Origin: Thermoanaerobaculia bacterium
GTDB lineage: Bacteria > Acidobacteriota > Thermoanaerobaculia > UBA5066
NCBI GenBank assembly: GCA_963816185.1
Contig: CAWFJJ010000028.1
Location: 352,001 to 416,000 of the forward strand
DNA length: 64,000 nucleotides
Direction: 5' to 3'
In this document: piece after piece, positions 1-64,000 of the stretch
How the letters are laid out: the number at the start of each line of letters is the position of its first letter
Position numbering within the stretch: position 1 is the first letter of the stretch
The notes under the pieces: model-generated
Database searches by the model: none
What the model saw: the letters and a program-made list of their open reading frames with translations, nothing else
Told to the model about the DNA's origin: nothing
Made by a program: the position numbers and the translations under genes

Positions 1-1903
1 CGAGCCGGGGCGTCAAGTCGTGGCCCTCGGCGAGCTCCTCCATGGCCTTTTCGTGGGCGAACCGGATGATGTCGTGGTACGTCCTGCAATACTGCGGAAA
101 GAAGTTCGCTCCGCGCGGGTCCTTGAGGTTGAGCGGCGCGATCTTCTTGAGCATCCTTCGCAGCAAACGAAACTCCGGCGCGTCCGAATAGGTCTCGCGG
201 CGGAGAAGCTGGTCGTCGAGAAGCTCGGTGACGCACCCTTCGTAAACCACGTTCTCCTCCGCGTCGACGGTGACCTCGGCAACGCCCTTGAGAACTTGCG
301 TCGCGTTCCCGGTGTCGACGATGGTGGGGACATGGAACTCCCTCGCGATCGCCGCCAGGTGGCCGGTGGAGGTACCGATGTCGGTGATGACGGCGCTGGC
401 CTGGGCGACGGTCGCGGCGAGGCGCGGAGAGGAGGTCCGCGCCACCAGCACGACGCCCTGCGGAATGGACTCCGCCTCTTCGCCGCCCGTCAGGACGTGC
501 ACGGGCCCTGCGCCGATGCCCCGGCAGGCCACGACGCCCTGGTCCTTCAGGAGGACGGAATACCGGCTCGTCACCTCGGAAAGGTCGCGGGGCCGCGGGG
601 CCGCGGCGGCCGTGAGGCGGAGCGGCCTGGCTTGCAGAATGAAGAGGCGCCCCTCGGGATCGATCGCCCATTCGATGTCCTGTGCGGCCTTCATGTACCT
701 TTCGACCCGGAGGGCGGCGTCGACCACCGACGCGATCTCTTCGTCCGAGACCGAGGAGGCCGCCCGTTCGGCCGAGGGGACCGGAACGCGCTCCACCTTC
801 CCGCTTCGACCGACGACGTACATTTCGTCTTTGTGGGCCACCGACCTCGAGAGCAGGGCGTGCGGCACGTCCCGCGACACCTCGAACCGGTCTACGGGGA
901 CGTTTCCCTCGACGACGGCCCGGCCAAGGCCGCGGGCCGCGCCGATCTGGAGGACCCGTCTCGACGGATCGTTGGGGTCGAGAGTGTAGACGACGCCCGA
1001 CGCGCGGGCCGGGACCATGGCGAGACAGCCCACGGCCATCACCCCGTGCGCCGGATCGAGGCCTCCCGCCTTCCGGTACTGCATGACTCCGGCCGAGAAA
1101 AGGCTTGCGACGACTTGTCTGTACGCCGCGAGGACGTCGGCCGAGGCGACCCCGAGCTCGGTTGCATATTGCCCGGCGAAGCTGAGCTCGCCGTCTTCAC
1201 CGAGCGCGCTGCTCCGTACGGCGAGCGCGGGGAGCCGGCATTTTCCCTTGAGGTCATCGAGCGCGTTGCGGACTGCACGCGAGAGCTCCTTCGGAATCCC
1301 GGCGGCCTTGACCCGGGACTGGAGCTCCTCCGATAGGTCCGCGAGCTCGGTCGGGTAACCCGTTTGACTCTTGGCACGCCAGCGCTCGATGGCCTCGGTC
1401 GTGCCGGCATGCTCGAGAAACCGTTGGCAGGCGTATGCCGTGATCGCAAAGCCCTCGGGAACCCTGCAGCCCTCCAGCTTCCTGAGGGAGCCGAGGCGAG
1501 CCATCTTCGCGCCGACGGCGTCGGCCAACTCCTCGCCGATGCTCTCGATGGGGATGACGTAGTCGGCCTCCGGGACGAAGATGCGCGACTCCAGGGTGGC
1601 TCGAACGGAGGCGTCGGCGCGCTTCAGCGCGTCCACGAGGTCCGGATAACGGTCGCCGGTGATTGCGTTGAGGTTGAAGACGACGGCGCGAGTGGCCGTC
1701 TCGAGCTCCTTCGCCAGGGTGACGAGCGAGTTACGATCGAAGACGTACTCGCCCCCGAGCATCTCGCCCGCCTGCGCGATGAGCTCGAGCACCTGGTTGT
1801 TCTTGTCGACGAGGTCGCGCAGCTCCCCGATCCTCCGGCGCACGGCCTCGACGGTGTCTTCGGTGCGACGGCCGCCGGTGACTTTCTTCCAGAAGCTTGC
1901 CAT
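1..1903 (-). CDS. PEP/pyruvate-binding domain protein (PEP synthase/PPDK-like, with phospho-His swivel domain); 3' end runs off the window
   Basis: Translated by hand from ATG 1903: MASFWKKVTG... with motifs VGAKMARLG, VPEGFAIT, AVRSSALGEDGELSFAGQY, QDIEWA, ILQARPL and ITDIGTSTGHLAAIARE. It is missing from the ORF track because there is no stop inside the window. Confidence 0.85.
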   Translation of the reverse strand, partial: MASFWKKVTGGRRTEDTVEAVRRRIGELRDLVDKNNQVLELIAQAGEMLGGEYVFDRNSLVTLAKELETATRAVVFNLNAITGDRYPDLVDALKRADASVRATLESRIFVPEADYVIPIESIGEELADAVGAKMARLGSLRKLEGCRVPEGFAITAYACQRFLEHAGTTEAIERWRAKSQTGYPTELADLSEELQSRVKAAGIPKELSRAVRNALDDLKGKCRLPALAVRSSALGEDGELSFAGQYATELGVASADVLAAYRQVVASLFSAGVMQYRKAGGLDPAHGVMAVGCLAMVPARASGVVYTLDPNDPSRRVLQIGAARGLGRAVVEGNVPVDRFEVSRDVPHALLSRSVAHKDEMYVVGRSGKVERVPVPSAERAASSVSDEEIASVVDAALRVERYMKAAQDIEWAIDPEGRLFILQARPLRLTAAAAPRPRDLSEVTSRYSVLLKDQGVVACRGIGAGPVHVLTGGEEAESIPQGVVLVARTSSPRLAATVAQASAVITDIGTSTGHLAAIAREFHVPTIVDTGNATQVLKGVAEVTVDAEENVVYEGCVTELLDDQLLRRETYSDAPEFRLLRRMLKKIAPLNLKDPRGANFFPQYCRTYHDIIRFAHEKAMEELAEGHDLTPRL

Positions 1904-1917
1904 GGCCGCGAGGCGAC

Positions 1918-2769
1918 CTACTTGCGCCGCTTCGAGCCGCGGCCGAAGGCAATCCCCGTCAGCATGCCCGCGGCGATCGCGAGCAGCACCGACGCGATCC
2001 CGTAAAGGAGGCCGCGTTCGTGAGCCATCCTCGAGGTGAAGGCGGCAAAGCCCACCTGCCTGAGGAGCACGGTCGTTTCTCCCACGAGGGCGCCGTTTCC
2101 ATCCCGGAAGGAGAACAGCCGGACCTGGTAGCTGCCGGGAGGTGTGCGCGGCGGCAGGAACAGGTCCGCGGCCACTTCGAGCCGATCCGGAACGCCGCGT
2201 TCCAGGGCGACGGCGCCCTCCACGACGGAGAAGAGTTCTTCGTGCGTTTTCAGGCGCACGAGCTCGCGAAAGGTCGCGTGGACGTCGCCGGAGGAATCCG
2301 TTGGAGTCGCCCGAGCCTCGAGGCCGCCGTAGCCCACCCCGAGGCGGGCGAGAACGTCGAGGGGAGCGAGCTGCGCCACGGGCGCGGAGGTACGGAGAAC
2401 ATAGAGGGAGGGGACGTGATCGAACGCAACGTCGGCCGTGTTCATCCAGAAGAGGCCCCAGACGCGTCCTTTCCGCTTGAGATCCAATCTGGTCTCATTG
2501 CCAACGCACAACACGGCGGCCTGGTGGCCGGCCGGGATCGTTCCGAGGACTTGCAGCGTGGTCCCGTTGAAAAAAAGGTCGACGCCGATGCGAGCAGGAG
2601 TCACCGCGAGCCCGCCTTGGGCGGCCGGAACGGCAGGAGGTGTCGTGCTGAATCCTCGGTCCGATCGGAGCGCGACACCCAGCAGGCTCAGAGCCAGCAG
2701 GCCGAAGCCCAGGGTCTCCCCGAGGCGTGGGGATTTCGAGGTCCGCGAATCTCGCCGGAGGCCGCGCAT
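1918..2769 (-). CDS. TIGR02186-family putative transmembrane protein
   Basis: 'KRKGRVWGLFWMN...VPSLY' motif, C-terminal TM helix (LLYGIASVLLAIAAG), and position directly after a TauE gene, as is typical for this family. Confidence 0.75.
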   Translation of the reverse strand: MRGLRRDSRTSKSPRLGETLGFGLLALSLLGVALRSDRGFSTTPPAVPAAQGGLAVTPARIGVDLFFNGTTLQVLGTIPAGHQAAVLCVGNETRLDLKRKGRVWGLFWMNTADVAFDHVPSLYVLRTSAPVAQLAPLDVLARLGVGYGGLEARATPTDSSGDVHATFRELVRLKTHEELFSVVEGAVALERGVPDRLEVAADLFLPPRTPPGSYQVRLFSFRDGNGALVGETTVLLRQVGFAAFTSRMAHERGLLYGIASVLLAIAAGMLTGIAFGRGSKRRK

Positions 2770-2772
2770 CGC

Positions 2773-3714
2773 TCAGTGCCCTCCTCCGTAGCCGAGCATC
2801 ACGTCCGGGCGAAGGAGCAGGCTCAGGAGCATCTTCACCATGACGACCAGGACGATGACGGACATCAGGATCTTGAGCTGATCGGCCTGCAGCCGTTTGC
2901 TGAACCGTGCGCCGAGCTGCGCACCGATGACCGATCCGATGAGCAGGATCAGCGCCAGGACGACATCCACGGTGTGGTTGACCGTGGCCTGGAGGATCGT
3001 CACGTTGATACACGTCGCGAGAATCTGAAAGAGGCTCGTCCCGACGACCACGTGCATCGGCATACGGAGGAGATACACCATGACCGGAACCATGATGAAT
3101 CCGCCCCCCACCCCCATGACGGCGGCGAGCACGCCGACCACGATTCCGAAGAAAACGGGCACAAGCGCCGAGAAAGTGACGTTCGAGCGCGCGAAATGCG
3201 TCCTGAGCGGAAGCGCATCGAGGAGGCGCGTGACTGCCGAGCGGCGCTCTTCAACGCCTTCTCGAGGCGGCCGCCGGCCTCCGCGCAACCCCTGGAGGCT
3301 CTCGGCGAACATGTAGCTGCCGATCCCGCCCAGCATGAGAACGTAAGTCGCGGTGATCGCGAAGTTCGCCTCTCCGACGCTGCGGAGGAGCCTGATCACC
3401 AGGACGCCGAGCGATCCGCCGACGACTCCGCCGGCGAGCAGGAGGCCGCCCATCTTGAAGTCCACGGAGCCGGCCCTCGCGTGAGCGTAGGTCCCCGAAG
3501 CCGAAGCCGCCACGATCTGGTTGGAATCCGAGGCCGCCGCGATCGTCGCCGGAACCCCGATCATCATGAGAAGGGGAGTCATCAAGAAACCGCCTCCCAC
3601 CCCGAAGAGGCCCGAGAGAAAACCGACGAGCCCGCCGAGCCCCAGGAGGAGAAAGACGTTGACGGCGTTGCCGGCGATCGGGAGGTACACCGAGAAGGTC
3701 ATGTGATCCGTCAA
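2773..3714 (-). CDS. Sulfite exporter TauE/SafE family protein
   Basis: Two repeats of G(L/V)xGVGGGF(L/I)M, 'VVVGTSLFQ', multiple TM helices, N-terminal YLPIA. Confidence 0.9.
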   Translation of the reverse strand: MTDHMTFSVYLPIAGNAVNVFLLLGLGGLVGFLSGLFGVGGGFLMTPLLMMIGVPATIAAASDSNQIVAASASGTYAHARAGSVDFKMGGLLLAGGVVGGSLGVLVIRLLRSVGEANFAITATYVLMLGGIGSYMFAESLQGLRGGRRPPREGVEERRSAVTRLLDALPLRTHFARSNVTFSALVPVFFGIVVGVLAAVMGVGGGFIMVPVMVYLLRMPMHVVVGTSLFQILATCINVTILQATVNHTVDVVLALILLIGSVIGAQLGARFSKRLQADQLKILMSVIVLVVMVKMLLSLLLRPDVMLGYGGGH

Positions 3715-5294
3715 GCCTCCTTTTCTTGCTTCCGGGCGACAGGCAGAAAGACGGTGAACGTCGTCCCCTTGCCGACCTCGCTTTCGACCGCGATCTTGCC
3801 GCCGTGCTTCTCCACGATCGTGTGCGCCACCGTGAGGCCGAGCCCCGTGCCTTGCCCGGCCTCTTTCGTCGTGAAGAAGGGATCGAAAATCTTGCCTAAG
3901 TTCTCGGCCGCGATTCCCACGCCGGAGTCGCTGATCTCGATGCGAACCTGGGAATCCCCTTCGGGGCGCGCTCGAATGCCGAGCACGCCGCCCTTCGGCA
4001 TCGCCTGGATTCCGTTGAGGCAGAGGTTCAGGAACACCTGCTGAAGGTTGCGGGGATTGCCCAGGATGGTGGGCAAGGTCCCGTCGAGATCCAAGCAGGC
4101 CTCGACCTTCGCCAGGCTGACCTCGTTGGCGATCAGCCTGAGGGTCGATTCGAGGAGCCGCGGAACGGCTACCCGCGTGAAGGCGGGCTGGTCCTTGCGT
4201 GTGAAATCGAGGAGCTGGGAGACGGTCGCGCTCGCCCGCTCCACCTGCGTGGCGATCTGGCCGAGCATGTGGATCTTCTCGTCGTCCGAGAAGCTCGCAA
4301 AGTCACTGAGCAAGGTCTCGGTTGTCAGGCTGAGGTTATTGAGCGGGTTATTCAGCTCGTGGGCGATTCCGGAGGTCAAGGACCCCACCGCGGCCATGCG
4401 CTCCGAGTGGACCAATCTCTCTTGGTGAGCCTTGAGCTCGTGCATCGTGCGGTTCATCGCCATGGCGAGGTTCGAGAACTCGTCGCGGTACCTGCGTACC
4501 GGCGTAATGGGCGAATAGTCTCCTTCGCCGATGCGCTCCATGTATCGCATGAAACGCCCGAGCGGCTGCAGAACCGTGCGGGCGAGAAAGGCTCCGACGA
4601 GGGCCATCGTGACGACCATGAAGACGAGGAACCCGACCGCGGACACCATGGCGGTGTTGAGCGCGGCGTGCACGGCAAGGCGCTCCTGGTCGAGCGCTTC
4701 CTGCGCATCCACGACGATCTGCGCACCGTGACGCCGCAGGAGGGTCTGGACGCCCAGCCGTTCGTCCGCATGCGGCGCAGCCGGGTCTCGGGTCAGATGA
4801 AGGAGGCGCTCGAGATTCGTCTGGTAGGCGCCGAGGCTGGCGCGCATGCTGGCGAGCTTCCCGGCGCCGAGAACCGACGCCAGCTCTTGTCGATTGCGGT
4901 CGAGGGTGGCATCCGCCATGTGAACGCTCGTGAGGGCGTCGTCGAGGTTCGTCCCGTACAGGAAGAAGTTCTTCTCGTAGCGGCGAGCCTGCTGAATCTC
5001 GAACTCGTAGCCTGCGGCCCGCTCGAGGAAGCCCTGCTTGACCTTGAGGTTCGAGATGAGCAACACGGCCGTCACGGTGATGGCCGACAAGACGACGAAG
5101 ACGGCGCCAAAAGCGGCGGCGATGCGCACCGCGACGCTGATCCGCGGACGTTGGAAAAGGGCCCGCTGCGCTTCGAGCTCTGGCCCGTCGTCGACTGCTT
5201 CTGGTCGAGGCGATGGTTCCGGAGAGGTCACGCGCGAGACCCCTCGAGCAGGCTCTCGAAGGGCGCGAGAACGGACCTCTTCACGATATCTCAT
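3711..5294 (-). CDS. HAMP-domain sensor histidine kinase (NtrB-like); start uncertain (ORF open to 5372)
   Basis: Two TM segments, HAMP, H-box GIAHELNNPL, N-box NLCLNGIQAM, DSGVGI, FDPFFTTK, GTGLGL. Confidence 0.9.
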   Translation of the reverse strand: MRYREEVRSRALREPARGVSRVTSPEPSPRPEAVDDGPELEAQRALFQRPRISVAVRIAAAFGAVFVVLSAITVTAVLLISNLKVKQGFLERAAGYEFEIQQARRYEKNFFLYGTNLDDALTSVHMADATLDRNRQELASVLGAGKLASMRASLGAYQTNLERLLHLTRDPAAPHADERLGVQTLLRRHGAQIVVDAQEALDQERLAVHAALNTAMVSAVGFLVFMVVTMALVGAFLARTVLQPLGRFMRYMERIGEGDYSPITPVRRYRDEFSNLAMAMNRTMHELKAHQERLVHSERMAAVGSLTSGIAHELNNPLNNLSLTTETLLSDFASFSDDEKIHMLGQIATQVERASATVSQLLDFTRKDQPAFTRVAVPRLLESTLRLIANEVSLAKVEACLDLDGTLPTILGNPRNLQQVFLNLCLNGIQAMPKGGVLGIRARPEGDSQVRIEISDSGVGIAAENLGKIFDPFFTTKEAGQGTGLGLTVAHTIVEKHGGKIAVESEVGKGTTFTVFLPVARKQEKEA

Positions 5295-5350
5295 CGTGGC
5301 ATCGTTCCGGCGTCGCGTCAACACACGGAAAACATCGCCGGAACCTGATC

Positions 5351-5356
5351 TATGAT
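5351..5356 (+). promoter_or_regulatory. Putative sigma70 -10 box (TATGAT), 8 nt before the livH-like GTG
   Basis: Near-consensus hexamer with no Shine-Dalgarno; part of a recurring pattern in this window. Confidence 0.5.
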
Positions 5357-5364
5357 CTCGTTCC

Positions 5365-6222
5365 GTGGGCACGATGCTGCTTCAGGCAGTCGCGTCCGGC
5401 CTCGTGCTCGGCCTCGTCTATGCCGGAATCGGGGCCGGCTTCTCGCTCATCATGACGACCGGACGCCTGATGAATCTCGCCCACGGGGAGTTCGTTCTCG
5501 TCGGCGGCTACATCCTCTTTGTTCTTTGTCGTGGCTTCGGATGGCCGTGGGCGCCCGCCCTCGCGTTGACCGTGCTCGGCGGGGCGCTTCTCGGGGCCGC
5601 GCTGCCCCCTCTCGTCCGCCGGCTGCCCCGGCGCGAGGTGGACGGACTGGCGATGACACTCGGCGTCGCTTTCGTGCTTCAGAGTCTCCTTCTGCAGGTT
5701 GCGGGCGCGACTTATCGTGTGATACCGGGCGGGACCTGGTCGCGAACGATCGCGCTCGGGCCGGTGACTCTGAGCCGGGTCGCGCTCCTCGCGGCCGGTG
5801 CGGCGGCGGCGGCCCTCGTCGGGCTCGATGTCTGGCTCCACACGTCCTGGACCGGCTCAGGCCTCAGAGCGGTCAGTCAGTCCCGGTCCGCTGCGGCCTG
5901 CCTCGGGATCTCTCCGTCCCGGATGGAGTGGGCGGCTTTTCTCGCGGGGGGAGCAATTGCGGCCGGCGCCGGCGGGCTCGTCCTTCTGACCCGCTTTCTC
6001 ACCCCGGGGGAAGGTCCGGCCTGGACGCTCGTGGCTCTCGCCGTCGTCTTCCTGGCCGCGCGTTCCCGAGCGGGTGCCCTCATCGCGGCGGGAGTCGCGC
6101 TCGGAGTCGTCGAATCGCTTGCGACGGTGCTCGTGGGAGGCGGGTGGCGCGAGATCGTGTCGAGCGGTTGCGTCCTGCTCTGGCTTCTTCTTCCCGGGAG
6201 GTCGGTGGTCACCGATGCGTGA
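5365..6222 (+). CDS. Branched-chain amino acid ABC transporter permease (LivH-like)
   Basis: 'GLVLGLVYAGIGAGFSLI...MNLAHGEF' and 'LRAVSQSRSAAACLGI' motifs; hydrophobic. Confidence 0.88.
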   Translation: MGTMLLQAVASGLVLGLVYAGIGAGFSLIMTTGRLMNLAHGEFVLVGGYILFVLCRGFGWPWAPALALTVLGGALLGAALPPLVRRLPRREVDGLAMTLGVAFVLQSLLLQVAGATYRVIPGGTWSRTIALGPVTLSRVALLAAGAAAAALVGLDVWLHTSWTGSGLRAVSQSRSAAACLGISPSRMEWAAFLAGGAIAAGAGGLVLLTRFLTPGEGPAWTLVALAVVFLAARSRAGALIAAGVALGVVESLATVLVGGGWREIVSSGCVLLWLLLPGRSVVTDA

Positions 6223-7835
6223 GCAGAGGCGATTTGCTCTCCTGTGGGCGATCGTTTTGGGCGCCGGCGGCATCGCCCTGGTAACCCTCGGCCGATACGG
6301 TCTTCACATCGTCGCCTTCGGGCTTCTCTATGCCGCTCTCGCGACGAGCTGGACCTGCCTGCGCGCAACGGGGCTCTTCTCCTTCGGGCAGGCCGCATTC
6401 TTCGGAGTCGGAGCGTTGACGCAAGCCTGGCTCGTCGCAGCCGGCGGGATCTCCCCGTGGCTGGCTCTCTGCGCGAGCGCGGGGGCGGGTGCGTTGGCGG
6501 CGGTCCCGATGATCGCCGGCCTTCGTCTCTCTCCTGCGAGCTTCGGACTGGCGACCCTCGCGTACGCCATCCTTCTGAAGGGTCTGGCGTCAAATGCGCC
6601 CGCCTTCGGAATGGAGGGATTCCTCCTCCCCAAGACGCCTGGCTTCGACGGGCCCGCGGCCCCGCTCGTCGTGACACTGGCCGTACTGGTCTTGGCCATC
6701 ATTCTCGGCTACGAGGCGTTCCTCAGCCGGCCGAGCGGCCGCGCCGCTGCCGCGATTCGCCAGTCGCCCGAGACGACGCTCGCCCTGGGAATCGACCTCG
6801 TCGCGGCGCGCTGGCGCCCGCTCACGCTGAGCGCGGCCACGACGGCGATGGCGGGCGCCCTTTACGCGCATCTCGTCGGAAGTGTCGAAACGGCCGTCGT
6901 TTTTTCGTCGACCTTCTCGGTCATACCGCTGATCTTGGGGATGCTGGGAGGGGCTCTCAACCCTCTCGGCGGATTGGTCGGGACGCTCGCGCTTTATCCG
7001 CTCGACGAGCTCTTGTTCAGGCCTGTCTTTCCACAGGCCCACATCCTCGTCTATGGCCTCGCCCTCTGCTGCTTGCTGCTCTTCAGGCCCGAGGGCCTCC
7101 TCGGGATCCGGACGCCACCGATTCCGATCTACGCGTCTTCGCGGCGGATCGCTCACGGGCCGTGGCCATTGTCCGTTCGCGGGCTGACCGTGCAGCGCAA
7201 TGGGACGACGGTGCTCCGCGACGTCAATTTCGCGCTCGAACCCGGTCAGATTCTCAGGGTTCTCGGGCCCAACGGCGCGGGCAAGACGTCGCTCCTTCTG
7301 GCGATTGCCGGGAGGCATTCCCGCCGCGCGAGGAGCGGTTCTGCTGGGCGGCGCCCCTTCTCCCACCGGCACCGCGGCGCGGGCCCGACGCGGGCTGGGG
7401 CGGACGTTCCAGGCCCCCAGACCGTTTGCAGAGTGGACCGTGCGCGAGAACGTCGCGCTCGCGGCGGAGCGCGGCGGAGCTCCGGGCGAAGTGGAGAAGC
7501 TGCTTCAGGAGCTCGACCTCTCCGAGCTTTCAGACCGCCGGGCGGGCCAGCTCAGCGTGGGGGAGGGCAAGCGCCTCGAGCTCGCGCGGGCGCTCGCGTT
7601 CGAGCCCTCTCTTCTGCTTCTCGATGAACCCCTGGCCGGGCTCAGCCCGATGGCCGCCGAGCGCGTTTCCCATGTGATCGAGAGGAAGCGCCGCGAGGGC
7701 GCCGCGGTCGTCTGGGTCGAGCACGGCCTTGCTTCCGACGACCTGGCGACCACGCTGCTCGTCCTCGAGGGCGGGCGGATCCGTTTCCTCGGGTCGCCCC
7801 GCGACTGGGAGGCGGCGCGTGGAGCGCCGTCATGA
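6215..7835 (+). CDS. Fused LivM-like permease/LivG-like ABC ATPase; one frameshift near 7312
   Basis: ATG 6215 (MREQRRFALL), 'GLFSFGQAAFFGVGA', Walker A GPNGAGKT; continues in ORF 7200..7835 with LSVGE signature and LLLDEP. Confidence 0.8.
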
Positions 7836-8537
7836 CGGCTCGCCTCGTCGTGGGCGAGCTCACGGGCGGCTACCCCGGGGTGAGCGTCTTTTCGCGAGCG
7901 AGCTTCTCCGTCGAGTCCGGGGAGATCCTGGCGATCCTGGGCGCCAACGGCTCCGGGAAATCCGCCCTGCTCGAGACCTTGCAGGGCCTTCTTGCGAACC
8001 GGGGCGGCGCTGTCCTTCTCGACGGCGAGAGCGTGCAGGACCTCGCGCCTGAAGGACGCGCCGCGCGCGGGATGAGTCTCGTCTCCGACCGGCGCCGGCT
8101 CTTCAGGGACATGACGATCGACGAGCATTTCCGCATCGGCGCGTTTCGCGCCGCGGCGCGACGCGGCTGGCGACAGCGCTCGCTGCGAGCTTCGGGGCAT
8201 CTTCACGGGTCTGGCGCGACACGGCCGTGCGCGACCGGCAGGCCTGAGCGGCGGGCTCCAGCAGCAGCTCGCGCTCGCGAGGTTCGGCATGTCCTCCCCG
8301 CGGGTCTGGTTGCTGGACGATCCTCTTCAGGGGCTCGATGACGTCACGGAGGGTCGCGTCCTCGAGTGGATCCAGAGAGCGGCCGAAAGCGGCGCGGCCG
8401 TGATCCTGACGGGCCAGCACGTCCGCGCGTTTCTCGGCGTGGCGACGAAAGCGATGTTTCTCGAAGGGGGCTGCCTGACCGCAATTCCCACGGGCGCCGA
8501 GGGCCTCGCGGAGCCACGCGTACGCCGGTTGCTCTGA
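7832..8537 (+). CDS. LivF-like ABC ATPase; frameshift(s) around 8190-8245
   Basis: Walker A GANGSGKS, 'LFRDMTIDEH'; LSGG and LLDDP lie in the second frame (ORF 8289..8537). Confidence 0.78.
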
Positions 8538-8575
8538 TTGGTGCCCGTCGGAAGCGTCGTATAGTTCGTCGCGCC

Positions 8576-8986
8576 ATGAGCGAACCCGAAGTCAACTCCA
8601 CTGCTTCCGCGCACTTCATCGTGGCGCCCTCCGATCTCGCGAGCGCCCTCAACCTCGAGCCCGCCGACGCTTTCCCGCCTGTCTTCGCGACGTCCCGAAT
8701 GGTGGCTCTCATGGAGCTTGCGGCGGCACGAGTTCTCAGGCCGCACCTTCGTCCAGGCGAGCTCTCCGTCGGCGTCACGCTCGACGTCGTCCACACGGCG
8801 GCCACTCCTCCCGGCGCCACCGTGTCGGCCACGGCGAAATTCCTCGGGCGCGAAGGAAAGCTCTTCGTCTTCGAGATTCTGGCCACGGACGACGCGGGTG
8901 AGATCGGCCGCTGCACGCACAAGCGTGCGGTCGTCACGACCGAGAGGCTCGTCGCGGGCGCGGCTCGCCGCGGAGAGAAGGCCTGA
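8576..8986 (+). CDS. Fluoroacetyl-CoA thioesterase (FlK)-like hotdog thioesterase
   Basis: VFATSRMVALMELAA ... SVG...VVHTAATP carries the Thr/Glu/His triad pattern; TATAGT lies 10 nt before the ATG. Confidence 0.85.
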   Translation: MSEPEVNSTASAHFIVAPSDLASALNLEPADAFPPVFATSRMVALMELAAARVLRPHLRPGELSVGVTLDVVHTAATPPGATVSATAKFLGREGKLFVFEILATDDAGEIGRCTHKRAVVTTERLVAGAARRGEKA

Positions 8987-8993
8987 GACCTCG

Positions 8994-9787
8994 TTGACGA
9001 ACGTCGAGATCCTCGGGCGGAATCTCGAATACCGCTGGATCGGACCGCCGCCCGGCGACGCGCCGTCGATCGTGTTCCTGCACGAGGGCCTCGGCTGCGC
9101 CGCGATGTGGCGGGACTTCCCCGACCGCGTGGCGTCCGCGGCTGGCTGCGGCGCTCTCGTCTACAGCCGGACGGGCTACGGCGGCTCCGACCCGGTGCTC
9201 GCGCCGCGGCCCGTTCGCTACATTCACGACGAGGCGCTCGAGGTGCTCCCGGCCGTCCTGGAGCATTTCAAGCTCGAGAAGGCCGTTCTTTTCGGTCACA
9301 GCGACGGCGCGTCGATCGCACTCATCCATGCCGGCGCCCGTTCAAGCTCCGTCCGCGCGCTGATCCTCGAGGCTCCGCACGTCGTCGTGGAACGGTCAGC
9401 CTCGAGGGCATCACGCGGATCACAGCGGATTACGAGACGACGAACCTGAGAGAGCGGCTTGCTCGGCATCACGGCCGCAACACCGACTCGATGTTTCGGG
9501 CGTGGTCCGACGTGTGGCTCAGACCCGAGTTCCGGCAGTGGAGCATTGAAGAGTATCTGCCGTCGATCGAGTGCCCCGTCCTCGTCGTGCAAGGCGAGGA
9601 CGACCAGTACGGCACCCGAAAGCAGGTGGACGCCGTCGTGACGAAGGTCAGGGGTCCGGCCGAATCGCTGATCCTTCCGCGTTGCGGCCACTCTCCGCAC
9701 TCGGAGCGGCCGGACGAAGTCCTCGACGCGGCTCTCCGGTTCATCCGAAACACGCTCGATCCGCGGCGCGACGCGCCGCCTGCTTAG
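8994..9787 (+). CDS. Alpha/beta hydrolase; frameshift near 9395
   Basis: FLHEGLG, nucleophile elbow GHSDG, then QGEDDQYG and CGHSPH in the second frame. Confidence 0.82.
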
Positions 9788-11816
9788 GAGGGTGAGTGTG
9801 AAGACAGGACGACCCGCGGCGTCGACGACCGTCAGACCCTTCTCGTGCACGATGACCGGGTTCAGGTCCATCTCGTCGATCTCGGGATGTCGCTTCACCA
9901 GGCTGGAGACCTGAACGAGAAGCCGCCGGAGCGCCGCCACATCGGCGGGCTTTCCTCCGCGAACTCCCTCGAGCAGCTTCGCTCCCCGCGTCTCTCCGAT
10001 CATCTCGGCCGCGTCCTTCTCGGAGAACGGAACGATCCGGAACGCGACGTCCTTGAAGACCTCGACAAGGATGCCCCCGATTCCGAACATCACGGCGTGG
10101 CCGAACTGGAGATCGCGGGTCACGCCCACGATGATCTCGAGTCCTCGCGCGGCCATGGCGCTGACGAGGACTCCGCCGGATCGCGCCCCGAGGCGCCGCA
10201 CGACGCCCTCGAGGTCCTGAAACGCTTTCCGGACTCCCGCCTCGTCTTTCACGTTCAGAACGACTCCTCCCACGTCGCTCTTGTGCGTCACGTCCGGAGA
10301 ATTCAACTTGACCGCGACGGGGTAACCGATCTCGCGAGCGGCGGCGACAGCCGACTCCTCGTCCGGGGCCTGCCGCGATAGGACGACTTCGACCCCGTCG
10401 CGTTCCAGAAACGCCATGGAATCGGCAGGGGAGAGCGATCTCGCAGCCGGGGCCGGAGGTGCGACGGCCGGAGACGTCTCGAGCGTCTCGGGGGAAGCGG
10501 TCGCGGGCGAAACGAACGTGGCAGGAATAGGCCTTGACGGCGCGGTCCGGCGTCGGAAAGACGGCGATCCCCTTTTCGTGAAGGAGAAGCCGCTCGGCCC
10601 GCTCAACGTCGGCGCCGCCGAGATACGCCACGAGGTCGGGCCGCCCCGGCTCCAGGGCGTTCGACGCGCCGGGGATCGGATCTCCGAAGATCGTCAGGAC
10701 GACGTCGTAGTGATCCCGTGCGGCGGCGATGACGCTGCGGAAGCGCTCGGCGTCGCCGTCTCCGGTGAGGTCGAGCGGGTTTCCGACGATGAAATGGGAC
10801 GGCAGAACCTCCCGCAGCTTTGCCGCCAGAGGGCCGGGCAACGGGCTGATCCGAAACCCGTTGTCCGCCGCGACGTCCGTCGCGATGATCGCCGATCCTC
10901 CGGAGCTCGTGACGATGAGCATCCGCGGTCCGGCGGGAGCCGGCACGTAGGCGAGGGCCTTCGAGAAGTCATAAAGCTCCTCGAGCGAAGCGGCGCGGTG
11001 GATGCCGAACTGCCGGAAGACGGCGTCGTAGATCTCGTCCTTCCCGGCCAGCGACCGGGTGTGCGACTCGGCGGCCTTGCGCCCCTGCTCGGTCCGGCCC
11101 GCCTTGAAAATCACGATGGGCTTCCGGCACGCCCGGACGGCGGACAGAAAACGCGGGGCGTCCTTCACGCCTTCGATGTAAAGCGTGATCACCTTCGTGT
11201 TCGGGTCGGCGCCGAAGAACTCGATCAGATCGGCTTCGTCGACGTCGATCCTGTTGCCCATGCTCACGAACGCCGAGAACCCGAGCCTCTCCTCGGCCGC
11301 CCAGTCGATGAGCGCCGCCCCGACCGTTCCGCTTTGCGAAGCGATGGCCATCGCGCCCTTGCGGGTGATGAGGGGCCAGGACGCGCAGAGGCCATGGTGC
11401 GGGTAGTTCACGCCCTGACAGTTCGGCCCGACCACACGGATTCCGCACCGGGCCGCGTTCTGCTTGACCTCCTCCTGCAGACGCGCCCCGTCGGCCCCCG
11501 CTTCGGCGAAGCCTCCGGTGATGACGATGGCGGCCCGCACCTTCCGCTCGCCGAGCTGGAGGATGGTGCCGGGGACACTAGCTGCCGGAACGATGACGAC
11601 GGCCAGATCGGTGCCTGATGGAATGTCGTCCGTCGACTTGACGGACGGGACGCCGAGAATCGCCTCTCCCCTCGGGTTCACGGGGATGACCGGACCGGCG
11701 AACCCCGCTTCGAGGATGTTCTTGAAGATCGTGAATCCCAGCTTCCCGGGCTTCGCGGAGGCGCCGACGACAGCCAGCGCGTTCGGACGAAAGAGAGCCT
11801 GCAGGGAGTCGCTCAT
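9784..11816 (-). CDS. ADP-forming acetate/acyl-CoA ligase (fused alpha-beta); frameshifts near 10480 and 9815
   Basis: AVVGAS, VGPNCQG, SQSG, phospho-His motif AESHT, GNPLDL; the ATP-grasp part (GYPVAVK, HKSDVGGV, DLNP) is in ORF 9296..10606. Confidence 0.88.
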
Positions 11817-11927
11817 GTCGCTCCTCGAAAACGGATTAGGCGAAGTCTATCCCGCGGGCCTGGCGCGAGCGGCTAGACTCGTCGGGCGTGATCAGAGATC
11901 GGAGTCGCGCTGATCCGGAGCCATTTC

Positions 11928-13775
11928 GTGTCTCTCTCTAAGGAGGAGATCCTCGAGGATTTCGAGAAGCTGGTTCGGGAGGGCATCCTCCTTGGCGCCG
12001 ACCGCGACCCCGCGATCAGGGACGGAGCCGAGTTCGACCGAGGGCTCGTCAAGAAGAAGGGGAAGGGAAGCCGATTTCTCATCCGGAAGGTCCCCCGGAG
12101 ATCGATTCTCCTGAGGCGCTGGGCACGTCTCTTCGAGAACGCGATCTCGCCGTGCGCCCTGCTCGACGCGCTCTCCGCCAGGATCCACGAGTTCGAGCAC
12201 CGGGAGAAGCTTCTTCTCTTCAGCAGGGACCGGATCATCTATGACGCGGAGATCTTTCACGGGGAGGAGGGCGTCGGCGAGCTCACCCTCAGTTTCGCGT
12301 CGCTCCGGGATCCGTCTCTGGGATTGCGCGGTTATTTCTCGAGCGAGAGGCTGCGGGTCGTCTACATCGAGCACATCCGCCTGACGGCTCAGAAGTCCGG
12401 ATACGCCTCGGCACTCTTCCGTCATTACGAGCGGCTCTTTCACGACCTCGGATTCAACCAGTTCCGGCTCAGTGCCGCCCTCTCCGTCGGCCGGTACTAC
12501 TGGGCGCAGGAAGGGTTCGATTTCTCGGAAGGGTCGGAGGTTGGCACGAGGAAGGCGGAGCTCAGGGCCCTCGTGAAGGAGAGGGGCCTTCCCGTCCGGG
12601 AGGTGGAGATCGGACGTCTGAACCACGCCTACGATTTCGCCCGCTTCAGAAGAGAGCTCAGGATTCCCGTCTATCGGGATGCGGAGGGATTTTATTCGTC
12701 GAAGGGCGACGCCCGCTTTCGCGAGGAAGTCTCCCTGCCGCTTGGAAAGGCGTTTCTTCTCTCCTCGGCGCCCTGGGAGGGATACAAGACGATTTACACG
12801 AACACCCCGCGGAGAACGGGTTTCGTCACGTCGAGGGAGTATCTCTCGCATCGAACGCGCGCCGGGCACGTCGAGAGCCCCGGGCGACTTCGCGTGCTCA
12901 GGAAGGCGATCGACAAGGAAGGCCTGAGAAGGAGCCTCGTGACCCTGTCGCCGTACGTCCCCGACCTCGAATTCCTCGAGGGAATTCACCGGGCCGAGTA
13001 CCTGGCCAGATTTCGCGAAAGCGTCCGGAGCGGCAAGAAGGTGTTCGCCACGGCTGACTGCTCGATTTCCGCGGCAAGCTTCGACGTCGCGCTTCTGGCG
13101 GCCGGCGGCGTAATGGCGGGTGTGGATGCGGTCCTGAACGGGAGGGTCGACAATGTCTTCTGTGCCGTCAGGCCGCCCGGACACCACGCGGGACGGAATT
13201 CCGCGATGGGATTCTGCTTCATCAACAACGTCGCAGTGGGAGCGGTCTACGCGCGGGCGGTCTACGGCGTGGAGAAGATCTTCATCCTCGACTGGGACGT
13301 CCATCACGGCAACGGGACGCAGGAGATCTTCGAGGGAGACCCTCTGACGTATTACTGCAGCCTCCACGAGCACCCCACGTTCTGCTTTCCGGGCACGGGC
13401 CGGAGGATGGAGCGCGGGACGGGCGTAGGCGCCGGGTTCACCCTGAACCTGCCGCTGAAGCCGCACACGAAGGACCAGGAGCTGATGGAGATCTTCGAGC
13501 GAGAAGTCGTCCCGGAGATCGAGCGCTTCGAACCCGGCCTCATCATGGTCTCCGCGGGCTTCGACGCGCACGAAAGCGACCCCATCGCCGACCTCGATCT
13601 CACGGAGAAGTCCTTTGCTTACATGACGCGCAGGGTCTGCGAGCTGGCGGATCGACACTGCGGGGGCAGGATCGTGTCCGTCCTGGAAGGAGGGTACGGT
13701 CCCGCCCTGGCCTCGTCGACACTCGTCCACTTGAAGATTCTTCAGGGAAGGAGTCCGGAATGTTCGTCGGAATAA
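11928..13775 (+). CDS. Class II-like Zn-dependent deacetylase (HDAC family) with an N-terminal GNAT-like domain
   Basis: C-half: RPPGHHA, GFC, DWDVHHGNGT, SAGFDAH..DP, LEGGY. N-half: IEHIRLTAQKSGYASALF...YWAQEGF resembles GNAT motifs A and B. GGAG precedes the GTG. Confidence 0.85.
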   Translation: MSLSKEEILEDFEKLVREGILLGADRDPAIRDGAEFDRGLVKKKGKGSRFLIRKVPRRSILLRRWARLFENAISPCALLDALSARIHEFEHREKLLLFSRDRIIYDAEIFHGEEGVGELTLSFASLRDPSLGLRGYFSSERLRVVYIEHIRLTAQKSGYASALFRHYERLFHDLGFNQFRLSAALSVGRYYWAQEGFDFSEGSEVGTRKAELRALVKERGLPVREVEIGRLNHAYDFARFRRELRIPVYRDAEGFYSSKGDARFREEVSLPLGKAFLLSSAPWEGYKTIYTNTPRRTGFVTSREYLSHRTRAGHVESPGRLRVLRKAIDKEGLRRSLVTLSPYVPDLEFLEGIHRAEYLARFRESVRSGKKVFATADCSISAASFDVALLAAGGVMAGVDAVLNGRVDNVFCAVRPPGHHAGRNSAMGFCFINNVAVGAVYARAVYGVEKIFILDWDVHHGNGTQEIFEGDPLTYYCSLHEHPTFCFPGTGRRMERGTGVGAGFTLNLPLKPHTKDQELMEIFEREVVPEIERFEPGLIMVSAGFDAHESDPIADLDLTEKSFAYMTRRVCELADRHCGGRIVSVLEGGYGPALASSTLVHLKILQGRSPECSSE

Positions 13776-14416
13776 GGATGACACGGAACGTCTTCACGGT
13801 CTCCCCGGGAGACACCTTGAAGTTCGCGAGCAACGTCCTGCACGAGAACCGGATCCATCAGCTTCCCGTCGTCGAACGCGGGGAGCTGGTCGGCTTCGTG
13901 TCGGGTACCGACATACGCAATTCGACGTTCGAGACGTCGACCGTTACGCAGCTCGGCAAGATCCTCGTGAAGAACAAGACCGTCCAGGAGATCATGACGC
14001 GCGAGGTGATCACGGTCAGCCCGGGGGACACGGTCGAAGACGCGCTTCTGATCTTCCACAAGAAAAGGCTGGGCGCCCTGCCCGTCGTGGACGGGAAGAA
14101 GCTCGTCGGAATCATCACGAAAGCCGACGTTCTGGCGGCTTTCTGCGACACCCTCAGGATCGAAGAGCCCGGCGTGAGAATCGAGGTGCTCCTCCCGCGC
14201 GACCCCGGTTCGCTCATTCATCTCGTGCGGCGCCTCGGGGAGCTGAGAACCGAGATCCGAAGCCTGATCTTGTCCCCCTTGCGGGAGGGCTTCGTGGCTT
14301 TCATCCGGCTCTCGACGATCGACGTGGCTCCCGTGAAGAAGTCTCTCAAAGACGCCGGCTTCACCGTGCCCGAGCTTTCGGATTTCTTGGCTGGAACCGT
14401 GCGCGACGAATCATGA
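13760..14416 (+). CDS. acuB: AcuB-like CBS-pair plus ACT-like domain protein (copy 1)
   Basis: Two CBS repeats (IHQLPVV...LVGFVS; LGALPVV...LVGIIT) and C-terminal 'DPGSL' ACT-like part; lies upstream of acuC. Confidence 0.78.
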   Translation: MFVGIRMTRNVFTVSPGDTLKFASNVLHENRIHQLPVVERGELVGFVSGTDIRNSTFETSTVTQLGKILVKNKTVQEIMTREVITVSPGDTVEDALLIFHKKRLGALPVVDGKKLVGIITKADVLAAFCDTLRIEEPGVRIEVLLPRDPGSLIHLVRRLGELRTEIRSLILSPLREGFVAFIRLSTIDVAPVKKSLKDAGFTVPELSDFLAGTVRDES

Positions 14417-14432
14417 GGACTCGAGGTGTGCC

Positions 14433-15062
14433 ATGTTGATTCGAGACATCATGCGGAGCCCGGCCGTTGCCATCTCCGCCGATACGACGCTCCAGGACGC
14501 CTACCAGACCATGCGCGACAGGGAAATCCGGCACCTGCCGGTTCTCGAGGGCGAAAAGCTCGTCGGAGTCGTCACGGATCGTGACCTGAGGCTGGCGACC
14601 AGCGCGCTCGCGCCATCACCGTTCCCGCCAGGCAGCCGCGTCTGCGAGGTGATGACGCTGGAACCGCTGACGGCGGACGCCTCGGACCCGGTCGAGGACG
14701 CGGCGCGCGCGATGCGCGAGCGGAAGATCGGCTGCCTGCCGGTCCTGGACGACGGGCGTTTGATCGGCATCGTCACGGGCCTCGATCTGCTGGACGCCTT
14801 GATGCGCTTGACGGGCGTGCACAAGCCCTCGGGCCGCCTGGAAGTGCGGCTCGCCGACCATCCGGGCGAGCTCGCGCGGCTCACGGGCTTCGTCAGCCAC
14901 CGTGACCTGAACATTCACTCGATCCTGACGTATCCCGAAGGCTCCGACTCGGTTCGGACCGTCCTGCGCATCGGCTCGATCGAAACCGGGCTGCTCGCAC
15001 AAGACCTGCGCCGTGCCGGTTTCGAGGTGCTGTGGCCCCCGGAGAAGCCGTGCCCGCGGTGA
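14433..15062 (+). CDS. acuB: AcuB-like CBS-pair plus ACT domain protein (copy 2)
   Basis: IRHLPV, VTDRDLR, KIGCLPV, 'DHPGELARL...NIHSIL'; GAGG RBS. Confidence 0.85.
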   Translation: MLIRDIMRSPAVAISADTTLQDAYQTMRDREIRHLPVLEGEKLVGVVTDRDLRLATSALAPSPFPPGSRVCEVMTLEPLTADASDPVEDAARAMRERKIGCLPVLDDGRLIGIVTGLDLLDALMRLTGVHKPSGRLEVRLADHPGELARLTGFVSHRDLNIHSILTYPEGSDSVRTVLRIGSIETGLLAQDLRRAGFEVLWPPEKPCPR

Positions 15063-16189
15063 TCTACTCACCGGCCTACGGGAGATACTCCTTCGGCGAC
15101 GAGCATCCCTTCAGCCCCGCCCGCACCGACATGTTGCTCGACCTCGTCCGTGCGCTCGGGCACCCCGTGGAAACGGTCGAACCGAAGCCGGCGACACGGG
15201 AGGAGCTCCTCGACGTGCACGCGGACGCGTATGTCCGCCGCGTGGAGAAGCTGAGCGTGGGCGAGCTCGTTCCGGACGGACCGGAGTATGGGCTCGGAAC
15301 GCAGGACACGCCTTCGTTCCCCGGCATGGACGAGGCGGCGCGGTTGCTCGTCGGCGGAACTTTGCTTGGGGCGCGGCTGATCTCGGAAGGGAAAGAGAAA
15401 CGCGTCCTCCAGCTCGGCGGGGGGCTGCATCACGCGCGCCCCGGCGTCGCGTCGGGTTTCTGCATCTACAACGACCTCGCGATCGCGATCAACTTCCTCA
15501 CCCGGAACGGACTGAAAGTGGGCTATCTCGACATCGACGTCCACCACGCCGACGGTGTTCAGCAAATCCTCGACGAAGACCCGCGCGTCTTGACGGTGAG
15601 CCTTCACGAGTCGGGGAAGTACCTCTTCCCGGGGAGCGGCGAGATTCGTGAGCTCGGCTCGGGTGCCGGCCGCGGCCTGAAGCTCAATCTGCCGCTGGAG
15701 CCATTCACCGAAGGCGAGAGCTACCTGGAAGTTTTCGAGAGGGTGATCCCGGCGGCGCTGCGGCACTTTCGCCCCGACGTCCTCGTCGTCCAGGCGGGCG
15801 CGGACGCGCATTTCGACGACCCGCTCGCCGACCTCATGCTGACGACGCGCGATTACGAAGCCATCTTCAAGCGGATTCTGGAGTTGGCGGACGAATTCAC
15901 CACGGGCCGGGTGCTTTTCACGCTCGGAGGCGGCTACTCGTTCCGCGCCGTGCCGCGCGTGTGGGCGATCCTCTACCTCCTGATTCACGGTCTCCCCGTG
16001 GCGCGGGACCTTCCGGAGTCGTGGCGGAGCAAATGGAGCCGCGCTTCGGAAAGCGAGCTCCCGCTCACCTTCCACGATCCGAATCCGTCGCATGCCGACA
16101 TTCCGAACCGCTACGAGATCGCGCACCGCAACCGGCAAGTGGCCGAGCGGCTGTTGGACCTGACGCGGCAATACTGGTTCCCGAGGTAA
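15050..16189 (+). CDS. acuC: Acetoin utilization protein AcuC (class I HDAC-family deacetylase)
   Basis: HPFSPAR, GGLHHA, SGFCIYND, DIDVHHADG, GADAH..DP, GGGY; GGAG precedes GTG 15050. Confidence 0.9.
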   Translation: MPAVIYSPAYGRYSFGDEHPFSPARTDMLLDLVRALGHPVETVEPKPATREELLDVHADAYVRRVEKLSVGELVPDGPEYGLGTQDTPSFPGMDEAARLLVGGTLLGARLISEGKEKRVLQLGGGLHHARPGVASGFCIYNDLAIAINFLTRNGLKVGYLDIDVHHADGVQQILDEDPRVLTVSLHESGKYLFPGSGEIRELGSGAGRGLKLNLPLEPFTEGESYLEVFERVIPAALRHFRPDVLVVQAGADAHFDDPLADLMLTTRDYEAIFKRILELADEFTTGRVLFTLGGGYSFRAVPRVWAILYLLIHGLPVARDLPESWRSKWSRASESELPLTFHDPNPSHADIPNRYEIAHRNRQVAERLLDLTRQYWFPR

Positions 16190-16226
16190 GCGGGCGGCGG
16201 CTGGGAAATCTTCTTCCCCCGCGTTG

Positions 16227-17420
16227 TTACTTCGGCGCGATCATCTTTCCGGCGGCCTTCGCAGGAGGGTAGAGAAGGACGTGTCGTCCGTTCTGGATCT
16301 GGAAGATGCCGACTTGGTAATGCTGCGGGTTCCCGTGCTCGTCGAATTGCAGCCGCTCCAGCGGGAGCAGCAGGTCGGTTTCGCGTAGGGCGTCGCGGAC
16401 GGCATCCCGCTCCGGAACTGCGGACGCGCGGGACGCCTTCTCGAACGCCGCCAACACCGCCCGCGCCGCGGTGTATCCGTACATGCTGAGCGGCGCCGGC
16501 GGATGCTTGAACTCCCTCGTGAATCCCGCCTCGTAAGAGCGGCTGCCCGCGAGATCTCCGGAGAGCGACATCCCGGGCTCCCAGACGATCGCGCCGATTG
16601 CGCCCTCCGCGACGGGGCCGAGCTGCGCGACGAGCGCCGGGAACTCCATTCCGAAGGCGCCCACGACTGCGAACCCGGAGCTCGTCTGGCCGGAGACCTG
16701 CCGGAGAAGAACGAGGTTGTCCGCGAAAAACCCGTCCATGAGGAGGAGCCGCGCGCCGCTTGCCTTCACGCGGGCAAGGAGAGGGATGAAATCCGGCGTC
16801 CCTGTCTGGAAGCTCTCGAACGTGGAGACTCTGACCCCGTTCGCCTCGAGCCGTTCTTTCTGGAGCCGGGCGAGCTGCGTCGCGCCCGGCGTCGCCGAAT
16901 GGAGGATTGCAACGTCTTTCGCGGGCAGGAGCTCGAGAGGAACGGCCGTCGTGGCGTCCACGAACGGCTCGAGTCGGCTGATCCTGAAGAACCAGGCGTT
17001 TCCGCGCTGCGTCAGCCGCTGATCGAGCGAGGAGCTCGCCACGTAAGGGACGCGTTCTCGCTCGGCCACCTGGGCCACCGGGCCGACGATGCTGTCGACG
17101 TATCCGCCCACGAGCGCGCTGACTCGTTTGTGCGTGGTCAGCTCCTGGGCTGCGGTCGTCGCTTCGTCCGGTCTCCCGCTGTCGTCCCGCGTGATCAGGG
17201 TGACCGGGCGTCCGCGGACCCCGCCGGCGGCGTTCGCCTCCGAGACGGCGTAGACGACGCCTTCGTGCACGGCCGCTCCCTGGGCCGCCATGACGCCGCT
17301 GAGGGACTCGACCTCGCCGATTCGCAGGTCCACGGCGCTCTTCGGGTCGCGGGAGCACCGCGCGGCGTAAAGCCCCAACGCCAGCAGCGGGCCGAATGCG
17401 GCGAACCGTGGAACCTTCAC
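16227..17420 (-). CDS. LivJ/LivK-like ABC substrate-binding protein (probable lipoprotein)
   Basis: Signal peptide with Cys, 'ANAAGGVRGRPVTLITRDD', 'WFFRIS', 'LQFDEHG'. Confidence 0.85.
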   Translation of the reverse strand: MKVPRFAAFGPLLALGLYAARCSRDPKSAVDLRIGEVESLSGVMAAQGAAVHEGVVYAVSEANAAGGVRGRPVTLITRDDSGRPDEATTAAQELTTHKRVSALVGGYVDSIVGPVAQVAERERVPYVASSSLDQRLTQRGNAWFFRISRLEPFVDATTAVPLELLPAKDVAILHSATPGATQLARLQKERLEANGVRVSTFESFQTGTPDFIPLLARVKASGARLLLMDGFFADNLVLLRQVSGQTSSGFAVVGAFGMEFPALVAQLGPVAEGAIGAIVWEPGMSLSGDLAGSRSYEAGFTREFKHPPAPLSMYGYTAARAVLAAFEKASRASAVPERDAVRDALRETDLLLPLERLQFDEHGNPQHYQVGIFQIQNGRHVLLYPPAKAAGKMIAPK

Positions 17421-17445
17421 GCGGTGACCGGTTCCGTGCCGAGGG

Positions 17446-18414
17446 TCAGAAGGCGGGCAGAGGCTGCCGCGCTTCCATCAAGAGCTGCCTGGTCCCGTCG
17501 GACCGGGCCGTGTCGCGCTCCATCTGGATGGAAGCGAGGCGAGAACGCCATGGGGTGAGGTCGAACGTTTCGTCCTTCGGCGAGGCGAGGCAGGCGTCGA
17601 TCAGGTCCCGGTAGAAGCGGACCATGCGCTCGACGAGAGGCACGGGGTATTCGCGCCCTTGTACTTTCAGGCACGCGACATCGAGATCGATCAGGTGCGG
17701 GATGTCTTCCAGAAGAAAGAATGCATCGTTCTTCAGCGCCACGCTGCTTTCCCACTTCTCGTCGCCGGAATAGAGGTCCCAGGACTCCAGGCAGACGCGG
17801 TAATCGAGACCGCCGCGGTTCGGACTTCCCTTGAACAGGTCCTTCCCGAAGGCGTCCGTCGTGCGCTCGAGACGGTGATAGGGAGACATCCAGCATTTCC
17901 CGAGGTACGTGTAGCACTTGTTCGCGTGGATCAGGATCTCGATCCCGACGTCGATGCGCTCTTTCCGGGAGGCCAGCTCCCTGAGGGTCAGCTTCGTGTC
18001 GGCGACCACCTGCGAGACGCCGATCGACCGGTAGAACCTCACGTCCTCGTCGTTGAGGATATTGGCCCCGATCGAGGCGTGGATCGTGAGATGCGGAAAT
18101 CTCCGGTGGACCTCGGCGATCGCACCGATGTCGGTCATGATCGCCCCGTCCACTCCCCAGGATACGAATCGCTCCATCTTTGCCAGCATGGGGGCGATCT
18201 CGTGAGACTGCATGTTCGTGTTGAAGGCCACGCGCAGCTTGGCGCCGCCCGCGTGGGCGATTTCGATCGCGGTGCGGACGTCCTCGTCGGACATCTCGTA
18301 TTTGTCGCGCCTCCGGCTCCAGCCGCGAGGACCGACGTAGATGGCGTTCGCACCGTTCGCGGCCGCCCCTCGGACCATCGGAAGATTCCCTGCCGGCGCC
18401 AGAAGTTCGACCAT
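17446..18414 (-). CDS. U32-family Fe-S protein (UbiU/TrhP-like)
   Basis: MVELLAPAG, GANAIYVG, DGAIMTDIG, IHASIGA, EILIH..C......C, LKVQGR; GAGGAGG RBS. Confidence 0.88.
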   Translation of the reverse strand: MVELLAPAGNLPMVRGAAANGANAIYVGPRGWSRRRDKYEMSDEDVRTAIEIAHAGGAKLRVAFNTNMQSHEIAPMLAKMERFVSWGVDGAIMTDIGAIAEVHRRFPHLTIHASIGANILNDEDVRFYRSIGVSQVVADTKLTLRELASRKERIDVGIEILIHANKCYTYLGKCWMSPYHRLERTTDAFGKDLFKGSPNRGGLDYRVCLESWDLYSGDEKWESSVALKNDAFFLLEDIPHLIDLDVACLKVQGREYPVPLVERMVRFYRDLIDACLASPKDETFDLTPWRSRLASIQMERDTARSDGTRQLLMEARQPLPAF

Positions 18415-18434
18415 GATCTTCCTCCTCGAGCTGC

Positions 18435-19388
18435 CTATGATTCCGCGCGCGAGATCGTCGGAAGGGACCCGAGCGCTTCCGGCCGAAGCCCCTGGTACTC
18501 CATTCCGCTCTTGCCGAAGTAGAAGCCGTTGCAGAGACCGACGTGCGCGTGACGCCGAAGCGTTTCCCACCACGTCTCGTTTACGTCGCCGTCGCCTGCG
18601 ATCGCCCCTTCCAGAGCCGCGCGATACACGGCCGCGACCTCACGCCGGTAATCGGGAGTCTCCGAGACGGTTTCGATCCGGAAGTGCCGGTGGCCCCCGG
18701 CGATCAGACGCGGCAGATGGTCGAGCATGCACACGTCCTTGCCGCTCAGAATTCCCTTTCCCAGCGACTTCATCGCCCAGTCTCCCTGCTTCAGGAACAG
18801 CTCTTTCTGGCAGAGGTCGGGGCACTTAATTCCCCACTTCTCCTCGTAATCCAGCAGGAAGCAATAATCCGAGACGCCTAGCGGCATCTTGCCGTGGACG
18901 AGAAGCTCCAGGGGCGCGGAACAGGCTGCCGTGATCTCGTGGATCTCGTCCAGGCTCAGCTCGTAATTCGGTGTGAACCTCACGGCCCCGAAGCCGCGGA
19001 GGACCTCGGCGCCAGCCGCGGTGTAGACGTTCGCGAAGCCCCCGACGTGGACGGGGAGCTCCGGAAACTCCTCGTGTGCGATCCTCAGGATCCCGAGGTT
19101 GTGGACCTCGACCGCTTCGGCGCCCGCTGCCGCCGACGCTTCCAGCATCTTTCTCACCTTCGGCAGGAAATCGTTCCGCGGCGCCGCGTACGTCGCCGCA
19201 TAGGCCTTCTTTCCCTGGTCGCGAAGGATGTGGAGCCCTTCCTTGAGGTCTCCGAGCTGCTCCAGGAAGTTCGATTCGTAGAGCCGGCAGTAGATGTCGC
19301 CGAGGTAAACCGCGTCGTAGCCGGTCAGGTTCGAGGCTCGGAGGTCTCGCAGGTTCGCGATCGTCGTGTTCAGCTCGAAGCCGGTCAT
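18435..19388 (-). CDS. U32-family Fe-S protein (UbiV-like)
   Basis: VYLGDIYC, YELSLDEI, ELLVHGKMPLGVSDYCF, CPDLC, C-terminal LCNGFY, all matching the UbiV-type pattern. Confidence 0.85.
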   Translation of the reverse strand: MTGFELNTTIANLRDLRASNLTGYDAVYLGDIYCRLYESNFLEQLGDLKEGLHILRDQGKKAYAATYAAPRNDFLPKVRKMLEASAAAGAEAVEVHNLGILRIAHEEFPELPVHVGGFANVYTAAGAEVLRGFGAVRFTPNYELSLDEIHEITAACSAPLELLVHGKMPLGVSDYCFLLDYEEKWGIKCPDLCQKELFLKQGDWAMKSLGKGILSGKDVCMLDHLPRLIAGGHRHFRIETVSETPDYRREVAAVYRAALEGAIAGDGDVNETWWETLRRHAHVGLCNGFYFGKSGMEYQGLRPEALGSLPTISRAES

Positions 19389-19438
19389 GAGCGGTCAGTC
19401 TCCCGTCGCATTTCGCGCCTCGCCATTCGTCCTCTCCC

Positions 19439-20389
19439 TCATCGTCCGACGACGGCCCACGCCGTCGGCAAGGAGGCCGGTGGCGGCTCGAACGGGTCCG
19501 TCATCGCCCGAGCGTCGAGCGCCTTACGGTAGCGGCGCACGAGCGGCGCCAGCAGCTCCACCGGAAGGCTTCGGCCTTGCAGCTTCAGGACATCGGCTCC
19601 CGCCTCGGCATAGGCGCCGACATCCGCGATCCGGCTGATCTGCCGGCTCGGAAAAAGGCGCGTGTCGACATGACGACCGGCGGCGAAGAGCTCCCACGGT
19701 TGCTGGCAGATTCTGAAGCAGGCCCCGACGCCCCCTCGCTTCACGCTGCCGGTCTGCCGCAAACCCTGATGAGCACCCTCCGGCGCCTCGCCCGCGAAGT
19801 CCCTCGACGAGCCTGCGGCCCGGAAGGGCGACGGCTTCAAATGCACGTAGCTCGGCATCCAGCATTTTCCGAGCAGGACGAACTCCTCGACCATGTGGAC
19901 CATGATCTCCACGGAGATTCCCCCGACCGTTCTGATCTCGCGCACCTCGGCGGGGCTCACCGTCCCCGGCAGGACGACGGCGTGGGCGCCCAGGTCCCGG
20001 AAGAGAGCGACGTCGGCGACGGTCTGGGCGCCGCAGCCGATGCTGGCGGTCAGCCGCAACCTCTCGAAGCGTCGCTTGAGGTCCGCGAGGATTCCGACGT
20101 CGTTCACGATGACATCCCGAATCCCGAGCTCCAGGAGGGCGGCGACATGCTCGAAGAGTCGTGCACGTTCCGCGGGCTTCGGAATCGTGTTGAGGGCGAC
20201 CTGGAGACCCCGGCCGGCCGAGGTCACCTCGTCCCACGCGGCCTCGAGCTCGTCCCAGCGCAGCTCTCTCCGCGCCCCGCCGCGGCTCCAGCCCTCGAGG
20301 CCCACATACACGGCGTCTGCCCCCGCGCCGAGAGCGGCCCGGACGGCCTCGAGACTTCCGGCCGGCACGAGGAGGAGAGGCACTGCCAT
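19439..20389 (-). CDS. U32-family Fe-S protein (UbiU/TrhP-like)
   Basis: LLVPAGSLEA, GADAVYVG, VIVNDVG, GKCWM, CFRIC, LKLQGR. Confidence 0.85.
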   Translation of the reverse strand: MAVPLLLVPAGSLEAVRAALGAGADAVYVGLEGWSRGGARRELRWDELEAAWDEVTSAGRGLQVALNTIPKPAERARLFEHVAALLELGIRDVIVNDVGILADLKRRFERLRLTASIGCGAQTVADVALFRDLGAHAVVLPGTVSPAEVREIRTVGGISVEIMVHMVEEFVLLGKCWMPSYVHLKPSPFRAAGSSRDFAGEAPEGAHQGLRQTGSVKRGGVGACFRICQQPWELFAAGRHVDTRLFPSRQISRIADVGAYAEAGADVLKLQGRSLPVELLAPLVRRYRKALDARAMTDPFEPPPASLPTAWAVVGR

Positions 20390-20510
20390 CACCCCGGCCA
20401 AAATACTACGTGCCGTCGACTATTCATCGCGTCGAGTGATTTTAGGCTGCGATTCCGGCCGCGAGTCAAGATGTTTCTCTCGATTCGCTCGTACCCTGTA
20501 ATCTCCGGCG

Positions 20511-21035
20511 ATGGCAGCGCGCCACGGTCTCACGGAAACGTACCGCACGATGGCGAATCTGCGGCGGTTTTTCGAGTCGGTCCGGAGGACGATCACGGCC
20601 GAGCCGACGACCGGGGGCCTCACGCCCGCCCAGCAGTTCGCCCTCCTGACGCTCGCGGGCAGCCCGTCGGACGCCCCCCTGACGATCGGCGACCTGGCGC
20701 GCGAGACGTTTGCCACGATGAACACGACCTCCGCCCTCGTGAGGAGGATGGAGCGCACCGGCCTCGTCCGCACGACGCGCTCCCCGAGGGATCGCCGCTT
20801 CGTCTACGTCAAGCTGACGGCATCCGGCGAACGCCGCCTTCGTCCATCCACGGCCGCCGTTGCAAAGGCCCTGCGCGCTGCGGCCGACGAGCAGGGAAGA
20901 GCCCAGCTCCGCACCGCGTTCGAGACGTGGTTCGACAACTGGGGCGCCGTCATCAAGGCGCTGTCGTCCTCTCCCCGCAGGCGTGGGCGCCGAACGCGCC
21001 GGCAAGTCGCCGGGAGATGGCGGGCTCGCCCTTAA
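20511..21035 (+). CDS. MarR-family transcriptional regulator
   Basis: GLTPAQQFALL, LVRRMERTGLV, DRRFVYVKLTASG; divergent from the U32 operon. Confidence 0.9.
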   Translation: MAARHGLTETYRTMANLRRFFESVRRTITAEPTTGGLTPAQQFALLTLAGSPSDAPLTIGDLARETFATMNTTSALVRRMERTGLVRTTRSPRDRRFVYVKLTASGERRLRPSTAAVAKALRAAADEQGRAQLRTAFETWFDNWGAVIKALSSSPRRRGRRTRRQVAGRWRARP

Positions 21036-21040
21036 GGCTC

Positions 21041-21346
21041 CTACTTCCTCTTGTCGCTCACCTGGGTCAGCAGCGAGTCGCTGACGTGCGTGACGAGGCC
21101 GTGGAAGACGACCTTGACCTTGCGGAAGCCCGGGTCGGTGAGGATCTTCTCGAGCGCCGCGAGGCTCTCGAGGTCGACCTGGACGAGCCGCTGCGGGGAG
21201 GATCCGCCCAGCATGCTCTTGTAGGTGCGGACGGCCTTGACGCCTTTGAACTTCAACCAGATGTTCTTGCCGGGGCCCTTGGTGTACCTCTCGTACTCCC
21301 TGAGCTTCCCGGGCAGGACGTCGAACCTGTACTCGAACGTGACCAT
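21041..21346 (-). CDS. Small dimeric alpha+beta barrel-like protein (NIPSNAP/DUF1330/EthD-like)
   Basis: 101 aa, 'FDVLPGKLREYE...DLESLAALE'; AAGGAGG RBS before ATG 21346. Confidence 0.55.
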   Translation of the reverse strand: MVTFEYRFDVLPGKLREYERYTKGPGKNIWLKFKGVKAVRTYKSMLGGSSPQRLVQVDLESLAALEKILTDPGFRKVKVVFHGLVTHVSDSLLTQVSDKRK

Positions 21347-21365
21347 GGAACTGCCTCCTTGATTC

Positions 21366-22142
21366 CTATCTTCCCGTCCAGACGGCCGCTCTCTTGCCGA
21401 GGAACGCCGAGATCCCTTCCTGTGCATCGGACGTCATGGAGCTCATCGACATGATCTCCTTGGTGTACGCGTACGCTTTCGGCTGATCGAGGTCGATCTG
21501 CGAGTAGAAAGCCTGTTTCCCGATGGCGAGCGTGACGGGGCTCGCCTCCGCAATGTGCGCCGCGAGCTTGCGAGTCTCCTCACGGAGCGCGCCTGAAGGC
21601 ACGACGCCGTTGACGAGCCCCCAGTCAGCGGCCGTCGTCGCGTCGATCGGGTCCCCGGTCAAAAGCATCCGGAGGGCGCGCTTGCGACCGACCGCACGGG
21701 TCAACGCGACCATCGGAGTCGCGCAGAAGAGGCCGATCTTGACTCCCGGCGTGGCGAACCAGGCCTCCTCGGCGGCGACCGCGAGGTCACAGGTCGCCAC
21801 GAGCTGGCATCCCGCCGCGGTGGCGACGCCCTGAACCTCGGCGATGACGGGCTGCGGAATCGACTGGATCTTCATCATCAGCTCGGCACAGACGTCGAAG
21901 ATCTGGCGGTAATCGTTGATGTTCCTCCCGACCAGCTCGCTGAGATCGTGTCCCGAGCTGAAGACCTTCCCGGCCGCGGCGAGAATGACGGCGCGGAGCT
22001 GCCGGTCCTCTCCGATGCGTCCGAGGCAGTCCAGCAGCTCCCGCATGAGCGCCAGCGAAAGGGCGTTGCGCCTCGCGGGTCGGTTCAGCGTCACGACCGC
22101 GACGGCCCCATCCGTCTCGAAGCAAAGGCTTTCGTATCCCAT
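21366..22142 (-). CDS. Enoyl-CoA hydratase/crotonase family protein
   Basis: TLNRPARRNAL, FSSGHDL, PVIAEVQGVATAAGCQL, DAQEGISAF; AGGAG RBS. Confidence 0.92.
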   Translation of the reverse strand: MGYESLCFETDGAVAVVTLNRPARRNALSLALMRELLDCLGRIGEDRQLRAVILAAAGKVFSSGHDLSELVGRNINDYRQIFDVCAELMMKIQSIPQPVIAEVQGVATAAGCQLVATCDLAVAAEEAWFATPGVKIGLFCATPMVALTRAVGRKRALRMLLTGDPIDATTAADWGLVNGVVPSGALREETRKLAAHIAEASPVTLAIGKQAFYSQIDLDQPKAYAYTKEIMSMSSMTSDAQEGISAFLGKRAAVWTGR

Positions 22143-22170
22143 CTGAAGTCTCCTTTGCCGGCCGCTCTCT

Positions 22171-22503
22171 CTAGTGCCCGCAATATTGCGGGAAGTACTC
22201 GTCGTCCCCGATGAACTCGGGGAACTGGACGCGCACTTCGCCCAGGGGATGGAAGTCGGCGTCGAACTCCAGGGCGACCACACGCTGGTCCTGGCCGTCG
22301 TAGTACCGGAAGACATAGCGCCCGTCAGGCAGAGCCAGAGCATCGATCGCGCGGCTGTCGTCGAAGTTGAGAGCCATGCTTACCAGCAGGTCGGGGACCG
22401 AATAGACGACGCCCTTGATCGTCAGGGTCTGTTCGCCGCTCCCGAGGGGGCCGTAGCGGCTCTCCATCAGCGCCGGGCCTTTCAACCCAGCCACGGCGCT
22501 CAC
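22171..22503 (-). CDS. Hypothetical protein (110 aa)
   Basis: GTGA overlap with the upstream gene, GC3-biased codons, fills the operon gap. Confidence 0.6.
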   Translation of the reverse strand: MSAVAGLKGPALMESRYGPLGSGEQTLTIKGVVYSVPDLLVSMALNFDDSRAIDALALPDGRYVFRYYDGQDQRVVALEFDADFHPLGEVRVQFPEFIGDDEYFPQYCGH

Positions 22504-22718
22504 GCTTCCTTCGGAGCCGCCGCGGGCCGCTTGAAGATCAGGTGCAGACCGATCGTCCCGTAGGCCACGCCATCTTTGTTCGGAGCGATGAGCGGGGCAG
22601 CCGAGACGAGCTCCCAGCCTTCGGAGCCGGCGCCGTTAATCCAGGTGTCCAGGCCGCTCACCATGCCACCTTCTCCGTCGCTGAAGATGACCATTCGATC
22701 GAAGTACTCCCACTGCAT
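22500..22718 (-). CDS. DUF4177-like small protein
   Basis: MQWEY...INGAGSEGWELVS...FKRP signature. Confidence 0.75.
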   Translation of the reverse strand: MQWEYFDRMVIFSDGEGGMVSGLDTWINGAGSEGWELVSAAPLIAPNKDGVAYGTIGLHLIFKRPAAAPKEA

Positions 22719-22776
22719 GATCGCTCCCGTTACGCACCTCAGCCTAGCACAGGGCCACGGGAGAACCGGCGTCTCG

Positions 22777-23514
22777 TCAGGCTTTTGCGAGGTGGTCGCC
22801 GAGCCAGGCGCTGAGGGTCTCGCAGGCCGAGCGGTTGAACCGCAGCTCGCTGTGGTTGAACCAGCGCGGGAGGTAACGGATCAGGCCGCTCTCGTGCTGG
22901 ACGTCGGGGCGGATATTCTCGGAGACGAGGCGCTTTTCGGAGGCGGGGAGCTCGGCCTGCAGGCCCGCGGCGCCGTCGAGAAGCGCCTGGATGTCGCGCT
23001 CCGAGTAGAGGAGGAGACAGGGGCGGCCATGCGACGGGACGGGGCCGAGCTTTTCGAGGAGCTCGAGGACGTATCCCGAGTAAGGCTCGCGGAGCCCGGG
23101 GCTCGGGAGGTTCTCGAACATCCATTTGCCCTGCGGGGACATTTGCATCATGACGGACGGCGACATCGCCACCATGACGTCCGCCGACGACATGAGCGCG
23201 AGCCTCCCCCCGAGGCTGTGGCCGATCACCGCCGTCTTGCCGAAACGCCGGACGAACGCGACGGCGGCCTCGAGCTCATCGCGCATCGCCGGGCCGATCG
23301 GCGCCATGTTCTCGCCGTGCCCGCAGAGGTCGACCGCGAGAACGGCGATCCCTTTCTCGGCCACGGCCGTGGCGATCCCGAGCATCTGCTCCTTCGACGA
23401 GCCGTAGCCGGGGCACGCCACGGCACCGCCGCGCGGCGAGGCCGGGACGAAAAGAAAGCCGGGGATGACATGGCCGTCCGGCGCCCTCAAGTCGTTCACC
23501 CTCCGAAATTCCAT
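22777..23514 (-). CDS. Alpha/beta hydrolase
   Basis: PGYGS, AVDLCGHGE, nucleophile elbow GHSLGG. Confidence 0.85.
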   Translation of the reverse strand: MEFRRVNDLRAPDGHVIPGFLFVPASPRGGAVACPGYGSSKEQMLGIATAVAEKGIAVLAVDLCGHGENMAPIGPAMRDELEAAVAFVRRFGKTAVIGHSLGGRLALMSSADVMVAMSPSVMMQMSPQGKWMFENLPSPGLREPYSGYVLELLEKLGPVPSHGRPCLLLYSERDIQALLDGAAGLQAELPASEKRLVSENIRPDVQHESGLIRYLPRWFNHSELRFNRSACETLSAWLGDHLAKA

Positions 23515-23515
23515 C

Positions 23516-23962
23516 TCACTGCTCCTTCGCCTTGGCCTCGAGGGCCGCGAGGCGCACGTTGAGCTCTTTTTGCTTCTGCCAGCGGGCCGTCACGTCCTGG
23601 ACGATCGCGGCCACGCCGGCAAGCTCGCCGCTGCCTCCGCGGACGAGGACGACGTTGAACTCGATGGAGATCCGCGAGCCGTCTTTCCGCACGGCCGGAA
23701 CCGCAAGCGGGTCGCGCCCATATTTCGTGACCCCGCTCGCCATGACTTTCTCCCAGCCTTCCCAGTGTCTCTGCCTCTGGCGCTCGGGCACGATCAGGTC
23801 CAGCGACTGTCCGAGCGCCTCTTTTTCCGTGTAGCCGAACACGGTCTCGGCTCCGGAGTTCCAGAGGCGAATCTTCCCCTCGCGGTCGGCGAAGAGGATC
23901 GCCATCGGGCTGTTCTCGACGATTCTCCGGCAAAGCCAGCCGTGGTCAGGGGACTCGGTCAT
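23516..23962 (-). CDS. Stand-alone PAS domain protein
   Basis: ILFADREGKIRLWNSGAETVFGY..EALGQSLDLIVP...KDG...IVQDVT, followed by a short helical tail. Confidence 0.88.
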   Translation of the reverse strand: MTESPDHGWLCRRIVENSPMAILFADREGKIRLWNSGAETVFGYTEKEALGQSLDLIVPERQRQRHWEGWEKVMASGVTKYGRDPLAVPAVRKDGSRISIEFNVVLVRGGSGELAGVAAIVQDVTARWQKQKELNVRLAALEAKAKEQ

Positions 23963-26783
23963 GTGATTCTCCTTCGACGGTCACGCTCGCGACCTGGGCG
24001 GAAGGGTCTGCGGCGCGCGGGCGTGCCGGCGCCGTCGTCGTGTAACGGGCGGCCCGTTCCTTGTGAGGACGCGCCACGCGAATGCGCGCATCGAGGATGC
24101 GGCAGCCGTCGCCGGGAGACCCGACGAAGATCGGGCTGAGCTCGAGCTCCGCGATGTCCGGCGCTTCCTCGACCAGACGGGAGACGCGCAGCAGGACGTC
24201 CTGGATCGCCTCGATGTCGGCGGGCGGGTACCCGCGATAACCCGTGAGCAGGGGATAGCCGCGGGCTTCCCGCACCATGGCGGCGGCGGCGCGGTCTGTC
24301 AGGGGAGTCACGCGCACGGCACGATCCGCGATCGCCTCTACATGAATTCCGCCGAGACCGAACGCGATGAGAGGACCGAAGGAAGGGTCCTCGAACATTC
24401 CGACCGTCACCTCGACGTCTCCCTTGAACATCGGCAGGACGAGCACGCCTTCCTTCGCCTCGAACGTGCCGTCCGCCGTCAGGGAATCGCGAATCACGTC
24501 GAAGGCTCTCCGGGCCGCGACCTCGTCGGGGACGTTCAGATGGACCGCCCTCTTCTCGGTCTTGTGAAAGACCTGGGGGCTGGCCGACTTGACCGCGACC
24601 GGGAACCCTACGCTCCGGGCCATCTTGGCGGTCTCGTCGGCGGTGCGGGCGACCCCACCCGCAGCGACGGGAAGGCGCATGGCTCGAAGGACTGCCCTTG
24701 CTTCCTCCGCCGTGAGCCAACCCGCCCCGCGCTCTTCGATCGCCCGCCGGCACGTTCCGCGCGCGGACGCCGGCTCGATGTCGTCGAAGTCGGGAACGAT
24801 CCCGTGCGGGCCTGCTCGCCACACGGCGTACGTCGCGATCTTGCCGAGCACGCGCGCAGCAGATTCCGGGTACGCATACGTGGGAATGCTCTCGCCGCCG
24901 AGCGCAATCGGCCCGCTGGCATCTTCCTTCGCCACGAGGCAGACCAGAACCGGCTTGCCGGCTCCGCCCGCAGCGCGCGCGCCCGCCGTGCCCCGCCGGA
25001 TCGCCTCCAGCATCGCGGCCGATCCTTCCTCGTCGAGCGGGGTTTGGATCGCGATCACGGAATCCACGTCGCGATCGACGAGGAGCGACTCGAGCGCCTG
25101 AGAGTACTGATCCGCCGAGGCCGAAGCGCCAAGCACGAGCGGATTGCCGATCGCCGCACCGGGCGAGAGAAAGGCCTCGAGCCGCCTTGCCGTCGAGTCG
25201 GAAAAGGGACTGACGGAAAGCCGGGCCGCCTCGCAGGCGCCCTCGCAGAGGATGCCGGGGCCGATTCGGTCCGAGAGGATCGCCACGCGGCGCCCCAGAG
25301 GCAAAGGCTGCCGGTCAAGCGCGGAAGCGAGATCGAACATCTCGTCCAGCGTCTCGGCGCGGATGACTCCAGTCTGGCGGAAGAGCGCATCCACTGCGGC
25401 GTCGTCCGCGACGAGAGCCGCCTCGCCGGATCCGGTCTCCACGCTCGCCGCCCGGCGCCCCGGTTTCACGACCACGATCGGCTTCTCTCGGCTCACGCCC
25501 CGGGCGATTCGCGCGAACCGCCGTGGATTCCCGAACGACTGGAGGTAAAGGAGGATGACGCGCGTCGCTTCGTCGCCTTCCCAGTACTGGAGGAGGTCGT
25601 TGCCGGAGATGTCGGCCTTGTTTCCCACGTTGATGAAAGTCGAGATGCCCACGTGTCGCTGCCGCGCGAGGGACAGCATGGCGAGACCCAGCGCGCCGCT
25701 CTGGGACAGCATCGCGACGCTTCCGCTCGGCGGGAGAATCGGGGATGCCGAAGCGTTGAGCCGGATCGCCGGATCGGCGTTCAGGAGGCCCATGGAGTTG
25801 GGCCCGACCAGGCGCATCCCGTGGCCTCGAGCTTTCTCGAGGAGTTTCTCCTGCAGGGAACGCCCCTCGGCCCCCGCCTCGGCGAATCCCGCGGTGACGA
25901 CGACGAGCGCCCGGACGCCGGCCGCGGCGCAGTCGTCCACCGCATCCAGCACCGCGTCGCGCGGCGCGACCATGATGGCGAGATCCGTCCCTTGCGGGAT
26001 CTCGCGTGCGGAGGGAAAGGCCGGCCATGGCGCGATGGAGGGCAAAGTCGGGCTGGCCGCGTAGACAGGGCCCTGGAAACCTCCCTTGGACAGCGCCTCG
26101 AGGATGCGCAATCCGATGCTCGAGGTCTCGCGGGACGCGCCGACGACCGCGATGGACCGCGGCCGGAAGAAGGGACGAAGCGAGGCGGTCGTGAAGACGC
26201 GGTCCCTCATTTCCGAACGGCTGACGCTGTCCTCGCTCGGAGCGACCGTGAAGTCGATCTCGACGGATTCATCCTCGATCCTGGAGTGGATCGGAAATCC
26301 CGACTGCCGAAACGTCTCCAGCATGAGCTGGTTCCCCAGCAACGTCAGAGCCCAGAAGCGAACGAAGCCGTGCCGCGCCGCAAGGAGGGCCAGCCGCTCG
26401 AGGAGAAGACCTCCGAGGCCCTTCCCTTGAAACTCGTCATCCACCGCGAAGGCGACCTCGGCGCTCGCCTCGTCGCGCGCGACGTAGGAGCCGGTCGCGA
26501 TGATCCGGGACGTGCCCTCCACGACCCGGCTCACGATCAGCGTGAGCTGCACCCGAGGGTTGGACGAATCGCACTGCCGCTTGAGCAGCGACTCTGCCGG
26601 ATCGGCGGCCGAGAAGAAGCGGCGCCGCTTCGACTCGGGCGAGAGCTGATGGAAGAACTCGCGCAGCGCGTCGAGGTCTCCCGGCTCCGAAAGGCGGATG
26701 AACGCGGTGGAGCCGTCGCGCAGAATGAGACGGCCGGATTCCGCGGAGTCCTGATAGGTCGGCGGCAGGAAAAGGGTTCGCAT
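23946..26783 (-). CDS. Pat-type protein lysine acetyltransferase (N-terminal GNAT plus NDP-forming acyl-CoA ligase-like domains)
   Basis: LRDGS, AEVAFAVDDEFQGKGLG (GNAT), then IAVVGAS, VGPNSMG, SQSG, GNKAD and ATP-grasp. The SHT phospho-His motif is absent. Confidence 0.88.
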   Translation of the reverse strand: MRTLFLPPTYQDSAESGRLILRDGSTAFIRLSEPGDLDALREFFHQLSPESKRRRFFSAADPAESLLKRQCDSSNPRVQLTLIVSRVVEGTSRIIATGSYVARDEASAEVAFAVDDEFQGKGLGGLLLERLALLAARHGFVRFWALTLLGNQLMLETFRQSGFPIHSRIEDESVEIDFTVAPSEDSVSRSEMRDRVFTTASLRPFFRPRSIAVVGASRETSSIGLRILEALSKGGFQGPVYAASPTLPSIAPWPAFPSAREIPQGTDLAIMVAPRDAVLDAVDDCAAAGVRALVVVTAGFAEAGAEGRSLQEKLLEKARGHGMRLVGPNSMGLLNADPAIRLNASASPILPPSGSVAMLSQSGALGLAMLSLARQRHVGISTFINVGNKADISGNDLLQYWEGDEATRVILLYLQSFGNPRRFARIARGVSREKPIVVVKPGRRAASVETGSGEAALVADDAAVDALFRQTGVIRAETLDEMFDLASALDRQPLPLGRRVAILSDRIGPGILCEGACEAARLSVSPFSDSTARRLEAFLSPGAAIGNPLVLGASASADQYSQALESLLVDRDVDSVIAIQTPLDEEGSAAMLEAIRRGTAGARAAGGAGKPVLVCLVAKEDASGPIALGGESIPTYAYPESAARVLGKIATYAVWRAGPHGIVPDFDDIEPASARGTCRRAIEERGAGWLTAEEARAVLRAMRLPVAAGGVARTADETAKMARSVGFPVAVKSASPQVFHKTEKRAVHLNVPDEVAARRAFDVIRDSLTADGTFEAKEGVLVLPMFKGDVEVTVGMFEDPSFGPLIAFGLGGIHVEAIADRAVRVTPLTDRAAAAMVREARGYPLLTGYRGYPPADIEAIQDVLLRVSRLVEEAPDIAELELSPIFVGSPGDGCRILDARIRVARPHKERAARYTTTAPARPRAADPSAQVASVTVEGESHDRVP

Positions 26784-26879
26784 GAAAGCGGACGTCGTGC
26801 CTACCCGCCCGGGGCGTCAGCGTGACCGGTCATCTTAGCACCGCATCGGCGGCGGCGGGGGTCCGCTATCATCCTGCGC

Positions 26880-27740
26880 GTGTCAGCGGCCGTCCCGATT
26901 TTCGACGCGCACATTCACGTCGGCCCGCACGATCGGATGAACGAAGGGGCCCGCCGCATCATGCTGGACGGGCGAGACGATCTCGACCTCCTCGAGCGGG
27001 TCATGGGCTCGGCGGACGAGCTCCTCCGGGCGATGGATGCCGAGGGCATCGCGCGCGCGGCTCTCATCAACTCCGTGGCTCCCGACACCCTCGGAATCAC
27101 CGACATGGTGAACCCCTGGATCGCGCGATACGTGGAGGGTCACCGCGACCGGCTCGTTCCGGTCGGAGGGATCCACCCGCGGCACTCCCGCGACGTCGCC
27201 CAAGACATGAAGAAGCTGCTCGACGTCTACCGTCTGGGCGCGATCAAGCTCCACCCGCCCCACATGGAGATGGCCGCGAATGCGTACCGGACGGACTGCC
27301 CCTCCCTCGCCGACGTCTACCGCCTGGCGGGGGAGGCCAACCGGCCGGTCCTGATCCACACGGGGACTTCCATTTTTCCCGGCGCGCGCAACGTCTATGC
27401 GGACCCGATGGCGTGCGACGACGTGGCCGTCGACTTCCCCGGGACCACGCTCGTTCTCTGCCACGCCGGCCGCCCTCTTTGGTACGAGACGGCGTTCTTC
27501 CTCGCGAGGCGCCATCCGAACGTCCTGCTCGACCTCTCGGGCATCCCGCCGCGGAAGCTCCTCGAGGTCCTTCCCCGGATCTCCGAGATCGCCGATCGCG
27601 TCTTGTGGGGAACCGACTGGCCCTCGAAGGGCGTCCGCTCGATGCGCCGGAACGTCGACGATTTCCTGGCGCTTCCCCTTTCGGACTCGGTGCGGCGGAA
27701 GATCCTGTTCGACAACGCGGCCGCGCTCTTTCCGGTCTGA
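26880..27740 (+). CDS. Amidohydrolase_2 family metallohydrolase
   Basis: DAHIH, IKLHP, IHTG, CHAG, WGTDWP; TATCAT lies 7 nt before the GTG. Confidence 0.88.
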   Translation: MSAAVPIFDAHIHVGPHDRMNEGARRIMLDGRDDLDLLERVMGSADELLRAMDAEGIARAALINSVAPDTLGITDMVNPWIARYVEGHRDRLVPVGGIHPRHSRDVAQDMKKLLDVYRLGAIKLHPPHMEMAANAYRTDCPSLADVYRLAGEANRPVLIHTGTSIFPGARNVYADPMACDDVAVDFPGTTLVLCHAGRPLWYETAFFLARRHPNVLLDLSGIPPRKLLEVLPRISEIADRVLWGTDWPSKGVRSMRRNVDDFLALPLSDSVRRKILFDNAAALFPV

Positions 27741-27786
27741 CGGCATGATGACCGCGCCTGCAGATTCCCGTTAGACTTCTTCCATC

Positions 27787-30535
27787 TTGTCCCTGACAGC
27801 CGGGACGAAACTGGGGCCTTACGAGACGCTCTCCGGGGGGCGCCTTCGGCCGCCCCCCGGTACCCCCCGCGGGGTGACGATCTGAGTCTGGTCTGCGGCG
27901 CACAAGTTAGGTCCCTACGAGATCCTCGCGCCGCTCGGCGCGGGCGGGATGGGCGAGGTTTATCGGGCGCGGGACCAGAAGCTCGACCGGGATGTCGCGA
28001 TCAAGGTGCTGCCGGAAGCCGTCGCCGCCGATGCGGACGCGCTGGCGAGGTTCGAGCGGGAGGCCAAGGCGGTCGCGGCGCTCTCGCACCCGAACATCCT
28101 CGCGATCTCACGACTTCGGAACGCACGACGGCATCGCCTATGCCGTCATGGAGCTTGCTCGAAGGCGAGACGCTGCGCGGCAAGCTCGACGCCGGACCGA
28201 TCCCGCAGAAGCAGGCCGTGGACTACGCCGCTGCAGATCGCGAAGGGCCTCTCCGCCGCCCACGAGAAGGGGATCGTCCACCGGGACCTGAAGCCCGAGA
28301 ACCTCTTCGTCCCGAAGGACGGCCACGTGAAGATCCTCGACTTCGGCCTGGCAAAGAGAGTCGAGGCGGTCAGCCCCGGAGCGAGGAGACGAGCGCGCCG
28401 ACGGTCTCGGGTCACACGGAGCCCGGGACGGTCATGGGCACGATGGGCTACATGTCGCCCGAGCAGGTGCGGGGGCTCCCCGTCGATCACCGCTCGGACA
28501 TCTTCTCGTTCGGGGCGATCCTCTACGAGATGCTTCGGGCAAGAAGGCGTTCAAGAGGGACACGGCGAGCGACACGATGGCGGCGATCCTGCGGGACGAG
28601 CCGCCGGAGCTCTCGGGGTCGGGACGGAACATCTCGTCCGCTCTCGACAGCATCGTCCGGCATTGCCTGGAGAAGGACCGGGACAACCGTTTTCAGTCGG
28701 CGAAGGACATCGTGTTCGCGCTCTCGGAGCAGTCCTCGGCGACCGTCGACGAGCGGCGCGCGGCTGGCGGCGCCACCGGCCGGAAAGAGGATCGTCCTCG
28801 GCGCCGTTGCGGCCCTCGCCGTTCTCGCGGTCGCTGGCATCTTCCTCCTGCGCCGGCCGCACACGACGTCGGGCGGGATCGGGGGCGTGAAGCGCCTGGC
28901 CGTGCTGCCGTTCGAGAACGTGGGAGCTCCCCAGGACGAGTATTTCGCCGACGGCATGGCCGACGCCGTGCGCGGCAAGCTCACGTCGCTTGCCGGGCGT
29001 CGAGGTGATTGCCAGAGCCAGCTCGACCCCGTACAAGAAGACGACGAAGACGCCGAAGCAGATCGCCCGACGAGCTCGACGCGAGATATCTGCTGACGGC
29101 GACCGTGCGCTGGGAGAAGAGCGGAGGCACGAGCCGCGTGCAGGTCAGCCCGGAGCTGGTCGAGGTGAACGAGCCCGGCGCCGCCACCTCGAGGTGGCAG
29201 CAGCCCTTCGACGCGGCGCTGACGGATGTCTTCCAGGTGCAGTCGGACATCGCGACGCGCGTGGCGCAGGCTCTCGATGTCGCGCTCGGGGCGGGCGACG
29301 AGAAGCGGCTTGCGGAGAACCCCACGCAGAACCTGGCCGCCTACGACGCCTTCCTGAAGGGCGAGGAAGTCTCGAGGAGCATGGCCATCAACGATCCGGC
29401 CAGCCTGCGCAAGGCGCTCGGGCTCTACGAGCAAGCCGTGGCCCTCGATCCCGGCTTCGCGCGGGCCTGGGCGCAGATTTCCAAAGCCGACTCGATCCTG
29501 TACGGCAACAGCGTGCCGACGCCGGAGCTGGCCGAGCGCGCGCGCCAGGCAGCGGAGAAGGCGGTCGCCCTCGCGCCAGACCAGCCCGACGGATACCTGG
29601 CCCTCGGCACCTACATGCGCGTGGTCGTCGCGGACCTCAGCCGCGCGCTGGAGCAGTACGCGAAGGGGCGGCGCGTTGCGCCTGGCAACGCCGACTTGCT
29701 CAGGGCAACCGCGTTGACCGAGCAGAGCCTCGGACACTGGGACGCGGCGGTGGAGCACTTCAAGCAGGCAGAGCGCCTCGATCCCCGGTCGATCAACAAC
29801 AAGTGGACGCTCGGCATCGCGCTGCTTCGTCTGAGGCGATATCCCGAAGCGCGCGAAGCCTTCGACCGCGGGCTCGCCCTCGCGCCCGCAAACCTCACCC
29901 TGATCGAGCAAAAGGCGATGACGTTCCTCGGGGAGGGAGATCTCGCGGGAGCGCGATCCGTGTTGCACGCCGTGCCCAAAGAGGTCGAGCCCACGGCAAT
30001 GGTGTCCTATCTGGCGACTTACTTCGATCTCGTCTGGGTCCTCGACGAGGAGCAGCGTGAGCTGCTTCTGCGTCTGACACCGAGCGCCTTCGACAACAAC
30101 AGGGGGGCCTGGAGCCTCTGCCTCGTCCAAGCCTATGCGCTCAAGGGCGATGCGGCCAACGTACGCTCCCACGCCGAGGAAGCGAGAAAGGCCTTCCAGC
30201 AGCAGCTTCTCGCCGCGCCACAGGACCCGCAGCTTCACATCCTGCTCGGCCTCGCACTCGCCTACCTCGGCCAGAAAGACGAAGCGATCCGAGAGGGAGA
30301 ACGCGGTGTCGCGCTCCTGCCCGTGACCAAAGATGCGTACCTCGGTCCCTATCTCGAGCACCAGCTCGTGCGCATCTACATCCTCGTCGGCGAGCCGGAA
30401 AAGGCGCTCGACCAGCTGGAGCCGCTCCTGAAGATCCCGTACGTCCTCTCGCCCGGCTGGCTCAGGATCGACCCGAATTTCGACCCGCTGCGCAAGAACC
30501 CGAGGTTCCAAAGGCTCGTCGAGAGGGCGAAATGA
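27787..30535 (+). CDS. Hanks-type Ser/Thr kinase with TM, TolB_N-like (LAVLPFEN) and TPR domains; several frameshifts and a duplicated 5' end (pseudogene or assembly errors)
   Basis: [34 protein letters not shown] are spread over several frames; the TPR region is intact in ORF 29009..30535. Confidence 0.8.
27833..27860. repeat. GC-rich REP-like hairpin between two copies of the kinase N-terminus
   Basis: CCGGGGGGCG-ccttcggc-CGCCCCCCGG, a perfect 10-bp stem, followed by TACCCCCC. Confidence 0.65.
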
Positions 30536-33216
30536 CCCTCGCGTCCGGAACGCGGCTCGGGCCCCTACGAGATCCTCGCGCCGCTCGGCGCAGGCGGGAT
30601 GGGGGAGGTTTACCGGGCGAGAGACACGCGGCTCGCGCGGGAGGTCGCGGTCAAGGTGCTGCCGGAAGAGTTCTTCGAAGAGCGAAGAGAAGCGGCAGAG
30701 GTTCGAGCGGGAAGCGAAGCTGCTGGCCTCGCTGAACCATCCCAACATCGCGGTCATCTACTCATTCGAAGAAATCCCCGCTTCCTCTCGTCCTCGTCGC
30801 GACACCTCCTGGTCATGGAGCTGCTCGAAGGCGAGACGCTGTCGGAGCGGCTCGCGAAAGGGCCGCTGCCGCTCGACCAGGCGTTGCGGTATCGGCGGGG
30901 AGATCGCGCGAGGCGCTCGACAAGGCCCACCGCCGGGGGATCGTCCACCGGGACCTCAAGCCCGGCAACGTGATGCTGACGAAGTCGGGCGTGAAGCTGC
31001 TCGACTTCGGGCTCGCGAAGGCAGATCGCGCCGGACGCGCCGAACGGCGCGCTGTCGGCGCTGCCGACGCAGACAGGTCACTGACGGCGGAGGGCGCCGT
31101 CATCGGGACGTTCGCAGTACATGGCGCCGGAGCAGCTGGAAGGGAAGGAGGCCGACGCGCGGACCGACATCTTCGCGTTCGGCGCCGTGCTCTACGAGAT
31201 GGCGACCGGGAGGAGGGCGTTCGCGGGGGCGAGCCGGGCTTCGCTGGTCGCGGCGATCATGTCGAGCGAGCCCACCGTCGATCTCCTCGATTCAGCCCGA
31301 CGACGCCGCCGGCGCTCGACCGCTCGTGAAGACGTGCCTCGCGAAGGACCCCGACGACCGCTGGCAGAGCGCCGGAGATGTCGCCAGGGAGTTGAAATGG
31401 ATCGCGGAGGGCTCGGCGCCGGCTGGCGCCGCCTCTCCGGCCGTCGCCGGCGCCGCAGTCGCCGCGAGGGCTCGCGTGGGCCGTCGCGGCGCTGCGCGAT
31501 CGTCGCTCGGCGCTTTGCGGCGCCTCCTGTCTCGCCGGTCGCCGGCGCCCGAGGAGCTGACGCGCTTCACGATCATGCCGCCCTCCGGCCAGGGCTTCCT
31601 GCGGATGGTCACGCTCTCTCCGGACGCGCGGCGCATTGCTGTTCCTTCTCCAGGACGAGGGAGGAAGAACCTCGATCGCGGTTCGCCCGCTCGACAGCCT
31701 CGAGACCCGGCGGCTGCCGGGCACCGAGGACGCCCGCGGCATGTTCTGGTCGCCCGACGGCCGCGAGATCGCTTTCTTCTCGGAAGGGAGGCTGAAGCGC
31801 ATGGGCGCGGACGGCGGCCCCGTCCAGACGATCTGCGAGAGCGGGGGCGCGTTCTCCGGCGCGTGGGGCCGCCAGGGCACGATCCTCTTCACGAAGGAGT
31901 TCGGCGACCCCATCGTCGCCGTCTCCGCGGCAGGAGGCACGCCTCGGCCGGTCACGGCGCTCGACCCGGCGCGTGGCGAAGTCGCGCACTTCCATCCCGC
32001 GTTCCTTCCCGACGGACGGCATTTCGTCTTCGTGGCGCGCAACCTCGACCCGGAGAAGACCTCCGTCGTGCTGGCGTCGCTCGATTCGAAGGAGGTCCGC
32101 CGGCTCTTCCATGCGGACTCCGCCGCCGTCTTCGCCGATCCGGATACCTCCTGTTTGCGCGGGACAACGCCCTCTTCGCGTGGAGATTCGATCCCCGGCG
32201 CCTCGAGCTCGTCGGGGACCCCGTTCCCGCGTTCGAGCACGTCCGCTACACGACCGAGGACAACTTCCTGTCGGCTCTCGGCGGCCGGAAACCGCGTGGC
32301 GTACCTGTCGTGGTCCATGCGGCGGAGGCTCGTTTGGGTGGACCGGAAGGGGCGCGAACTCGGCACCCTCGGCGACGTCGGCGGCTACGAGGACGTCCGC
32401 ATCTCGCCGGACGGCCGGAGGGTGGCCGTGCCGTGCGCGATCCGGCGCACGGCCAGAACCAGGACGTCTGGGTCCTGGATGCCTCCCGCGGGACGGGTAC
32501 GCGGATCACCGCCGAGCGCACGGACGAGTTCGACCCGGCGTGGTTCCCGGACGGCGAGCGGCTGGTCTATGTCTCCGATCGCGTGTCGGTTTCTACGATC
32601 TCTACGAGCGGCCGGCGAGCGGGGGCGCCGAGAAGATTCTGGTTCGGACGAAGCAGGACAAGATCTCTGCCGACGGTGTCGCCCGACGGCCGGCATCTGC
32701 TCGTGGACGTCCCGGAGGCGGGCAGGTTCGCGCGCGTTCTGATCCCGCTGTCCGGAGGCGGCGATTCCTCGGTTGAGCGGCGACTCCCGGTTCTCGGAGG
32801 AGCATCCCGAGATCTCGCCGGACGGCCGCTGGACCGCGTTCGACTCGCAGCGAGTCGGGGCAGAGGGAAGTCTACGTGCAGCCTCTGCCGGAGGGTCCGA
32901 AGCGTCAGGTCTCGATCGGCGGCGGCCAGATGCCGGTCTGGAATCGAAACGGCTCGGAGCTCTTCTACGCGGCCCGGGACGGGATGCTGATGTCGGTCAC
33001 CATGCGCCTGCCGCGGGCCGGCTGGAGATCGCGGAGCCGCAGCCGCTCTTCCTCCTGCAGCTCGGAGTGAGCGGGGAGATCCAGATCCACCGCCACCCTT
33101 ATGACGTCTCTCCGGACGGCCAGCGGTTCCTCGTGATCCGCCGCGCGCCGGACGCCGAGCCCGACGGCGCTGTCGTCGTCACGAACTGGACCGCGGTGTT
33201 GAAGAAAATCCCGTAA
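30532..33216 (+). CDS. Hanks-type Ser/Thr kinase with PD40/WD40-like beta-propeller; many frameshifts
   Basis: [49 protein letters not shown], repeated (W/I/V)SPDG motifs, terminal VVTNW. Confidence 0.8.
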
Positions 33217-33448
33217 CGGCAGACTGCTAGGATCGAAACGATGCTGGCGCTCCGAACCTCCGAGATCCGCGACAAGTACACGGGCCGTTCTTCACCCAAC
33301 GCTGATCGAGTTCGGGAAGGCGCAGATCCTGGGACGGAGCGAGGAGGAGAAGGAGGAGGCCTACATCAAGCGGATTCATCTGGCGACGTGAAAGAGGCTT
33401 CCCCGCTGGCGGCGGCGGCTCCCCCCGGTTAGACTTCCGCGCGGCGCG

Positions 33449-33847
33449 ATGGCGATCTTCGGAAAGAGCGGTGGCCCGGAGTCCCCGGGCCGTGAGGACC
33501 CGGGGTCCCGCTCGTCCTTCATCGGCGCGAAGATCCGGTTTCAAGGGGAGCTCCTCGGGGACGAAGACGTCCTCGTGGAAGGCCGCCTGGAGGGCCGGGT
33601 GAAGATCTCGAAAGCCTTCCGGGTGGGCCTTCACGGAGTGGTTCTCGCCGAGGTCGCAGCCGCCACCGTCACCATCGCAGGGCGCATCGTCGGCAACGTA
33701 AGCGCCGCCGAGCGCGTGGAGCTTCTCCCGACCGGCACCCTCGAAGGCAACATTCAGGCTCCGCGCATCGTCATCGGCGAGGGAGCGCGATTCACAGGAA
33801 GCATCGACATGAGCGGCGGGGCTGCGACTCCCACGCCGTCGAGCTGA
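33449..33847 (+). CDS. Bactofilin (polymer-forming cytoskeletal protein)
   Basis: SFIGAKIRFQGEL...VEGRLEG...GRIVGNV...LEGNI...IGEGARFTG beta-helix repeats. Confidence 0.9.
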   Translation: MAIFGKSGGPESPGREDPGSRSSFIGAKIRFQGELLGDEDVLVEGRLEGRVKISKAFRVGLHGVVLAEVAAATVTIAGRIVGNVSAAERVELLPTGTLEGNIQAPRIVIGEGARFTGSIDMSGGAATPTPSS

Positions 33848-33874
33848 CCCCGCACGTGAAAGGAACGAAACGAC

Positions 33875-35404
33875 ATGGCCTCGTCCGCGCCCATCCACGG
33901 AAACTGGATCGCAGGAAAATGGGTCCCCGCCCGATCCGCTCGAACGTTCGAGAACCGCAATCCCGCCGACGTCACGGATCTCATCGGCCGCTTCGCCGAC
34001 TCCGACGAGCGCGACGCGAAGGAGGCGGTCGACGTCGCCGCCGAGGCCTACCGGACGTGGCGCCTCGTGCCGGGACCGCAGCGGGGGGAGATTCTCTACC
34101 GCCTCGGCGAGGTTCTGCGCGACCGCAAGGAGGACTACGCGCGCGACATGACGCGCGAAATGGGGAAGGTCCTCAAGGAAACGCGCGGCGACGTCCAGGA
34201 GGCCATCGACATGGCCTTCCTCATGGGCGGCGAGGGCCGGCGCCTGCACGGGCAGACGACGCCCTCCGAGCTGCCGAACAAGTTCGCCATGTCGGTGCGG
34301 TCGCCGATCGGCGTCTGCGCCTTCATCACGCCGTGGAACTTCCCGATGGCGATCCCGGCCTGGAAGACGACGGCCGCCCTCGTGTGCGGCAACACCGTCG
34401 TCATCAAGCCGGCCACGGACACGCCGCTCTCGGTCGTGAACTTCGCGCGCGCCCTCGAGGACGCGGGGCTGCCGCCCGGCGTCTTCAACGTGGTCACGGG
34501 CAGCGGCTCGAAGGTGGGGATGCCGCTCCTCAAGGACCCGCGTGTGAAGGTCGTTTCCTTCACGGGCTCGACGGCCGTCGGCCAGACGATCAACGAGGCG
34601 TGCGCTCCGACGTTCAAGCACGTCCACCTCGAGATGGGCGGCAAGAACCCGATTCTCGTCATGGACGACGCGAACCTCGAGCTCGCCGTCGACGGCGCGA
34701 TCTGGGGCGCGTTCGGCACGAGCGGCCAGCGCTGCACGGCGTCCTCGCGTCTCCTCGTCCACAAGAAGGTCGCCCGGAAGTTCACGGCCATGCTCGCCGA
34801 GCGCGCGAACGCGTTGAAGGTCGGAAACGGCCTCGACGAGAAGATCGAGATGGGGCCGTCCATCAACGAGAGCCAGCTCGACACGGTTCTCGACTACATC
34901 TCCATCGGAAAGGCCGAGGGCGCCAGGTGCGTCGCCGGCGGGCGCCGTCTCGCGGGCAAGGCTCACGCGAAGGGCTGGTTCGTGGCGCCGACCGTTTTCG
35001 CCGACTGCAATCGGCGGATGCGCATCGCGCGCGAGGAGATCTTCGGGCCCGTGACGTCCATCGTGCCGATCGGGTCGCTCGAAGAGGGAATCGACGTCGC
35101 GAACGACAGCGACTACGGCCTTTCGTCGGCCATCTTCACGCAGGACGTCAACAAGGCGTTCGTCGCGATGCGCGACCTCGAAGCGGGGATCTTCTACGTC
35201 AATCTGCCGACGATCGGCGCAGAGACGCACCTGCCGTTCGGCGGCACGAAGAAGACGGGGAACGGGCACCGTGAGGCCGGCCTCGCCGCCCTCGACGTGT
35301 TCAGCGAGTGGAAGTCGATCTACGTCGACTACTCGGGCACGATCCAGAAGGCCCAGATCGACGTTCCCGCCGGAGCGGCCCGACCTTCGAAGAAGAAAGC
35401 CTGA
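33875..35404 (+). CDS. Aldehyde dehydrogenase family protein
   Basis: [37 protein letters not shown]. Confidence 0.95.
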
Positions 35405-35418
35405 GAGAGCGGGAGCGG

Positions 35419-36639
35419 ATGGGCACTCCCGTCCTCTGGCTCCTGCCGTTCGTCGGTCTTCTCCTCTCGATCGCGATCCTGCCGCTCGTCGTTCCCGGCC
35501 GTTGGAGCCGTCCCGGGTTCCAGGCGATCGTGGCCTCTCTCGCCGCCTTGCCGATCGTCGTCGGCCGTCCCCAAGCCCTCGGCCAGGTCGCCCACGAGTA
35601 CGTCGCGTTCGTCCTGCTTCTCGGCTCGCTCTACGTCGTCGCCTCCGGCATCCGCGTCACGGGCGACATCCCCGCGCATCCCGCGACGAACACCGTGCTC
35701 CTCCTCCTGGGCGCCGTTCTCGCGTCGATCATCGGAACGACCGGCGCTTCGATGCTCCTCATCCGACTCGTCCTCGAGGTCAACTCGGAACGGAGAAACG
35801 TCTCGCACACGGTTCTGTTCTTCATCCTCGTGGTCTCCAACGTGGGCGGCTGCCTCACGCCGCTCGGCGATCCGCCGCTCTTCCTCGGATACCTCGCCGG
35901 CGTGCCCTTCTTCTGGACTCTGCGGCTCGCCGAGGAGTGGGCCGTGGCGATCGGCCTGCTCCTCGGAGCGTACTACCTCGTCGAGCGGCGCGAGCACGCG
36001 CGGGAGGAGCCCACGGCGCTTCTCGCCGACGAGACGACGCGGCGGCCCATCCGCGTGACGGGACGGTGGAACTTCCTGCTGCTCGCCGGGATCGTCTTCG
36101 CAACGGCGTTCCTCGCCTCGCCTTTCCGCGAGGCCGTCTACATCGCCTGCGCGGCGGCGAGCTTCCCCCTGACGCCTCGAGGGCAGAGGGACGAGGTCGG
36201 CTTCTCGTGGCATCCCATCCTCGAGGTGGCGATTCTCTTCGCGGGCATCTTCGTCGCGATGGAGCCGGCTCTGGTCGTCCTGCGCGAGAGAGCGCCGGCG
36301 CTCGGCCTCACACGTCCGTGGCATTTCTTCTGGGCGACGGGATGGCTCTCCGCGTGGCTCGACAACGCGCCAACGTATGCCGCGTTCCTCGCCCTTGCGC
36401 GGGGCCTGGGCCGGCCGGAGGTCGCGGGCGTTCCGGCGAAGATCCTGGAGGCGATCTCGGTTGGGGCCGTCTTCTTCGGCGCAATGACGTACATCGGAAA
36501 CGGCCCGAACTTCCTCGTCCGGTCTATCGCGGCGTCCCGCGGCGTCGCGATGCCGTCGTTCTTCGGCTATGCGGCCCGTGCGGCGGCCGTGCTCCTGCCG
36601 CTGTTCCTGCTTCTCACGTTCATCTTCTTCCGCGGCTGA
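35419..36639 (+). CDS. Ion transporter (IT) superfamily membrane protein (CitMHS_2/putative Na+:H+ antiporter)
   Basis: IGTTGASM, SNVGGCLTPLGDPPLFLG, LDNAPTY, TYIGNGPN. Confidence 0.82.
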   Translation: MGTPVLWLLPFVGLLLSIAILPLVVPGRWSRPGFQAIVASLAALPIVVGRPQALGQVAHEYVAFVLLLGSLYVVASGIRVTGDIPAHPATNTVLLLLGAVLASIIGTTGASMLLIRLVLEVNSERRNVSHTVLFFILVVSNVGGCLTPLGDPPLFLGYLAGVPFFWTLRLAEEWAVAIGLLLGAYYLVERREHAREEPTALLADETTRRPIRVTGRWNFLLLAGIVFATAFLASPFREAVYIACAAASFPLTPRGQRDEVGFSWHPILEVAILFAGIFVAMEPALVVLRERAPALGLTRPWHFFWATGWLSAWLDNAPTYAAFLALARGLGRPEVAGVPAKILEAISVGAVFFGAMTYIGNGPNFLVRSIAASRGVAMPSFFGYAARAAAVLLPLFLLLTFIFFRG

Positions 36640-36669
36640 GAAGCCGGACGGCGGGGCGCAGCGGGATCC

Positions 36670-37911
36670 TTACGAGCCGATGTCCTTCGCCTTCCGGTAG
36701 GCAGGCAGGGCCACGGAGAGGATGCGAACGGCTTCCTTCAGGTCGTCCTCCTTCAGGACGTAGGCGATGCGGATCTCGTCGAGTCCGAGTCCCGGGGTGA
36801 CGTAGAAGCCGCTGGCTGGGGCGACCATGACGGTCTTCCCCTCGAGCGCGAAGCTCGTCAGAAGCCATGCCGCGAAGTCGTCGCTGTCCCGAACGGGCAG
36901 GCGCGCCACGAAATAGAAAGCTCCCTCCGGCTTTCGGAGGAAGACGCCGGGAATCTTCGAGAGCCCCTCATAGAGCGTGTCGCGCCTTTTCTGGTACTCC
37001 GTCACGATGCCTCGGTAATACTCCGGCCCGAGCTCCAGGGCACCCGGTGCGATGTGCTGTGCCAGCCCCGGTGGCGAGAGGCGGCCCTGCGCCATGCGGT
37101 TGCAGGCGCCGGCCACCTCGGCGTTCCGCGTGACGAGCGCACCGAGCCTGATCCCGCACGCCGAGAAGCGCTTCGAGAGCGAGTCCACGACCACGACGTC
37201 GTTCTCGAATCCCGCGAGCGAGAGAGCGCTGGCGGACTCGCGGCCGTCGTACAGAAACTCGCGGTAGACCTCGTCGGAGACGAGGAAGAGCCCGTGGTCC
37301 CGGCAGAACTCCGCCGCGCGGACGATCTCCTCCTTCGAGTAGACGGTCCCGGTCGGGTTGTTCGGATTGCAGAGGAGGACGAGGCGGGTCTTCGACGTCA
37401 GGGCCTTCTCCCAGTCTCCGCGCGCCGGAAGGTGAAAGCCGTCCTCGCCACGCGTGACGATCGGGCGCAGGCTGAGGCCTGCCATCGCCGCGAAGGAACG
37501 ATAGTTCGTATAAAGCGGCTCCACCGTCAGGATCTCGCCGCCCGCATCGGAGCAGGCCATGAAGGCGAACAGGACAGCTTCACTCCCGCCCGTCGTCGCG
37601 AGAATCTCGCCCCTCTTCAGCGTGATCCCCAGTTTCCCGTAGTAGGCGTGGAGGAAATCGAGGTACTCGGGCGTCCCGTTCGAGGGCGAGTAGGCGTACG
37701 TCTTGTCCTTGAGCGTCGTCAGTCGCCGGCGCATCGGCTCCGGCGTCTCGAGGTCGGGCTGGCCGATGTTCAAGTGATAGACCTTCACCCCGCGCTTTTT
37801 CGCCTCGTCCGCGAGAGGCATGAGCTTGCGGATGGGGGAGGGAGGCATGGCACGCCCGCGGGCGGAGACACGGGCGGCGGACCGGGTGGCGGATCGGGTG
37901 GCGGTACTCAT
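36670..37911 (-). CDS. PLP-dependent class I/II aminotransferase (aspartate aminotransferase-like)
   Basis: LNIGQPD, CNPNNPTG, SDEVYREF, DSLSKRFSACGIRLG. Confidence 0.92.
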   Translation of the reverse strand: MSTATRSATRSAARVSARGRAMPPSPIRKLMPLADEAKKRGVKVYHLNIGQPDLETPEPMRRRLTTLKDKTYAYSPSNGTPEYLDFLHAYYGKLGITLKRGEILATTGGSEAVLFAFMACSDAGGEILTVEPLYTNYRSFAAMAGLSLRPIVTRGEDGFHLPARGDWEKALTSKTRLVLLCNPNNPTGTVYSKEEIVRAAEFCRDHGLFLVSDEVYREFLYDGRESASALSLAGFENDVVVVDSLSKRFSACGIRLGALVTRNAEVAGACNRMAQGRLSPPGLAQHIAPGALELGPEYYRGIVTEYQKRRDTLYEGLSKIPGVFLRKPEGAFYFVARLPVRDSDDFAAWLLTSFALEGKTVMVAPASGFYVTPGLGLDEIRIAYVLKEDDLKEAVRILSVALPAYRKAKDIGS

Positions 37912-37963
37912 CGCGGAGCCAGACTAGCACCAGGGAGCCGCGCCAAGACGCCGAAGAGCGGGA

Positions 37964-38008
37964 GCCCCCTCCGATTGCCGGAGTTCCGGAGCCGGCTCCG
38001 GAGGGGGC
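37964..38008. terminator. Possible terminator or processing hairpin downstream of the 93-aa gene
   Basis: GCCCCCTCCG...CGGAGGGGGC 10-bp inverted repeat; no strong U-tract. Confidence 0.35.
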
Positions 38009-38017
38009 GGTCGTCGG

Positions 38018-38299
38018 CTATTTCGGTCCGTTCTGATTCGCAGCCTCGGCGGCTGCCTTCAGCTCGGTATTCACCTGTTCGAGCAGCTCTTTCGCCTTCT
38101 GGGCGTGTCCATTCATGTCCCATTCGTTCGCCTTCTGCGCGGCCATGATCTTGTTGAATGCCTGGGTCGAGAGGCGCTGCGCGGCGGCGAGATTCGGGTG
38201 CCTTCTCCCGCTCACATTCCTGACGGGCTTTTCCGCGACGGCGCTCCCGGCAGCCATGACGGCAAGACCGAGAACGAGAACCGAAAGCAATCTCCTCAT
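38018..38299 (-). CDS. Small secreted helical protein
   Basis: Signal peptide (AVA-EK), HPNL and GH motifs, AGGAGG RBS, upstream TAAAAT. Confidence 0.8.
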   Translation of the reverse strand: MRRLLSVLVLGLAVMAAGSAVAEKPVRNVSGRRHPNLAAAQRLSTQAFNKIMAAQKANEWDMNGHAQKAKELLEQVNTELKAAAEAANQNGPK

Positions 38300-38325
38300 A
38301 GGTGCAAATCCTCCTGAGTCTCATT

Positions 38326-39324
38326 TTACATTCCTCCGGCTCGGAGTTTCGCGGCGGCGAGGAGCGCTCCGATGTCGTCCGGCACCGGCGCCGTGAACGT
38401 CATCTTCTCGCCCGTGGTGGGATGCTTCAACGTCAGGCGCCAGGCGTGAAGCGCCTGACGCGGAAAGCTCCGGCAGAGATCGCGCAGAAGCTCGTCCTTG
38501 ATCCCTTTCCATCGGGGCGAGCCGTACGTGGGATCGCCGACGATGGGAAGGCGGAGCGCCTTGAGGTGAACGCGAATTTGATGCGTCCGGCCGGTGACGA
38601 GCGTGCACTTGAGGAGAGAAAGACCGGAGTGGGAACCAGAAGACTCGGAGAGGATTTCATAGAAGGTGGTCGACGGACGCCCCTCGGTTTTCGAGGCCGC
38701 CATGCGTTTCCTGTCGGCGGGATCGCGGCGGATCTTCAGGTCGATGCGCCCCTTTCTCAGCGGCGCCTTGCCGTAAACCAGGGCCAGATATTCCTTTTCC
38801 AGGAATCTCTCTCTTATGGCTCTCCCAAGGACAGCCATGGCCGTTTCGGTCTTTGCGACGACGAGGACCCCCGATGTGTCTTTGTCGAGCCGATGGACGA
38901 GTCCGGGCCTGTCGGCTGGCCCGGCCCACTCCTTCGAGCGATGGAGTAAGGCGTTCACGAGGGTCCCGTCGCGGTGCCCGACGGCAGGGTGCACGACGAG
39001 GCCGGGCGGCTTGTTCAGAACGAGGATTTCGGAATCTTCGTAAAGGGCGGAGAGAGGGATGTCCTGCGCCACGAGGTCGGGACGAGGAGGGGCAGGCGCG
39101 GGAAGGTGGACCAGGATCTCGTCTCCCGTCTTGACCTTCTCGGAGCTCTTCTTCGGTCTTCTCCCTCCGACCGAAACACAGCCGCTCTCGATCCACTCCT
39201 GGATCTTCGTCCGCGAGGCCTCGGGCAGGTCATTCAGGTGCCGGAGCAGAACTCTGTCGAGGCGCTCGCCCGCGTCGCCCCGGTCGGCGCGGATGGTGCG
39301 CCGCGGCCGGGGCGCGTCGGTCAC
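38326..39324 (-). CDS. rluD: RluA-family 23S rRNA pseudouridine synthase
   Basis: S4-like RLD...SR..IQ, NKPPGLVVHP, HRLDKDTSG, TGRTHQIRVH, RQALHA. Confidence 0.9.
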   Translation of the reverse strand: MTDAPRPRRTIRADRGDAGERLDRVLLRHLNDLPEASRTKIQEWIESGCVSVGGRRPKKSSEKVKTGDEILVHLPAPAPPRPDLVAQDIPLSALYEDSEILVLNKPPGLVVHPAVGHRDGTLVNALLHRSKEWAGPADRPGLVHRLDKDTSGVLVVAKTETAMAVLGRAIRERFLEKEYLALVYGKAPLRKGRIDLKIRRDPADRKRMAASKTEGRPSTTFYEILSESSGSHSGLSLLKCTLVTGRTHQIRVHLKALRLPIVGDPTYGSPRWKGIKDELLRDLCRSFPRQALHAWRLTLKHPTTGEKMTFTAPVPDDIGALLAAAKLRAGGM

Positions 39325-40103
39325 GCGGCGGCGGGCGCGGGCGTCGTCTTGCGGCGCAGAGCCCAGAGGACCACCGCCACGGCGATGCCGCAAAGGGCGA
39401 TGAACTGCGACGTCGACATCACGCCGAACACCGACCCGCGCGGGTCGCCCCGGAAGATCTCGATCACGAAGCGGAGGAGCGCGTAGCCGAAGAGATAGCG
39501 CACGAAGGTCTCGCCCGAGTACCGGCGGCGCTCGAGAGCGACGAGAAGGATGCACAGGACGAGCGTGCCCACGGCCTCGTAGATCTGGGTCGGGTGAAGG
39601 GGAATGTCGAGCGGTACGCCCACGTTCTCGTGGGCCTTCGGATCGGTGAATGTGATCGCCCACGGGAGCGTACATTCGCGGCCCCAGCAGCAACCCGCCA
39701 GGAGGCATCCGACGCGGCCGAGGGATTGTCCGAGCGCGACGGAGGGCGCCGCGATGTCGGCAAAGGTGAAAAACGGGATCTCGCGCCTGCGGAGGAGCAC
39801 GACCGTGGCCACGAGCGCGCCGATCAGGCCGCCGTAGAACACGCCGCCGGCCCGCGCGAGATCTTTGAGACCGCTCCAGGAGGAGACGTACTGCGGCCAC
39901 TCCACGATCACGAGCAGGAGCTTGGAGCCCACGAGGCCCGACAGGAGAAGCCAGATGCCGACGTCGGAAGCGGCGTCCGGCGTGACGCCGAAAGAGGGGG
40001 CGCGCTTTCTCACGAGCCAGAGCCCCGCAAGGAAGGCGAGCGCCATCATCAGCCCGTAGCTCGGAAGCGCGAAGTTCCCGATGTGGATCAGCTCTGGGTG
40101 CAC
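39321..40103 (-). CDS. lgt: Prolipoprotein diacylglyceryl transferase
   Basis: SYGLM, GGVFYGG, GRVGC...GCCWG, HPTQIYE, RFVIEIFR. Confidence 0.92.
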   Translation of the reverse strand: MHPELIHIGNFALPSYGLMMALAFLAGLWLVRKRAPSFGVTPDAASDVGIWLLLSGLVGSKLLLVIVEWPQYVSSWSGLKDLARAGGVFYGGLIGALVATVVLLRRREIPFFTFADIAAPSVALGQSLGRVGCLLAGCCWGRECTLPWAITFTDPKAHENVGVPLDIPLHPTQIYEAVGTLVLCILLVALERRRYSGETFVRYLFGYALLRFVIEIFRGDPRGSVFGVMSTSQFIALCGIAVAVVLWALRRKTTPAPAAA

Positions 40104-40588
40104 GTCTCGGGCTCTTTCTCGGGGTGCCGCCAGATGTCCCAGGCGAGGAGGATGACGCCTACGCTGATCGCGCTGTCGGCCACGTTGAAGGACGGCCACT
40201 CCCAGCGGCCCGCGTAGAAACGCAGGAAGTCCGTCACGGACTGGAAGCGAATGCGGTCGATGAGGTTCCCGACGGCCCCGCCGAGGACCAGGGCGAGCGC
40301 CGTCTGCAGGCGCGTGAGCGTCGCGGGCGACGTGAGCGACCACGCGAGGACGCCGAGGAAGACCCCGACCGCCACCAGCGTGAGGATCGCGGTCCGCGCG
40401 GGTGAGTTCGTGAAGGCGAACAGGCCGAACGCCGTGCCCCTGTTCCTCACGTGCGTGAGATCGAAAAAGCCCCGGATGATCGGGATCGTTTCGTGAAGCG
40501 GAATCCGGGCGGCCACGATCGCCTTCGTGACCTGGTCCAGGACCACGACGGCAAGGGAGATTCCAAAATAGACCAGCCGGCGCGGCAC
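40088..40588 (-). CDS. lspA: Lipoprotein signal peptidase II
   Basis: LDQVTK, NRGTAFG, GAVGNLIDR, VTDF, FNVADSAI. Confidence 0.95.
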   Translation of the reverse strand: MPRRLVYFGISLAVVVLDQVTKAIVAARIPLHETIPIIRGFFDLTHVRNRGTAFGLFAFTNSPARTAILTLVAVGVFLGVLAWSLTSPATLTRLQTALALVLGGAVGNLIDRIRFQSVTDFLRFYAGRWEWPSFNVADSAISVGVILLAWDIWRHPEKEPETCTQS

Positions 40589-40598
40589 GTCCCGGATT

Positions 40599-43500
40599 CT
40601 ACTCGCCGACGACGCGGCGGCAGCGCGCGCAGATGCCGCTCGGCTCGACGTCGGTACGCACCTGCCAGCAACGCGGACATTTGGCACCCTCGGCGGGACG
40701 GACGGCGATGGCGTCCTCTTCGCCCTCCCGCACGACCGACGGTGTTCCAAAGACGTCGGCGAGTTCTTCTTCTGAGAGGGAAAGAACGGCGAGCGCTTCG
40801 TCGACGGCGCCGCCCCGCCCCACGACGACGGTGGCCTGAGAGGCGGACCCGACTTTCCCCTCTCTTCGGAGCGGCTCGAGGACCTGCAGGAAGTCCGCTC
40901 GGGCCGCCAGGATGCGTCGCCATGCCTTTCTTTCATTCGAAGAGATCTCCGGGAGCTTTACATCGTCCCAGCTTCGCAGGAAAAGCGCGGAGGGATCCGC
41001 CGCATTTCCCGGGATCGCCTCCCAGATCTCTTCCGCCGTGAACGGGCAGATCGGCGAAAGGCCGAGGGCGATGGTCCTGGCGAGCTGGTAGGCGGCTGTC
41101 TGCGCCGAGCGCCGCACGGGATCGTCCGCAGCGAGGACGTAAAGCACGTCCTTTCGCACGTCACACCAGAACGCCGACAGGTCCGTCGTCACGAGATCGA
41201 GAAGGCGTCGCGACACCACGTGGAACGCATAGTCGCGGTAGGCGTCCCTCGCATCGCCGGCAAATTGCGCCGCGACGTCGAGCACCCACCGGTCGAGGGG
41301 CTCGAGTCGGCTTTCCGGCACGCTGTCCTTCGCCGGGTCGAAGTCGGACAGGTTCGAGAGGAGAAAGCGCGCCGTGTTGCGGATCTTGCGGTAAGCCTCG
41401 GACGTCCGCTTGAGGATCTCGTCGGAGACGGGGTCGTCGTTCGTGTAGTCGGCGGAAGCGACCCAGAGCCGCAGCACGTCGGCGCCGTCCTTCTTGATGA
41501 CGTCGTGCGGGTCCACCGTGTTTCCGAGCGACTTCGACATCTTCCGGCCGTCTCCCGCGACGACGAACCCGTGTGTGAGCACCGCGTCGTAGGGCGCGCG
41601 GTTCGTCAGCGCGACGGAGGTCAGCAACGACGACTGGAACCACCCGCGGTGCTGGTCGTGCCCCTCGAGGTACATGACCGGGACCGGGGGGTGTGCCGTG
41701 TACGGGTCCTCGATACCGTAGTCGCCCGAGCGGAGGACGGCCGCGTGCGACACCCCCGAGTCGAACCACACGTCGAGGATGTCCTTGACCTTCTCGAAGT
41801 TCGCACCGCCACAGCGCGCGCAGGAAGCAGAGGACGTCGAGGTCGACGATGAAGAGAAAGAAGAAGAGGAAGAGAAAGAGGAAGACGAAGAATTGCTTAG
41901 AAAGTAAGACGGGGGGAAGGCGGCGTCGTCATACCAGGCATCCGCTCCGTGTTCGCGAAATGTCCCTCTTACCCTTTCAAAGAATTCTCCTCTTTCTTTC
42001 CTCTCTCGATCGCTGACTTCTCCCTCGACCGACGGGTAGTGCGAAACGACGCCCTTCTCCATGCAATCGGTGCACCTCAGAAACGTGATGGGCGAGCCCC
42101 AGCGGCGCTGGCGGGAGATCGTCCACTCGAGGCGGTTGTCGACCATCGCGCCGATGCGGTTTTCGCTGTAGGACGGGATCCACTCCACCCGGTCGTGGAT
42201 CTCGGACATCGCGCGCTCGCGGAGTGCGCCGAGGTCGATGAACCACTGGTGGGTCGCGCGGAAGATGACGGGCTGCTTGCACCGCCAGCAATGGGGGTAG
42301 GAGTGAGAAAGAGATTTCTTCGAAAGGAGGAGAGATCCGGAGTGGTCCTTGCCCGGACGTCCCGCGAAGCTCGACGCCTCGGCGGGCGTCGTCGCGAGCG
42401 CCGCGAGGACCGCGTCGTTCGCGCTCTCGTCGGGCGTTTTCGGGATGACGACTCTCTTCCCGCGCAGGAACTCCGGCGCGTTCGCGTCGTAGTACCCGCC
42501 TTCGTCGACCGGGCAGAGAGCCGGGTCGTCCACCTTGAAGGCGTGCCTCCTCACGACCTCGTAGTCGTCGCGCCCGTGGCCCGGAGCCGTGTGGACGAGG
42601 CCCGTGCCGTCCGTCGTCGACACGTGCTCGCCGAGGAGGAATCCGAAATTGGTTTCGGACGACGCGGCGAAGGGACGTCGATAGACGAGGCCGGCGGCGC
42701 CTAGGGTCGCGCCGCTTTTCTTCGAATGGGGAAGAGGGCTGGCGTCGCGCCAGCCGAGCGCGGCCGTCACTTGCGGGACGAGCGCAGCCGCGACGAGATA
42801 AGCGGCCCCAGGCTCGTCTTCCTTTCTGAGAAGAATGTATTCGATGCTCGGGCCAAGGGCGATCGCCCGGTTTGCGGGGAGAGTCCACGGCGTGGTCGTC
42901 CAGATGAGGGCGAACAGCCGCAGTGTGCCGGTCGCGTTTGCGAGGTCGGGCCACACCGCTTTCCAGGAATCTCCGTCCAACGGCATCGCGACGTAGACCG
43001 ACGGATCGGTCCTGTCCTCGTACTCGACCTCCGCTTCCGCGAGGGCGGTGCGGTCGCGCACGCACCAGAGGACGCTCTTGAATCCGAACGTGACGAGCCC
43101 TCTGTCCACGAAGCCGCCGAAAGCCCTGGCGATCTCGGACTGATAGGAGAAGTCCATCGTGCGATAGGGCGCCTCCCACCTGCCGAGGATTCCGAGGCGC
43201 TTGAAGTCGGAGCGCTGGTCGTCGATCCACCTCTCCGCGAACTTCCGGCACGCCCGGCGGATCGCGACGTCGGACATCTCGCGCTTCTTCGGCCCGAGCT
43301 CCTTGTCCACGCCCAGCTCGATGGGGAGGCCGTGGCAGTCCCAGCCGGGCACGTACGGTGCGTCGAGGCCCGCGAGAGTCTTGCTGCGGACGACGAGGTC
43401 CTTCAGGATCTTGTTCATCGCCGTGCCGATGTGGATCTTGTTGTTCGCGTACGGCGGGCCGTCGTGCAGGAGGAAACGCGGGGCGCCGGCGCGCGCTCGC

Positions 43501-43631
43501 CGGATCCGCCCGTAGAGGTCGTCCGCGTGCCACCGCGCGAGGCGGACGGGCTCCCGTTTCGGCAGATCCGCCTTCATCGGGAACCCCGTCTTCGGAAGAA
43601 GGAGCGTCGATTTCCAGTCGGTTCCGATCAT
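40599..43631 (-). CDS. ileS: Isoleucine--tRNA ligase (type 1)
   Basis: HDGPPYAN, HIGT (HIGH equivalent), GWDCHGLP, WTTTPWTLP, WTISRQR, DQHRGWF, KMSKS, C-terminal KCPRCW zinc finger. Confidence 0.97.
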   Translation of the reverse strand: MIGTDWKSTLLLPKTGFPMKADLPKREPVRLARWHADDLYGRIRRARAGAPRFLLHDGPPYANNKIHIGTAMNKILKDLVVRSKTLAGLDAPYVPGWDCHGLPIELGVDKELGPKKREMSDVAIRRACRKFAERWIDDQRSDFKRLGILGRWEAPYRTMDFSYQSEIARAFGGFVDRGLVTFGFKSVLWCVRDRTALAEAEVEYEDRTDPSVYVAMPLDGDSWKAVWPDLANATGTLRLFALIWTTTPWTLPANRAIALGPSIEYILLRKEDEPGAAYLVAAALVPQVTAALGWRDASPLPHSKKSGATLGAAGLVYRRPFAASSETNFGFLLGEHVSTTDGTGLVHTAPGHGRDDYEVVRRHAFKVDDPALCPVDEGGYYDANAPEFLRGKRVVIPKTPDESANDAVLAALATTPAEASSFAGRPGKDHSGSLLLSKKSLSHSYPHCWRCKQPVIFRATHQWFIDLGALRERAMSEIHDRVEWIPSYSENRIGAMVDNRLEWTISRQRRWGSPITFLRCTDCMEKGVVSHYPSVEGEVSDRERKERGEFFERVRGTFREHGADAWYDDAAFPPSYFLSNSSSSSFSSSSSFSSSSTSTSSASCARCGGANFEKVKDILDVWFDSGVSHAAVLRSGDYGIEDPYTAHPPVPVMYLEGHDQHRGWFQSSLLTSVALTNRAPYDAVLTHGFVVAGDGRKMSKSLGNTVDPHDVIKKDGADVLRLWVASADYTNDDPVSDEILKRTSEAYRKIRNTARFLLSNLSDFDPAKDSVPESRLEPLDRWVLDVAAQFAGDARDAYRDYAFHVVSRRLLDLVTTDLSAFWCDVRKDVLYVLAADDPVRRSAQTAAYQLARTIALGLSPICPFTAEEIWEAIPGNAADPSALFLRSWDDVKLPEISSNERKAWRRILAARADFLQVLEPLRREGKVGSASQATVVVGRGGAVDEALAVLSLSEEELADVFGTPSVVREGEEDAIAVRPAEGAKCPRCWQVRTDVEPSGICARCRRVVGE
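41851..41904. repeat. Module C purine tract inside ileS (encodes a poly-Ser insertion)
   Basis: GAAGAGAAAG-type tract ending GAAGAATTGCTTAGAAAG; this 18-mer matches leuS 49775-49792 at 17/18 positions. Confidence 0.75.
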
Positions 43632-43743
43632 GGTGAAGCCGCGAAGGTTACGCGGTCGGCCCGTGCCGGGCAAGGCTCAGGCCTTCATTTGATTCCAACT
43701 GATCATGTGGCGGACGCAAACGATCCCTTAGACTGCGCCGCGC

Positions 43744-44688
43744 ATGGCGAGAATCCGGACAGGAGTCGTGGGATGCGGCTATCTCGGCCGGCACCACGCT
43801 CGGATCCTCACGGAGCTCGCCGACTCCGAGCCCGTCGGCTTCGTCGAGCCGGACGACGCGACGGCGGCCACGATCGAGGCCGCGCACGGTCCGAAAGGAC
43901 TCGCTCGGAGGCCTTCCGTCAAAGAGCTCCTGGGAGCGGGCGCGATGGCGGTCGTGGTGGCGTCTCCGACCTCCACCCACGCCGCGGTGGCGGAAGAGCT
44001 CCTCGCCGGGGGCGCCGACGTCATGGTCGAAAAGCCGATCACGGTCACCCTGGCCGAGGCCGACCGTCTCGTCGCTCTCGCGCGGGCCAAGGGCCGCATC
44101 CTTCAGGTCGGCCACATCGAGCGCTTCAATCCGGCGGTGGCCGCCGTGCGCCCGCTCGTCACGGATGTGAAGTTCATCGAGGCGCACCGGCTCGGGGTCT
44201 TCGTCCCGCGCGCGCTCGACGTGGACGTCGTCCTCGACCTCCTCGTCCACGACCTCGACATCGCGCTCGACCTCGTGGGCAAGCCGGTCACGGAGATCCG
44301 GGCGGTCGGCGTGCCGATCCTGAGCGAGAAGATCGACATTGCCTCGGTGCGCCTTTCCTTCGAGGGCGGGTGCGTGGCGAACCTGACCGCCTCGCGCGTC
44401 TCACAGGACAAGACGCGGAAGTTCCGGTTCTTCCAGCCCGACTGGTACTTCTCGATCGACACTCAGCACCGGGATGTGACGGCATTTCGTCTCGACCGCC
44501 TCAGCGGCCCGCCGCGCATCGTGCCGTGGCCCGTGACGGTCGAGCCCGCGGATCCTCTCACCGCCGAGGACTCCGCGTTCCTGAAGGCCTGCGCGGAGCG
44601 CACCGAGCCGGAAGTGACGGGCGAAGCCGGCCGCGCGGCGCTCAAGCTGGCGCTCGACATTCTCGAGGAGATGGGGCGGGGACGATGA
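43744..44688 (+). CDS. Gfo/Idh/MocA family oxidoreductase (GnnA-like)
   Basis: GVVGCGYLGRHH, VEKP, VGHIERFNPA, LDLLVHDLD, TASRVS. Confidence 0.9.
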   Translation: MARIRTGVVGCGYLGRHHARILTELADSEPVGFVEPDDATAATIEAAHGPKGLARRPSVKELLGAGAMAVVVASPTSTHAAVAEELLAGGADVMVEKPITVTLAEADRLVALARAKGRILQVGHIERFNPAVAAVRPLVTDVKFIEAHRLGVFVPRALDVDVVLDLLVHDLDIALDLVGKPVTEIRAVGVPILSEKIDIASVRLSFEGGCVANLTASRVSQDKTRKFRFFQPDWYFSIDTQHRDVTAFRLDRLSGPPRIVPWPVTVEPADPLTAEDSAFLKACAERTEPEVTGEAGRAALKLALDILEEMGRGR

Positions 44689-45719
44689 AGAGAAAAGGGA
44701 ACAAGAACTCTTTCTTATATACGGCGGCTGCTGATGCAGCCGCCGATAGAAGAAAGTCTTCTCCCCGAATGGTCGATGTCAAGGGCGTGCTTCGCGCGCC
44801 GCGCAGCGGTCGCAGACCCTTGACATCGGCCATTCGGGGAATACGGTCGTCGACCAAGTCTTTGCGGCGCATCGGCCTCATCGGCGGCTCGGGTCTTTAT
44901 TCACTTCCCGGCCTCGAGATCACTCGCGAAATCGGGCTTTCGACGCCCTTCGGCGACCCCTCCGACTCTTTCTTTCTAGGAAGTCTCTCTTCGGTCCCTG
45001 TCGCATTTCTCGCGCGTCACGGACGTCACCATTCGTTCCTGCCTTCCGAGATCAACTACCGAGCGAACGTCTGGGGGTTCAGGAAGCTCGGCTGCTCGTG
45101 GCTTCTCTCGGCCTCGGCCTGCGGCTCGATGAAGGAGTCCTACGCGCCGGCCGACATCGTCCTGCCGGACCAGTTCCTCGACTTGACGAAGCGGCGCGTC
45201 TCGACGTTCTTCGGAGACGGCTGTGCGGCGCACGTGTCGTTCGCGCACCCCGTTTCGGCCGTTCTTCTCGACGCTGTGGAGGCGGCCGCGAAGGCGGAAG
45301 GGGCCGTGTGCCATCGAGGCGGAACGTACGTGTGCATCGAAGGACCCCAGTTCTCGACGAAGGCCGAGTCTCTGCTCTACCGTTCCTGGGGCGCGGACGT
45401 GATCGGGATGACGAACGCCACCGAGGCAAAGCTCTGCCGCGAGGCGGGGATCGGCTATGCGTCGATGGCGCTCGTCACGGACTACGACTGCTGGCACGAG
45501 GAGCAGGCCGCGGTCTCGGTGGAAGCTGTCCTCGACGTCCTGAAAAGAAACGCCGGCACCGCGAATCGCGTCCTCGCGAACGCCGTTCGCCGCCTCGACC
45601 CGGACAGCCCGAGCGACTGCGCGGACGCCCTCGAGTGGGCCGTTCTCACGCCGAGGAACCGGATCAGTCCCGCCGCCTCGAAGCGCCTCGCGCTTCTTCT
45701 GAACAAGGACGAGAGATGA
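44685..45719 (+). CDS. mtnP: S-methyl-5'-thioadenosine phosphorylase, with a repeat-derived N-terminal extension if started at ATG 44685 (alternative TTG 44862)
   Basis: IGLIGGSGLY, TPFGDPSD, RHGRHH, NYRAN, EGPQFST, IGMT, VTDYDCW; ATGA overlap with the upstream gene. Confidence 0.92.
   Translation: MKRKGNKNSFLYTAAADAAADRRKSSPRMVDVKGVLRAPRSGRRPLTSAIRGIRSSTKSLRRIGLIGGSGLYSLPGLEITREIGLSTPFGDPSDSFFLGSLSSVPVAFLARHGRHHSFLPSEINYRANVWGFRKLGCSWLLSASACGSMKESYAPADIVLPDQFLDLTKRRVSTFFGDGCAAHVSFAHPVSAVLLDAVEAAAKAEGAVCHRGGTYVCIEGPQFSTKAESLLYRSWGADVIGMTNATEAKLCREAGIGYASMALVTDYDCWHEEQAAVSVEAVLDVLKRNAGTANRVLANAVRRLDPDSPSDCADALEWAVLTPRNRISPAASKRLALLLNKDER
44706..44840. repeat. Composite palindromic repeat copy 1: hairpin A (44722-44745) plus cruciform B (44762-44840)
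   Basis: A: CGGCGGCTGC-tgat-GCAGCCGCCG. B: TCCCCGAATGGTCGATGTCAAGGG...CCCTTGACATCGGCCATTCGGGGA. Near-identical to 58373-58490. Confidence 0.92.
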
Positions 45720-46726
45720 CCGCACGCCGCATCGTCGTTACCGGGTCCGTCGCCTACGACTACCTGATGACCTTCCCGGGGAAATTCCTCGACGTCGTCA
45801 TCCCCGACCGCATGGACCGCCTCTCGGTGTCGTTCCTCGTGGACTCCATGCGGAAAGTGCGGGGGGGCGTGGCTCCGAACATCGCCTACACGCTCGCGCT
45901 CCTCGGCCTCAGGCCCCTCGTCATGGCGACGGCGGGCGTCGACGCGCTCGATTACAGCCGGTGGCTCTCCGAACAGGGGGTCGACACCTCATCCCTGCAC
46001 ATTTGCGACGATCTTTTCACGGCCTCGTTCTTCGTCTCGACCGACGAATCGCAGAACCAGATCGCGACGTTCTATGCGGGGGCGATGGCGCGGGCGGCGA
46101 CGCTGTCCTTCCGCGAGCTCTCGCCGAGCAGCGTGAGCCTCGCGATCATCGCGCCGAACGCTCCCGAGGCGATGGCGAAATACGCGACGGAGTGCCGCGA
46201 GCTCCACATCGCATTCGCGTACGACCCGAGTCAGCAGGTGGCGCGGCTTTCGGGTGACGAGATTCTCGAGGGGCTGCGGGGCGCGGCGATGCTCATCGCG
46301 AACGAGTACGAGTTCGGCGTCATCGAGCTCAAGACCGGCCTCTCGGAAGCCGCGGTCCTCTCGCACGTGCCGGTTCTCATCGTGACGCGAGGCGCCGAAG
46401 GTTCCACGATCGCGCTCCGGGGCGGCCAGCCGGAGGCTGCCGCCGGCGTGTCGACGTTCCGCATTCCGCCCGCCCGCCTCCGCGGGCCCGCAGTCGATCC
46501 GACGGGCGTGGGAGATGCGTTCCGCGGGGGCCTCCTTGCCGCACGCCACCACGGCCTGCCGTGGGAGGTCGCGGGCCGCGTGGGAAGCGTGGCAGCCGCC
46601 TACTGCCTGGAAGCCCTCGGACCGCAGCCACCGCGGTATGCCGTCGCCGACTTCATCGCGCGTTACGGCGAGAACTTCGGCTCCGAAGGAGCTCACTCGC
46701 GTGTCAGCGACCTCGCGCCGCGGTGA
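45716..46726 (+). CDS. PfkB-family carbohydrate/adenosine kinase
   Basis: VTGSVAYD, GGVAPNIAY, NQIATFYAGAM, DPSQQ, NEYE, VDPTGVGDAFRGG. Confidence 0.92.
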   Translation: MTARRIVVTGSVAYDYLMTFPGKFLDVVIPDRMDRLSVSFLVDSMRKVRGGVAPNIAYTLALLGLRPLVMATAGVDALDYSRWLSEQGVDTSSLHICDDLFTASFFVSTDESQNQIATFYAGAMARAATLSFRELSPSSVSLAIIAPNAPEAMAKYATECRELHIAFAYDPSQQVARLSGDEILEGLRGAAMLIANEYEFGVIELKTGLSEAAVLSHVPVLIVTRGAEGSTIALRGGQPEAAAGVSTFRIPPARLRGPAVDPTGVGDAFRGGLLAARHHGLPWEVAGRVGSVAAAYCLEALGPQPPRYAVADFIARYGENFGSEGAHSRVSDLAPR

Positions 46727-46729
46727 AGC

Positions 46730-46738
46730 TGATACACT
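46730..46738 (+). promoter_or_regulatory. Extended -10 box (TGaTACACT), 10 nt before the ribH ATG
   Basis: TGn-TAnnnT pattern with no SD between it and ATG 46749. Confidence 0.55.
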
Positions 46739-46748
46739 CCTGGGTCCA

Positions 46749-47246
46749 ATGAACGTGATCGAAGGGCACCTTTCCTCGGCGGGCCGGCGCTTCGGCGTCG
46801 TGGCGGCGCGCACGAACGAGCTCGTCGTGTCGCGCCTCCTCGAAGGCGCCCTCGACGCCTTCCGCCGGACCGGTGCTGCCGACGAGGACGTCGTCGTGGT
46901 GCGCGCCCCGGGCGCGTGGGAGCTTCCCCTCACCCTTCGCGATCTCGCGCGCTCGGGCAAGTTCGACGCGCTCGTGGCGCTCGGCGCCGTCGTTCGCGGC
47001 GGCACGCCGCATTTCGAGTACGTGGCGAGCCAGGCGGCGAAAGGTGTTTTCCAGGTCTCCCTCGAGCTCGACCTCCCCGTGGCGCTCGGAGTCCTGACGT
47101 GCGACACGCTCGAGCAGGCGCTCGAGCGCTCGGGCGCCAAGGGCGGGAACAAAGGCTTCGAGGCGGCGATGGCCGCGGTCGAGGCCGCCGATCTCCGGGC
47201 CCGTCTGAAGAAAGCCCCCGCTCGCTCGTCGCGCCCGACACGCTGA
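46749..47246 (+). CDS. ribH: 6,7-dimethyl-8-ribityllumazine synthase
   Basis: PGAWELP, LGAVVRGGTPHFEYV, GVLT, NKGFEAA; lies upstream of nusB. Confidence 0.95.
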   Translation: MNVIEGHLSSAGRRFGVVAARTNELVVSRLLEGALDAFRRTGAADEDVVVVRAPGAWELPLTLRDLARSGKFDALVALGAVVRGGTPHFEYVASQAAKGVFQVSLELDLPVALGVLTCDTLEQALERSGAKGGNKGFEAAMAAVEAADLRARLKKAPARSSRPTR

Positions 47247-47264
47247 GAGCCGGACGGAGGACGC

Positions 47265-47705
47265 GTGAGCGGCCGCCGGCGGAAGTCGCGAGAGCTGGCG
47301 CTTCAGCTCCTCTACCAGAACGACCTCGCAGGGACGCCGCCCGAGGAGATGTTCCAATACACCGAGGAGTACGTCCTCGCGAAACCCGAGGTCCAGGAGT
47401 ACGCCGAACGCCTCGTCCGGGGCACCCTTTCGCGCCGCGACGAGCTGGACGCGAAGCTCTCCGAGCGCTCCGAGCACTGGCGCCTCGGGCGTATGGCCGC
47501 CGTGGACCGAAATCTTCTTCGCCTCGCGCTCTACGAGCTCCTTTATGAAGAGGACACCCCGGACCCCGTCGTGATCGACGAAGCCGTGGAAATCGCGAAG
47601 AAGTTCTCGACGCCGTCCTCGGGGCCGTTCGTGAACGGCGTCCTGGACGGCATCCGCCGCGCCACGTTCGGCCCGCGCGTTCGGAGCGGGGGAGAAAGCG
47701 GATGA
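47265..47705 (+). CDS. nusB: Transcription antitermination factor NusB
   Basis: RRKSRELALQLLY, W...R...VDRNLLRLA, IDEAVEIAKKF, FVNGVLD. Confidence 0.95.
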   Translation: MSGRRRKSRELALQLLYQNDLAGTPPEEMFQYTEEYVLAKPEVQEYAERLVRGTLSRRDELDAKLSERSEHWRLGRMAAVDRNLLRLALYELLYEEDTPDPVVIDEAVEIAKKFSTPSSGPFVNGVLDGIRRATFGPRVRSGGESG

Positions 47706-48598
47706 CGCCTCGGGCGCTGCTTCTCACCCTCCTCTTCGCGTGGGGCGTCCCGGCCGCGGGGCAGGACTCCGGCGAGTGGGCCCGATACAGGCTCGATGGA
47801 CCCGCGCCGTGGCGGTATGCGCAGGCCGTGGAAGCGGCCGGCTATCGCGTCGTGCTCTCTTCGGCGGACGGCAAGACGCTGGAAGCGCGCGTGGAGGTGT
47901 CCGCCGCACCGTTCACGGCGGACGCGCCGTTTCCGCCCGCCCCGTCGACCCTCTCCGCCGAAGCGCGGACGGCGCTCGCCGATCCCCTCGCGGACGATCC
48001 GGACCTCGACTTCCTGTCCGAGAGGCTTCTCGCGGGCTCGAGGACGACGCTCGAGGCCGTCGAACGGGTCATCGCGTTCACGGCGCACCGCGTTCGCTAT
48101 GCGCTGCCGGACGGCTCGCCCGAGACGGCCTCCCGAACGCTCCGCCAGCGCCGCGGCTCGTGCGTGGGACGCTCGCTCCTGGCGGCCGAGCTGCTGCTTC
48201 GCTCCGGGGTTCCGGCCCGGCAGGTGACCGGCATTCTGGCCGCGCAGCGCGCCCGGGAGCTCACTCCGGAGTCGCGCGCCGTGTTCAACGCGGAGCTGGG
48301 CGGCGTGCGGCACCGCTGGATCGAGGTCTTCGTGCCAGGCCTGGGCTGGGTGCCTTCCGATCCGAGCGGGCTCGCGAACACGGTGACGTCGAGGCATCTC
48401 GCGCTCGAAAGGCAGCCCCCCGCCGGTTTTCACGTGGACGTCGCCGGTCGCTCCGCCGAGCTGAAGCGGCCCGTTCTCGAGACCGCCGAAGGCGGCCTGA
48501 CGCTCTACCGGCCGCGCGGGGCGAGCATCGTGGAGGCCGTTGAAGGGGCGCCGCTCGACCCGCGGGCGCTCGCGGCCCCGCCGCCCGCGCGCCGCTGA
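47702..48598 (+). CDS. Secreted transglutaminase-like domain protein
   Basis: Signal peptide; GSCVGRS, HRWIEV and WVPSDP give a Cys-His-Asp triad. Confidence 0.82.
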   Translation: MTPRALLLTLLFAWGVPAAGQDSGEWARYRLDGPAPWRYAQAVEAAGYRVVLSSADGKTLEARVEVSAAPFTADAPFPPAPSTLSAEARTALADPLADDPDLDFLSERLLAGSRTTLEAVERVIAFTAHRVRYALPDGSPETASRTLRQRRGSCVGRSLLAAELLLRSGVPARQVTGILAAQRARELTPESRAVFNAELGGVRHRWIEVFVPGLGWVPSDPSGLANTVTSRHLALERQPPAGFHVDVAGRSAELKRPVLETAEGGLTLYRPRGASIVEAVEGAPLDPRALAAPPPARR

Positions 48599-48634
48599 CG
48601 CCGCGCCTCTCCGTCGTTTACACTCGCCGACTCG

Positions 48635-51190
48635 ATGCAACGCACCGCGACGGCGACCACGAAGGCCGACGAAATCCTCAGGATCGAGGCGAAGTGGCGC
48701 GACCGCTGGGAGGCGGACCGCGCCGCATTCGTGGATACGACGAAGCCCGCGGGGGACGGAACATACCTCCTCGTCATGCTTCCTTATCCCTCGGGCGACC
48801 GCCTGCACGTCGGGCACGCGCGCACATATTTCCTGACCGACGCGCTCCAGCGCTTCCTGCGCCAGACGGGCGTGACCGTGTTCTGCCCGATGGGCTGGGA
48901 CGCGTTCGGCCTGCCTGCCGAGAACTACGCGATCCAGAAGGGCATCCATCCGCGCACCTCCACGCTCGCGAACATCGCGGCCATGAAGGAGCAGTTCCGG
49001 ACGTGGGGCGTTCTTTACGACTGGACGAAGGAAGTCACGACCTGCGAGCCCGAGTACTACCGCTGGAACCAGTGGTTCTTCCTGAGGCTCCTCGAAAAAG
49101 GCCTGGCGGTCCGCAGGAAGGCCGCGGTGAACTGGTGCCCGTCGTGCGAGACCGTCCTCGCGAACGAGCAGGCCGAGGGCGGCGTCTGCGACCGGTGCGG
49201 CACTGCGGTGGTGCCCCGCGAGCTCGAGCAGTGGTTCCTGAAGATCACCGACTACGCCGAGCGCCTGCTGGACGGCCTCGACACGCTCCGCAAATGGCCC
49301 GAGAAGGTCGTCACGATGCAGCGCAACTGGATCGGCAAATCCACGGGCGCCGATCTGGATTTCGCGATCCCGAAGCTGAACGAGACGGTCCGCGTCTTCA
49401 CGACGCGCCCGGACACCGTCTTCGGCGCCACGGCGCTCATCCTCGCGCCCGAGCACGCGCTCGTCCCGCGCCTTCTCGAGGGCCATCCGAAGCGGGCCGA
49501 GCTGGAGGCCTGGGTCAATTCCGTGCGCAGCCAGGAGCGCATCGTCCGCGAGGCCGAGGGAGCCGAGAAGGACGGCCGCGACACCGGCCGCACGGCGATC
49601 AACCCCTTCACGGGGAAGGAAGTGCCCGTGTGGCTCGCGAACTTCGTCATCGCCGACTACGGCACGGGCGCGCTCATGGCGGTACCCGCGCACGACACGC
49701 GCGACTTCGAGTTCGCGAAGAAGTACGGCATCCCCATCGTCAGGGTGATCGAAGAGGGGAAGAGAGAAAAGAAGGAAGATTTGCTTAGAAAGGAAGAGGG
49801 GGAGGGCGCAGCGGCGGCCAGCGGCGACGCGGCTTTGACAGGCCTTCCATACACGGGCGAGGGCCCGCTCATTGCCTCCGGACCATTCACAGGAATCTTC
49901 TCTTCTCTTGCCCGAGAATTCATCGCAGCCGATGCCGCGAATCGCGGCATCGGCGGGCCGCGCGTGCGGTATCGGCTCCGCGACTGGCTCATTTCGCGTC
50001 AGCGCTACTGGGGCACGCCGATTCCCATGATCCACTGCGAGAAGGATGGCTGGGTGAGTGTGCCGGAGAAGGACCTGCCGGTCGTGCTGCCGCCTGACGC
50101 GCCGTTCACGGGCAAGGGCGGCAATCCGCTCGAGAAGGTCGCTTCGTTCGTCCAGACGACGTGCCCTTCGTGCGGAGGCCCGGCCAGGCGCGAGACGGAC
50201 ACGATGGACACGTTCGTGGACTCGTCCTGGTATTTCCTCCGGTACATTGACCCGAAGAACGGCGCGGCGCCCTTCGATCCCGCAATCGTGAGGGAATGGG
50301 CGCCGGTCGACCAGTACATCGGCGGCATCGAGCACGCGATCCTCCACCTCCTGTACGCGCGGTTCTTCACCCGCATCCTGAAGGACCTCGGCCTCGTGAC
50401 GTTCGAGGAGCCGTTTTCGGCTCTCTTCAACCAGGGCATGATCACGCGCCTGTCCCCGACGGGCCGCGTGGAGAAAATGTCGAAGTCGCGGGGCAACTCG
50501 GTGTCTCTCGACTCGCTCATCGCGGAGAAGGGAGCCGACGCCGTGCGCGCGTTCGTCCTCTTCCTCGGGCCGCCGGAGAAGGACGCCGAGTGGAGCGACG
50601 AGGGCATCAGCGGGCCGGAGCGCTTCCTCTGGCGCGTGCGGGGCGCCGTGGACCGGTTCCTCGCGACGGGCGCCGATCCGCAAGCACAGCCGGCGGCGGC
50701 CGACACGCCCGCGGCGCGCGCGCGCCACATGGCGATCAAGAAGGTCACGGAGGACTTCCGGGCGTTCTCGTTCCACACGGCCGTGGCGCACCTCATGGAG
50801 CTGCTCAACGGCGCGGCGGTCCTCGTGAACGACGCGGGCGCGGACGCGGGGGAGACCGCGACGACGCTGCGCACGCTCGTCACGCTCCTCCATCCCATCG
50901 CGCCGCACCTGTCGGAGGAGCTGCACGAGAGGATGGGCGGCACGAAGAGCCTCCTTGCCTCGGGCTGGCCGACCTACGATCCGGCGCTCGCCGAGATGGA
51001 AGAGGCTTCGATCGCCGTGCAGGTGTCGGGGAAGGTGCGTGCCGAGATCAAGCTGAGAAGAGGATCTTCCGAGAAAGAGGCGCTGGCCGCCGCCCAGGCT
51101 GAGGCGGCGCTCTCGCGGTGGCTGGAAGGAAAGCAGATCGTCAAAACCATCTGGGTTCAGGATCGACTGTTGAACATCGTCGTGCGATGA
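48635..51190 (+). CDS. leuS: Leucine--tRNA ligase
   Basis: [59 protein letters not shown]. Confidence 0.97.
49751..49800. repeat. Module C purine tract inside leuS (encodes [16 protein letters not shown])
   Basis: Purine tract containing GAAGATTTGCTTAGAAAG; shared with ileS and with the reverse complement of 58538-58575. Confidence 0.75.
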
Positions 51191-51194
51191 GGAG

Positions 51195-51896
51195 ATGCTG
51201 CTTTCGGATTTTTCTGATATGCGGCGGCGGCTGATGCAGCCGCCGATGGATGGCAACGTGCCCTCGGCTGGCCGGAGTCAAGGGTCTTCGACCGCTACGC
51301 GGCGCGCGAAGCGCGCCCTTGACACCGACCAGCCGAGAGCTATCCCTCTCTCTTTTTCCTTCAAAGAAATCTCTCTTTCTTCTCTTTCCTTTCTTGTCTT
51401 TCTTGCCTTCGCTGCCTCTTCGTCCGGCTGCGGGTACACGCTCGTGGGGACCGGGTCGAGCGCGGTGCCCGTCGGCGTCAAGACGGTATACGTGCCGACG
51501 TTCATCAATGAGACGACGGTCGTGGGCCTCGAGCAGCGCCTCACGGACGCCGTCATTCGCGAGCTTTCCGCGCGTGGCCGTCTCAAGCCCGTGTCGGACA
51601 GGGGGGCGGCGGATTCGGAGCTGTCCGGGCAGCTGACATCCGCGTCGGTCGCCCCCGTCCGCTTCGACGCGAACGGAATCGCCGTCGAATATCAGGTGAC
51701 CGTTACCGGAAAGATCGTTCTCACCGAGAAGGCCACCGACAAGCCCATCTTCTCCGAGCCCGCTTACCTGTTCCGGCAGCCATACACCGTGCCGTCGAGC
51801 GCCAGCTCGTATTACGACCGAGAGCGCGAGGCCATCGAGGCGATGGCCCGCCCCTTCGCGCAGAACCTCGTCACGACGATCCTGGAAGGATTCTGA
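51195..51896 (+). CDS. lptE: LPS-assembly lipoprotein LptE with a repeat-derived long signal region
   Basis: SGCGY at 51423-51437, 'VYVPTFINET..GLEQRLTDAV', position after leuS. Confidence 0.85.
   Translation: MLLSDFSDMRRRLMQPPMDGNVPSAGRSQGSSTATRRAKRALDTDQPRAIPLSFSFKEISLSSLSFLVFLAFAASSSGCGYTLVGTGSSAVPVGVKTVYVPTFINETTVVGLEQRLTDAVIRELSARGRLKPVSDRGAADSELSGQLTSASVAPVRFDANGIAVEYQVTVTGKIVLTEKATDKPIFSEPAYLFRQPYTVPSSASSYYDREREAIEAMARPFAQNLVTTILEGF
51211..51410. repeat. Composite palindromic repeat copy 2: A (51222-51245), inverted B (51263-51337), pyrimidine tract C
   Basis: TTCTGATATGCGGCGGCGGC-tgat-GCAGCCGCCG; GTCAAGGG...CCCTTGAC with the loop reverse-complemented relative to copies 1 and 4; TTCAAAGAAATCTCT. 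Confidence 0.9.
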
Positions 51897-52089
51897 AAAA
51901 GGCGCGAGGAAACGTATCGGTTTCGCGGCGGCTGGTTTCTTGCCGATATCGAGTCTCACTCACATTCAGGATACAATGGCAGATGTTGAGAGGGAGTGAC
52001 GTCGCTCGTCTCCCTCCGTCGCGGGATTGCTGTCGCGTATTTGGGTAGCCAAACGGCGCGCGACCCGCTCCCCCTCATAGGGGGTCGTC

Positions 52090-54571
52090 TTGCGCGATAT
52101 CACGCTGCGAGAGCGGGCCGACGAATCGATTGAGAAGCTCGTCCGCGCCGTGGAGCAGGCGAAGAACGTCATCCTCATGACAGACCCGAACGGGACCATC
52201 ACGTACGTCAATCCCGCTTTCGAGGAGATCTACGGCTATTCCATGCAGGAGGCGCTCGGCAAGACGCCACGGATCCTGAAGAGCGGCCAACACGACAAGG
52301 ATTTCTACAAACGTTTCTGGCAGAGGCTGCTGGCCGGCGAAACGGTGCGAGAGCAGTTCGTCAACAAGACCCGAGATGGCCGGCTCGTCACCGTGGAAGG
52401 TCTCGTCAGTCCCGTCCTCGATGCCCAGGGGCAGCGCAGCGGTTTCATCGCCGTGCAGGAGGACATCACCGAGCGAAAGCGCTCCGAAGCGCGGATTCTG
52501 CAGCTCAACCGCCTCCTCAGGACGATCTCCGAGGTCAATCAGCTCATCGTCCGTGCGCAGGACCGCGCGGCTCTTCTCTCGGAGGCCTGTCGTGTTCTCG
52601 TGGACCACGGCGGCTTCGAGTTGGTCTGGATCGGTTTCGTCGACGCCGCGTCACAGGTTGTCGTTCCCGCGGCGCGAGCAGGTGTACGCCCCGAGTACCT
52701 CGCTGGAATCGTCGTCCGGTGCGACGACACGCCGGAGGGGCGAGGACCGGTGGGCACGGCGATCCGGACGGGACGGTTCGCCGTCGTGGAAGACGTCGAA
52801 ACGGATCCGTCGGCTGCTCCCTGGCGCGAGCGAATGCTCGCGTACGGGTTCAAGACCGTCGCGGCTTTTCCTATTCGGAGCGGGGGCGCCGTGAGGGGCG
52901 CTCTCGGGGTGTACGCCTCGAAAGCTGTTGAGATCGGCCACGAGGAAACGACTCTCCTCGACGAGCTCGCGCACGACATCGGTTTTGCGCTCCAATCGCT
53001 CGAGAACCGCGACGAGCGGCGTCGGGCCGAGGAGGCCCTGGCAAGAAGCGAGCTCTACTTTCGATCTCTCTTCGAGAACGCACAGGACATCATTACGGTC
53101 ATCGACGCCGGGGGACTGATCCTCTTCGAGAGCCCGTCCGTCGAGCGGATCATGGGGCTTCCGCCGGACGCGTACGTTGGAAAGAGCGCGTTCGAGTTCG
53201 TCCATCCCGACGACGTGGCCGCCGTTCAGGCCGCCCTGCAGCGCGCCTCCGCCAACCCGGGGCTGCCCCAGTCCGCACTGTTTCGCTTTCGCCACGCCGA
53301 CGGCTCCTGGAGGACCCTCGAGGGGATCGGCAGCCTCCTGACGGGCGAATCTTCTTTCCGGTTCGTGGTGAACTCCCGTGACGTGACCGAAAGCCGCGCC
53401 CTGGAGCAGCAGCTTCGGCAGGCACAGAAGATGGAGGCCGTCGGGCGGCTTGCGGGCGGAGTGGCGCACGACTTCAACAACCTGCTGACCGCGATCCTGG
53501 GCTATTCGGACCTGCTGGCGGGGCAGGCCGGCGAGGGGAGCCCGCTGCGGGAATCCATCGAGGAGATCCGAAAAGCGGGGGAACGGGCCGCTTCGCTCAC
53601 TCGGCAGCTCCTGGCCTTCAGCCGCAAGCAGGTTCTGGAGCCCGTGGTGCTGCGGTTGAACGACCTGGTCGAAAACGTCGAGAAAATGCTGCGGCGCGTG
53701 ATCGGAGAGGACGTACGGCTGGTCACGCGTCTGGGCGACTCCGTGGGCAACGTCCGGGCGGATCCGGGACAGCTCGAGCAGGTGATCGTGAACCTCGCCG
53801 TCAACGCCCGTGACGCCATGCCGAAGGGCGGCACGCTGACGATCGAGACGGCCGATGTCGAGCTGGACGGCGTCTACGCGCAGAGACACGCCATGGTTCC
53901 TCCCGGCCGCTACACGATGCTGGCGGTCAGCGACACGGGCGTCGGGATGGATGCGGCCACGCAGGAGAGGATCTTCGAGCCCTTCTTCACGACGAAGGAG
54001 AAGGGCAAGGGCACGGGCCTCGGGCTCTCGATGGTATACGGCATCGTCAAGCAGTCAGGGGGATACATCTGGGTCTACAGCGAACCGGGGAAGGGGACGA
54101 CCTTCAAGGTGTATCTGCCGACGGTCGGGGAAGGCGGTCTCGGATCTTCCAGCGAGATCCGCGGAGTTTCATCCGGCCGTCGGAGCCGAAACGGTCCTGC
54201 TCGTCGAGGACGAGCCGGCGATCCGCACTCTCGCCCGCCGGGTTCTCGTGGAGCGCGGCTACCGCGTGCTCGAGGCGGGCAGCGGGACGGACGCCCTGGA
54301 ACAGGTCCGCGCAGAAAAGGGGCCGATTCACCTGCTCCTCACGGACCTCGGGATGCCGGACATGGGCGGAATGGAGGTCGCATCCGGCGTGCAAGAGCTT
54401 CATCCAGACATCCGCGTGCTCTTCATGTCCGGGTATACCGACGACGGGGTGGTCCGCAACGGGCTCCTCGAACCGAGACGGGCTTTCCTGCAGAAGCCCT
54501 TCACGCCGTCCGCCCTTGCGCGCAAGGTGCGCGAGGTGCTGGACGCGCCTGAGCAAGGCTCGGCCGCCTGA
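52090..54571 (+). CDS. PAS-GAF-PAS hybrid histidine kinase with receiver domain (CckA-like); frameshift near 54150
   Basis: [39 protein letters not shown]; the receiver (VLLVEDE, LLTD, QKPF) is in ORF 53855..54571. Confidence 0.9.
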
Positions 54572-54575
54572 GCAC

Positions 54576-55124
54576 TCACTTCCCGGCAGGGCGGGGGCTG
54601 CCTGTTTCCAGAAAGTTCTTGAGCCTTCCCACCTGCTCGCCGACCACTTCGTCCACGATCGGCGCGATCTTCTCGAATCCTCCCGCCATATAGCCGCCGA
54701 TGCCGTACGTGACCACGAGCTTCGTGCCATCTTCGGCTTTCGCGAGGTCCCACGTCATGCTCCCGGCGAGCCCCAGGCCCTGAAGGGGGCCGATGGCGCC
54801 GGTCATGCGCAGCGCCTTGCCCGGGCCTGCGTAGACGACGGTCATGTGCTGGACCCCGCCGCCGTCCGGGAACCTCTCGCAAAAGCAGCCGCCCGGAACG
54901 GCGGCGATCGAGAGGTTCCTGGCATCGTGTGAAAACGTGTGCTCCGGATTCCACCAGCTCCCTACCTTCGCGGTGAGCGTGTCGTAGACGACTCCGGGGG
55001 TGGCCTTGATCGCGACTTCGTGCTTCACGGCGAAACCGCTCGGGCCGACGCTCATGACTTCCGCGGAAAGGGGCGCGGAGAGAAGCGCCACCGCGCAGAC
55101 CAGAATGGATGGAAGTTCTTTCAT
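54576..55124 (-). CDS. Secreted SRPBCC/START-fold protein
   Basis: Signal peptide, 'WWNPEHTFS...GGCFCE...LRMTGAIGPLQ'. Confidence 0.75.
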   Translation of the reverse strand: MKELPSILVCAVALLSAPLSAEVMSVGPSGFAVKHEVAIKATPGVVYDTLTAKVGSWWNPEHTFSHDARNLSIAAVPGGCFCERFPDGGGVQHMTVVYAGPGKALRMTGAIGPLQGLGLAGSMTWDLAKAEDGTKLVVTYGIGGYMAGGFEKIAPIVDEVVGEQVGRLKNFLETGSPRPAGK

Positions 55125-55166
55125 TTCTGATATTCGGGGCTGCTGATGCAGCCCCGATAGTAGAAA
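55124..55166. repeat. Repeat copy 3: hairpin A only (55134-55157)
   Basis: TTTCTGATAT-TCGGGGCTGC-tgat-GCAGCCCCGA-TAG. Confidence 0.85.
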
Positions 55167-55183
55167 CTCTTCTCGCGAGAGCT

Positions 55184-55459
55184 TTATTTCGCGGCGGCTT
55201 TTTTCGCCTTGTTCACGGTCTTCGAAATCCGCGATTTCAGGCGGGACGCCGTCTTCCTGTGGAGGACGCCTTTGCGGACGGCGACGTCGAGCTCGGAGAC
55301 CGCGTTCGAGAGGAAGCTGCCGACCTTTTCGGCGTCGGTTTCCGCCGTCCTGCGGAGATTCTTCACGACGTTGCGGACCTGGGTGACGACGGAGCGGTTG
55401 CGGGCCCGGCGGCGGTCGCTCTGCGCGGCGCGCTTCTTGGCTTGCTTGGTGTTCGCCAT
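55184..55459 (-). CDS. rpsT: 30S ribosomal protein S20
   Basis: MANTKQAKKR...RRARN...KGVLHRKTASRLKSR. Confidence 0.96.
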   Translation of the reverse strand: MANTKQAKKRAAQSDRRRARNRSVVTQVRNVVKNLRRTAETDAEKVGSFLSNAVSELDVAVRKGVLHRKTASRLKSRISKTVNKAKKAAAK

Positions 55460-55492
55460 GTGGTTTCGATGAGGCCTTTCTCTGGAGAGCGT

Positions 55493-56341
55493 TCAGCGGG
55501 AATCGCCGCCGAGGGACTTGAGGCGCTGACGCGCGCTCTTGGCCTCGTCGGAGCCGGGGAACTGGTTGACGACGAAGTTCAGCTCGACCATGGCCTGGGC
55601 CTTCTCGCCGAGCTCGAGATGGGCGATTCCCTTTTTGAGGTGCGCAGCCGGGGCTTTGTCGCTCTGCGGATACGTGCGAAACAGCTTGTCGAACGAGGCG
55701 ATCGCCTCGCGCGGCTTCTTCTGCGCGGACCAGCACTCTCCGGCCCAGTAGAGGGCGTCGTCGGAGAGATCGGTGCGCGGGAACTTCTCGGCGTAGTCCT
55801 CGAAACCCTGCCGCGCGAGATCGTATCGGCCGCGCTGATAGTCGGCCGTAGCCTGCGCGAAGAGGTCCGCCGGCGTGATACCTCCCCCGCGCGGGCCCGC
55901 GGCCGCCGGGACGGGACCGGCAGAGGACGGAGGCGGACCCTGCGGACCCGGAGAGGTCGCCGGCGGGGCGATCACGGCCCCGGCGAAGGGATGCCCCTGC
56001 GTCTCGGCGATCTGCTGGGAGAGCTGCGTGAGGCGCCGGTTCGCATCCTCGAGCTTCCCGGCGAGGGCCTGCATCTCGCGCGTCAGGTCGTCGAACCTCG
56101 TGCCCAGATCGGCGTTCGAGCGGAGGAGCGTCTGCGCCTGCTTGGCCAGGGTCTCGTTCAGCTTCGCAACCTCCTCCTTGGAGGAAGACTGCTTCGAGAC
56201 GGCGTCGACTTTCTTCTCGACCGTCGAAAGGTGCTGGTGAAGGCCGTCGATGTCGCTGCCGCTGACGCAGCCGGTCACCGCCGCGAGAAGTCCCGCGGTC
56301 AGGGCAAGGCGGCCGGCTCGCGTGACGCGCGGGCGGGTCAC
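55493..56341 (-). CDS. cpoB: Tol-Pal system protein YbgF/CpoB
   Basis: Lipoprotein signal (VTGC), coiled coil, TPR (ALYWAGE, YPQSDK, AHLKKG); lies after pal. Confidence 0.9.
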   Translation of the reverse strand: MTRPRVTRAGRLALTAGLLAAVTGCVSGSDIDGLHQHLSTVEKKVDAVSKQSSSKEEVAKLNETLAKQAQTLLRSNADLGTRFDDLTREMQALAGKLEDANRRLTQLSQQIAETQGHPFAGAVIAPPATSPGPQGPPPSSAGPVPAAAGPRGGGITPADLFAQATADYQRGRYDLARQGFEDYAEKFPRTDLSDDALYWAGECWSAQKKPREAIASFDKLFRTYPQSDKAPAAHLKKGIAHLELGEKAQAMVELNFVVNQFPGSDEAKSARQRLKSLGGDSR

Positions 56342-56886
56342 TTCGCGGTGACGACGAAGTGGGCGCGGCGGTTCTTCTGCCACGAGTCTTCGTCGTGCCC
56401 GGTCGCGAAGGGGCGCTCCTTGCCGTAGGACACGGTCTTGATCCGCCCCGCGTCCACGCCGAGGGAGACCAGGTAGTCCTTCGCGGCGTTCGCGCGGCGA
56501 TCGCCGAGCGCGAGGTTGTACTGCTCGGTGCCGCGCTCGTCGCAATGACCCTCGATCGTGAACTGTACGCTCGAGTACTTCTTCAGCCACGTCGCGTTCG
56601 CGGCGAGCACGTCGCGGGCGTCGGGGCGTATGTCGGCCTTGTCGTAGTCGAAGAACGCGGGCTTCAGGTAGCTCGAGATCTCGGCGAACGACCCCGCGAG
56701 CTCATCGGTGACCCTCGGCGTCGGCTGCGGAGCCGGCGGGGGAGTCTCCACGGTCACGACGGTGGGTGTCGAGACGGGTTCGGGAGTCGGCTCTGGGGCC
56801 GGCATGGGTTTTGGCTTCGGACTGCAGGCGACGATGAATGCGAGAGCGACGAGCGTGAGCGAACCGACCTTGAGGGACTGCTTCAT
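56338..56886 (-). CDS. pal: Peptidoglycan-associated lipoprotein
   Basis: IVAC lipobox, FFDYDK, IEGHCDERGTEQYNLALGDRRA, SYGKERP, NRRA. Confidence 0.96.
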   Translation of the reverse strand: MKQSLKVGSLTLVALAFIVACSPKPKPMPAPEPTPEPVSTPTVVTVETPPPAPQPTPRVTDELAGSFAEISSYLKPAFFDYDKADIRPDARDVLAANATWLKKYSSVQFTIEGHCDERGTEQYNLALGDRRANAAKDYLVSLGVDAGRIKTVSYGKERPFATGHDEDSWQKNRRAHFVVTAK

Positions 56887-56950
56887 GGAATCGAGCCTCC
56901 GTTGACGGGGGGATTGAGGGCGCCGGACGGCGACCATCCCGTCGGCGGCG

Positions 56951-58369
56951 TCATTCTAGCGTCTTGATCCACGAGGGGGAAAAATTGTTCCCGGAAGAGG
57001 TCACGATGCGGGGCGTGCCGCCGCCGTCCGCGTTTCCGACGGCGATCTGGGTCGAGCTGCCGCGCTGCACATCCCAGGCGATCTTCGATCCGTCCGGCGA
57101 CCACGTAGGGCTCTCGTGGGCGCCCGGCCCGCTCGAAATCTGCACGGTTCGCCCGGTTGCGAGGTCCATGACACAGATCTGGAAATCGCCCTCGTTCCGG
57201 CACGCGAACGCCATCCGCCCCCCGTCCGGCGAGAAAGTCGCCTCGTCGTTCCAGTTCCCGGCGAGCGAGACCCGACGCACGTTCGCACCCTCGAGGTCCA
57301 TCATGAAAATCTGGGGCGTGCCCTGGCGGTTCGACGTGAACGCCAGCTCGCGCCCGTTCGGGGACCACCGGGGCGTCGAGTCGATCGCCACGTTCTCGGT
57401 GAGCCGTTTCAGGTTCGAGCCGTCCGTCTGGACCGTGAAGATCTCGGTGTTCCCCTTCACGCTTCCGCAGAAGGCGATCGTCTTGCCGTCCGGGGAGAAG
57501 GACGGGGACGCGTTGAGCTGCGTCGGGACGCGAATCTGACGCTTGTCGCCTCCGTCCTTCCCGATGAGCCACAGGCCCGGCGTATCCTTCTCATACGACT
57601 GGTACACGATCTTCGCCCCGTCGGGAGACCAGTCCGGCGCGAGCGACAGCGTGTTCGAATAGGTGATCCGGCGCTGGTTGTCGCCGTCGAAGTCCATCGT
57701 GTAGATCTCCTTCACGACGTTCTTCCCCGCGACCCGGTCGCGGTCGGACGAAAAGGCGATCTTCGTCAGGAACGGCCCGGGTTTGCCCGTGAACTGGCGT
57801 ACGAGGTCGCTCGCGAGCGTGTGCGCGATGCGGCGCGCCGCCCGCATCTCGCCGGAGTACTTTCTGCCCATGATGGACTTGAGCGTGCTGAGATCCCAGA
57901 GAGTCGCCTCGACGACGACGCCCCCGCCGTCCGGCGCGAGGTGCGTATCGAGCAGGAACTGCGCCGACGTGGCTTTCCACGCGTCGCCCTCTTCGCGATT
58001 TTGGGGCGGGCGCATCCCCTTCGGGTAAAGAGCCGGATCGGCCACGACGAAGACGCCGGAGCCGGCGAGGTCGTCGGTGAGCGTCGTGTAGAAAGGATCC
58101 ACGGCCCGCGTCTGAAGGTCCGGCGAGATCGGCGCGACCGTCATCGGAATCGCCAGCGGCCGGCGTGCTCCGGTGGCTCCGGTGAGCGTGAGATCGATGT
58201 TCGAGGGCTGCGAGATCCCGGACATGGTCGGAACGGGCTTCGGCGCCTGGCCGAGAAGGGGCGTCGCCGCCAGAGCGAACAAGAGCGCTACGAGCGAGGA
58301 CCGGGGAGAGATATTTCTGATATTCGGGGTTCCTGATGCAGCCGCCCGGGGAAGGGATTCTTTTCTCAT
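56951..58369 (-). CDS. tolB: Tol-Pal beta-propeller protein TolB
   Basis: TolB_N (DDL..SG.F, RRIAH, F.TKIAF) plus six (W/F)SP(D/N)G-type repeats; lies upstream of pal. Confidence 0.93.
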   Translation of the reverse strand: MRKESLPRAAASGTPNIRNISPRSSLVALLFALAATPLLGQAPKPVPTMSGISQPSNIDLTLTGATGARRPLAIPMTVAPISPDLQTRAVDPFYTTLTDDLAGSGVFVVADPALYPKGMRPPQNREEGDAWKATSAQFLLDTHLAPDGGGVVVEATLWDLSTLKSIMGRKYSGEMRAARRIAHTLASDLVRQFTGKPGPFLTKIAFSSDRDRVAGKNVVKEIYTMDFDGDNQRRITYSNTLSLAPDWSPDGAKIVYQSYEKDTPGLWLIGKDGGDKRQIRVPTQLNASPSFSPDGKTIAFCGSVKGNTEIFTVQTDGSNLKRLTENVAIDSTPRWSPNGRELAFTSNRQGTPQIFMMDLEGANVRRVSLAGNWNDEATFSPDGGRMAFACRNEGDFQICVMDLATGRTVQISSGPGAHESPTWSPDGSKIAWDVQRGSSTQIAVGNADGGGTPRIVTSSGNNFSPSWIKTLE

Positions 58370-58593
58370 ATGCGGCGGCTGCTGATGCAGCCGCCGAATA
58401 CTTGAAATCTGCTTCCCGAATGGCCGATGTCAAGGGCGCGCTTCGCGCGCCGCGGAGCGGTCGCGGACCCTTGACATCGGTCATTCGGGGAATACGGCCT
58501 CTCTGCAAAATCTCTTCTCTTCCTCCTTTCCTTTCTTCCACTTCTAAGAAAATCCTCTTCTTCTCTTCTTCTTTGTCTTTCAAAGAATTCCCC
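58314..58593. repeat. Composite palindromic repeat copy 4: degenerate A', A (58373-58396), B (58415-58489), pyrimidine tract C (58500-58593)
   Basis: Same A and B sequences as copy 1; C contains TTCTAAGAAAATC and TTCAAAGAATTC. Confidence 0.92.
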
Positions 58594-58594
58594 T

Positions 58595-59392
58595 TCACTG
58601 GAATTTCAGATGCACGCCGAGCGACTCGTTCCGGTAATCCGGCGGGAGCGGCGGGAGCGGGTTCGCGGCGTAGACGGCGCGCGCCGCGGCGCGGTCGTAG
58701 TAGCTCACGCCGGAGGACGAGTCGATCTTGACGTCCGTCACCTGTCCGGAGCGCAGGATGCGGAACGAGATGACGCAGCTCGTGCCTTCGGCCGACTCCG
58801 GCTTGAACCAGTTCGCGCCGATGAGCGAGAGGAGCTGCTCCACGTAGTACGAGAAGGGGAAGTCGGCGTCGAACGAGGTGACGGATGCCCCGAAGGAGAC
58901 ACCCTCGCCCGAGGTGCTGCCGTTCGCGGCGCCCGCGGCGCTCGGGAGCTCGAGAGCGGGCCCGCCGGGCTTCGCGGCGCCCGGAGCGGGCTTCGGTTTC
59001 TCGGGCTTCGCGTGCTTCTTCGGCTCGGGCATCGCTTTCGCGGAGGGCTGGACTTTTTCCGTGGGCTTCTCGATGACGGGCTTTGCCTTCGGCGCCGGCG
59101 CCGGCTCAGCGGGCGCCGCCACGGGGGCGGGAGCGGGCGGGGCCTGGGGCCGGCCGAGGGAGGCCGGGCTCACGACACGGACGGGCAGGGACATCGGGAC
59201 GAAGACCGGCGCCTTGCGCGGCTTGCCGATGAGGAGAACGAGCGCGAGGAAGGCCGCGTGGCCGAGGATCGAGACGGCGACCGTCAGGGACCGCGGGGGA
59301 AGGCCGGTGTGCGATCGCCGCGCGAGGATGTCCGAGACGGTGGGCGCGGGAAGAGCCTCCGCGCGCGCGGTCACCGTGCTCATCGCCGTCAT
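58595..59392 (-). CDS. tolA: TolA/TonB family energy transducer
   Basis: TM helix with SxxxH (SILGH), Pro/Lys-rich linker, C-terminal SSG..YD.AA.RAV..ANPLPPLP. Confidence 0.85.
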   Translation of the reverse strand: MTAMSTVTARAEALPAPTVSDILARRSHTGLPPRSLTVAVSILGHAAFLALVLLIGKPRKAPVFVPMSLPVRVVSPASLGRPQAPPAPAPVAAPAEPAPAPKAKPVIEKPTEKVQPSAKAMPEPKKHAKPEKPKPAPGAAKPGGPALELPSAAGAANGSTSGEGVSFGASVTSFDADFPFSYYVEQLLSLIGANWFKPESAEGTSCVISFRILRSGQVTDVKIDSSSGVSYYDRAAARAVYAANPLPPLPPDYRNESLGVHLKFQ

Positions 59393-59811
59393 CGACCGCC
59401 CTCGCTCCGGAGCTCGGTCACCATTCCCAGGCTCTCGACACCGAGCCGGTTCAGCGTGTCCATGGTCTCGACGACGACGCCGTACGCGAGGTTGCGGTCG
59501 GCCTTCAGGTAGACGGCCTTGTCGCGGCGGCGCGAGAGGATGAGCTTCAGCCGGTCCCGGAGCTGGCTCTTCGGAATCGGCGTCTCGTTCAGATAGTAGT
59601 TCCCGTTCTTCGTGATGGAGAGGATGAGCGGGTCCTCGGGCGTCTTTGGAAGGTTCTGCGCCACGGACTTCGGGAGCTGGACCTCGACGCCCTGATGAAG
59701 GAGCGGTGCCGTGACCATGAAGATGACGAGGAGCACGAGCATGACGTCCACGAGAGGCGTGACGTTGATATCCGAGAAGGCGTTCGCATCGTCGTCGAGC
59801 TTGAAAGCCAT
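59389..59811 (-). CDS. tolR: TolR/ExbD
   Basis: INVTPLVDVMLVLLVIFMVTAP, LKAD...YG.VV. Confidence 0.92.
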   Translation of the reverse strand: MAFKLDDDANAFSDINVTPLVDVMLVLLVIFMVTAPLLHQGVEVQLPKSVAQNLPKTPEDPLILSITKNGNYYLNETPIPKSQLRDRLKLILSRRRDKAVYLKADRNLAYGVVVETMDTLNRLGVESLGMVTELRSEGGR

Positions 59812-59825
59812 GGGACAGTCCTGCC

Positions 59826-60522
59826 CTAGGTGAAGTGGCGCTCGGCCAGGTTCATGAACTCGAGCTCGAAGTCGCGCATCTCGGCGCGCGCCGCGCGCAT
59901 CTTCCCGCTGAAGTTGTTGTACGCGATGAGCGCGGGCACCGCGGCGACGAGGCCGGCCGCGGTGTTGATGAGGGCCTCCGCGATGCCCGGCGCCACGACG
60001 ACGATCGACGTCGAGCCCTTCTGGGCGATCTGCTGGAACGCGATCATGATGCCCATGACCGTTCCGAAGAGGCCGATGAAAACCGTGGCCGAGGCGGTCG
60101 TGGCGAGGAACGACATCCCGCGCCCGAGGCGCGTCGTCTCGACGCCTGCCGCGCGCTCGAGCGCGCGCTCGATGGAGGCGAGGCTCTTCACGAAGAGGCG
60201 TCCGGTGTCGGCCGGCGCCACTTCGCGGCCGTCCTTCACCTGCTGGTCCAGCTCGGCGTAACCCGCGCGGAAGATGCCGACGAGCGGGCTCGACTCGCAC
60301 TTGTCGCAGACTGCCGAGAACGTCGGCGAATTTGCGGCTCTTGCGGAAGTGGTTCAGGAACGCGCGCGAGTCGGACGCGGCGCGTGAGAAACTCCACAGC
60401 CGGCCGATGATGATTGCCCACGACACCAGGGAGAAAAAAGCGAGCACGATCAGGACGGCCTTCGCCGTCGGTCCCGCCGAAAGGAAGAGCTGGGCGATGT
60501 TCGAGCCGCCGGTTTCCGTCAT
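59826..60522 (-). CDS. tolQ: TolQ/ExbB proton channel; frameshift near 60310
   Basis: N-terminus FSLVSWAII is in one frame; FIGLFGTVMGIM and VAPGIAEAL..TAAGL..AVPA are in the next. Confidence 0.88.
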
Positions 60523-60610
60523 CGTTTCAGTTGACTCCCTCTCGGGATGTGTTCCGCGACGGACCCGTCTCGGGCCGTCTCGTCAAGGTAGCACGGAGTC
60601 TTCAAGCGGG

Positions 60611-62458
60611 TCAAAGCGGCGGAAGGTTCTCGCGGCTGTCGTCGCGGCTCTCGCCCTGAGTCTGGCGGGGCCAGCACGAACGGCTCCTCTTCCGGCCGAC
60701 GTCCTGCCGCTCGCCGCCGTCAAGGCGGGGATGAAAGGTTACGGCCTGACCGTTCTTCACGGCTCGACCGTGGAGCGGTTCGATGTGGAGGTGCTCGGCG
60801 TCGTGCCGAACGCTCTCGGGCGGTCGCAGATCGTCGTGCGCGTCTCCGGGCTCGGCCTCGAGAAGACCGGCATCCTCGCGGGGATGAGCGGCAGCCCCGT
60901 CTATCTCGAGGGCCGCCTCGCGGGAGCGATCGCGGCCACGTGGGGATTCTCGAAGGAGCCCATCGGAGCGGTCACTCCGATCGAATCGATGCTGGCGATC
61001 GACAGCGGCGATCCGGCGGCCGGAGCGGAAAGGACCGCACGACCAGCCTCCGGCGACGGCTTCTCCGCGTTCGCCCAGACGCTCGCGCTTCCCGAGGAGC
61101 AGCGCCTCGCGGCTCTTCAGAAGATCCTGGATGCGCGCTCCGGCCTGCCGGCACGCGCGCAAACCTCGCTGCTTGCGCCCGTGACCGCCGGATTCCCGGC
61201 CGCCGTTCTCGGGCGATGGGGCGGGGACCTCGCTCGTCTCGGAATTCCGGTTTCGCTCGCCTTGGACGATTCCCCGGCGCTCCCCGGCACCGCTCTTCAG
61301 GTGGCCGAGCGGGCGAGCCCGGCGGCGCCGATCGCCCCGGGGTCCGCGGTGACGGCGCTTCTCATCGACGGCGACCTGCAGCTCGGCGCGACGGGCACCG
61401 TGACGCGCGTGGACGGCCAGGGTCGCTTCCTGGCTTTCGGTCATCCGTTCCTCGGCGTGGGAATGATCGAGCTACCGGTCGCTCCGGCCGAGGTCGTCGC
61501 CGTCTTCCCGAGCGCGATGCTTTCGTTCAAGATGGCGTACGCCCTGGCGCCGGCCTATCGCCTCACGCGTGACCGCGACAGCGGCGTGGCGGGGCGCACG
61601 GACCGCGCGGCCGCCCTTGTGCCGGTGCACTTCCGGCTCGAGTCCGAGGGAAGGCCCGCGCGCACCCTGTCGTGGGGCGTGGCGAAGGAAGCGGCCCTCT
61701 TCCCGGCCCTCGTCGGGATCTCGATGGATGCTGCCTTCACGACGCTCGACCCGACGCCGGTCGACCGCACCCTGCGCCTTCGCGTTTCCGTCGGCACGAA
61801 GGCCGGGCCGTTCGTCTACGCGGACCAGATGACGGGTCCGCGGGCGAAAGAGCTCGCGCTCCTGACCACGAACGTCCTCACCGGCCTCGTCGCCCAGAAC
61901 GACTTCGAAGACCCACGCATCTCCGGAGTGGACATCTCGATCGTGAGCGCGCCGGGCGAGAAGCGCCTGCACGTCGTGGGGGCGGCGCTCTCGGCGCGCA
62001 AGGTGGCGCCCGGACAGACGGTTCGCGCCACGGTGCGTCTCGAGGACCGCCGCGGGGCGGAAGAGACGCGCGTCCTTTCGCTCACCGTTCCCAGGGAGAC
62101 CCCGGAGGGCCGCGCGGCCGTCATCGTGGGCGACGGCAACGCCGCCTCGGCCGCGCGCCTCGCCGCGCAGCCTGCCGAGCCACGCACGCTCTCGGGCCTC
62201 CGCGCCGCGCTCGAAAGGCTCGTGCCCGCGGATCGGCTTGCGGCGCTCCTCGTCGTCCCCGCGCGGGGCGCGACCACGGGAGACGACACCCTGAGCGCCC
62301 TGCCTCCTTCTTTCGCGATGATTCTCTCCGAAGGGGGAGATGCGACCGCGCACGCGTCGGTCCCGATTCGCATCCTCGCCGAAGAGTTCGTCACCCTCGA
62401 CCGGCCGGCGTTCGGCTCGGTGCGCCTCGAGCTCGAGGTAGAAAGGCCCCGCTCCTGA
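60611..62458 (+). CDS. SpoIVB peptidase S55 domain protein (secreted); start codon not resolved
   Basis: Signal-like KRRKVLAAVVAALAL, GMKGYGLTV, GILAGMSGSPVY, GTVT...LAFGHPF. Confidence 0.85.
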   Translation, partial: SKRRKVLAAVVAALALSLAGPARTAPLPADVLPLAAVKAGMKGYGLTVLHGSTVERFDVEVLGVVPNALGRSQIVVRVSGLGLEKTGILAGMSGSPVYLEGRLAGAIAATWGFSKEPIGAVTPIESMLAIDSGDPAAGAERTARPASGDGFSAFAQTLALPEEQRLAALQKILDARSGLPARAQTSLLAPVTAGFPAAVLGRWGGDLARLGIPVSLALDDSPALPGTALQVAERASPAAPIAPGSAVTALLIDGDLQLGATGTVTRVDGQGRFLAFGHPFLGVGMIELPVAPAEVVAVFPSAMLSFKMAYALAPAYRLTRDRDSGVAGRTDRAAALVPVHFRLESEGRPARTLSWGVAKEAALFPALVGISMDAAFTTLDPTPVDRTLRLRVSVGTKAGPFVYADQMTGPRAKELALLTTNVLTGLVAQNDFEDPRISGVDISIVSAPGEKRLHVVGAALSARKVAPGQTVRATVRLEDRRGAEETRVLSLTVPRETPEGRAAVIVGDGNAASAARLAAQPAEPRTLSGLRAALERLVPADRLAALLVVPARGATTGDDTLSALPPSFAMILSEGGDATAHASVPIRILAEEFVTLDRPAFGSVRLELEVERPRS

Positions 62459-64000
62459 ATGCGACTCTCCCGCCGGACTCCCGCCGCCGTCCTCGCCGCT
62501 GCATTTCTAGCCGCGTCCCCGCTCCGGGCCGGGACGCCCCGCATCGCCGTCACGGCCGGCGCTCGCGACTTTCTCGCGGGCGAGGCGAAGGGCGTCGCCG
62601 TCTCCGCGGACGGCAGGCTCATGCTCGGGGCGGCGCTCGCGGCGCGCGATTGGCCGGACGACGCGAACGACGCGGCCATCTTCGCGGCGGCCGCCGACTC
62701 GTCCGGCCGCGTGTTCCTGGCCACGGGCGGGGGCCTCGGCCGGCTTTTCGTCTCGAGCGACGAGAAGGTGAGGCTGCTCTTCACCGCGCCCGAGCCGAAC
62801 ATCACGGCGGTCGCGGTCGCTCCGGACGGCGCGGTCGTCTGCGCGTCGTCTCCGAACGGAAAGATCTATCGGGTCGACCCGAAGGCCGCCGATCCGGCGA
62901 AGGCCGGCACCGTACTCGCCGAGCCGAAAGAGGCGGCGATCTGGGCTCTCGCATTCGCGAAGGATGGAACGCTCTACGCGGGGACCGGGAACAAGGGCCG
63001 CGTTTATCGCAAGACGCCCTCAGGGGCCCTCGAGCTCTTCCACGAAATCGAGGACGTGCACGTGAGGGCGCTCGCCGTGGGTCCGGACGGCACCGTGTAC
63101 GCGGGGACGTCAGACCGGGGTCTCGTGGTCGCGCTGCCCGCACACGGCAATCCGCGCACGCTGTACGATTTTTCGCGCCCGGAGGTCTCGGCTCTCGCCG
63201 TGGATGCCCGCGGCGTCGTCTACGCGGCCGCATCGCAGGTCGACGCCTCGACGGGCAGGCCGGCGCCGGTCGGGCCGGGCCTTCGGCCCACCCCCACTCC
63301 GACACCGCACCCCTCCGAACACGCCGAGGAGGCTCCGCGCGGTTCGGTCTCCGTGTCCGCCTCGACGTCTCCGGCGCGGCCCGTCGTCGAACCTCGTTCC
63401 ACGAGCAGCTCGGAGCTCGTCGTCATCCAGCCCGACGGCTTCGTCGAGCCCGGCTGGCTCTTTCCCGAGGAGGCGATTTTTGGTCTGCGTCTCGAGGCGG
63501 ACGGAGCGCTTCTCGCCGCGACGGGCCCGCGCGGCCGCGTCTACGAGTGGAAGGACCGCCAGGTGCGCCTCGTGGCCTCCACCGGTGAGAAGCTCGCGCT
63601 CGCGATCCCCGCGGCCGGGCGCGGCTTCGCCGTCGTGACGATGGGATCGGCGGGAATCCTGCGGCCGTCTCACCCGGGCAGTCCCGCCACCGGGACGTTC
63701 ACGTCCGCCGTCAAGGATGGCCTGCGCCTGTCGACGTTCGGACGCCTGAGATACGAGGGAAGCGCGCCCCCGGGAGCGGCGCTCACCCTCTCGGTACGGA
63801 CGGGAAACTCGGACAAGCCCGATGGCACGTGGTCGGCCTGGATACGGGTCGGCCCGGACGGCGGCGCGAAGCCTCCCGTCGCGCGCTTCTTCCAATGGAG
63901 GGCCGAGCTGACCGCCTCGCCGAAGGGTGAATCTCCGGTCGTCGAGCGCGTGGACCTTTCGTACACCGAGCGCAACGCGCGGCCGGTGCTCGAGAACCTC
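62459..64000 (+). CDS. Secreted beta-propeller repeat protein, probable partner of the S55 protein; runs off the window
   Basis: ATG 62459 immediately follows the S55 stop: MRLSRRTPAAVLAAAFLAA..., with repeats IWALAF.KDGTLYAGTG, VRALAVGPDGTVYAGT, and later 'RTGNS..PD.TWS.W' and 'RFFQWRA'. Confidence 0.8.
   Translation, partial: MRLSRRTPAAVLAAAFLAASPLRAGTPRIAVTAGARDFLAGEAKGVAVSADGRLMLGAALAARDWPDDANDAAIFAAAADSSGRVFLATGGGLGRLFVSSDEKVRLLFTAPEPNITAVAVAPDGAVVCASSPNGKIYRVDPKAADPAKAGTVLAEPKEAAIWALAFAKDGTLYAGTGNKGRVYRKTPSGALELFHEIEDVHVRALAVGPDGTVYAGTSDRGLVVALPAHGNPRTLYDFSRPEVSALAVDARGVVYAAASQVDASTGRPAPVGPGLRPTPTPTPHPSEHAEEAPRGSVSVSASTSPARPVVEPRSTSSSELVVIQPDGFVEPGWLFPEEAIFGLRLEADGALLAATGPRGRVYEWKDRQVRLVASTGEKLALAIPAAGRGFAVVTMGSAGILRPSHPGSPATGTFTSAVKDGLRLSTFGRLRYEGSAPPGAALTLSVRTGNSDKPDGTWSAWIRVGPDGGAKPPVARFFQWRAELTASPKGESPVVERVDLSYTERNARPVLENL

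Follow-up and report, generated by a model that had tools for sequence, protein, structure and literature searches.

What could three U32 genes be doing side by side in a genome that has no other member of the family? The question arises from the window analysed here, a stretch of 64,000 nucleotides from a Thermoanaerobaculia bacterium, in which three Peptidase_U32 genes lie in tandem, head to tail, on the minus strand at positions 17446-20389. They comprise gene C (19439..20389, UbiU-like, short, 316 aa, PF01136 E 1e-21, with an alternative TTG start at 20401), gene B (18435..19388, UbiV-like, 317 aa, PF01136 E 7.1e-38) and gene A (17446..18414, UbiU-like, short, 322 aa, PF01136 E 3.1e-36), all on the minus strand. 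The C-B gap is 50 nt, the B-A gap 20 nt, and a binding-protein gene follows A after 25 nt. Gene A begins with the ATG at 18414, which lies after the TAG stop of B and has a Shine-Dalgarno sequence, AGGAGG, 6 nt upstream. A search of the whole genome (5.09 Mb, 94.9% complete) returned exactly A, B and C as U32 matches, hence the tandem layout is not due to chance.

Searches around the locus gave little further. Rfam showed no match in 15000-23000, a promoter and terminator scan gave nothing exceeding shuffled controls, and a plasmid collection held no match at 60% identity or above (all 57 records were below that). Among sequencing reads, no run contained as many as half of the words sampled. 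In one soil RNA library, contigs covered 30 of 30 bins; their likeness is mostly below 95%, so they come from relatives, and as DNA carry-over is possible they are not evidence of transcription.

All three proteins exceed the PF01136 gathering score of 22.4 bits (C 77.8, B 130.6 and A 125.3 bits), and this is the only Pfam model above cut-off in any of them. The models for characterised members of the family scored far under their cut-offs. UbiU (NF047963, cut-off 440 bits) gave 121.3 for A and 87.1 for C, UbiV (NF047965, 275 bits) gave 78.9 for B, and TrhP (NF011996, 534 bits) gave 135.9, 94.9 and 83.5 for A, B and C, with matches reaching only about position 186 of 449 in proteins of 316-322 aa. 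The hallmark of RlhA is the U32 motif together with DUF3656 (PMC5727448), and none of the three matched DUF3656. In the tree, the paralogs A and C (32% identical) fall among short U32 proteins whose starred clade has E. coli UbiU as its sister, and B groups with E. coli UbiV at 99 (starred), with a long-branch warning. The preliminary description had asked where a U32 phylogeny would put these genes, and A, B and C lie outside the characterised UbiU, UbiV, TrhP and RlhA groups. Its order of a UbiU-like, a UbiV-like and a second UbiU-like gene was correct.

In an AlphaFold2 model of C (pLDDT 81) strands and helices alternate, as they do in a TIM barrel. The top PDB match of this model is 5d88, the U32 peptidase Mk0906 (E 2.3e-8); its cluster loop has pLDDT below 50. 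A sequence search with A gave 0 matches in the PDB. There was no cluster-bound U32 protein among the PDB structures searched, so that the canonical ligand geometry of the family is known only from mutagenesis.

In order to assign ligand positions we aligned the three proteins with E. coli UbiU, UbiV, TrhP and RlhA. The cluster ligands of UbiU are C169, C176, C193 and C232 (PMC6747719). By alignment, gene C reads E169-x6-C176-x47-C224-x3-C228, with Glu at the first Cys position (the C169 site of UbiU), and gene A reads C167-x6-C174-x29-D204-x3-C208, with Asp at the third (the C193 site); the stretch bearing UbiU C232 is absent from both. Gene B carries C34 upstream of the U32 domain and then C176-x12-C189-x3-C193, a spacing identical to that of the UbiV ligands C39/C180/C193/C197 (PMC6747719). 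The Glu and Asp replacements, and the UbiV-type cysteines of the middle gene, are therefore positioned as the preliminary description had them, and they are family traits rather than peculiarities of one assembly. D204 and the three ligand Cys of A occur in 81/81 ortholog rows, D204 exactly at the ligand position within an invariant stretch and the C174-D204 spacer 29 residues long in all 81. A has no further invariant Cys, C248 being present in 70/81 and C275 in 25/81. E169 of C is kept in 66 of 68 orthologs, with Gln in its place in the archaeal proteins (n=2), and C176, C224 and C228 in all 68. In B the Cys columns are occupied in 72-73 of 73 rows, with C34, C176, C189 and C193 present in 72/72 and 73/73. 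Two extra invariant cysteines, C220 and C286, bring B to six that are invariant or nearly so, and C286 lies within a motif common to E. coli UbiV.

Gene C also has an extra cysteine, Cys119, that is near-invariant (66/68 orthologs), and each of the 68 sequences retains at least one of C119 and E169. Across the wider family Cys119 is found in 19/24 rows with an acid or amide followed by three cysteines (acid/amide-CCC), against 8/110 rows with all four (CCCC). It also occurs in five short U32 proteins with all four canonical cysteines, and is absent from five acid/amide-CCC rows, for example P0015, P0034 and P0018. In three relatives with Asp at the first position (DCCC) Cys119 is missing as well, which leaves the acid as the sole remaining candidate for a fourth ligand. 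The cluster look-up returned DCCC-type relatives chiefly as singletons, with the names 'U32 family peptidase' or 'putative protease', and a metagenome scan with P0004, the nearest non-A relative, found no relative. An acid or amide at the first position is common to a wider clade of short U32 proteins, whose ancestor had already lost the first Cys. Judging from these alignments, Cys119 rather than Glu169 may be the fourth ligand of C. The Asp of A is the only swap lacking a Cys alternative in the same chain. To speak of complementary swaps is therefore too strong, as the replacement in C is clade-wide and Cys119 is at hand.

The triplet is spread among soil and peat microbes of the Acidobacteriota, NC10, Rokubacteria and Anaeromyxobacteraceae, and is found in two Thermoplasmata MAGs. 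We compared 80 related loci, which contain A in 80, B in 76 and C (at least 45% identity) in 70; among those listed, the missing B and C genes fall at contig ends. The order C-B-A is kept wherever the contig reaches, which settles the matter of synteny that the preliminary description had raised. There is no fourth U32 gene in the flanks, the single extra match (1/80) being a broken C. The C-B and B-A gaps are mostly below 50 nt, with some 4-nt overlaps (28 loci). Furthermore, the pairwise identity matrices of the three proteins correlate with r = 0.83, 0.76 and 0.92 (67 loci), the tightest pair being B-C at 0.92, and the loci group alike in the A, B and C subtrees. Collectively these data show that the triplet behaves as one unit in inheritance, transfer and constraint.

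Part of this group has probably been catalogued before. Table S2 of Kimura et al. (2017) assigns the neighbouring accessions D5MIP8, D5MIQ0, D5MIQ1 and D5MIQ2 of Ca. Methylomirabilis oxyfera to PepU32#6 (PMC5727448). NC10 genomes carry the triplet, and from organism and description we infer that the two are equivalent. Pelosi et al. (2019) described the PepU32#6 cysteines as only mildly or poorly conserved (PMC6747719), as would be expected if A-, B- and C-type sequences were mixed. The table and passages of these papers give no function, no three-gene set and no paralog-specific ligand patterns. A literature search, with most subscription journals outside its coverage, found nothing on a three-gene U32 set, on U32 proteins in Methylomirabilis or Acidobacteria, or on U32 proteins with CoA-transferases.

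In this lineage the last operon gene encodes a Peripla_BP_6 (LivJ-type) ABC substrate-binding protein (16227..17420, minus strand, PF13458 E 6.3e-49), and a MarR-family regulator (20511..21035, plus strand, PF12802 E 2.6e-11) is divergent from C. The preliminary description had argued from these two genes for a small-molecule substrate. That role is plausible, but the argument is not a strong one, as both genes are nearly lineage-bound: a binding-protein gene lies no more than 400 nt downstream of A, on its strand, in 14/80 loci, and MarR lies divergent from C within 400 nt in 24/80, nearly all of one lineage. A small protein of 128 aa (21041..21427, minus strand, no Pfam or NCBIfam match) is also kept near the triplet in this lineage, with a relative of at least 60% identity in 19/80 loci.

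The context that recurs across phyla is stronger: besides an aryl-CoA-ligase/CoA-transferase module it includes Amidohydro_2 and a chorismate-mutase fusion. The module comprises an aryl-CoA ligase with two family-III CoA-transferases, an MFS transporter and two small proteins of no known function; the best solved relatives of the ligase are an anthranilate-CoA ligase (E 6.9e-78) and benzoate-CoA ligases. A module gene lies within 8 kb of the triplet in 31/80 loci. In the window's own genus the module is 10-30 kb off on the same contig, and in this genome it is 29 kb from the triplet, with one CoA-transferase reading as frameshifted. One of its small proteins (c12) is present in 8/9 relatives with the triplet and 0/31 without, genomes that are close kin and not independent. 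For the small protein c8 the AlphaFold2 model is poor (pLDDT 53); from the order of its strands and helices, and from Atlas matches that are weak (scores 0.78), its C-terminal half may be thioredoxin-like. A frameshift was rejected as the reason for the split c8 match in this genome, where each domain has a gene of its own and a small ORF separates the two.

An Amidohydro_2 protein in the window (26880..27740, plus strand, PF04909 E 3.5e-33) is 43% identical to one encoded beside a Terriglobales triplet and has a relative in 15/80 loci; its superfamily includes reversible aromatic-acid decarboxylases and lactone hydrolases. An alpha/beta hydrolase (22777..23514, minus strand, Abhydrolase_6 and Hydrolase_4 matches) belongs to a cluster (c5) found at 19 loci including NC10, a neighbour that recurs across phyla, and is possibly a thioesterase. 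Enoyl-CoA hydratase and IclR-type regulators are also among the neighbours of triplet loci. A fusion of DAHP synthase and CM_2 lies near the triplet in 9/16 Terriglobales loci; the gene maps that were inspected show it immediately upstream. In 4/4 genomes with the fusion another CM/DAHPS pair exists, which makes the fusion an additional copy, and the one genome searched that is without it has a single CM. The benz_CoA_red_C model, the one model of its kind that was searched, had no match in the genome, which does not prove absence.

Could the triplet simply be this lineage's tRNA/rRNA hydroxylase, with the function of TrhP or RlhA, or an anaerobic quinone hydroxylase, with that of UbiU and UbiV? 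A, B and C are the sole U32 genes of the genome, and their best NCBIfam matches are the TrhP, UbiU and UbiV models. They share with TrhP and RlhA the C-x6-C ... C-x3-C motif region and, by homology, a likely dependence on prephenate (PMC6599085, PMC5727448). B. subtilis likewise has tandem U32 paralogs, TrhP1/TrhP2 (YrrO/YrrN), and both are needed for ho5U (PMC6599085). However, the scores of 54-136 bits stand against cut-offs of 275-534, and the three proteins, of about 320 aa, consist of the U32 domain only, Pfam finding none of the C-terminal domains of TrhP and RlhA. The tree places none of them among the rows of TrhP and RlhA, there are no RNA-modification genes near the triplet, and the distribution is patchy among close relatives: nine of 40 relatives of the same order carry the triplet and 31 have no U32 match whatsoever, while phylum-wide an A ortholog was found in only 3/401 genomes. 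As to quinones, UbiT/SCP2 models have no match anywhere in the 94.9% complete genome, which extends to the whole genome what the preliminary description had seen at the locus, and ubiA_proteo has no match above cut-off. The co-occurrence with UbiT and a ubiquinone pathway that marks UbiU and UbiV is thus not observed for the triplet. MqnA/D have two matches above cut-off, and menaquinone in this genome is made by the futalosine route. We regard a role on either RNA or quinones as very improbable.

We propose instead, with a probability of roughly 0.55, that A, B and C form one O2-independent U32 Fe-S hydroxylase system on the UbiU-UbiV plan that acts on a small organic acid. In the UbiU-UbiV heterodimer each subunit carries a single [4Fe-4S] cluster (PMC6747719). 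Here, too, U-type and V-type subunits of the U32 fold family are encoded side by side, but three subunits are predicted rather than two, namely two U-like (A and C) and one V-like (B), as if a second UbiU-like paralog had been added. Each would hold one [4Fe-4S] cluster. That of B would have the four UbiV-type cysteines; that of A would have three cysteines and a carboxylate, Asp204 replacing the third Cys, and so one exchangeable iron site; and that of C, with Glu169 at the first position, would have either Glu169 or the relocated Cys119 as fourth ligand. Pyrococcus furiosus ferredoxin, IspG, NsrR and B. subtilis Fnr are [4Fe-4S] proteins with one Asp or Glu ligand. As in these proteins, three cysteines and a carboxylate would give a labile, site-differentiated iron that would bind substrate or convert the cluster to [3Fe-4S], although the folds are unrelated and carboxylate ligation in A and C is predicted from alignment.

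By homology, an electron-rich ring would be oxidised with the hydroxyl oxygen coming from prephenate, and the extra DAHPS/chorismate-mutase fusion adjacent to some triplets suggests such a link to prephenate, as in E. coli UbiU-UbiV. The substrate would be neither ubiquinone nor RNA and is most likely an aromatic acid, which the co-inherited module described above, whose CoA ligase is of the benzoate/anthranilate type, would handle as free acid or CoA thioester, with the Amidohydro_2 enzyme acting downstream. This setting in CoA-ester metabolism is a further difference from UbiU-UbiV. In this lineage the module would have come under MarR control and gained the ABC binding protein. Against a tie to the CoA module stand the 29 kb distance and the apparently frameshifted CoA-transferase of this genome, and the close kinship of the co-occurring genomes.

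The metal sites and the assembly of the proposed system both admit other arrangements. The acids may not be ligands at all: C would then use Cys119, and A would take its fourth ligand in trans from B (C220 or C286) or hold a [3Fe-4S] cluster, giving an all-Cys hydroxylase that has been rewired. Ligand relocation is established for C232 of UbiU and C39 of UbiV (PMC6747719), the skewed distribution of Cys119 (19/24 against 8/110) fits a relocated Cys better than Glu, C119 or E169 is always kept, and the six cysteines of B are two beyond the need of a single cluster and might serve another chain. Against this, A has no fourth invariant Cys and carries Asp204 precisely where a ligand is expected in all 81 rows, Cys119 does not track the loss of the first Cys strictly in either direction, and the C286 motif is shared with a UbiV whose partner UbiU owns four ligands. 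We consider this rewiring unlikely. Slightly less likely, in our judgement, is that no heterotrimer exists and B is shared as partner between A and C, so that two heterodimers of the UbiU/UbiV kind carry out successive or regiospecific hydroxylations in the same pathway. Biochemically, the one U32 assembly defined is a U-V heterodimer of 1:1 stoichiometry, A and C as same-clade paralogs could compete for one V-type partner, and B and C co-vary most tightly; the strict 1:1:1 gene set and tight spacing fit a heterotrimer equally.

The direction of the pathway can also be questioned, since one prephenate per hydroxylation would, by our own reasoning, be costly for a growth substrate and suits low flux. 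The module might then serve biosynthesis, hydroxylating an aromatic compound on the way to a cofactor or secondary metabolite, and the additional DAHPS-CM would raise the supply of precursor rather than of oxygen donor. Such duplicates are frequent in aromatic biosynthetic clusters; weak NCBIfam matches of the triplet-adjacent DAHPS-CM include BagF/FevY, and MarR matches BagL/FevM weakly. However, the regulators are of MarR and IclR types, the genes include those for an uptake binding protein, an MFS carboxylate transporter, CoA-transferases, enoyl-CoA hydratase and the Amidohydro_2 enzyme, and the neighbour clusters that recur contain no synthase, NRPS/PKS or prenyltransferase. A biosynthetic role is on balance quite improbable.

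The hydroxylase system acting on a small organic acid can be extended to a fuller model, which we consider possible but doubtful. The triplet would be the first catabolic U32 hydroxylase, a U/V/U heterotrimer in which two of the three [4Fe-4S] clusters would each offer a carboxylate-ligated, exchangeable iron for direct binding of substrate or prephenate. Its reaction, the hydroxylation of an aryl acid or aryl-CoA, would need neither O2 nor Mo and would be served by a dedicated chorismate mutase. Soil and peat bacteria would exchange the entire pathway as an island, which would also pass to Thermoplasmata archaea.

To our knowledge, U32 proteins are the only enzymes that draw a hydroxyl oxygen from an organic donor, prephenate. 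As judged by its sequences, a three-part set with fixed Cys replacements is an unusual version of these O2-independent Fe-S hydroxylases. According to recent work, no U32 protein has so far shown direct hydroxylase activity in vitro (PMC10990095), and neither a cluster-bearing structure nor the role of the Fe-S cluster has been established (PMC10990095, PMC11574389). The natural non-Cys residues at two ligand positions may mark catalytic irons and offer ready variants for spectroscopy. The discoverers of the prephenate donor predicted that the same chemistry could extend to anaerobic aromatic breakdown (PMC10990095), for which the A-B-C module, with genes for a soluble substrate alongside, is a concrete candidate. 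If this is true, carbon turnover in anoxic soils and peat would gain a hydroxylation route free of both Mo and O2.

Three tandem U32 genes lie head-to-tail on the minus strand, namely gene C at 19439-20389 (316 aa, with an alternative TTG start at 20401 adding four residues), gene B at 18435-19388 (317 aa) and gene A at 17446-18414 (322 aa). A and C are UbiU-like and B is UbiV-like. All three match PF01136 Peptidase_U32 (C, E 1e-21; B, 7.1e-38; A, 3.1e-36) and are the only U32 matches in the whole assembly (5.09 Mb, 30 contigs, 94.9% complete). The start of A is the ATG at 18414, which comes after the TAG that ends B and is preceded, 6 nt upstream, by AGGAGG, and a longer open reading frame reaching 18573 was therefore rejected as a gene. 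A Peripla_BP_6 binding protein gene (16227-17420) follows 25 nt after A, and on the other side a MarR gene (20511-21035) is transcribed divergently from C. Soil metatranscriptome contigs from one library, mostly less than 95% alike and derived from relatives, span all 30 bins of 16227-20520, one of them crossing the B/A junction; DNA carry-over is possible in these data.

We then surveyed the triplet in other genomes. A scan with one genome per species gave 87 stretches with a relative of A, and in the best 80 of these 87 the A relatives are 65-93% identical to A of the window. Using tblastn with the window proteins, the same best 80 loci gave A in 80/80, B in 76/80 and C (at least 45% identity) in 70/80; the gene order is C-B-A without exception, and among the misses listed all lie at contig ends. 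A fourth U32 match was seen in only one of these 80 loci and is a broken C. By record title the hosts are Thermoanaerobaculia, other Acidobacteriota, Terriglobales (Korobacteraceae, Sulfotelmatobacter), Methylomirabilota/NC10, Rokubacteria, Anaeromyxobacteraceae and two Thermoplasmata MAGs. Within the same order, eight of 40 relatives carry all three genes, one carries a fragment located at the end of a contig and 31 gave no U32 match with the window query. An even phylum-wide draw of 401 genomes contained an A ortholog (E ≤1e-80) in three, all of the window's genus. This distribution among relatives and across the phylum does not fit a housekeeping RNA-modification role. The identity matrices for 67 loci are correlated (r = 0.83 for A-B, 0.76 for A-C and 0.92 for B-C) and the same lineage groupings appear in the subtrees of A, B and C, so the three genes move and evolve as a unit.

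In the two Thermoplasmata MAGs (loci L070 and L093) the A proteins have 72-76% identity and are nearest to Terriglobales copies, reflecting either inter-domain transfer or a binning error. A MAG labelled Acidithiobacillales (locus L035) has an A protein at 84% identity and binding-protein, deacetylase and CBS neighbours as in Thermoanaerobaculia-type loci, and looks like a mis-binned contig.

None of the proteins reaches an NCBIfam equivalog cut-off, with A at 121 and C at 87 bits for UbiU (cut-off 440), A at 136 bits for TrhP (534) and B at 79 bits for UbiV (275). Searching 1.84 billion representatives with A, without a profile, returned 8420 matches at E ≤0.001 and only 61 at ≤1e-30. A quick IQ-TREE phylogeny (LG+G4, SH-aLRT support only) was built from 88 rows, comprising all rows lacking the four canonical cysteines, seven references, 18 triplet orthologs and every third library row with all four, so that about two thirds of the latter were omitted. 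A and C fall in one clade of short proteins of around 300-345 aa (support 96, starred; 39 rows); adding four further short proteins gives a clade (98, starred; 43 rows) whose sister is E. coli UbiU (support 87). B clusters with E. coli UbiV at 99 (starred), subject to a long-branch warning. In this tree, a check of the kind suggested in the preliminary description, no A, B or C row falls among the TrhP or RlhA rows. An AF2 model of C from an alignment of 40 sequences (mean pLDDT 81.2, pTM 0.78) has alternating strands and helices, with the loop 188-221, between C176 and C224, below pLDDT 50. Foldseek with this model retrieved the U32 peptidase Mk0906 (5d88) first (E 2.3e-8) and then generic TIM barrels; phmmer of A against PDB sequences gave no match, and the PDB copy searched contained no cluster-bearing U32 structure.

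We aligned A, B and C with E. coli UbiU, UbiV, TrhP and RlhA from NC_000913.3 in order to locate the cluster ligands. Experimentally the ligands are C169, C176, C193 and C232 in UbiU and C39, C180, C193 and C197 in UbiV, and most other U32 families have C-x6-C-x15-C-x3/4-C (PMC6747719). C reads E169-x6-C176-x47-C224-x3-C228 and A reads C167-x6-C174-x29-D204-x3-C208. B has C34 followed by C176-x12-C189-x3-C193, identical in cysteine pattern and spacing to UbiV, and both have Pro at the lost first-Cys position. Glu at the first Cys of C, Asp at the third of A and the UbiV-type set of B had all been read from the DNA beforehand, correctly in every particular. After removal of rows shorter than 250 aa (leaving 81 for A, 68 for C and 73 for B), C167, C174, D204 and C208 of A are each present in 81/81 rows, as is the 29-residue C174-D204 spacer. 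In C orthologs C176, C224 and C228 are each 68/68 and E169 is 66/68, with Gln in two Thermoplasmata loci, while the C176-C224 spacer ranges from 30 to 55 residues. In B, C34 is found in 72/72 filled rows and C176, C189 and C193 in 73/73 each. The substitutions and the synteny of the triplet are thus kept across phyla and are not unique to this assembly. B also has two extra conserved cysteines, C220 (73/73) and C286 (72/72 filled rows), which could possibly serve as ligands in trans.

The preliminary description had called the Glu and Asp replacements complementary swaps. Both residues stand, and the Asp in A holds as such, but loss of the first Cys is not peculiar to C. Coding the four ligand positions in order, 160 aligned rows comprise CCCC 110, ECCC 12, PCCC 9, CCDC 9, DCCC 7, NCCC 3, QCCC 2 and a few singletons, and nearly all non-CCCC rows are members of the short clade. 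CCDC occurs only in the A clade, whose nearest neighbours in the tree are DCCC proteins. Furthermore, the Glu of C may mark a relocated ligand, Cys119, present in 66/68 C orthologs, which may act as the fourth ligand instead of Glu169. At this column Cys is found in 19 of 24 rows with an acid or amide at the first position compared with 8 of 110 CCCC rows, which usually have Met, and Ala is found in all A and B/V-type rows. Five short proteins that have Cys here along with all four canonical cysteines, and five acid- or amide-CCC rows without it, speak against simple compensation. The two C orthologs without Cys119 retain Glu169, and the two with Gln169 retain Cys119. For A, the evidence that Asp204 is a cluster ligand is strong because its own chain offers no Cys alternative; its other cysteines are C248 (70/81) and C275 (25/81).

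The preliminary description had drawn a small-molecule substrate from the flanking MarR and binding protein genes. Both do flank the triplet here, but they are lineage-specific, MarR being divergent beside C in 24 and the binding protein following A in 14 of the best 80 of 87 loci. Other neighbours, unlike these, span phyla. In the same best 80 of 87 loci they are an AMP-forming CoA ligase of 552 aa (26 loci), two family-III CoA-transferases (18 and 21), two small proteins without family match, c12 with a zinc-ribbon-like Cys pattern (22) and c8 (22), an Amidohydro_2 protein (15), an ABM-domain protein (14) and an IclR regulator (10, mostly NC10). Of these 80 loci, 31 have one or more CoA-module genes (ligase, transferases, c12, c8) in their 8 kb flanks, and the row directly adjoins the triplet in NC10, Terriglobales and one Thermoplasmata locus. 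In the window's genome (G000) the contig that bears the triplet also carries the module, at G000:C28:333253-340447 (L099:11253-18447), which is 29 kb upstream of the triplet and 12-19 kb ahead of the first window position. Its order is an MFS carboxylate transporter, which exceeds the L-lactate MFS model cut-off, two CoA_transf_3 genes, c12, c8 and a benzoate/anthranilate-type CoA ligase; an Amidohydro_2 gene is at 26880-27740 of the window. Among the 40 relatives searched, c12 is present in eight of nine with the triplet, the ninth genome being in 370 contigs, and in none of 31 without it. In seven of the eight genomes c12 and the triplet share a contig and are 10-30 kb apart; in the eighth, G005, each is on a short contig of its own. 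The genomes are close kin, so this co-occurrence represents one or few events and not 40 independent trials. Among solved structures the ligase is closest to that of an anthranilate-CoA ligase (4wv3, E 6.9e-78), along with several benzoate-CoA ligases, and the transferases resemble formyl-CoA, succinate-hydroxymethylglutarate and benzylsuccinate CoA-transferases. These resemblances suggest that the substrate is a carboxylic acid, probably an aromatic one, processed in the form of its CoA thioester; they indicate a class and not a specific compound.

Several features of this region are noted separately. The second CoA-transferase changes reading frame at G000:C28 around 336957-336966 (L099 around 14957-14966), either a 1-nt frameshift in the assembly or a sequencing error. 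At G000:C28:337786-338785 (L099:15786-16785) c8 is represented by two genes, one for its Cys-rich N-terminal half and one for a C-terminal half that may be thioredoxin-like, and a 127-aa ORF without a known family separates the two; in NC10 loci only the C-terminal half is present. A sigma-54 activator is in two ORFs at G000:C28:348937-349985 (L100:8937-9985), Sigma54_activat and then AAA_lid_14 with HTH_8, and its split may be another assembly frameshift. Flanking the operon, at 11928-16189 and 23946-26783 of the window, are two Hist_deacetyl proteins, two CBS proteins, one with an ACT domain, and a fusion of GNAT with an ADP-forming acyl-CoA-synthetase-like body; 12 of the best 80 of 87 loci retain the deacetylase and CBS genes. 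This set is reminiscent of the AcuABC and Pat/LdaA systems, in which lysine acetylation controls acyl-CoA ligases. A PAS protein of 148 aa encoded on its own (23516-23962), which may be a pathway sensor, recurs near the module in 12 Thermoanaerobaculia-type and Terriglobales loci, in the latter after the CoA ligase.

A ubiquinone role for the triplet is unlikely, since the genome (94.9% complete) has no UbiT match, as had been noted for the window, no proteobacterial UbiA over the cut-off and two MqnA/D matches over theirs. Prephenate is the oxygen donor for UbiU/V and is needed by TrhP and RlhA (PMC10990095). A DAHP synthase with a C-terminal CM_2 domain is near the triplet in 9 of 16 Terriglobales loci, directly upstream in the gene maps inspected. 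In all four such genomes searched the fusion is an additional, lower-scoring copy, and a second DAHP synthase has its own separate CM_2 gene next to it; the one Terriglobales genome searched that lacks the fusion encodes a single CM_2. Having such a further chorismate mutase next to the triplet would suit a dedicated supply of the oxygen donor, and a biosynthetic cluster would explain it just as well.

Table S2 of Kimura et al. 2017 (PMC5727448) includes four U32 proteins of Ca. Methylomirabilis oxyfera whose accessions are neighbours, D5MIP8 and D5MIQ0-2, all as PepU32#6, a subfamily that Pelosi et al. 2019 (PMC6747719) describe as without well-conserved cysteines. Pooling of A-, B- and C-type sequences would produce such a picture, and PepU32#6 may correspond to the triplet proteins. 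A full-text literature search, lacking most subscription journals, turned up no paper on this gene triplet, on the patterns of its ligands or on its genomic surroundings.

Collectively our data comprise a fixed U-like/V-like/U-like gene set, conserved paralog-specific ligand patterns and co-inheritance with CoA-ester genes. By analogy with the UbiU-UbiV heterodimer, the three encoded subunits would form either a single A-B-C complex or A-B and C-B pairs in alternation, with one [4Fe-4S] cluster per subunit. Carboxylate-ligated clusters have precedents in IspG, P. furiosus ferredoxin, NsrR and B. subtilis Fnr. Asp204 of A, and perhaps Glu169 of C, would be a labile fourth ligand, so that one iron could be freed for substrate or prephenate, or the cluster could interconvert with [3Fe-4S]. 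The proposed reaction is hydroxylation of an aromatic acid, or of its CoA ester, with oxygen from prephenate, after which the Amidohydro_2 decarboxylase or hydrolase and an alpha/beta hydrolase would process the product further. A multi-subunit anaerobic hydroxylase for a small molecule, as first proposed, remains the best reading, with other evidence replacing its original basis in the MarR and binding protein genes. Judged from sequence, the triplet represents a new form of U32 Fe-S hydroxylase, one that several phyla share.

Follow-up and report, generated by a model that had tools for sequence, protein, structure and literature searches.

Several kinds of dispersed bacterial DNA offer precedents for the repeat family described here. 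Rickettsia palindromic elements (RPEs) are units of ~150 bp that are conserved along their length, each encoding a conserved peptide, and, as described in PMC10969869, they lie in frame in unrelated housekeeping genes, where they are translated and remain compatible with protein function. REP/REPIN sequences and their RAYT partners comprise two inverted short repeats with a spacer, number in the hundreds, and are vertically inherited and long-lived according to the accounts in PMC3116915 and PMC3337134. The DNA uptake signals of Pasteurellaceae and Neisseriaceae are short, oriented, lineage-specific motifs that occur in both orientations and are coding at tolerant positions, as set out in PMC2817400, and Correia elements and other promoter-bearing MITEs are portrayed in PMC10969869 as intergenic, gene-proximal elements with an inverted-repeat architecture. 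NTS/SRM repeats are oriented, lineage-specific, repeated hundreds of times and clustered around genes; in the account of PMC11893778 the NTS is a ~30 bp hairpin with a conserved palindrome, its nuclease gene is usually repeat-flanked, and the Ssn single-strand nucleases show, as a precedent, that a dispersed repeat can have a protein dedicated to reading it.

The family reported here, which we call the C arm, shares some of these traits with each system and departs from each in others. Unlike RPEs, it is conserved only at its arms, which enclose unique or native DNA, and its copies are read from both strands and lie mostly between genes; conservation over a full unit of about 100–150 bp was not seen among 150 cores compared by BLAST. 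In contrast to REPINs, the arm is not itself a hairpin, pair-specific complementarity is absent, copies also occur inside genes, and the 94.9%-complete genome G000 has no match to a Y1 (RAYT) gene (Pfam PF01797). Like an uptake signal, it is a lineage-specific short motif with hundreds of copies, equal in both orientations, but its copies are mostly intergenic, sparser, paired at ~75 bp and preceded by a variable purine run. Relative to Correia elements and MITEs, it has no conserved body, no target duplication visible by eye at the leuS-lptE sites and no related insertion sequence; relative to NTS/SRM repeats, it lacks the hairpin, and no flanked nuclease gene was seen among 14 arm-flanked candidates, judged from their first 60 residues.

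The ileS and leuS tracts are copies of a dispersed repeat

The window, that is, the whole 64,000-nucleotide stretch of DNA analysed, carries two near-identical tracts, GAAGAATTGCTTAGAAAG at 41887-41904 and GAAGATTTGCTTAGAAAG at 49775-49792. As the original prediction had stated, they share the + strand orientation, each follows a purine run, and they are translated within minus-strand ileS and plus-strand leuS, respectively. The intergenic "module C" that had been likened to them does resemble them when reverse-complemented (58541-58560 then reads GAAGAGGATTTTCTTAGAAG). A genome scan showed that the common tract heads the dispersed C arm repeat, whose oriented, asymmetric consensus of ~20 bp, GAT-TTCTT(A/C/T)GAA-(G/A)G-(T/G)GAAGAG, is preceded on its 5' side by a homopurine run of 0 to ~60 nt. 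The conserved portion spans ~20–45 bp, with information content limited to positions from about -5 to +20 relative to the motif, and the arm by itself forms no hairpin. G+C content is 0.48 in arms and 0.72 in the cores between paired arms, in a genome with a GC3 of 0.871.

Matches to the 18-mer pattern with ≤3 mismatches number two within the window against 0.02 expected, and the proposed genome-wide scan at ≤2 mismatches returned 49 matches against 0 in each of five triplet-shuffled genomes. The core 9-mer has 337 genome copies (3.6 after triplet shuffling), the 11-mer TTCTTAGAAGG has 201 (0.2 in triplet-shuffled genomes), and arms with ≤1 mismatch number 685, against 28 in five triplet-shuffled genomes; the total is ~700 arms per genome, or ~1 per 7 kb. 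Both synthetase copies lie in low-complexity loops, as a chance similarity of two purine-rich coding tracts would have it; with zero matches in the shuffled controls and a position-specific consensus common to 337–685 copies, that explanation retains practically no probability, and the shuffled controls already refute it. The ileS and leuS copies both belong to a minority variant, TGCTTAGAA (48 copies, compared with 337 of TTCTTAGAA), so their 17/18 identity is partly coincidence. This TG variant is inherited vertically, site by site, in leuS and ileS orthologues, which argues against homogenisation from a master copy.

Arms in ileS and alr are written over ancestral residues

The ileS gene contains the following features.

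40599-43673, minus strand: ileS open reading frame, probable start ATG 43631, with Pfam domains tRNA-synt_1 and Anticodon_1.
41851..41916, plus strand (antisense to the gene): C arm 1, with a purine run at 41851-41893, the motif TGCTTAGAAAG at 41894-41904 and the inner sequence TAAGACGGGGGG.
41917..41963, minus strand: core between arms 1 and 2, native IleRS sequence (TFREHGADAWYDDAAF).
41964..42007, minus strand (sense to the gene): C arm 2, CTTTCAAAGAA at 41974-41984 on the plus strand and TTCTTTGAAAG on the gene strand.
42316..42326, plus strand (antisense): third, weaker arm, TTCTTCGAAAG, peptide LLLSKKSL, directly before HSYPHCWRC.
42822..42832, minus strand (sense): fourth, arm-like site, TTCTCAGAAAG, peptide ILLRKED.

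The ileS tract is half of an inverted pair, a feature absent from the original prediction, the partner being CTTTCAAAGAA at 41974-41984, and the pair surrounds a conserved HGADAWYDD segment whose G(A/G)DAW(Y/F) is also conserved in 10 outgroup orthologues. At the tract IleRS reads YFLSNSSSSSFSSSSSFSSSSTSTSSAS, flanked by RCTDC and SCARC; arm 1 is translated from the minus strand as PPSYFLSN followed by poly-Ser, and arm 2 as ERKERGEFFERVRG. TTT-CTA-AG of arm 1 is retained in 12/16 genus orthologues, and TTCTT(T/C)GAA of arm 2 in 16/16. The FF(E/D) encoded by arm 2 is ancestral, being present in outgroups, where it is coded TTC-TTC-GAG/GAC. At invariant residues within the ileS arms, the share of A/T-ending codons is 0.67 vs 0.10 elsewhere in the gene across 16/16 genus orthologues, and the codons kept are AGA and GAA (16/16 each), TTT (15/16), and GTA, TCT and CTA (12/16 each). 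These rare codons, together with the unrelated peptides that the same DNA encodes and the mostly intergenic location of the family, bear out the earlier claim of a constraint acting on the nucleic acid.

The original prediction had also pictured spread into tolerant loops. Both synthetase copies fall at gaps or unaligned stretches relative to solved IleRS and LeuRS sequences. In ileS, ancestral residues were overwritten, and the poly-Ser run (0 to ~20 residues among genus orthologues) is the sole clear expansion. The left arm shows no length change relative to outgroups, and the third arm, decayed in most genus orthologues, is equal to outgroups in length; the fourth site takes variant forms across the genus and, compared with outgroups, marks a 3-residue insertion.

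A similar pattern was observed in alr, where the G000 gene has three exact motifs, two of which are also present at the same positions in G039, a member of another genus. One of these shared sites encodes FLEGVFQNF, and the other is the antisense TCACCTTCTAAGAAATCTCTC, with 21 bases identical; where G039 has AFEEML, G000 has IFLEGL of equal length. Arms in ileS and alr overlie ancestral residues (FFE, FL, LEG). Of four arm sites compared, three, namely the left arm of ileS and two in alr, have kept their length. Together with leuS and lptE, these genes give four unrelated housekeeping genes with in-frame, translated copies at loop or otherwise variable positions.

Motifs that arose in genes through substitutions where the protein tolerates them recall the uptake sequences of Haemophilus and Neisseria (as reported in PMC2817400), and an analogue of such signals, in which arms accumulate by molecular drive because competent cells favour uptake and recombination of motif-bearing DNA, would also fit the absence of arms from eight small contigs, three of them low in G+C content. 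We regard this as unlikely, since arms are concentrated at intergenic edges whereas 34–65% of uptake sequences are within ORFs in that report, arm density is ~1 per 7 kb, and both the 72–76 bp convergent pairing and the one-sided purine run would be left unexplained.

Arms are gained and lost around leuS

The features of leuS and its downstream neighbour are listed below.

48635..51190, plus strand: leuS open reading frame, encoding LeuRS.
49751..49806, plus strand (sense to the gene): single C arm in leuS, with a purine run at 49751-49779, the motif TGCTTAGAAAG at 49782-49792 and the inner sequence GAAGAGGGGGAGGG.
51345..51402, minus strand: C arm overlapping the part of lptE that codes for the signal peptide (FKEISLSSLSFLVFL...GC), with CCTTCAAAGAA at 51358-51368 on the plus strand and a pyrimidine run.

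The leuS arm falls within the LeuRS editing domain assigned by Pfam (residues 230-415) and, when aligned with the Thermus structure 1H3N, adjoins a gap of 19 residues. Here the prediction of insertion into a tolerant loop stands: the loop is hypervariable among 15 genus orthologues, with no arm in 4, a single arm in 4, tandem arms in 3 and an inverted pair in 4. In the leuS-lptE spacer of 13 orthologues, 3 have no arm, 2 have only a right-arm-like sequence, 7 have a pair of ~100 nt and 1 has modules A, B and C; arms are thus gained and lost between species at both places. Comparison by eye of filled and empty leuS-lptE sites gave no direct target duplication, although the TA in TTCT-TA-GAAGG could be read as one, and the right arm merges into a native AAAGA(G/A)ATCTTCC.

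Further copies in the window are as follows.

38656..38666, plus strand: one-mismatch arm, TTCATAGAAGG, with a short purine run, outside the crude gene calls.
44972..44982, minus strand: degenerate arm-like site in a PNP_UDP_1 phosphorylase gene, TTCCTAGAAAG, peptide SFFLGSLSS.
58505..58592, minus strand: two tandem C arms (module C) between two minus-strand genes, ACTTCTAAGAA at 58540-58550 and CTTTCAAAGAA at 58577-58587.

Constraint on DNA was not detected at the 44972..44982 copy, where the Leu codon varies freely among orthologues. We also observed that the module region at 44691-44868 is replaced by 50 other letters in relatives' contigs.

Arms form convergent pairs around unrelated cores

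Half of the arms occur in convergent pairs ~75 bp apart and the other half, approximately, are singles. Among neighbouring matches <400 bp apart, 171 are convergent, as terminal inverted repeats would be, with a modal spacing of 72–76 bp; 25 are divergent, 26 ++ and 28 --, and 14 divergent arms stand back to back. The bracketed DNA consists of unique, unstructured, G+C-rich sequence, other repeat modules or native coding sequence, and an all-against-all BLAST of the cores of 150 pairs gave 10 core-core matches, mostly gene duplicates, the cores otherwise sharing no homology. Covariation between paired arms beyond the consensus was not found (z -1.0 to +0.4, n = 144 pairs), likeness within pairs did not exceed that between pairs, and the run lengths of two paired arms are uncorrelated (rho 0.01); arms are independent units. 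Clear helical phasing at 10.5 bp was not found in the spacing, a weak peak near 9.5 bp being barely above the null.

Arms lie mainly at the edges of intergenic regions with their purine side facing genes, and they associate with other repeat modules, of which the neighbouring A and B have promoter-like TTGACA boxes. In-frame arms within genes make up roughly 15–30%, equally in both orientations, a genic fraction that is bracketed only, since the crude gene calls account for 79% of the genome and extend 5' ends too far. The same reading frame continues on both sides of 25/150 pairs (17%) and 56/382 singles (15%), by a test in which random positions score 46%. The 14 genes with arms on both sides resemble ordinary metabolic genes, with no binding protein recognised among them, judged from their first 60 residues only.

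These data bear on a non-autonomous mobile element of MITE or REPIN type: a transposase acting in trans would mobilise the arms as its terminal inverted repeats, and in an old family the arms would be kept for transposase binding while the cores drifted beyond recognition. The inverted pairs of preferred length, the clean presence or absence of arms between close species in the leuS loop and leuS-lptE spacer, the swap at 44691-44868, the intergenic enrichment and association with other modules, and the back-to-back divergent arms, which resemble joined ends, are all consistent with this explanation, which we consider possible but doubtful. No two cores are alike except in gene duplicates, roughly half of the arms are single, the ileS pair surrounds native conserved coding sequence, the ileS left arm and two alr sites are unchanged in length, and no target-site duplication is visible by eye at leuS-lptE. 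Pfam Y1_Tnp (PF01797) had 0 matches in G000 (94.9% complete), while controls matched in 6/14 genomes, and among 97 repeated segments of at least 500 bp only 4 had an arm ≤150 bp from an end, with no consistent pattern and no related autonomous element with the same ends. The earlier suggestion that the module spreads on its own finds partial support in arm gain and loss around leuS but, as worded, is not borne out by the unrelated cores, the overwriting in ileS and alr, and the transposase search.

An RNA-level element, either a Shine-Dalgarno/anti-Shine-Dalgarno mimic or a long purine/pyrimidine hairpin that RNase III would process, appears very unlikely. In its favour, complementarity exists between the sense arm and the 3' tail of the genome's 16S rRNA (CTTAGAAAGG has 68 copies vs 10 for a reversed control), the arm in reverse complement, CACCTTCTAAGAAATCT, is similar to CACCTCCTTTCTAAGGGATCT at the end of the 16S, and paired arms can fold together (mean z -2.7). 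This contrasts with the lack of covariation and of run-length correlation between paired arms, with cores no more structured than random segments (z -0.23 vs -0.09), and with the result that no Rfam family reached threshold; moreover, the usual ribosome-binding sequence is represented by AGGAG and GGAGG among the enriched 5-mers upstream of 474 starts. Singles with coding signal on both flanks, tandem-gene junctions included, divide equally between sense (36) and antisense (36), and 78 arms adjoin gene starts against 75 at gene ends, which argues for a DNA-level rather than an RNA-level signal. 

The family fills one genus and is sparse in a sister genus

Exact 11-mers number 37–267 per genome in 29/29 genomes of the genus and 1–31 in 8/8 genomes of the sister genus (g11), where the paired architecture is the same; 26 genomes from other genera of the family and 12 from two other families of the order have 0–1. 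In most genomes the motif is about as frequent in forward as in reverse orientation. Orthologous sites have retained their arms throughout the genus, and such retention extends to the sister genus.

A candidate recognition site

The tract belongs, as an arm, to a lineage-specific family of dispersed DNA repeats, and we propose with moderate confidence that the arm is a selected recognition site for a putative DNA-binding or DNA-processing factor. It would act as a double-stranded DNA signal under purifying selection, its most likely reader being a predicted lineage-specific DNA-binding or DNA-processing protein. New arms may arise by substitution at motif-like sites where the peptide is tolerant (FLEG, LLRK, PSKK, F-L), or by short insertion and run expansion in permissive loops. 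The run, which presumably grows and shrinks via slippage, would give Glu/Lys/Arg-rich loops when read forward and Ser/Phe/Leu-rich loops when read backward. Counting against this reading, a simple binding site leaves the purine run and the 72–76 bp pairing unexplained, presence and absence of arms between close species fits a mobile element as well as selection, and in places selection could be mimicked by short-patch gene conversion that is still going on.

More speculatively, and we would not put its probability high, the arms may be read-out sites of a lineage-specific chromosomal "punctuation" system, whose machine would read the 20-bp signal, work on convergent pairs bracketing intergenic regions, and generate or tolerate one-sided purine runs. 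If so, the importance of such a system would explain why ~700 A+T-rich sites persist against a G+C equilibrium of 87%, why rare codons are written into conserved peptides of essential enzymes, and why sites are common to two genera. The arm's similarity to the 16S rRNA gene at its 3' end may hint at where the arm came from or at what reads it.

The family illustrates how a short DNA signal, which proteins probably accommodate as floppy loops, overrides codon preference and shapes essential-enzyme loops throughout an entire genus of uncultured Acidobacteriota from soil. In contrast to classical repeats within genes, the arms alone are conserved, often over ancestral residues and not inserted, and this arms-only conservation and overwriting makes selection on DNA separable from simple selfish insertion. 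The family offers a tractable system for the coexistence of genome-wide DNA signals with protein coding, and for asking which protein reads ~700 oriented sites.

Arms also produce Glu/Lys-rich or Ser-rich low-complexity protein segments, spurious open frames and contig breaks, all of which annotators of genomes from this genus should expect.

The tract shared by ileS and leuS belongs to a genome-wide family

The original prediction described one near-identical 18-mer embedded in frame in both IleRS and LeuRS but read from opposite strands. Both copies were present on the + strand, each with a purine run before it, and the features concerned are as follows.

40599–43673, minus strand: IleRS open reading frame
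41887–41904, plus strand: ileS copy of the 18-mer, read backwards as PPSYFLSN and then a Ser/Phe run, with RCTDC and SCARC on either side
41974–41984: CTTTCAAAGAA, 80 nt off, the convergent partner with which the ileS copy forms a pair, read as ERKERGEFFERV
42316 and 42822: two extra arm-like sites in ileS
48635–51190, plus strand: LeuRS open reading frame
49775–49792, plus strand: leuS copy of the 18-mer, read forwards

The source genome (5.09 Mb, 30 contigs, 67% G+C) contained 3, 11, 49 and 108 matches to the 18-mer when 0 to 3 mismatches were allowed. The excess over shuffled sequence expected by the original prediction was found, as the 49 matches at ≤2 mismatches compared with 0 in five control genomes in which triplets had been shuffled inside 300-nt windows. 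The core TTCTTAGAA occurred in 337 copies relative to 3.6 for the 9-mer in shuffled sequence, and TTCTTAGAA(A/G)G at ≤1 mismatch in 685 copies relative to 28; the exact 11-mer gave 0.2 in the shuffled genomes. The tract in ileS and leuS is a member of a genome-wide family and not a mere pair.

We refer to the repeat as an arm, an oriented motif of ~20 bp with a 5′ homopurine run of variable length. In profiles built from the 337 copies and from 300 paired arms, information was confined to about −5 to +20 (RRRWT-TTCTT(A/C/T)GAA-(G/A)G-(T/G)GAA-GAGGG), with an upstream purine bias that extended ~20 nt. A purine-rich run of ≥12 nt preceded 273 of 684 arms compared to 3.8% of random sites, and runs of ≥30 nt were found upstream of 59 of the 684. 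The densest stretch in this genome was C28:1–50000, on the contig of the window (29 arms per 50 kb), where single genes had 3–4 arms each (e.g. C28:36554–37843 and 4968–6293).

Among genomes sampled at one per species, many of them incomplete and not independent of their kin, the exact 11-mer occurred 37–267 times per genome in 29/29 genomes of the genus and 1–31 times in 8/8 genomes of a sister genus. It occurred 0–1 times per genome in 26 genomes from the remaining eight genera of the family, and likewise in 12 genomes from two other families of the order, a count that includes the unpublished G019 and G024 and is valid for the other ten. Four sites in one sister-genus genome had arms, runs and unique cores of the same kind.

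The repeated unit is the arm

Neighbouring arms <400 bp apart were mostly convergent (171, vs. 25 divergent, 14 of these back to back, and 26 + 28 in tandem), with a modal convergent spacing of 72–76 bp plus a tail. There was no 10.5-bp peak that would indicate helical phasing, and a weak one close to 9.5 bp is possibly a product of the single sharp mode. The DNA between paired arms (the core) is unique: BLAST of cores against each other gave ten matches from 150 pairs, mostly in duplicated genes or contigs, and only 13/147 cores had a second match in the genome. The two arms of a pair did not resemble each other more closely than arms drawn from different pairs, and their purine-run lengths were not correlated; together with the unique cores, this indicates that the repeated unit is the arm and not the pair. 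A hairpin reading of the pairs was rejected since the arms lacked covariation and the run lengths were uncorrelated, and a terminator reading was rejected since the folding of cores did not exceed that of random segments (z −0.23 vs. −0.09).

At the 14 back-to-back sites (e.g. C30:444538–444563), divergent arms make the palindrome CCTTCTAAGAA-GATC-TTCTTAGAAGG. One 'core', at C28:225118–225240, belonged to another repeat family of ~75–100 bp with about 12 other sites on six contigs (76–98% identity); this repeat coincided with none of the 56 tRNA/tmRNA genes called by ARAGORN.

Position and orientation relative to genes

Gene calls were home-made; genic status was assessed by a frame-periodicity test on 200 nt each side of a site, which superseded a 'genic' count of 142/337 derived from over-extended ORFs.

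Sites with one reading frame shared by the two flanks
Pairs: 25/150
Single arms: 56/382
Random positions: 1387/3000

Most arms had a coding signal on one flank only. In single arms, the purine-run side pointed to coding sequence 153 times and the opposite side 49 times, and gene starts (78) were not favoured over ends (75). Single arms with both flanks coding, a class that takes in tandem-gene junctions, were equally sense (36) and antisense (36). Orientation followed local GC skew weakly (148 co-oriented vs. 120 not, among 268 single arms with skew ≥0.01), and a Chi- or KOPS-like strand bias was rejected on these counts. These symmetries of orientation and location indicate a double-stranded DNA feature and argue against an RNA motif, and the alternative that arms act as an RNA-level element fits fewer facts. 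A ribosome-binding-site reading was also rejected, as only a handful of copies lay directly upstream of called starts and several of these were artefacts of the motif's TAG followed by GTG.

None of the 56 tRNA/tmRNA genes lay between paired arms, and nothing obvious emerged as a cognate gene flanked by arms among 14 candidate genes. Rfam gave no family at gathering score across the whole window; three sub-threshold matches in 41700–59000 were regarded as chance. No public sequencing run contained half of the window, and contigs from two RNA and two DNA public libraries came mostly from relatives (85–95% likeness) and were thus uninformative on expression or RNA ends.

Arms within ileS, leuS and alr of relatives

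Sixteen genus orthologues of ileS with the frame intact had both arms. TTCTT(T/C)GAA was present in 16/16, followed by A(G/A)G-GT(A/C/G) in 14/16, and TTT-CTA-AG in 12/16. The DNA between the arms encodes HGA(D/N)AWYDD, where ten outgroup orthologues (two of them, L020 and L021, from unpublished genomes) have G(A/G)DAW(Y/F). At the arm positions, FF(E/D/A/Q)xV and (D/E/S/A/H)FLP are already found in the outgroups (codons TTC-TTC-GAG and TTC-CTC). The motif cores therefore cover residues that are ancestral, and at the left arm no change in length is involved. Added in the genus were six residues ahead of the left arm, plus a poly-Ser run of 0 to ~20 residues after the right arm, whose length varied among species. 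Among residues invariant in the 16 orthologues, the fraction of A/T-ending codons was 0.67 within arms (9 columns) relative to 0.10 elsewhere (463 columns), with AGA and GAA kept in 16/16, TTT in 15/16, and GTA, TCT and CTA in 12/16 each. Given a genome GC3 of 0.871, such codons would be lost in the absence of a constraint at the DNA level. The extra arm-like sites in ileS were less conserved and decayed stepwise in relatives, and the phosphorylase gene beside ileS had a one-mismatch arm site with a freely varying Leu codon. The ileS genes of L025 (G008), L026 (G006) and L030 (G007) matched in several different frames, with the change in L025 around the arm and poly-Ser region; these broken frames are likely assembly indel errors in low-complexity runs.

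Loop status of the arm segments in both synthetases was assigned from alignments to solved sequences and Pfam domain limits. The leuS arm lies within the editing domain (Pfam residues 230–415), beside a 19-residue gap relative to Thermus LeuRS 1H3N. The segment from HDxRD to RDWLISRQR had 87–88 residues in 12 outgroup orthologues vs. 78–137 in 15 genus orthologues, of which four had no arm (e.g. VIEGDDLPYTGEG), four had one arm, three had two tandem arms and four had, on either side of a unique core, one arm and one inverted arm, the latter read as RDHSKKS. The suggestion that the segment is a tolerant loop was borne out, with arms gained, lost and duplicated there. The leuS–lptE spacer gives the same picture.

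State of the leuS–lptE spacer in 13 genus orthologues
3/13: lptE start overlaps the leuS stop; element absent
2/13: right-arm-like CCTTTCAAAGA(A/G)ATC alone, coding FKEI of the signal peptide
7/13: pair of ~100 nt inserted; right arm merges into native AAAGA(G/A)ATCTTCC
1/13 (source genome): modules A and B plus right arm

In the source genome and in the relative's locus L053, a reading frame that starts at the leuS stop ran without interruption across the inserted DNA into LptE. Such presence/absence differences between relatives make a mobile element a serious rival explanation of the arms, but no transposase, conserved body or recent copies were found; in the source genome, neither a RAYT transposase nor insertion-sequence ends carrying arms were detected.

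The alanine racemase gene alr, identified by Pfam in a sister-genus genome (G039), had three exact motifs in the source genome, two of them at matching positions in both genera. The first shared motif (TTC-TTA-GAA-GG(T/G)-GTA) codes a FLEGVFQNFASAD segment, and the second, TCACCTTCTAAGAAATCTCTC, is in antisense and has 21 bases identical. Only the source genome had the third, with IFLEGL in place of AFEEML at equal length. These patterns indicate that arms can be older than the separation of the two genera and can also arise by substitution in place. The source genome also had a fourth site, with one mismatch, that reads NFLEGEEG; the segment there was several residues longer than in G039. At C24:400300–400480 (L065, 1050–1180), beside an arm, the alr frame shifts after ...AIRARG relative to the sister-genus orthologue and continues as GHRPSIIHTDNS... 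in another frame, either through an artefact of assembly or through a genuine frameshift.

Interpretation and comparison with known systems

Cores had a G+C of 0.72, closer to freely evolving third positions than that of the arms (0.48), and orthologous sites retained their arms, with vertical inheritance of the variants particular to each site. On these comparisons we conclude that the arm is probably a DNA signal under purifying selection. It would be read by a putative protein of the lineage, with the purine run as a slippage-prone appendage.

Rickettsia palindromic elements (PMC10969869) behave like arms inside genes, REPINs (PMC3116915, PMC3337134) form inverted doublets like convergent pairs, DNA uptake sequences (PMC2817400) are written into tolerant codons as arms are, and Ssn/NTS (PMC11893778) is a precedent for a dedicated protein that reads a dispersed repeat. 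The arm family lacked at least one defining property of the Rickettsia elements and of REPINs, and an arm, unlike NTS, is not a hairpin; an uptake signal, despite the similar use of tolerant codons, fits fewer facts than the preferred reading as a selected, protein-read DNA signal. No description of the motif was found among the open-access texts listed. Among the matches listed, full-text searches with the 9-mer gave only unrelated eukaryotic and viral papers, and searches for Acidobacteria with REP/REPIN gave nothing on the arm family.

Neighbouring modules and other observations

Three other features of the window were noted.

44712–44750, 51210–51248, 58361–58400: module A, conserved hairpin GGCGGCTGC-ATCA-GCAGCCGCC, then GCATATGAGAAAGAAATC on one strand
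44765–44848, 51268–51335, 58408–58497: module B, ~85-bp palindromic element, GTCAAGGG...CCCTTGAC
51195–51896: LptE frame, open from an ATG beside the leuS stop across modules A, B and C (module C being the arm)

The Pfam LptE domain starts at residue 95 of 233 in the source genome, and lptE of relatives starts at the leuS stop; the start in the source genome is putative. Module A occurred in 31 copies genome-wide at ≤3 mismatches and its 3′ half in 55. The internal ATG of the copy at 58369 serves as start codon for the minus-strand gene downstream, leaving no space for a ribosome-binding site, and in other copies it has decayed to ATA or ATC. Module B usually lies between convergent arms, adjoining module A; its span was exactly 47 bp in 43 copies, and CCCTTGACW occurred 99 times. 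A TTGACA box followed 16–17 nt on by TACGGT or AGATTT gives it a promoter-like appearance on both strands. In contigs of relatives, 44691–44868 is replaced by 50 other letters.

The 3′ end of 16S rRNA and the start of the spacer (C1 445545–445580, CACCTCCTTTCTAAGGGATCT) resemble the reverse-complement arm (CACCTTCTAAGAAATCT), and CTTAGAAAGG, complementary to the 16S tail, occurred in 68 copies vs. 10 for a reversed control; the resemblance may reflect coincidence, origin or function. The A12/T12 12-mer gave 1071 overlapping counts, which means that this G+C-rich genome must contain a few long homopolymers. Several small contigs duplicated parts of large contigs at ≥88% identity, which suggests strain mixture or assembly redundancy.

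What the first reader, a model, noticed from the sequence alone, without database searches (positions are those of the whole stretch)
44685..58598. Modular palindromic repeat family (A/B/C) at the 5' ends of core genes, apparently translated in frame
Seen: four loci (44706-44840, 51211-51410, 55124-55166, 58314-58593) share hairpin A (TTCT(G/T/C)ATAT-n-CGG(C)GGCTGC-TGAT-GCAGCC(G)CCGA). Three of them also carry cruciform B (GTCAAGGG...CCCTTGAC), and two carry a pyrimidine tract C. The modules are mixed and matched: A+B, A+inverted B+C, A alone, A'+A+B+C. At mtnP, lptE and tolB the repeat is open and in frame with the protein, and at lptE and tolB module A or its flank supplies candidate ATGs. 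Established: Rickettsia palindromic elements (RPEs) are a known precedent for palindromic repeats inserted in frame in proteins, and REP/MITE elements are moved by HUH (RAYT/IS200) enzymes. Inference: this is a possibly undescribed non-autonomous element family that colonises operon junctions and adds peptide sequence to proteins. No transposase is visible in the window.
Basis: partly seen in the sequence, partly recalled or inferred. Interest (0 to 1): 0.85.

Follow-up and report, generated by a model that had tools for sequence, protein, structure and literature searches.

The report
Translatable palindromic repeat family, Acidobacteriota
A genus of uncultured soil Acidobacteriota carries dozens of copies of small hairpin-forming DNA repeats that sit between core genes and sometimes inside them in frame, adding peptide and start codons much like the palindromic elements of Rickettsia.

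Summary
Hairpin A and three-way-junction B form a repeat family: 49 A and 48 B copies at 51 loci in this 5.09 Mb Thermoanaerobaculia MAG. A+B DNA matched in 16 of 24 same-genus genomes, and only marginally in 5 of 16 genomes of other genera.

- **Not a known family.** Rfam gives nothing. No Y1/RAYT transposase is in the genome, and none in the high-copy relatives.
- **Structure.** The 22-bp outer stem of B covaries: 12 pairs carry double changes, against 5.7±1.2 in shuffles. "Inverted B" is an inversion in place of the 31-nt core between unchanged arms.
- **Module C.** C is not part of A/B. It is one arm of a larger genus-wide family: about 20-nt inverted arms (TTTCTTAGAAGG...) around variable GC-rich interiors.
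- **Translation.** This is supported. At one site in a DnaE-type polymerase the insert is 36 to 303 nt, and 20 of 21 genomes keep a stop-free multiple of 3. KdsB reads through a copy. For lptE and tolB the only plausible canonical starts lie in A.

Verdict: a new variant of a known kind (RPE/REP/MITE-like). How it moves is unknown.

The parts
44711..44750 (+). Module A, copy 1: TTTCTTATAT flank, 10-bp GC stem, TGAT loop and GATAG tail
   Evidence: (D9)
44762..44846 (+). Module B, copy 1: long outer stem, GTCAAGGG / CCCTTGAC boxes and a 31-nt core with two small hairpins. Its TTGACA holds an in-frame TTG.
   Evidence: (D6, I16)
44862..45719 (+). mtnP-like phosphorylase, read from the TTG that lies 15 nt after B. 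An ATG at 44685-44687, overlapping the upstream stop, is also in frame through A+B.
51211..51250 (+). Module A, copy 2. It supplies in-frame ATGs at 51219 (GATATG) and 51234 (hairpin loop) for lptE.
51262..51338 (+). Module B, copy 2, with the core inverted relative to A
   Evidence: (I2, I3)
51340..51431 (+). It is a Q-type arm (TTCAAAGAA at 51360-51368) that encodes ...PFKEI... and the LptE signal peptide up to the lipobox Cys codon at 51429-51431.
55124..55166 (+). Module A alone, between the rpsT stop (55184-55186, minus strand) and the ATG (55122-55124, minus strand) of an SRPBCC-like exported protein
58314..58350 (+). Degenerate module A'. It is read in the tolB frame if translation starts at the ATG at 58369.
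58362..58401 (+). Module A, copy 4. Its CATATG gives the first canonical start of the tolB ORF (56951-58369, minus strand).
58413..58497 (+). Module B, copy 4
   Evidence: (D6)
58500..58593 (+). It is the complement of the native purine-rich spacer between the TonB/TolA-like gene and tolB, with TTCTAAGAA at 58542-58550 and TTCAAAGAA at 58579-58587. Relatives that lack A/B have it too.

Best explanation
A and B are two small, non-autonomous, hairpin-forming DNA modules of a repeat family restricted to one genus of uncultured Thermoanaerobaculia (Acidobacteriota).

- **Form.** They usually travel as an A+B unit of 130-145 nt. A is a 10-bp GC hairpin with fixed single-stranded flanks. B is a long stem that holds a 31-nt core with two mini-hairpins.
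- **Spread and loss.** They multiplied to about 50 loci per genome and are also being lost by deletion.
- **Where copies survive.** They persist where they do no harm: in short spacers at gene boundaries, or inside reading frames when the copy is in frame and free of stops. There they are translated.
- **Effect on proteins.** They lengthen N-terminal (signal-peptide) regions and C-terminal tails, and insert into internal loops. They can supply the start codon: the ATG in (C/T)ATATG, the ATG in the A loop, or the TTG in the TTGACA of B.
- **Orientation of B.** The B core flips in place, most likely by recombination or template switching between its arms.
- **Basis.** Shown here: family, distribution, structure and covariation, presence/absence, inversion in place, conservation of frame, and absence of a RAYT. 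Inferred: that the modules are selfish rather than useful, and that the hairpin is what the unknown copying mechanism needs.
For: **Copies and architecture**
- 49 A and 48 B copies lie at 51 loci. My tally: 28 A+B, 10 A+B with the core flipped, 3 A-A-B, 1 A-B-A, 3 solo A and 6 solo B.

**Distribution**
- A+B DNA matched in 16 of 24 same-genus genomes. Outside the genus, 5 of 16 genomes gave one marginal match each (E 3.6e-5 to 7.1e-4).

**Structure**
- In 30 copies from 10 genomes, 98.0% of cells are paired. Twelve pairs carry changes on both sides, against 5.7±1.2 in shuffles (0 of 500 shuffles reach the observed value) and 2-6 in the slid controls.
- In 44 of the 48 G000 copies of B that have both boxes, 944 of 1056 arm cells are Watson-Crick pairs.

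**Presence and absence at orthologous sites**
- Upstream of tolB: 2 of 17 assessable relatives carry the element.
- At lptE: G000 and G008 only, out of 26 loci.
- At mtnP: G000 and G007 only, out of 23 loci in which the anchor was found (29 examined).
- 12 of 27 mapped G007 loci are also occupied in G000. Others hold remnants of the element.

**Rate of change**
- Orthologous copies are 81% identical, like third codon positions at 78%. First and second positions are 92.5% and 94.6%.

**Inversion in place**
- At L102 versus C24:152012 the arms and flanks are the same and the core is reverse-complemented with 2 differences.

**Translation**
- At the DnaE-type polymerase site the insert is 36-303 nt, and 20 of 21 genomes keep a multiple of 3 with no stop. 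Copies carrying A/B are 231, 255 and 303 nt.
- The KdsB and radical-SAM ORFs run through a copy with no earlier stop.
- In G000 and G008 the only in-frame canonical starts for lptE lie in or before A.
- The downstream gene's frame is stop-free within the element in 23 of 46 cases, against 26 of 92 for the other two frames (Fisher p=0.015).

**Context**
- The strand context of flanking genes mirrors the genome background.
Against: - No transposase, no clear terminal inverted repeat (only a 7-nt GATATTC/GAATATC in one variant) and no target-site duplication was seen. Mobility therefore rests on copy number and patchy distribution alone.
- Several 'empty' sites are deletions with remnants, not virgin sites.
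- The frame enrichment did not reach significance in a second genome: G007 gives 11 of 25 against 15 of 50, p=0.30. It also rests on my own crude gene caller.
- Covariation could partly reflect the amplification of subfamilies.
- The G000 copy of the DnaE-type gene is split into two overlapping ORFs, so in this genome that gene may be broken or misassembled.
- For tolB, and for a lipoprotein at C29:80871, an ATC codon right after the reversed A would give a textbook signal peptide. A non-canonical start downstream of the repeat is therefore not excluded at the 5' cases.
Confidence: 0.75

Rival explanations
1. A/B are host cis-acting elements that work at the RNA or DNA level, like REP/BIME. 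They would act as mRNA stabilisers or processing sites inside operons, as terminators or attenuators, or as binding sites for a nucleoid protein, and would be kept by selection.
For: - They sit inside housekeeping operons: thrS|infC, trpS|scpA, scpB|rluB, leuS|lptE.
- The stems are kept by compensatory change.
- 12 of 27 mapped loci are shared between two species whose flanks are 84-93% identical.
Against: - Both orientations occur relative to transcription: about 18 forward and 13 reverse among co-directional contexts (my tally).
- The context distribution equals the background, with no excess at convergent gene ends.
- The B core flips relative to A in 10 of 41 units.
- No match was found in 8 of 24 same-genus genomes.
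- Sequence divergence matches that of third codon positions.
- Copies occur inside ORFs.
- G·T (33) and A·C (20) mismatches show no clear strand asymmetry.
Confidence: 0.15
2. A is a REP and the family is moved by a RAYT (a HUH/Y1 transposase of the IS200/IS605 type).
For: - A is a short GC-rich hairpin with fixed flanking bases and occurs as tandem or inverted doublets (A-A-B, A-B-A).
- A orientation weakly follows the sign of GC skew: 31 of 49 copies.
Against: - PF01797 has 0 hits in G000 (the same search hit 6 of 14 control genomes).
- It occurs in 4 of 29 genus genomes, and none of the high-copy genomes G006, G007, G008 or G012 has it. Those four are only 53-88% complete.
- The GTAG or CGTC tag that marks REPs (PMC3733652, abstract and passages) is not the conserved flank here, which is ATAT(G/T) on one side and GATAG on the other.
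- The skew association is not significant (Mann-Whitney p=0.33).
Confidence: 0.04
3. The repeats at the 5' ends (mtnP, lptE, tolB) are untranslated leader. Translation would start downstream of them: at the TTG at 44862 for mtnP, and at non-canonical ATC/ATA codons for tolB and lptE.
For: - mtnP keeps a TTG 15 nt after B, giving MRRIGLIGGSG.
- In tolB relatives L011 and L022 the start lies after the element.
- Reversed A ends in ...CATATCAGAA, and in tolB and in the C29:80871 lipoprotein its ATC is in frame just before a typical signal peptide.
Against: - lptE has no ATG, GTG or TTG in the 57 codons before the lipobox Cys in G000, and none in the 45 codons before it in G008.
- In relatives the distance from the leuS stop to the Cys codon varies from 38 to 167 nt yet is ≡2 mod 3 in 23 of 25. 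The upstream overlapping start is therefore used, and inserts of about 100 nt are translated there.
- The internal and C-terminal cases cannot be explained this way.
Confidence: 0.3

Closest known systems
Rickettsia palindromic elements (RPEs)
   Same: Palindromic repeats of about 100-150 bp found both between genes and inside ORFs, where they are in frame and add peptide. The review PMC10969869 (passages read) describes RPEs as the extreme case of in-frame fusions by intragenic MITEs. Here the DnaE-type site keeps its frame in 20 of 21 genomes.
   Different: The phylum is unrelated (Acidobacteriota), the genome is free-living and 67% GC, and the element is a two-module unit whose core can invert. 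No RPE sequence was on hand, so similarity was not tested. Most copies here are intergenic.
REP / BIME elements with RAYT (REPtrons)
   Same: Short GC hairpins in high copy in spacers within operons, mosaic combinations with other motifs, and copy number that varies between relatives.
   Different: There is no RAYT and no GTAG or CGTC tag. B is an 85-nt three-way junction, not a REP.
MITEs that fuse to ORFs (ERIC, pneumococcal BOX, Coxiella QMITE)
   Same: Small non-autonomous structured repeats, a modular build (BOX has A-B-C boxes; recalled), intragenic copies that give in-frame fusions (PMC10969869), and the Coxiella MITEs paper PMC5896051 (search listing and abstract start only).
   Different: No convincing terminal inverted repeat and no target-site duplication. 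No parent insertion sequence was found.

Membership tests
REP/RAYT (REPtron) | Short imperfect GC-rich palindrome in many intergenic copies | tested here: met
   Module A occurs in 49 copies. Its 9 base pairs are invariant in 30 copies from 10 genomes.
REP/RAYT (REPtron) | GTAG or CGTC tetranucleotide at one end (PMC3733652) | tested here: not met
   The conserved flanks are TTTCTNATAT(G/T) on the 5' side and GATAG on the 3' side. The definition was read.
REP/RAYT (REPtron) | Cognate Y1/HUH transposase (PF01797) in the genome | tested here: not met
   0 hits in G000. 4 of 29 genus genomes have one, and none of the high-copy genomes does.
MITE | Terminal inverted repeats | tested here: inconclusive
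   Only GATATTC...GAATATC (7 nt), and only in the T variant of A. Conservation stops within a few bases of it on both sides.
MITE | Target-site duplication, with clean empty sites in relatives | tested here: not met
   In 10 comparisons of G007 with G000, the sites hold remnants or a different leader sequence. No duplication was seen.
MITE | Copy number and occupancy vary between close relatives | tested here: met
RPE-like in-frame palindromic elements | Copies inside ORFs keep the reading frame open and intact | tested here: met
   At the DnaE-type site 20 of 21 genomes keep a multiple of 3 with no stop. KdsB and radical-SAM ORFs read through a copy. PMT_2-like and DUF7379-CHAT ORFs are open across a copy.
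RPE-like in-frame palindromic elements | Sequence homology to Rickettsia RPE families | not tested
   No RPE sequence was available from a tool. None is expected, given the phylum and GC content.
Any Rfam family | Covariance-model match at the gathering score | tested here: not met
   0 matches in the 64-kb window. At E up to 10 on 58280-58620 the best is 19 bits against gathering scores of 50-94.

The most novel reading that the evidence does not exclude
A, B and the P/Q arms could together be a transposase-less class of 'coding-compatible' hairpin DNA.

- The elements would be copied or generated by a hairpin or template-switch mechanism at replication, not by a dedicated enzyme.
- Their fixed parts would be read in stop-free frames (DFLEG / PSKKS / MRRLLMQPP...), so that they can colonise gene starts, gene ends and surface loops of core proteins. 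There they would create new start codons and signal-peptide N-regions.
- The P/Q units have conserved arms of about 20 nt around interiors that are unrelated from site to site (4 of 72 interiors match another one). They might be built on the spot from local sequence, which would be a new way of making palindromes.
Probability: 0.15. Interest if true: 0.85.

Novelty: new variant of a known kind. Interest (0 to 1): 0.62.

Why it matters
In-frame colonisation of core genes by palindromic repeats has been treated as an oddity of Rickettsia and a few other reduced genomes. Here it appears independently in a free-living, GC-rich soil and peat lineage.

- The comparative series is unusually clean. 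One polymerase site runs from no insert to 303 nt, always in frame.
- It offers a natural experiment on how proteins tolerate inserted peptide, and on how new start codons and signal-peptide N-regions arise.
- It warns annotators of these MAGs that start calls next to such repeats are unreliable.
- The missing transposase and the core that inverts in place make the copying mechanism an open and testable question.

Tried and rejected
- **Rfam.** No family matched.
- **RAYT/Y1.** Not found.
- **RNA evidence.** No RNA holder was listed for window 50500-59500.
- **Replication-strand bias of A.** 31 of 49 copies agree with the sign of GC skew, not significant.
- **Transposon bounded by inverted A copies.** The two cases I looked at enclose thrS and scpA-scpB, not a transposase.
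- **Promoter reading of the TTGACA in B.** Considered by eye only. The -10 positions are not conserved, and scan_promoters_terminators was not run.
- **Terminator reading.** No U-run follows either hairpin, and there is no excess at convergent gene ends.
- **The GC-rich insert 'D' at lptE in relatives.** It has no copy in G000 (nhmmer, E≤0.01). My pattern for insert 'E' at mtnP matched nothing, so E was not searched.
- **The ORF around C24:143337.** It is open on both sides of a copy but has no Pfam match, so I do not count it as a named internal case.
- **attC and inverton likenesses of P/Q and B.** These come from memory and were not tested. A 31-nt segment seems too short for recombinase-driven inversion.
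- **Literature.** Searches on repeats in Acidobacteria and Thermoanaerobaculia found nothing specific.
- **Supplements.** The supplements of PMC3733652 (lists of REPtrons and TIR families in Acidobacteria) could not be seen and may bear on the claim of novelty.

Full report
**1. What is there**

The window is G000:C28:352001-416000, from a 5.09 Mb, 67% GC assembly in 30 contigs. Record titles of close TolB relatives place it in Acidobacteriota, class Thermoanaerobaculia, all uncultured MAGs.

Pfam confirms the neighbouring genes:
- GFO/IDH/MocA oxidoreductase | A+B | mtnP-like phosphorylase
- LeuRS | A+B(core inverted) | LptE
- ribosomal protein S20 | A | an SRPBCC-like exported protein
- TonB/TolA-like | B-A-A' (as read on the gene strand) | TolB, followed by Pal (OmpA family) and a CpoB-like TPR protein

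**2. A real family**

A profile built from the five window copies of A finds 49 non-overlapping copies in the genome at E<1e-3. A profile built from three copies of B finds 48. They cluster into 51 loci. My tally of that call:

| Architecture | Loci |
|---|---|
| A+B | 28 |
| A+B with the B core on the other strand | 10 |
| A-A-B | 3 |
| A-B-A (inverted) | 1 |
| solo A | 3 |
| solo B | 6 |

Two loci on contig C14 have the same flanks as two loci on C24. The assembly is partly redundant, so the distinct loci number about 49.

Conservation starts a few T's before TTCTNATAT and ends about 30 nt after CCCTTGAC, at GGGGAATA(T/C). The unit is therefore about 130-145 nt.

**3. Structure**

RNAalifold on 30 copies from 10 genomes gives two elements:
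- a 9-bp invariant hairpin for A;
- for B, a 22-bp outer stem that encloses two invariant mini-hairpins of 5 and 4 bp.

On that structure 98.0% of cells pair. Twelve pairs of the outer stem show changes on both sides, against 5.7±1.2 in shuffles (0 of 500 reach the observed value) and 2-6 in the slid controls.

Of the 48 G000 copies of B, 44 have both boxes. In those, 944 of 1056 arm cells are Watson-Crick, 33 are G·T, 20 are A·C and 59 are other. The near-equal G·T and A·C counts give no sign that one strand alone is the functional RNA.

**4. Distribution**

- The A+B DNA matches 16 of 24 same-genus genomes. Match counts range from 1 to 42. Outside the genus, 5 of 16 genomes give one marginal match each. 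These 'outside the genus' tallies include G025, an unpublished genome.
- G007 alone holds 33 clusters in the 30 loci fetched from it.
- PF01797 (Y1/RAYT) has no hit in G000. It occurs in 4 of 29 genus genomes (G014, G018, G020, G044). Two of these had no A/B match and one had four. The high-copy genomes G006, G007, G008 and G012 have none, although they are only 53-88% complete.
- Rfam gives nothing at gathering scores in the window, and only hairpin noise at E up to 10.

**5. Occupied and empty sites**

- Upstream of tolB, 2 of 17 assessable relatives (L011, L022) carry B-A. The others have a purine-rich spacer ending in GATTTCT-TTG/ATG-AAAGG, which holds the tolB start.
- At lptE only G000 and G008 carry A+B, out of 26 loci.
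- At mtnP only G000 and G007 do, out of 23 loci in which the anchor was found (29 examined).
- Of 32 G007 clusters, 27 could be mapped to G000 by both flanks (flank identity 84-93%), and 12 of these are also occupied in G000.
- I aligned ten unoccupied sites. Two G000 sites keep remnants: the outer end of B at C28:~77600, and a half A at C24:~411750. Others hold a different purine-rich/TTCTTAGAA leader. I saw no target-site duplication.

Both gain and loss have therefore happened, and 'empty' does not always mean never occupied.

Orthologous copies are 81% identical over 1670 aligned positions. That is like third codon positions (78%) and unlike first and second positions (92.5% and 94.6%). 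The sequence drifts while pairing is kept.

**6. The inverted B**

At one orthologous locus (G007 L102 versus G000 C24:152012) both arms and both flanks align, but the 31-nt core is reverse-complemented with only two differences. The orientation of B relative to A therefore changes in place. It need not reflect modules inserting separately.

**7. Module C**

At locus 4 the tract is the complement of the native spacer that relatives without A/B also have. At locus 2 it encodes ...PFKEI... and the LptE signal peptide, and relatives without A/B have that too.

Its core, TTC(TAA|TTA|AAA|TTT)GAA, belongs to a larger family:
- TTCTAAGAA and its complement together occur 337 times in G000. I estimate about 4 by composition.
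- The 12-mer TTTCTTAGAAGG occurs 149 times in G000, against 2 for the reversed control. It is present in 24 of 24 same-genus genomes (21-210 copies each) and in 0 of 16 genomes of other genera.
- A motif P is followed within 30-320 nt by its complement Q 72 times. The other orders number 2 (QP), 10 (PP) and 4 (QQ) (strict motifs). With looser motifs the counts are 176, 15, 31 and 24, but some of those are coding chance hits.
- The units have a median length of about 100 nt and fold far better than shuffles (median z -3.4). Their interiors are unrelated: only 4 of 72 match another interior.
- The motif lies within 100 nt of 23 of 51 A/B loci, against 121 of 2602 other spacers (Fisher p=7.5e-17). 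Only 3 of the 176 P..Q pairs enclose an A/B unit.

C is therefore a frequent neighbour, or perhaps a preferred landing place, and not a module of the same element.

**8. Are the repeats translated?**

The clearest evidence lies outside the window. In a DnaE-type polymerase (PHP, finger, HHH_6 and OB domains) there is a variable stretch between two conserved anchors. The anchors were found in 21 of the 28 loci examined. In those 21 genomes the stretch measures 36 to 303 nt, and 20 of 21 are multiples of three without a stop. The series runs as follows:

| Content of the stretch | Length (nt) |
|---|---|
| nothing | 36-42 |
| a P arm read as DFLEG | 60-81 |
| P-interior-Q, with Q read as PSKKS | 135-156 |
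| units with A/B (G006, G008, G000) | 231, 255, 303 |

The open frame through the match is 1232 aa in G006 and 1101 aa in G008. In G000 the gene is split into two overlapping ORFs, so there it may be broken or misassembled.

Further cases in G000:
- The KdsB ORF (CTP_transf_3 domain, residues 2-210) and a radical-SAM ORF continue through a copy with no earlier stop.
- A PMT_2-like ORF and a DUF7379-CHAT ORF are open across a copy.

At lptE the distance from the leuS stop to the lipobox Cys codon varies from 38 to 167 nt among relatives, yet it is ≡2 mod 3 in 23 of 25. The start that overlaps the leuS stop (GTGA/ATGA) therefore stays in frame, and inserts of about 100 nt are translated there. 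In G000 and G008, where A+B occupies the site, the only in-frame ATG or GTG codons lie in or before A.

For tolB in the window the only canonical start that gives a full signal peptide is the CATATG of A. It would make A' part of a 42-residue signal peptide.

For mtnP the repeat is in frame with an ATG that overlaps the upstream stop, but a TTG downstream of B is available. In G007 the in-frame TTG closest to the conserved N-terminus is the TTGACA of B itself.

Across G000, the downstream gene's frame is free of stops within the element in 23 of 46 element-gene pairs, against 26 of 92 for the other two frames (p=0.015). In G007 the trend is the same but not significant: 11 of 25 against 15 of 50, p=0.30. 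Both tests rest on my own simple gene caller.

A caveat applies to the 5' cases. Reversed A ends in ...CATATCAGAA. In tolB, and in a lipoprotein at C29:80871, its ATC is in frame just before a typical signal peptide. A non-canonical start after the repeat therefore cannot be excluded there.

**9. How it most likely works**

I read A and B as selfish, non-autonomous hairpin modules whose structure is what their unknown copying process needs. They persist in spacers, or in frame where harmless, and are translated in the latter case. The evidence pointing away from a strand-specific host function:
- orientation relative to transcription is about even (18 to 13, my tally);
- the strand context of neighbouring genes equals the genome background;
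- no match was found in 8 of 24 congeners;
- sequence divergence is near neutral.

A host role in mRNA processing or stability inside operons remains possible.

**10. Comparison with known systems**

The closest known phenomenon is the Rickettsia palindromic element. More broadly it resembles intragenic MITEs that make in-frame fusions (PMC10969869, passages read). Di Nocera et al. report REPs inside genes, many of them in replication and repair genes, and define REPs by a GTAG or CGTC tag (PMC3733652, abstract and passages). That tag and the RAYT are both missing here.

I file the find as a new variant of a known kind: a new genus-specific family that behaves like RPEs, has a core that inverts in place and has no visible transposase. 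Its companion, the P/Q family (conserved arms around a variable interior), is less easily placed and deserves study of its own.

Noticed in passing
Genome-wide in G000, e.g. C1:117667-117778. In the window: 58542-58550, 58579-58587 and 51360-51368.: A second and larger repeat family. Inverted arms of about 20 nt (...GATTTCTTAGAAGGTGAAGAGGG / CCCTCTTCACCTTCTAAGAAATC...) bracket GC-rich interiors that are unrelated from site to site. There are 72 strict P..Q pairs against 2 Q..P pairs. The 12-mer occurs in 24 of 24 genus genomes and in 0 of 16 genomes of other genera.
   Followed up: partly
L038-L062, the leuS-lptE junction in relatives: A GC-rich insert of about 100 nt ('D', a P..Q unit) lies between the start codon that overlaps the leuS stop and the LptE signal peptide. 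Its length varies, but the frame is kept in 23 of 25 genomes, so LptE carries a long translated N-region. D has no copy in G000.
   Followed up: partly
window 49751-49816, inside leuS (48635-51190): A purine-rich tract with GATTTGCTTAGAAAGG is 73% identical to window 41863-41928 (family D12). By arithmetic it lies in frame in LeuRS (...[13 protein letters not shown]...). It is possibly a P-type in-frame insert in the editing-domain region.
   Followed up: no
G000 C24:129959-130118 and C25:499780-499928: Two A/B copies share the same extra GC-rich segment (...CCGGCCTGATTGGACGCGGGGG...). It replaces the 3' part of A and the left arm of B, and looks like a nested insertion of a further repeat.
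   Followed up: no
G000 C14 versus C24 (C14:32974 ≈ C24:152012; C14:41659 ≈ C24:143337): Contig C14 repeats part of C24 with near-identical flanks. This is assembly redundancy or a second strain in the bin, so counts of loci are inflated by two.
   Followed up: no
G000 C28, about 400-440 kb (the window's right part and beyond): GC skew changes from mostly positive to negative along C28. This may be a replication terminus or origin near the window.
   Followed up: no
G000 C30:220479-223352: thrS is flanked on both sides by A/B units whose A ends face inward. infC, downstream, has no in-frame ATG, GTG or TTG after the element.
   Followed up: no
G000 C24:120500-127500 (L125): The DnaE-type polymerase of G000 is split into two overlapping ORFs of 761 and 520 aa, whereas relatives have single open frames of about 1000-1340 aa. 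This is a frameshift or an assembly error.
   Followed up: partly
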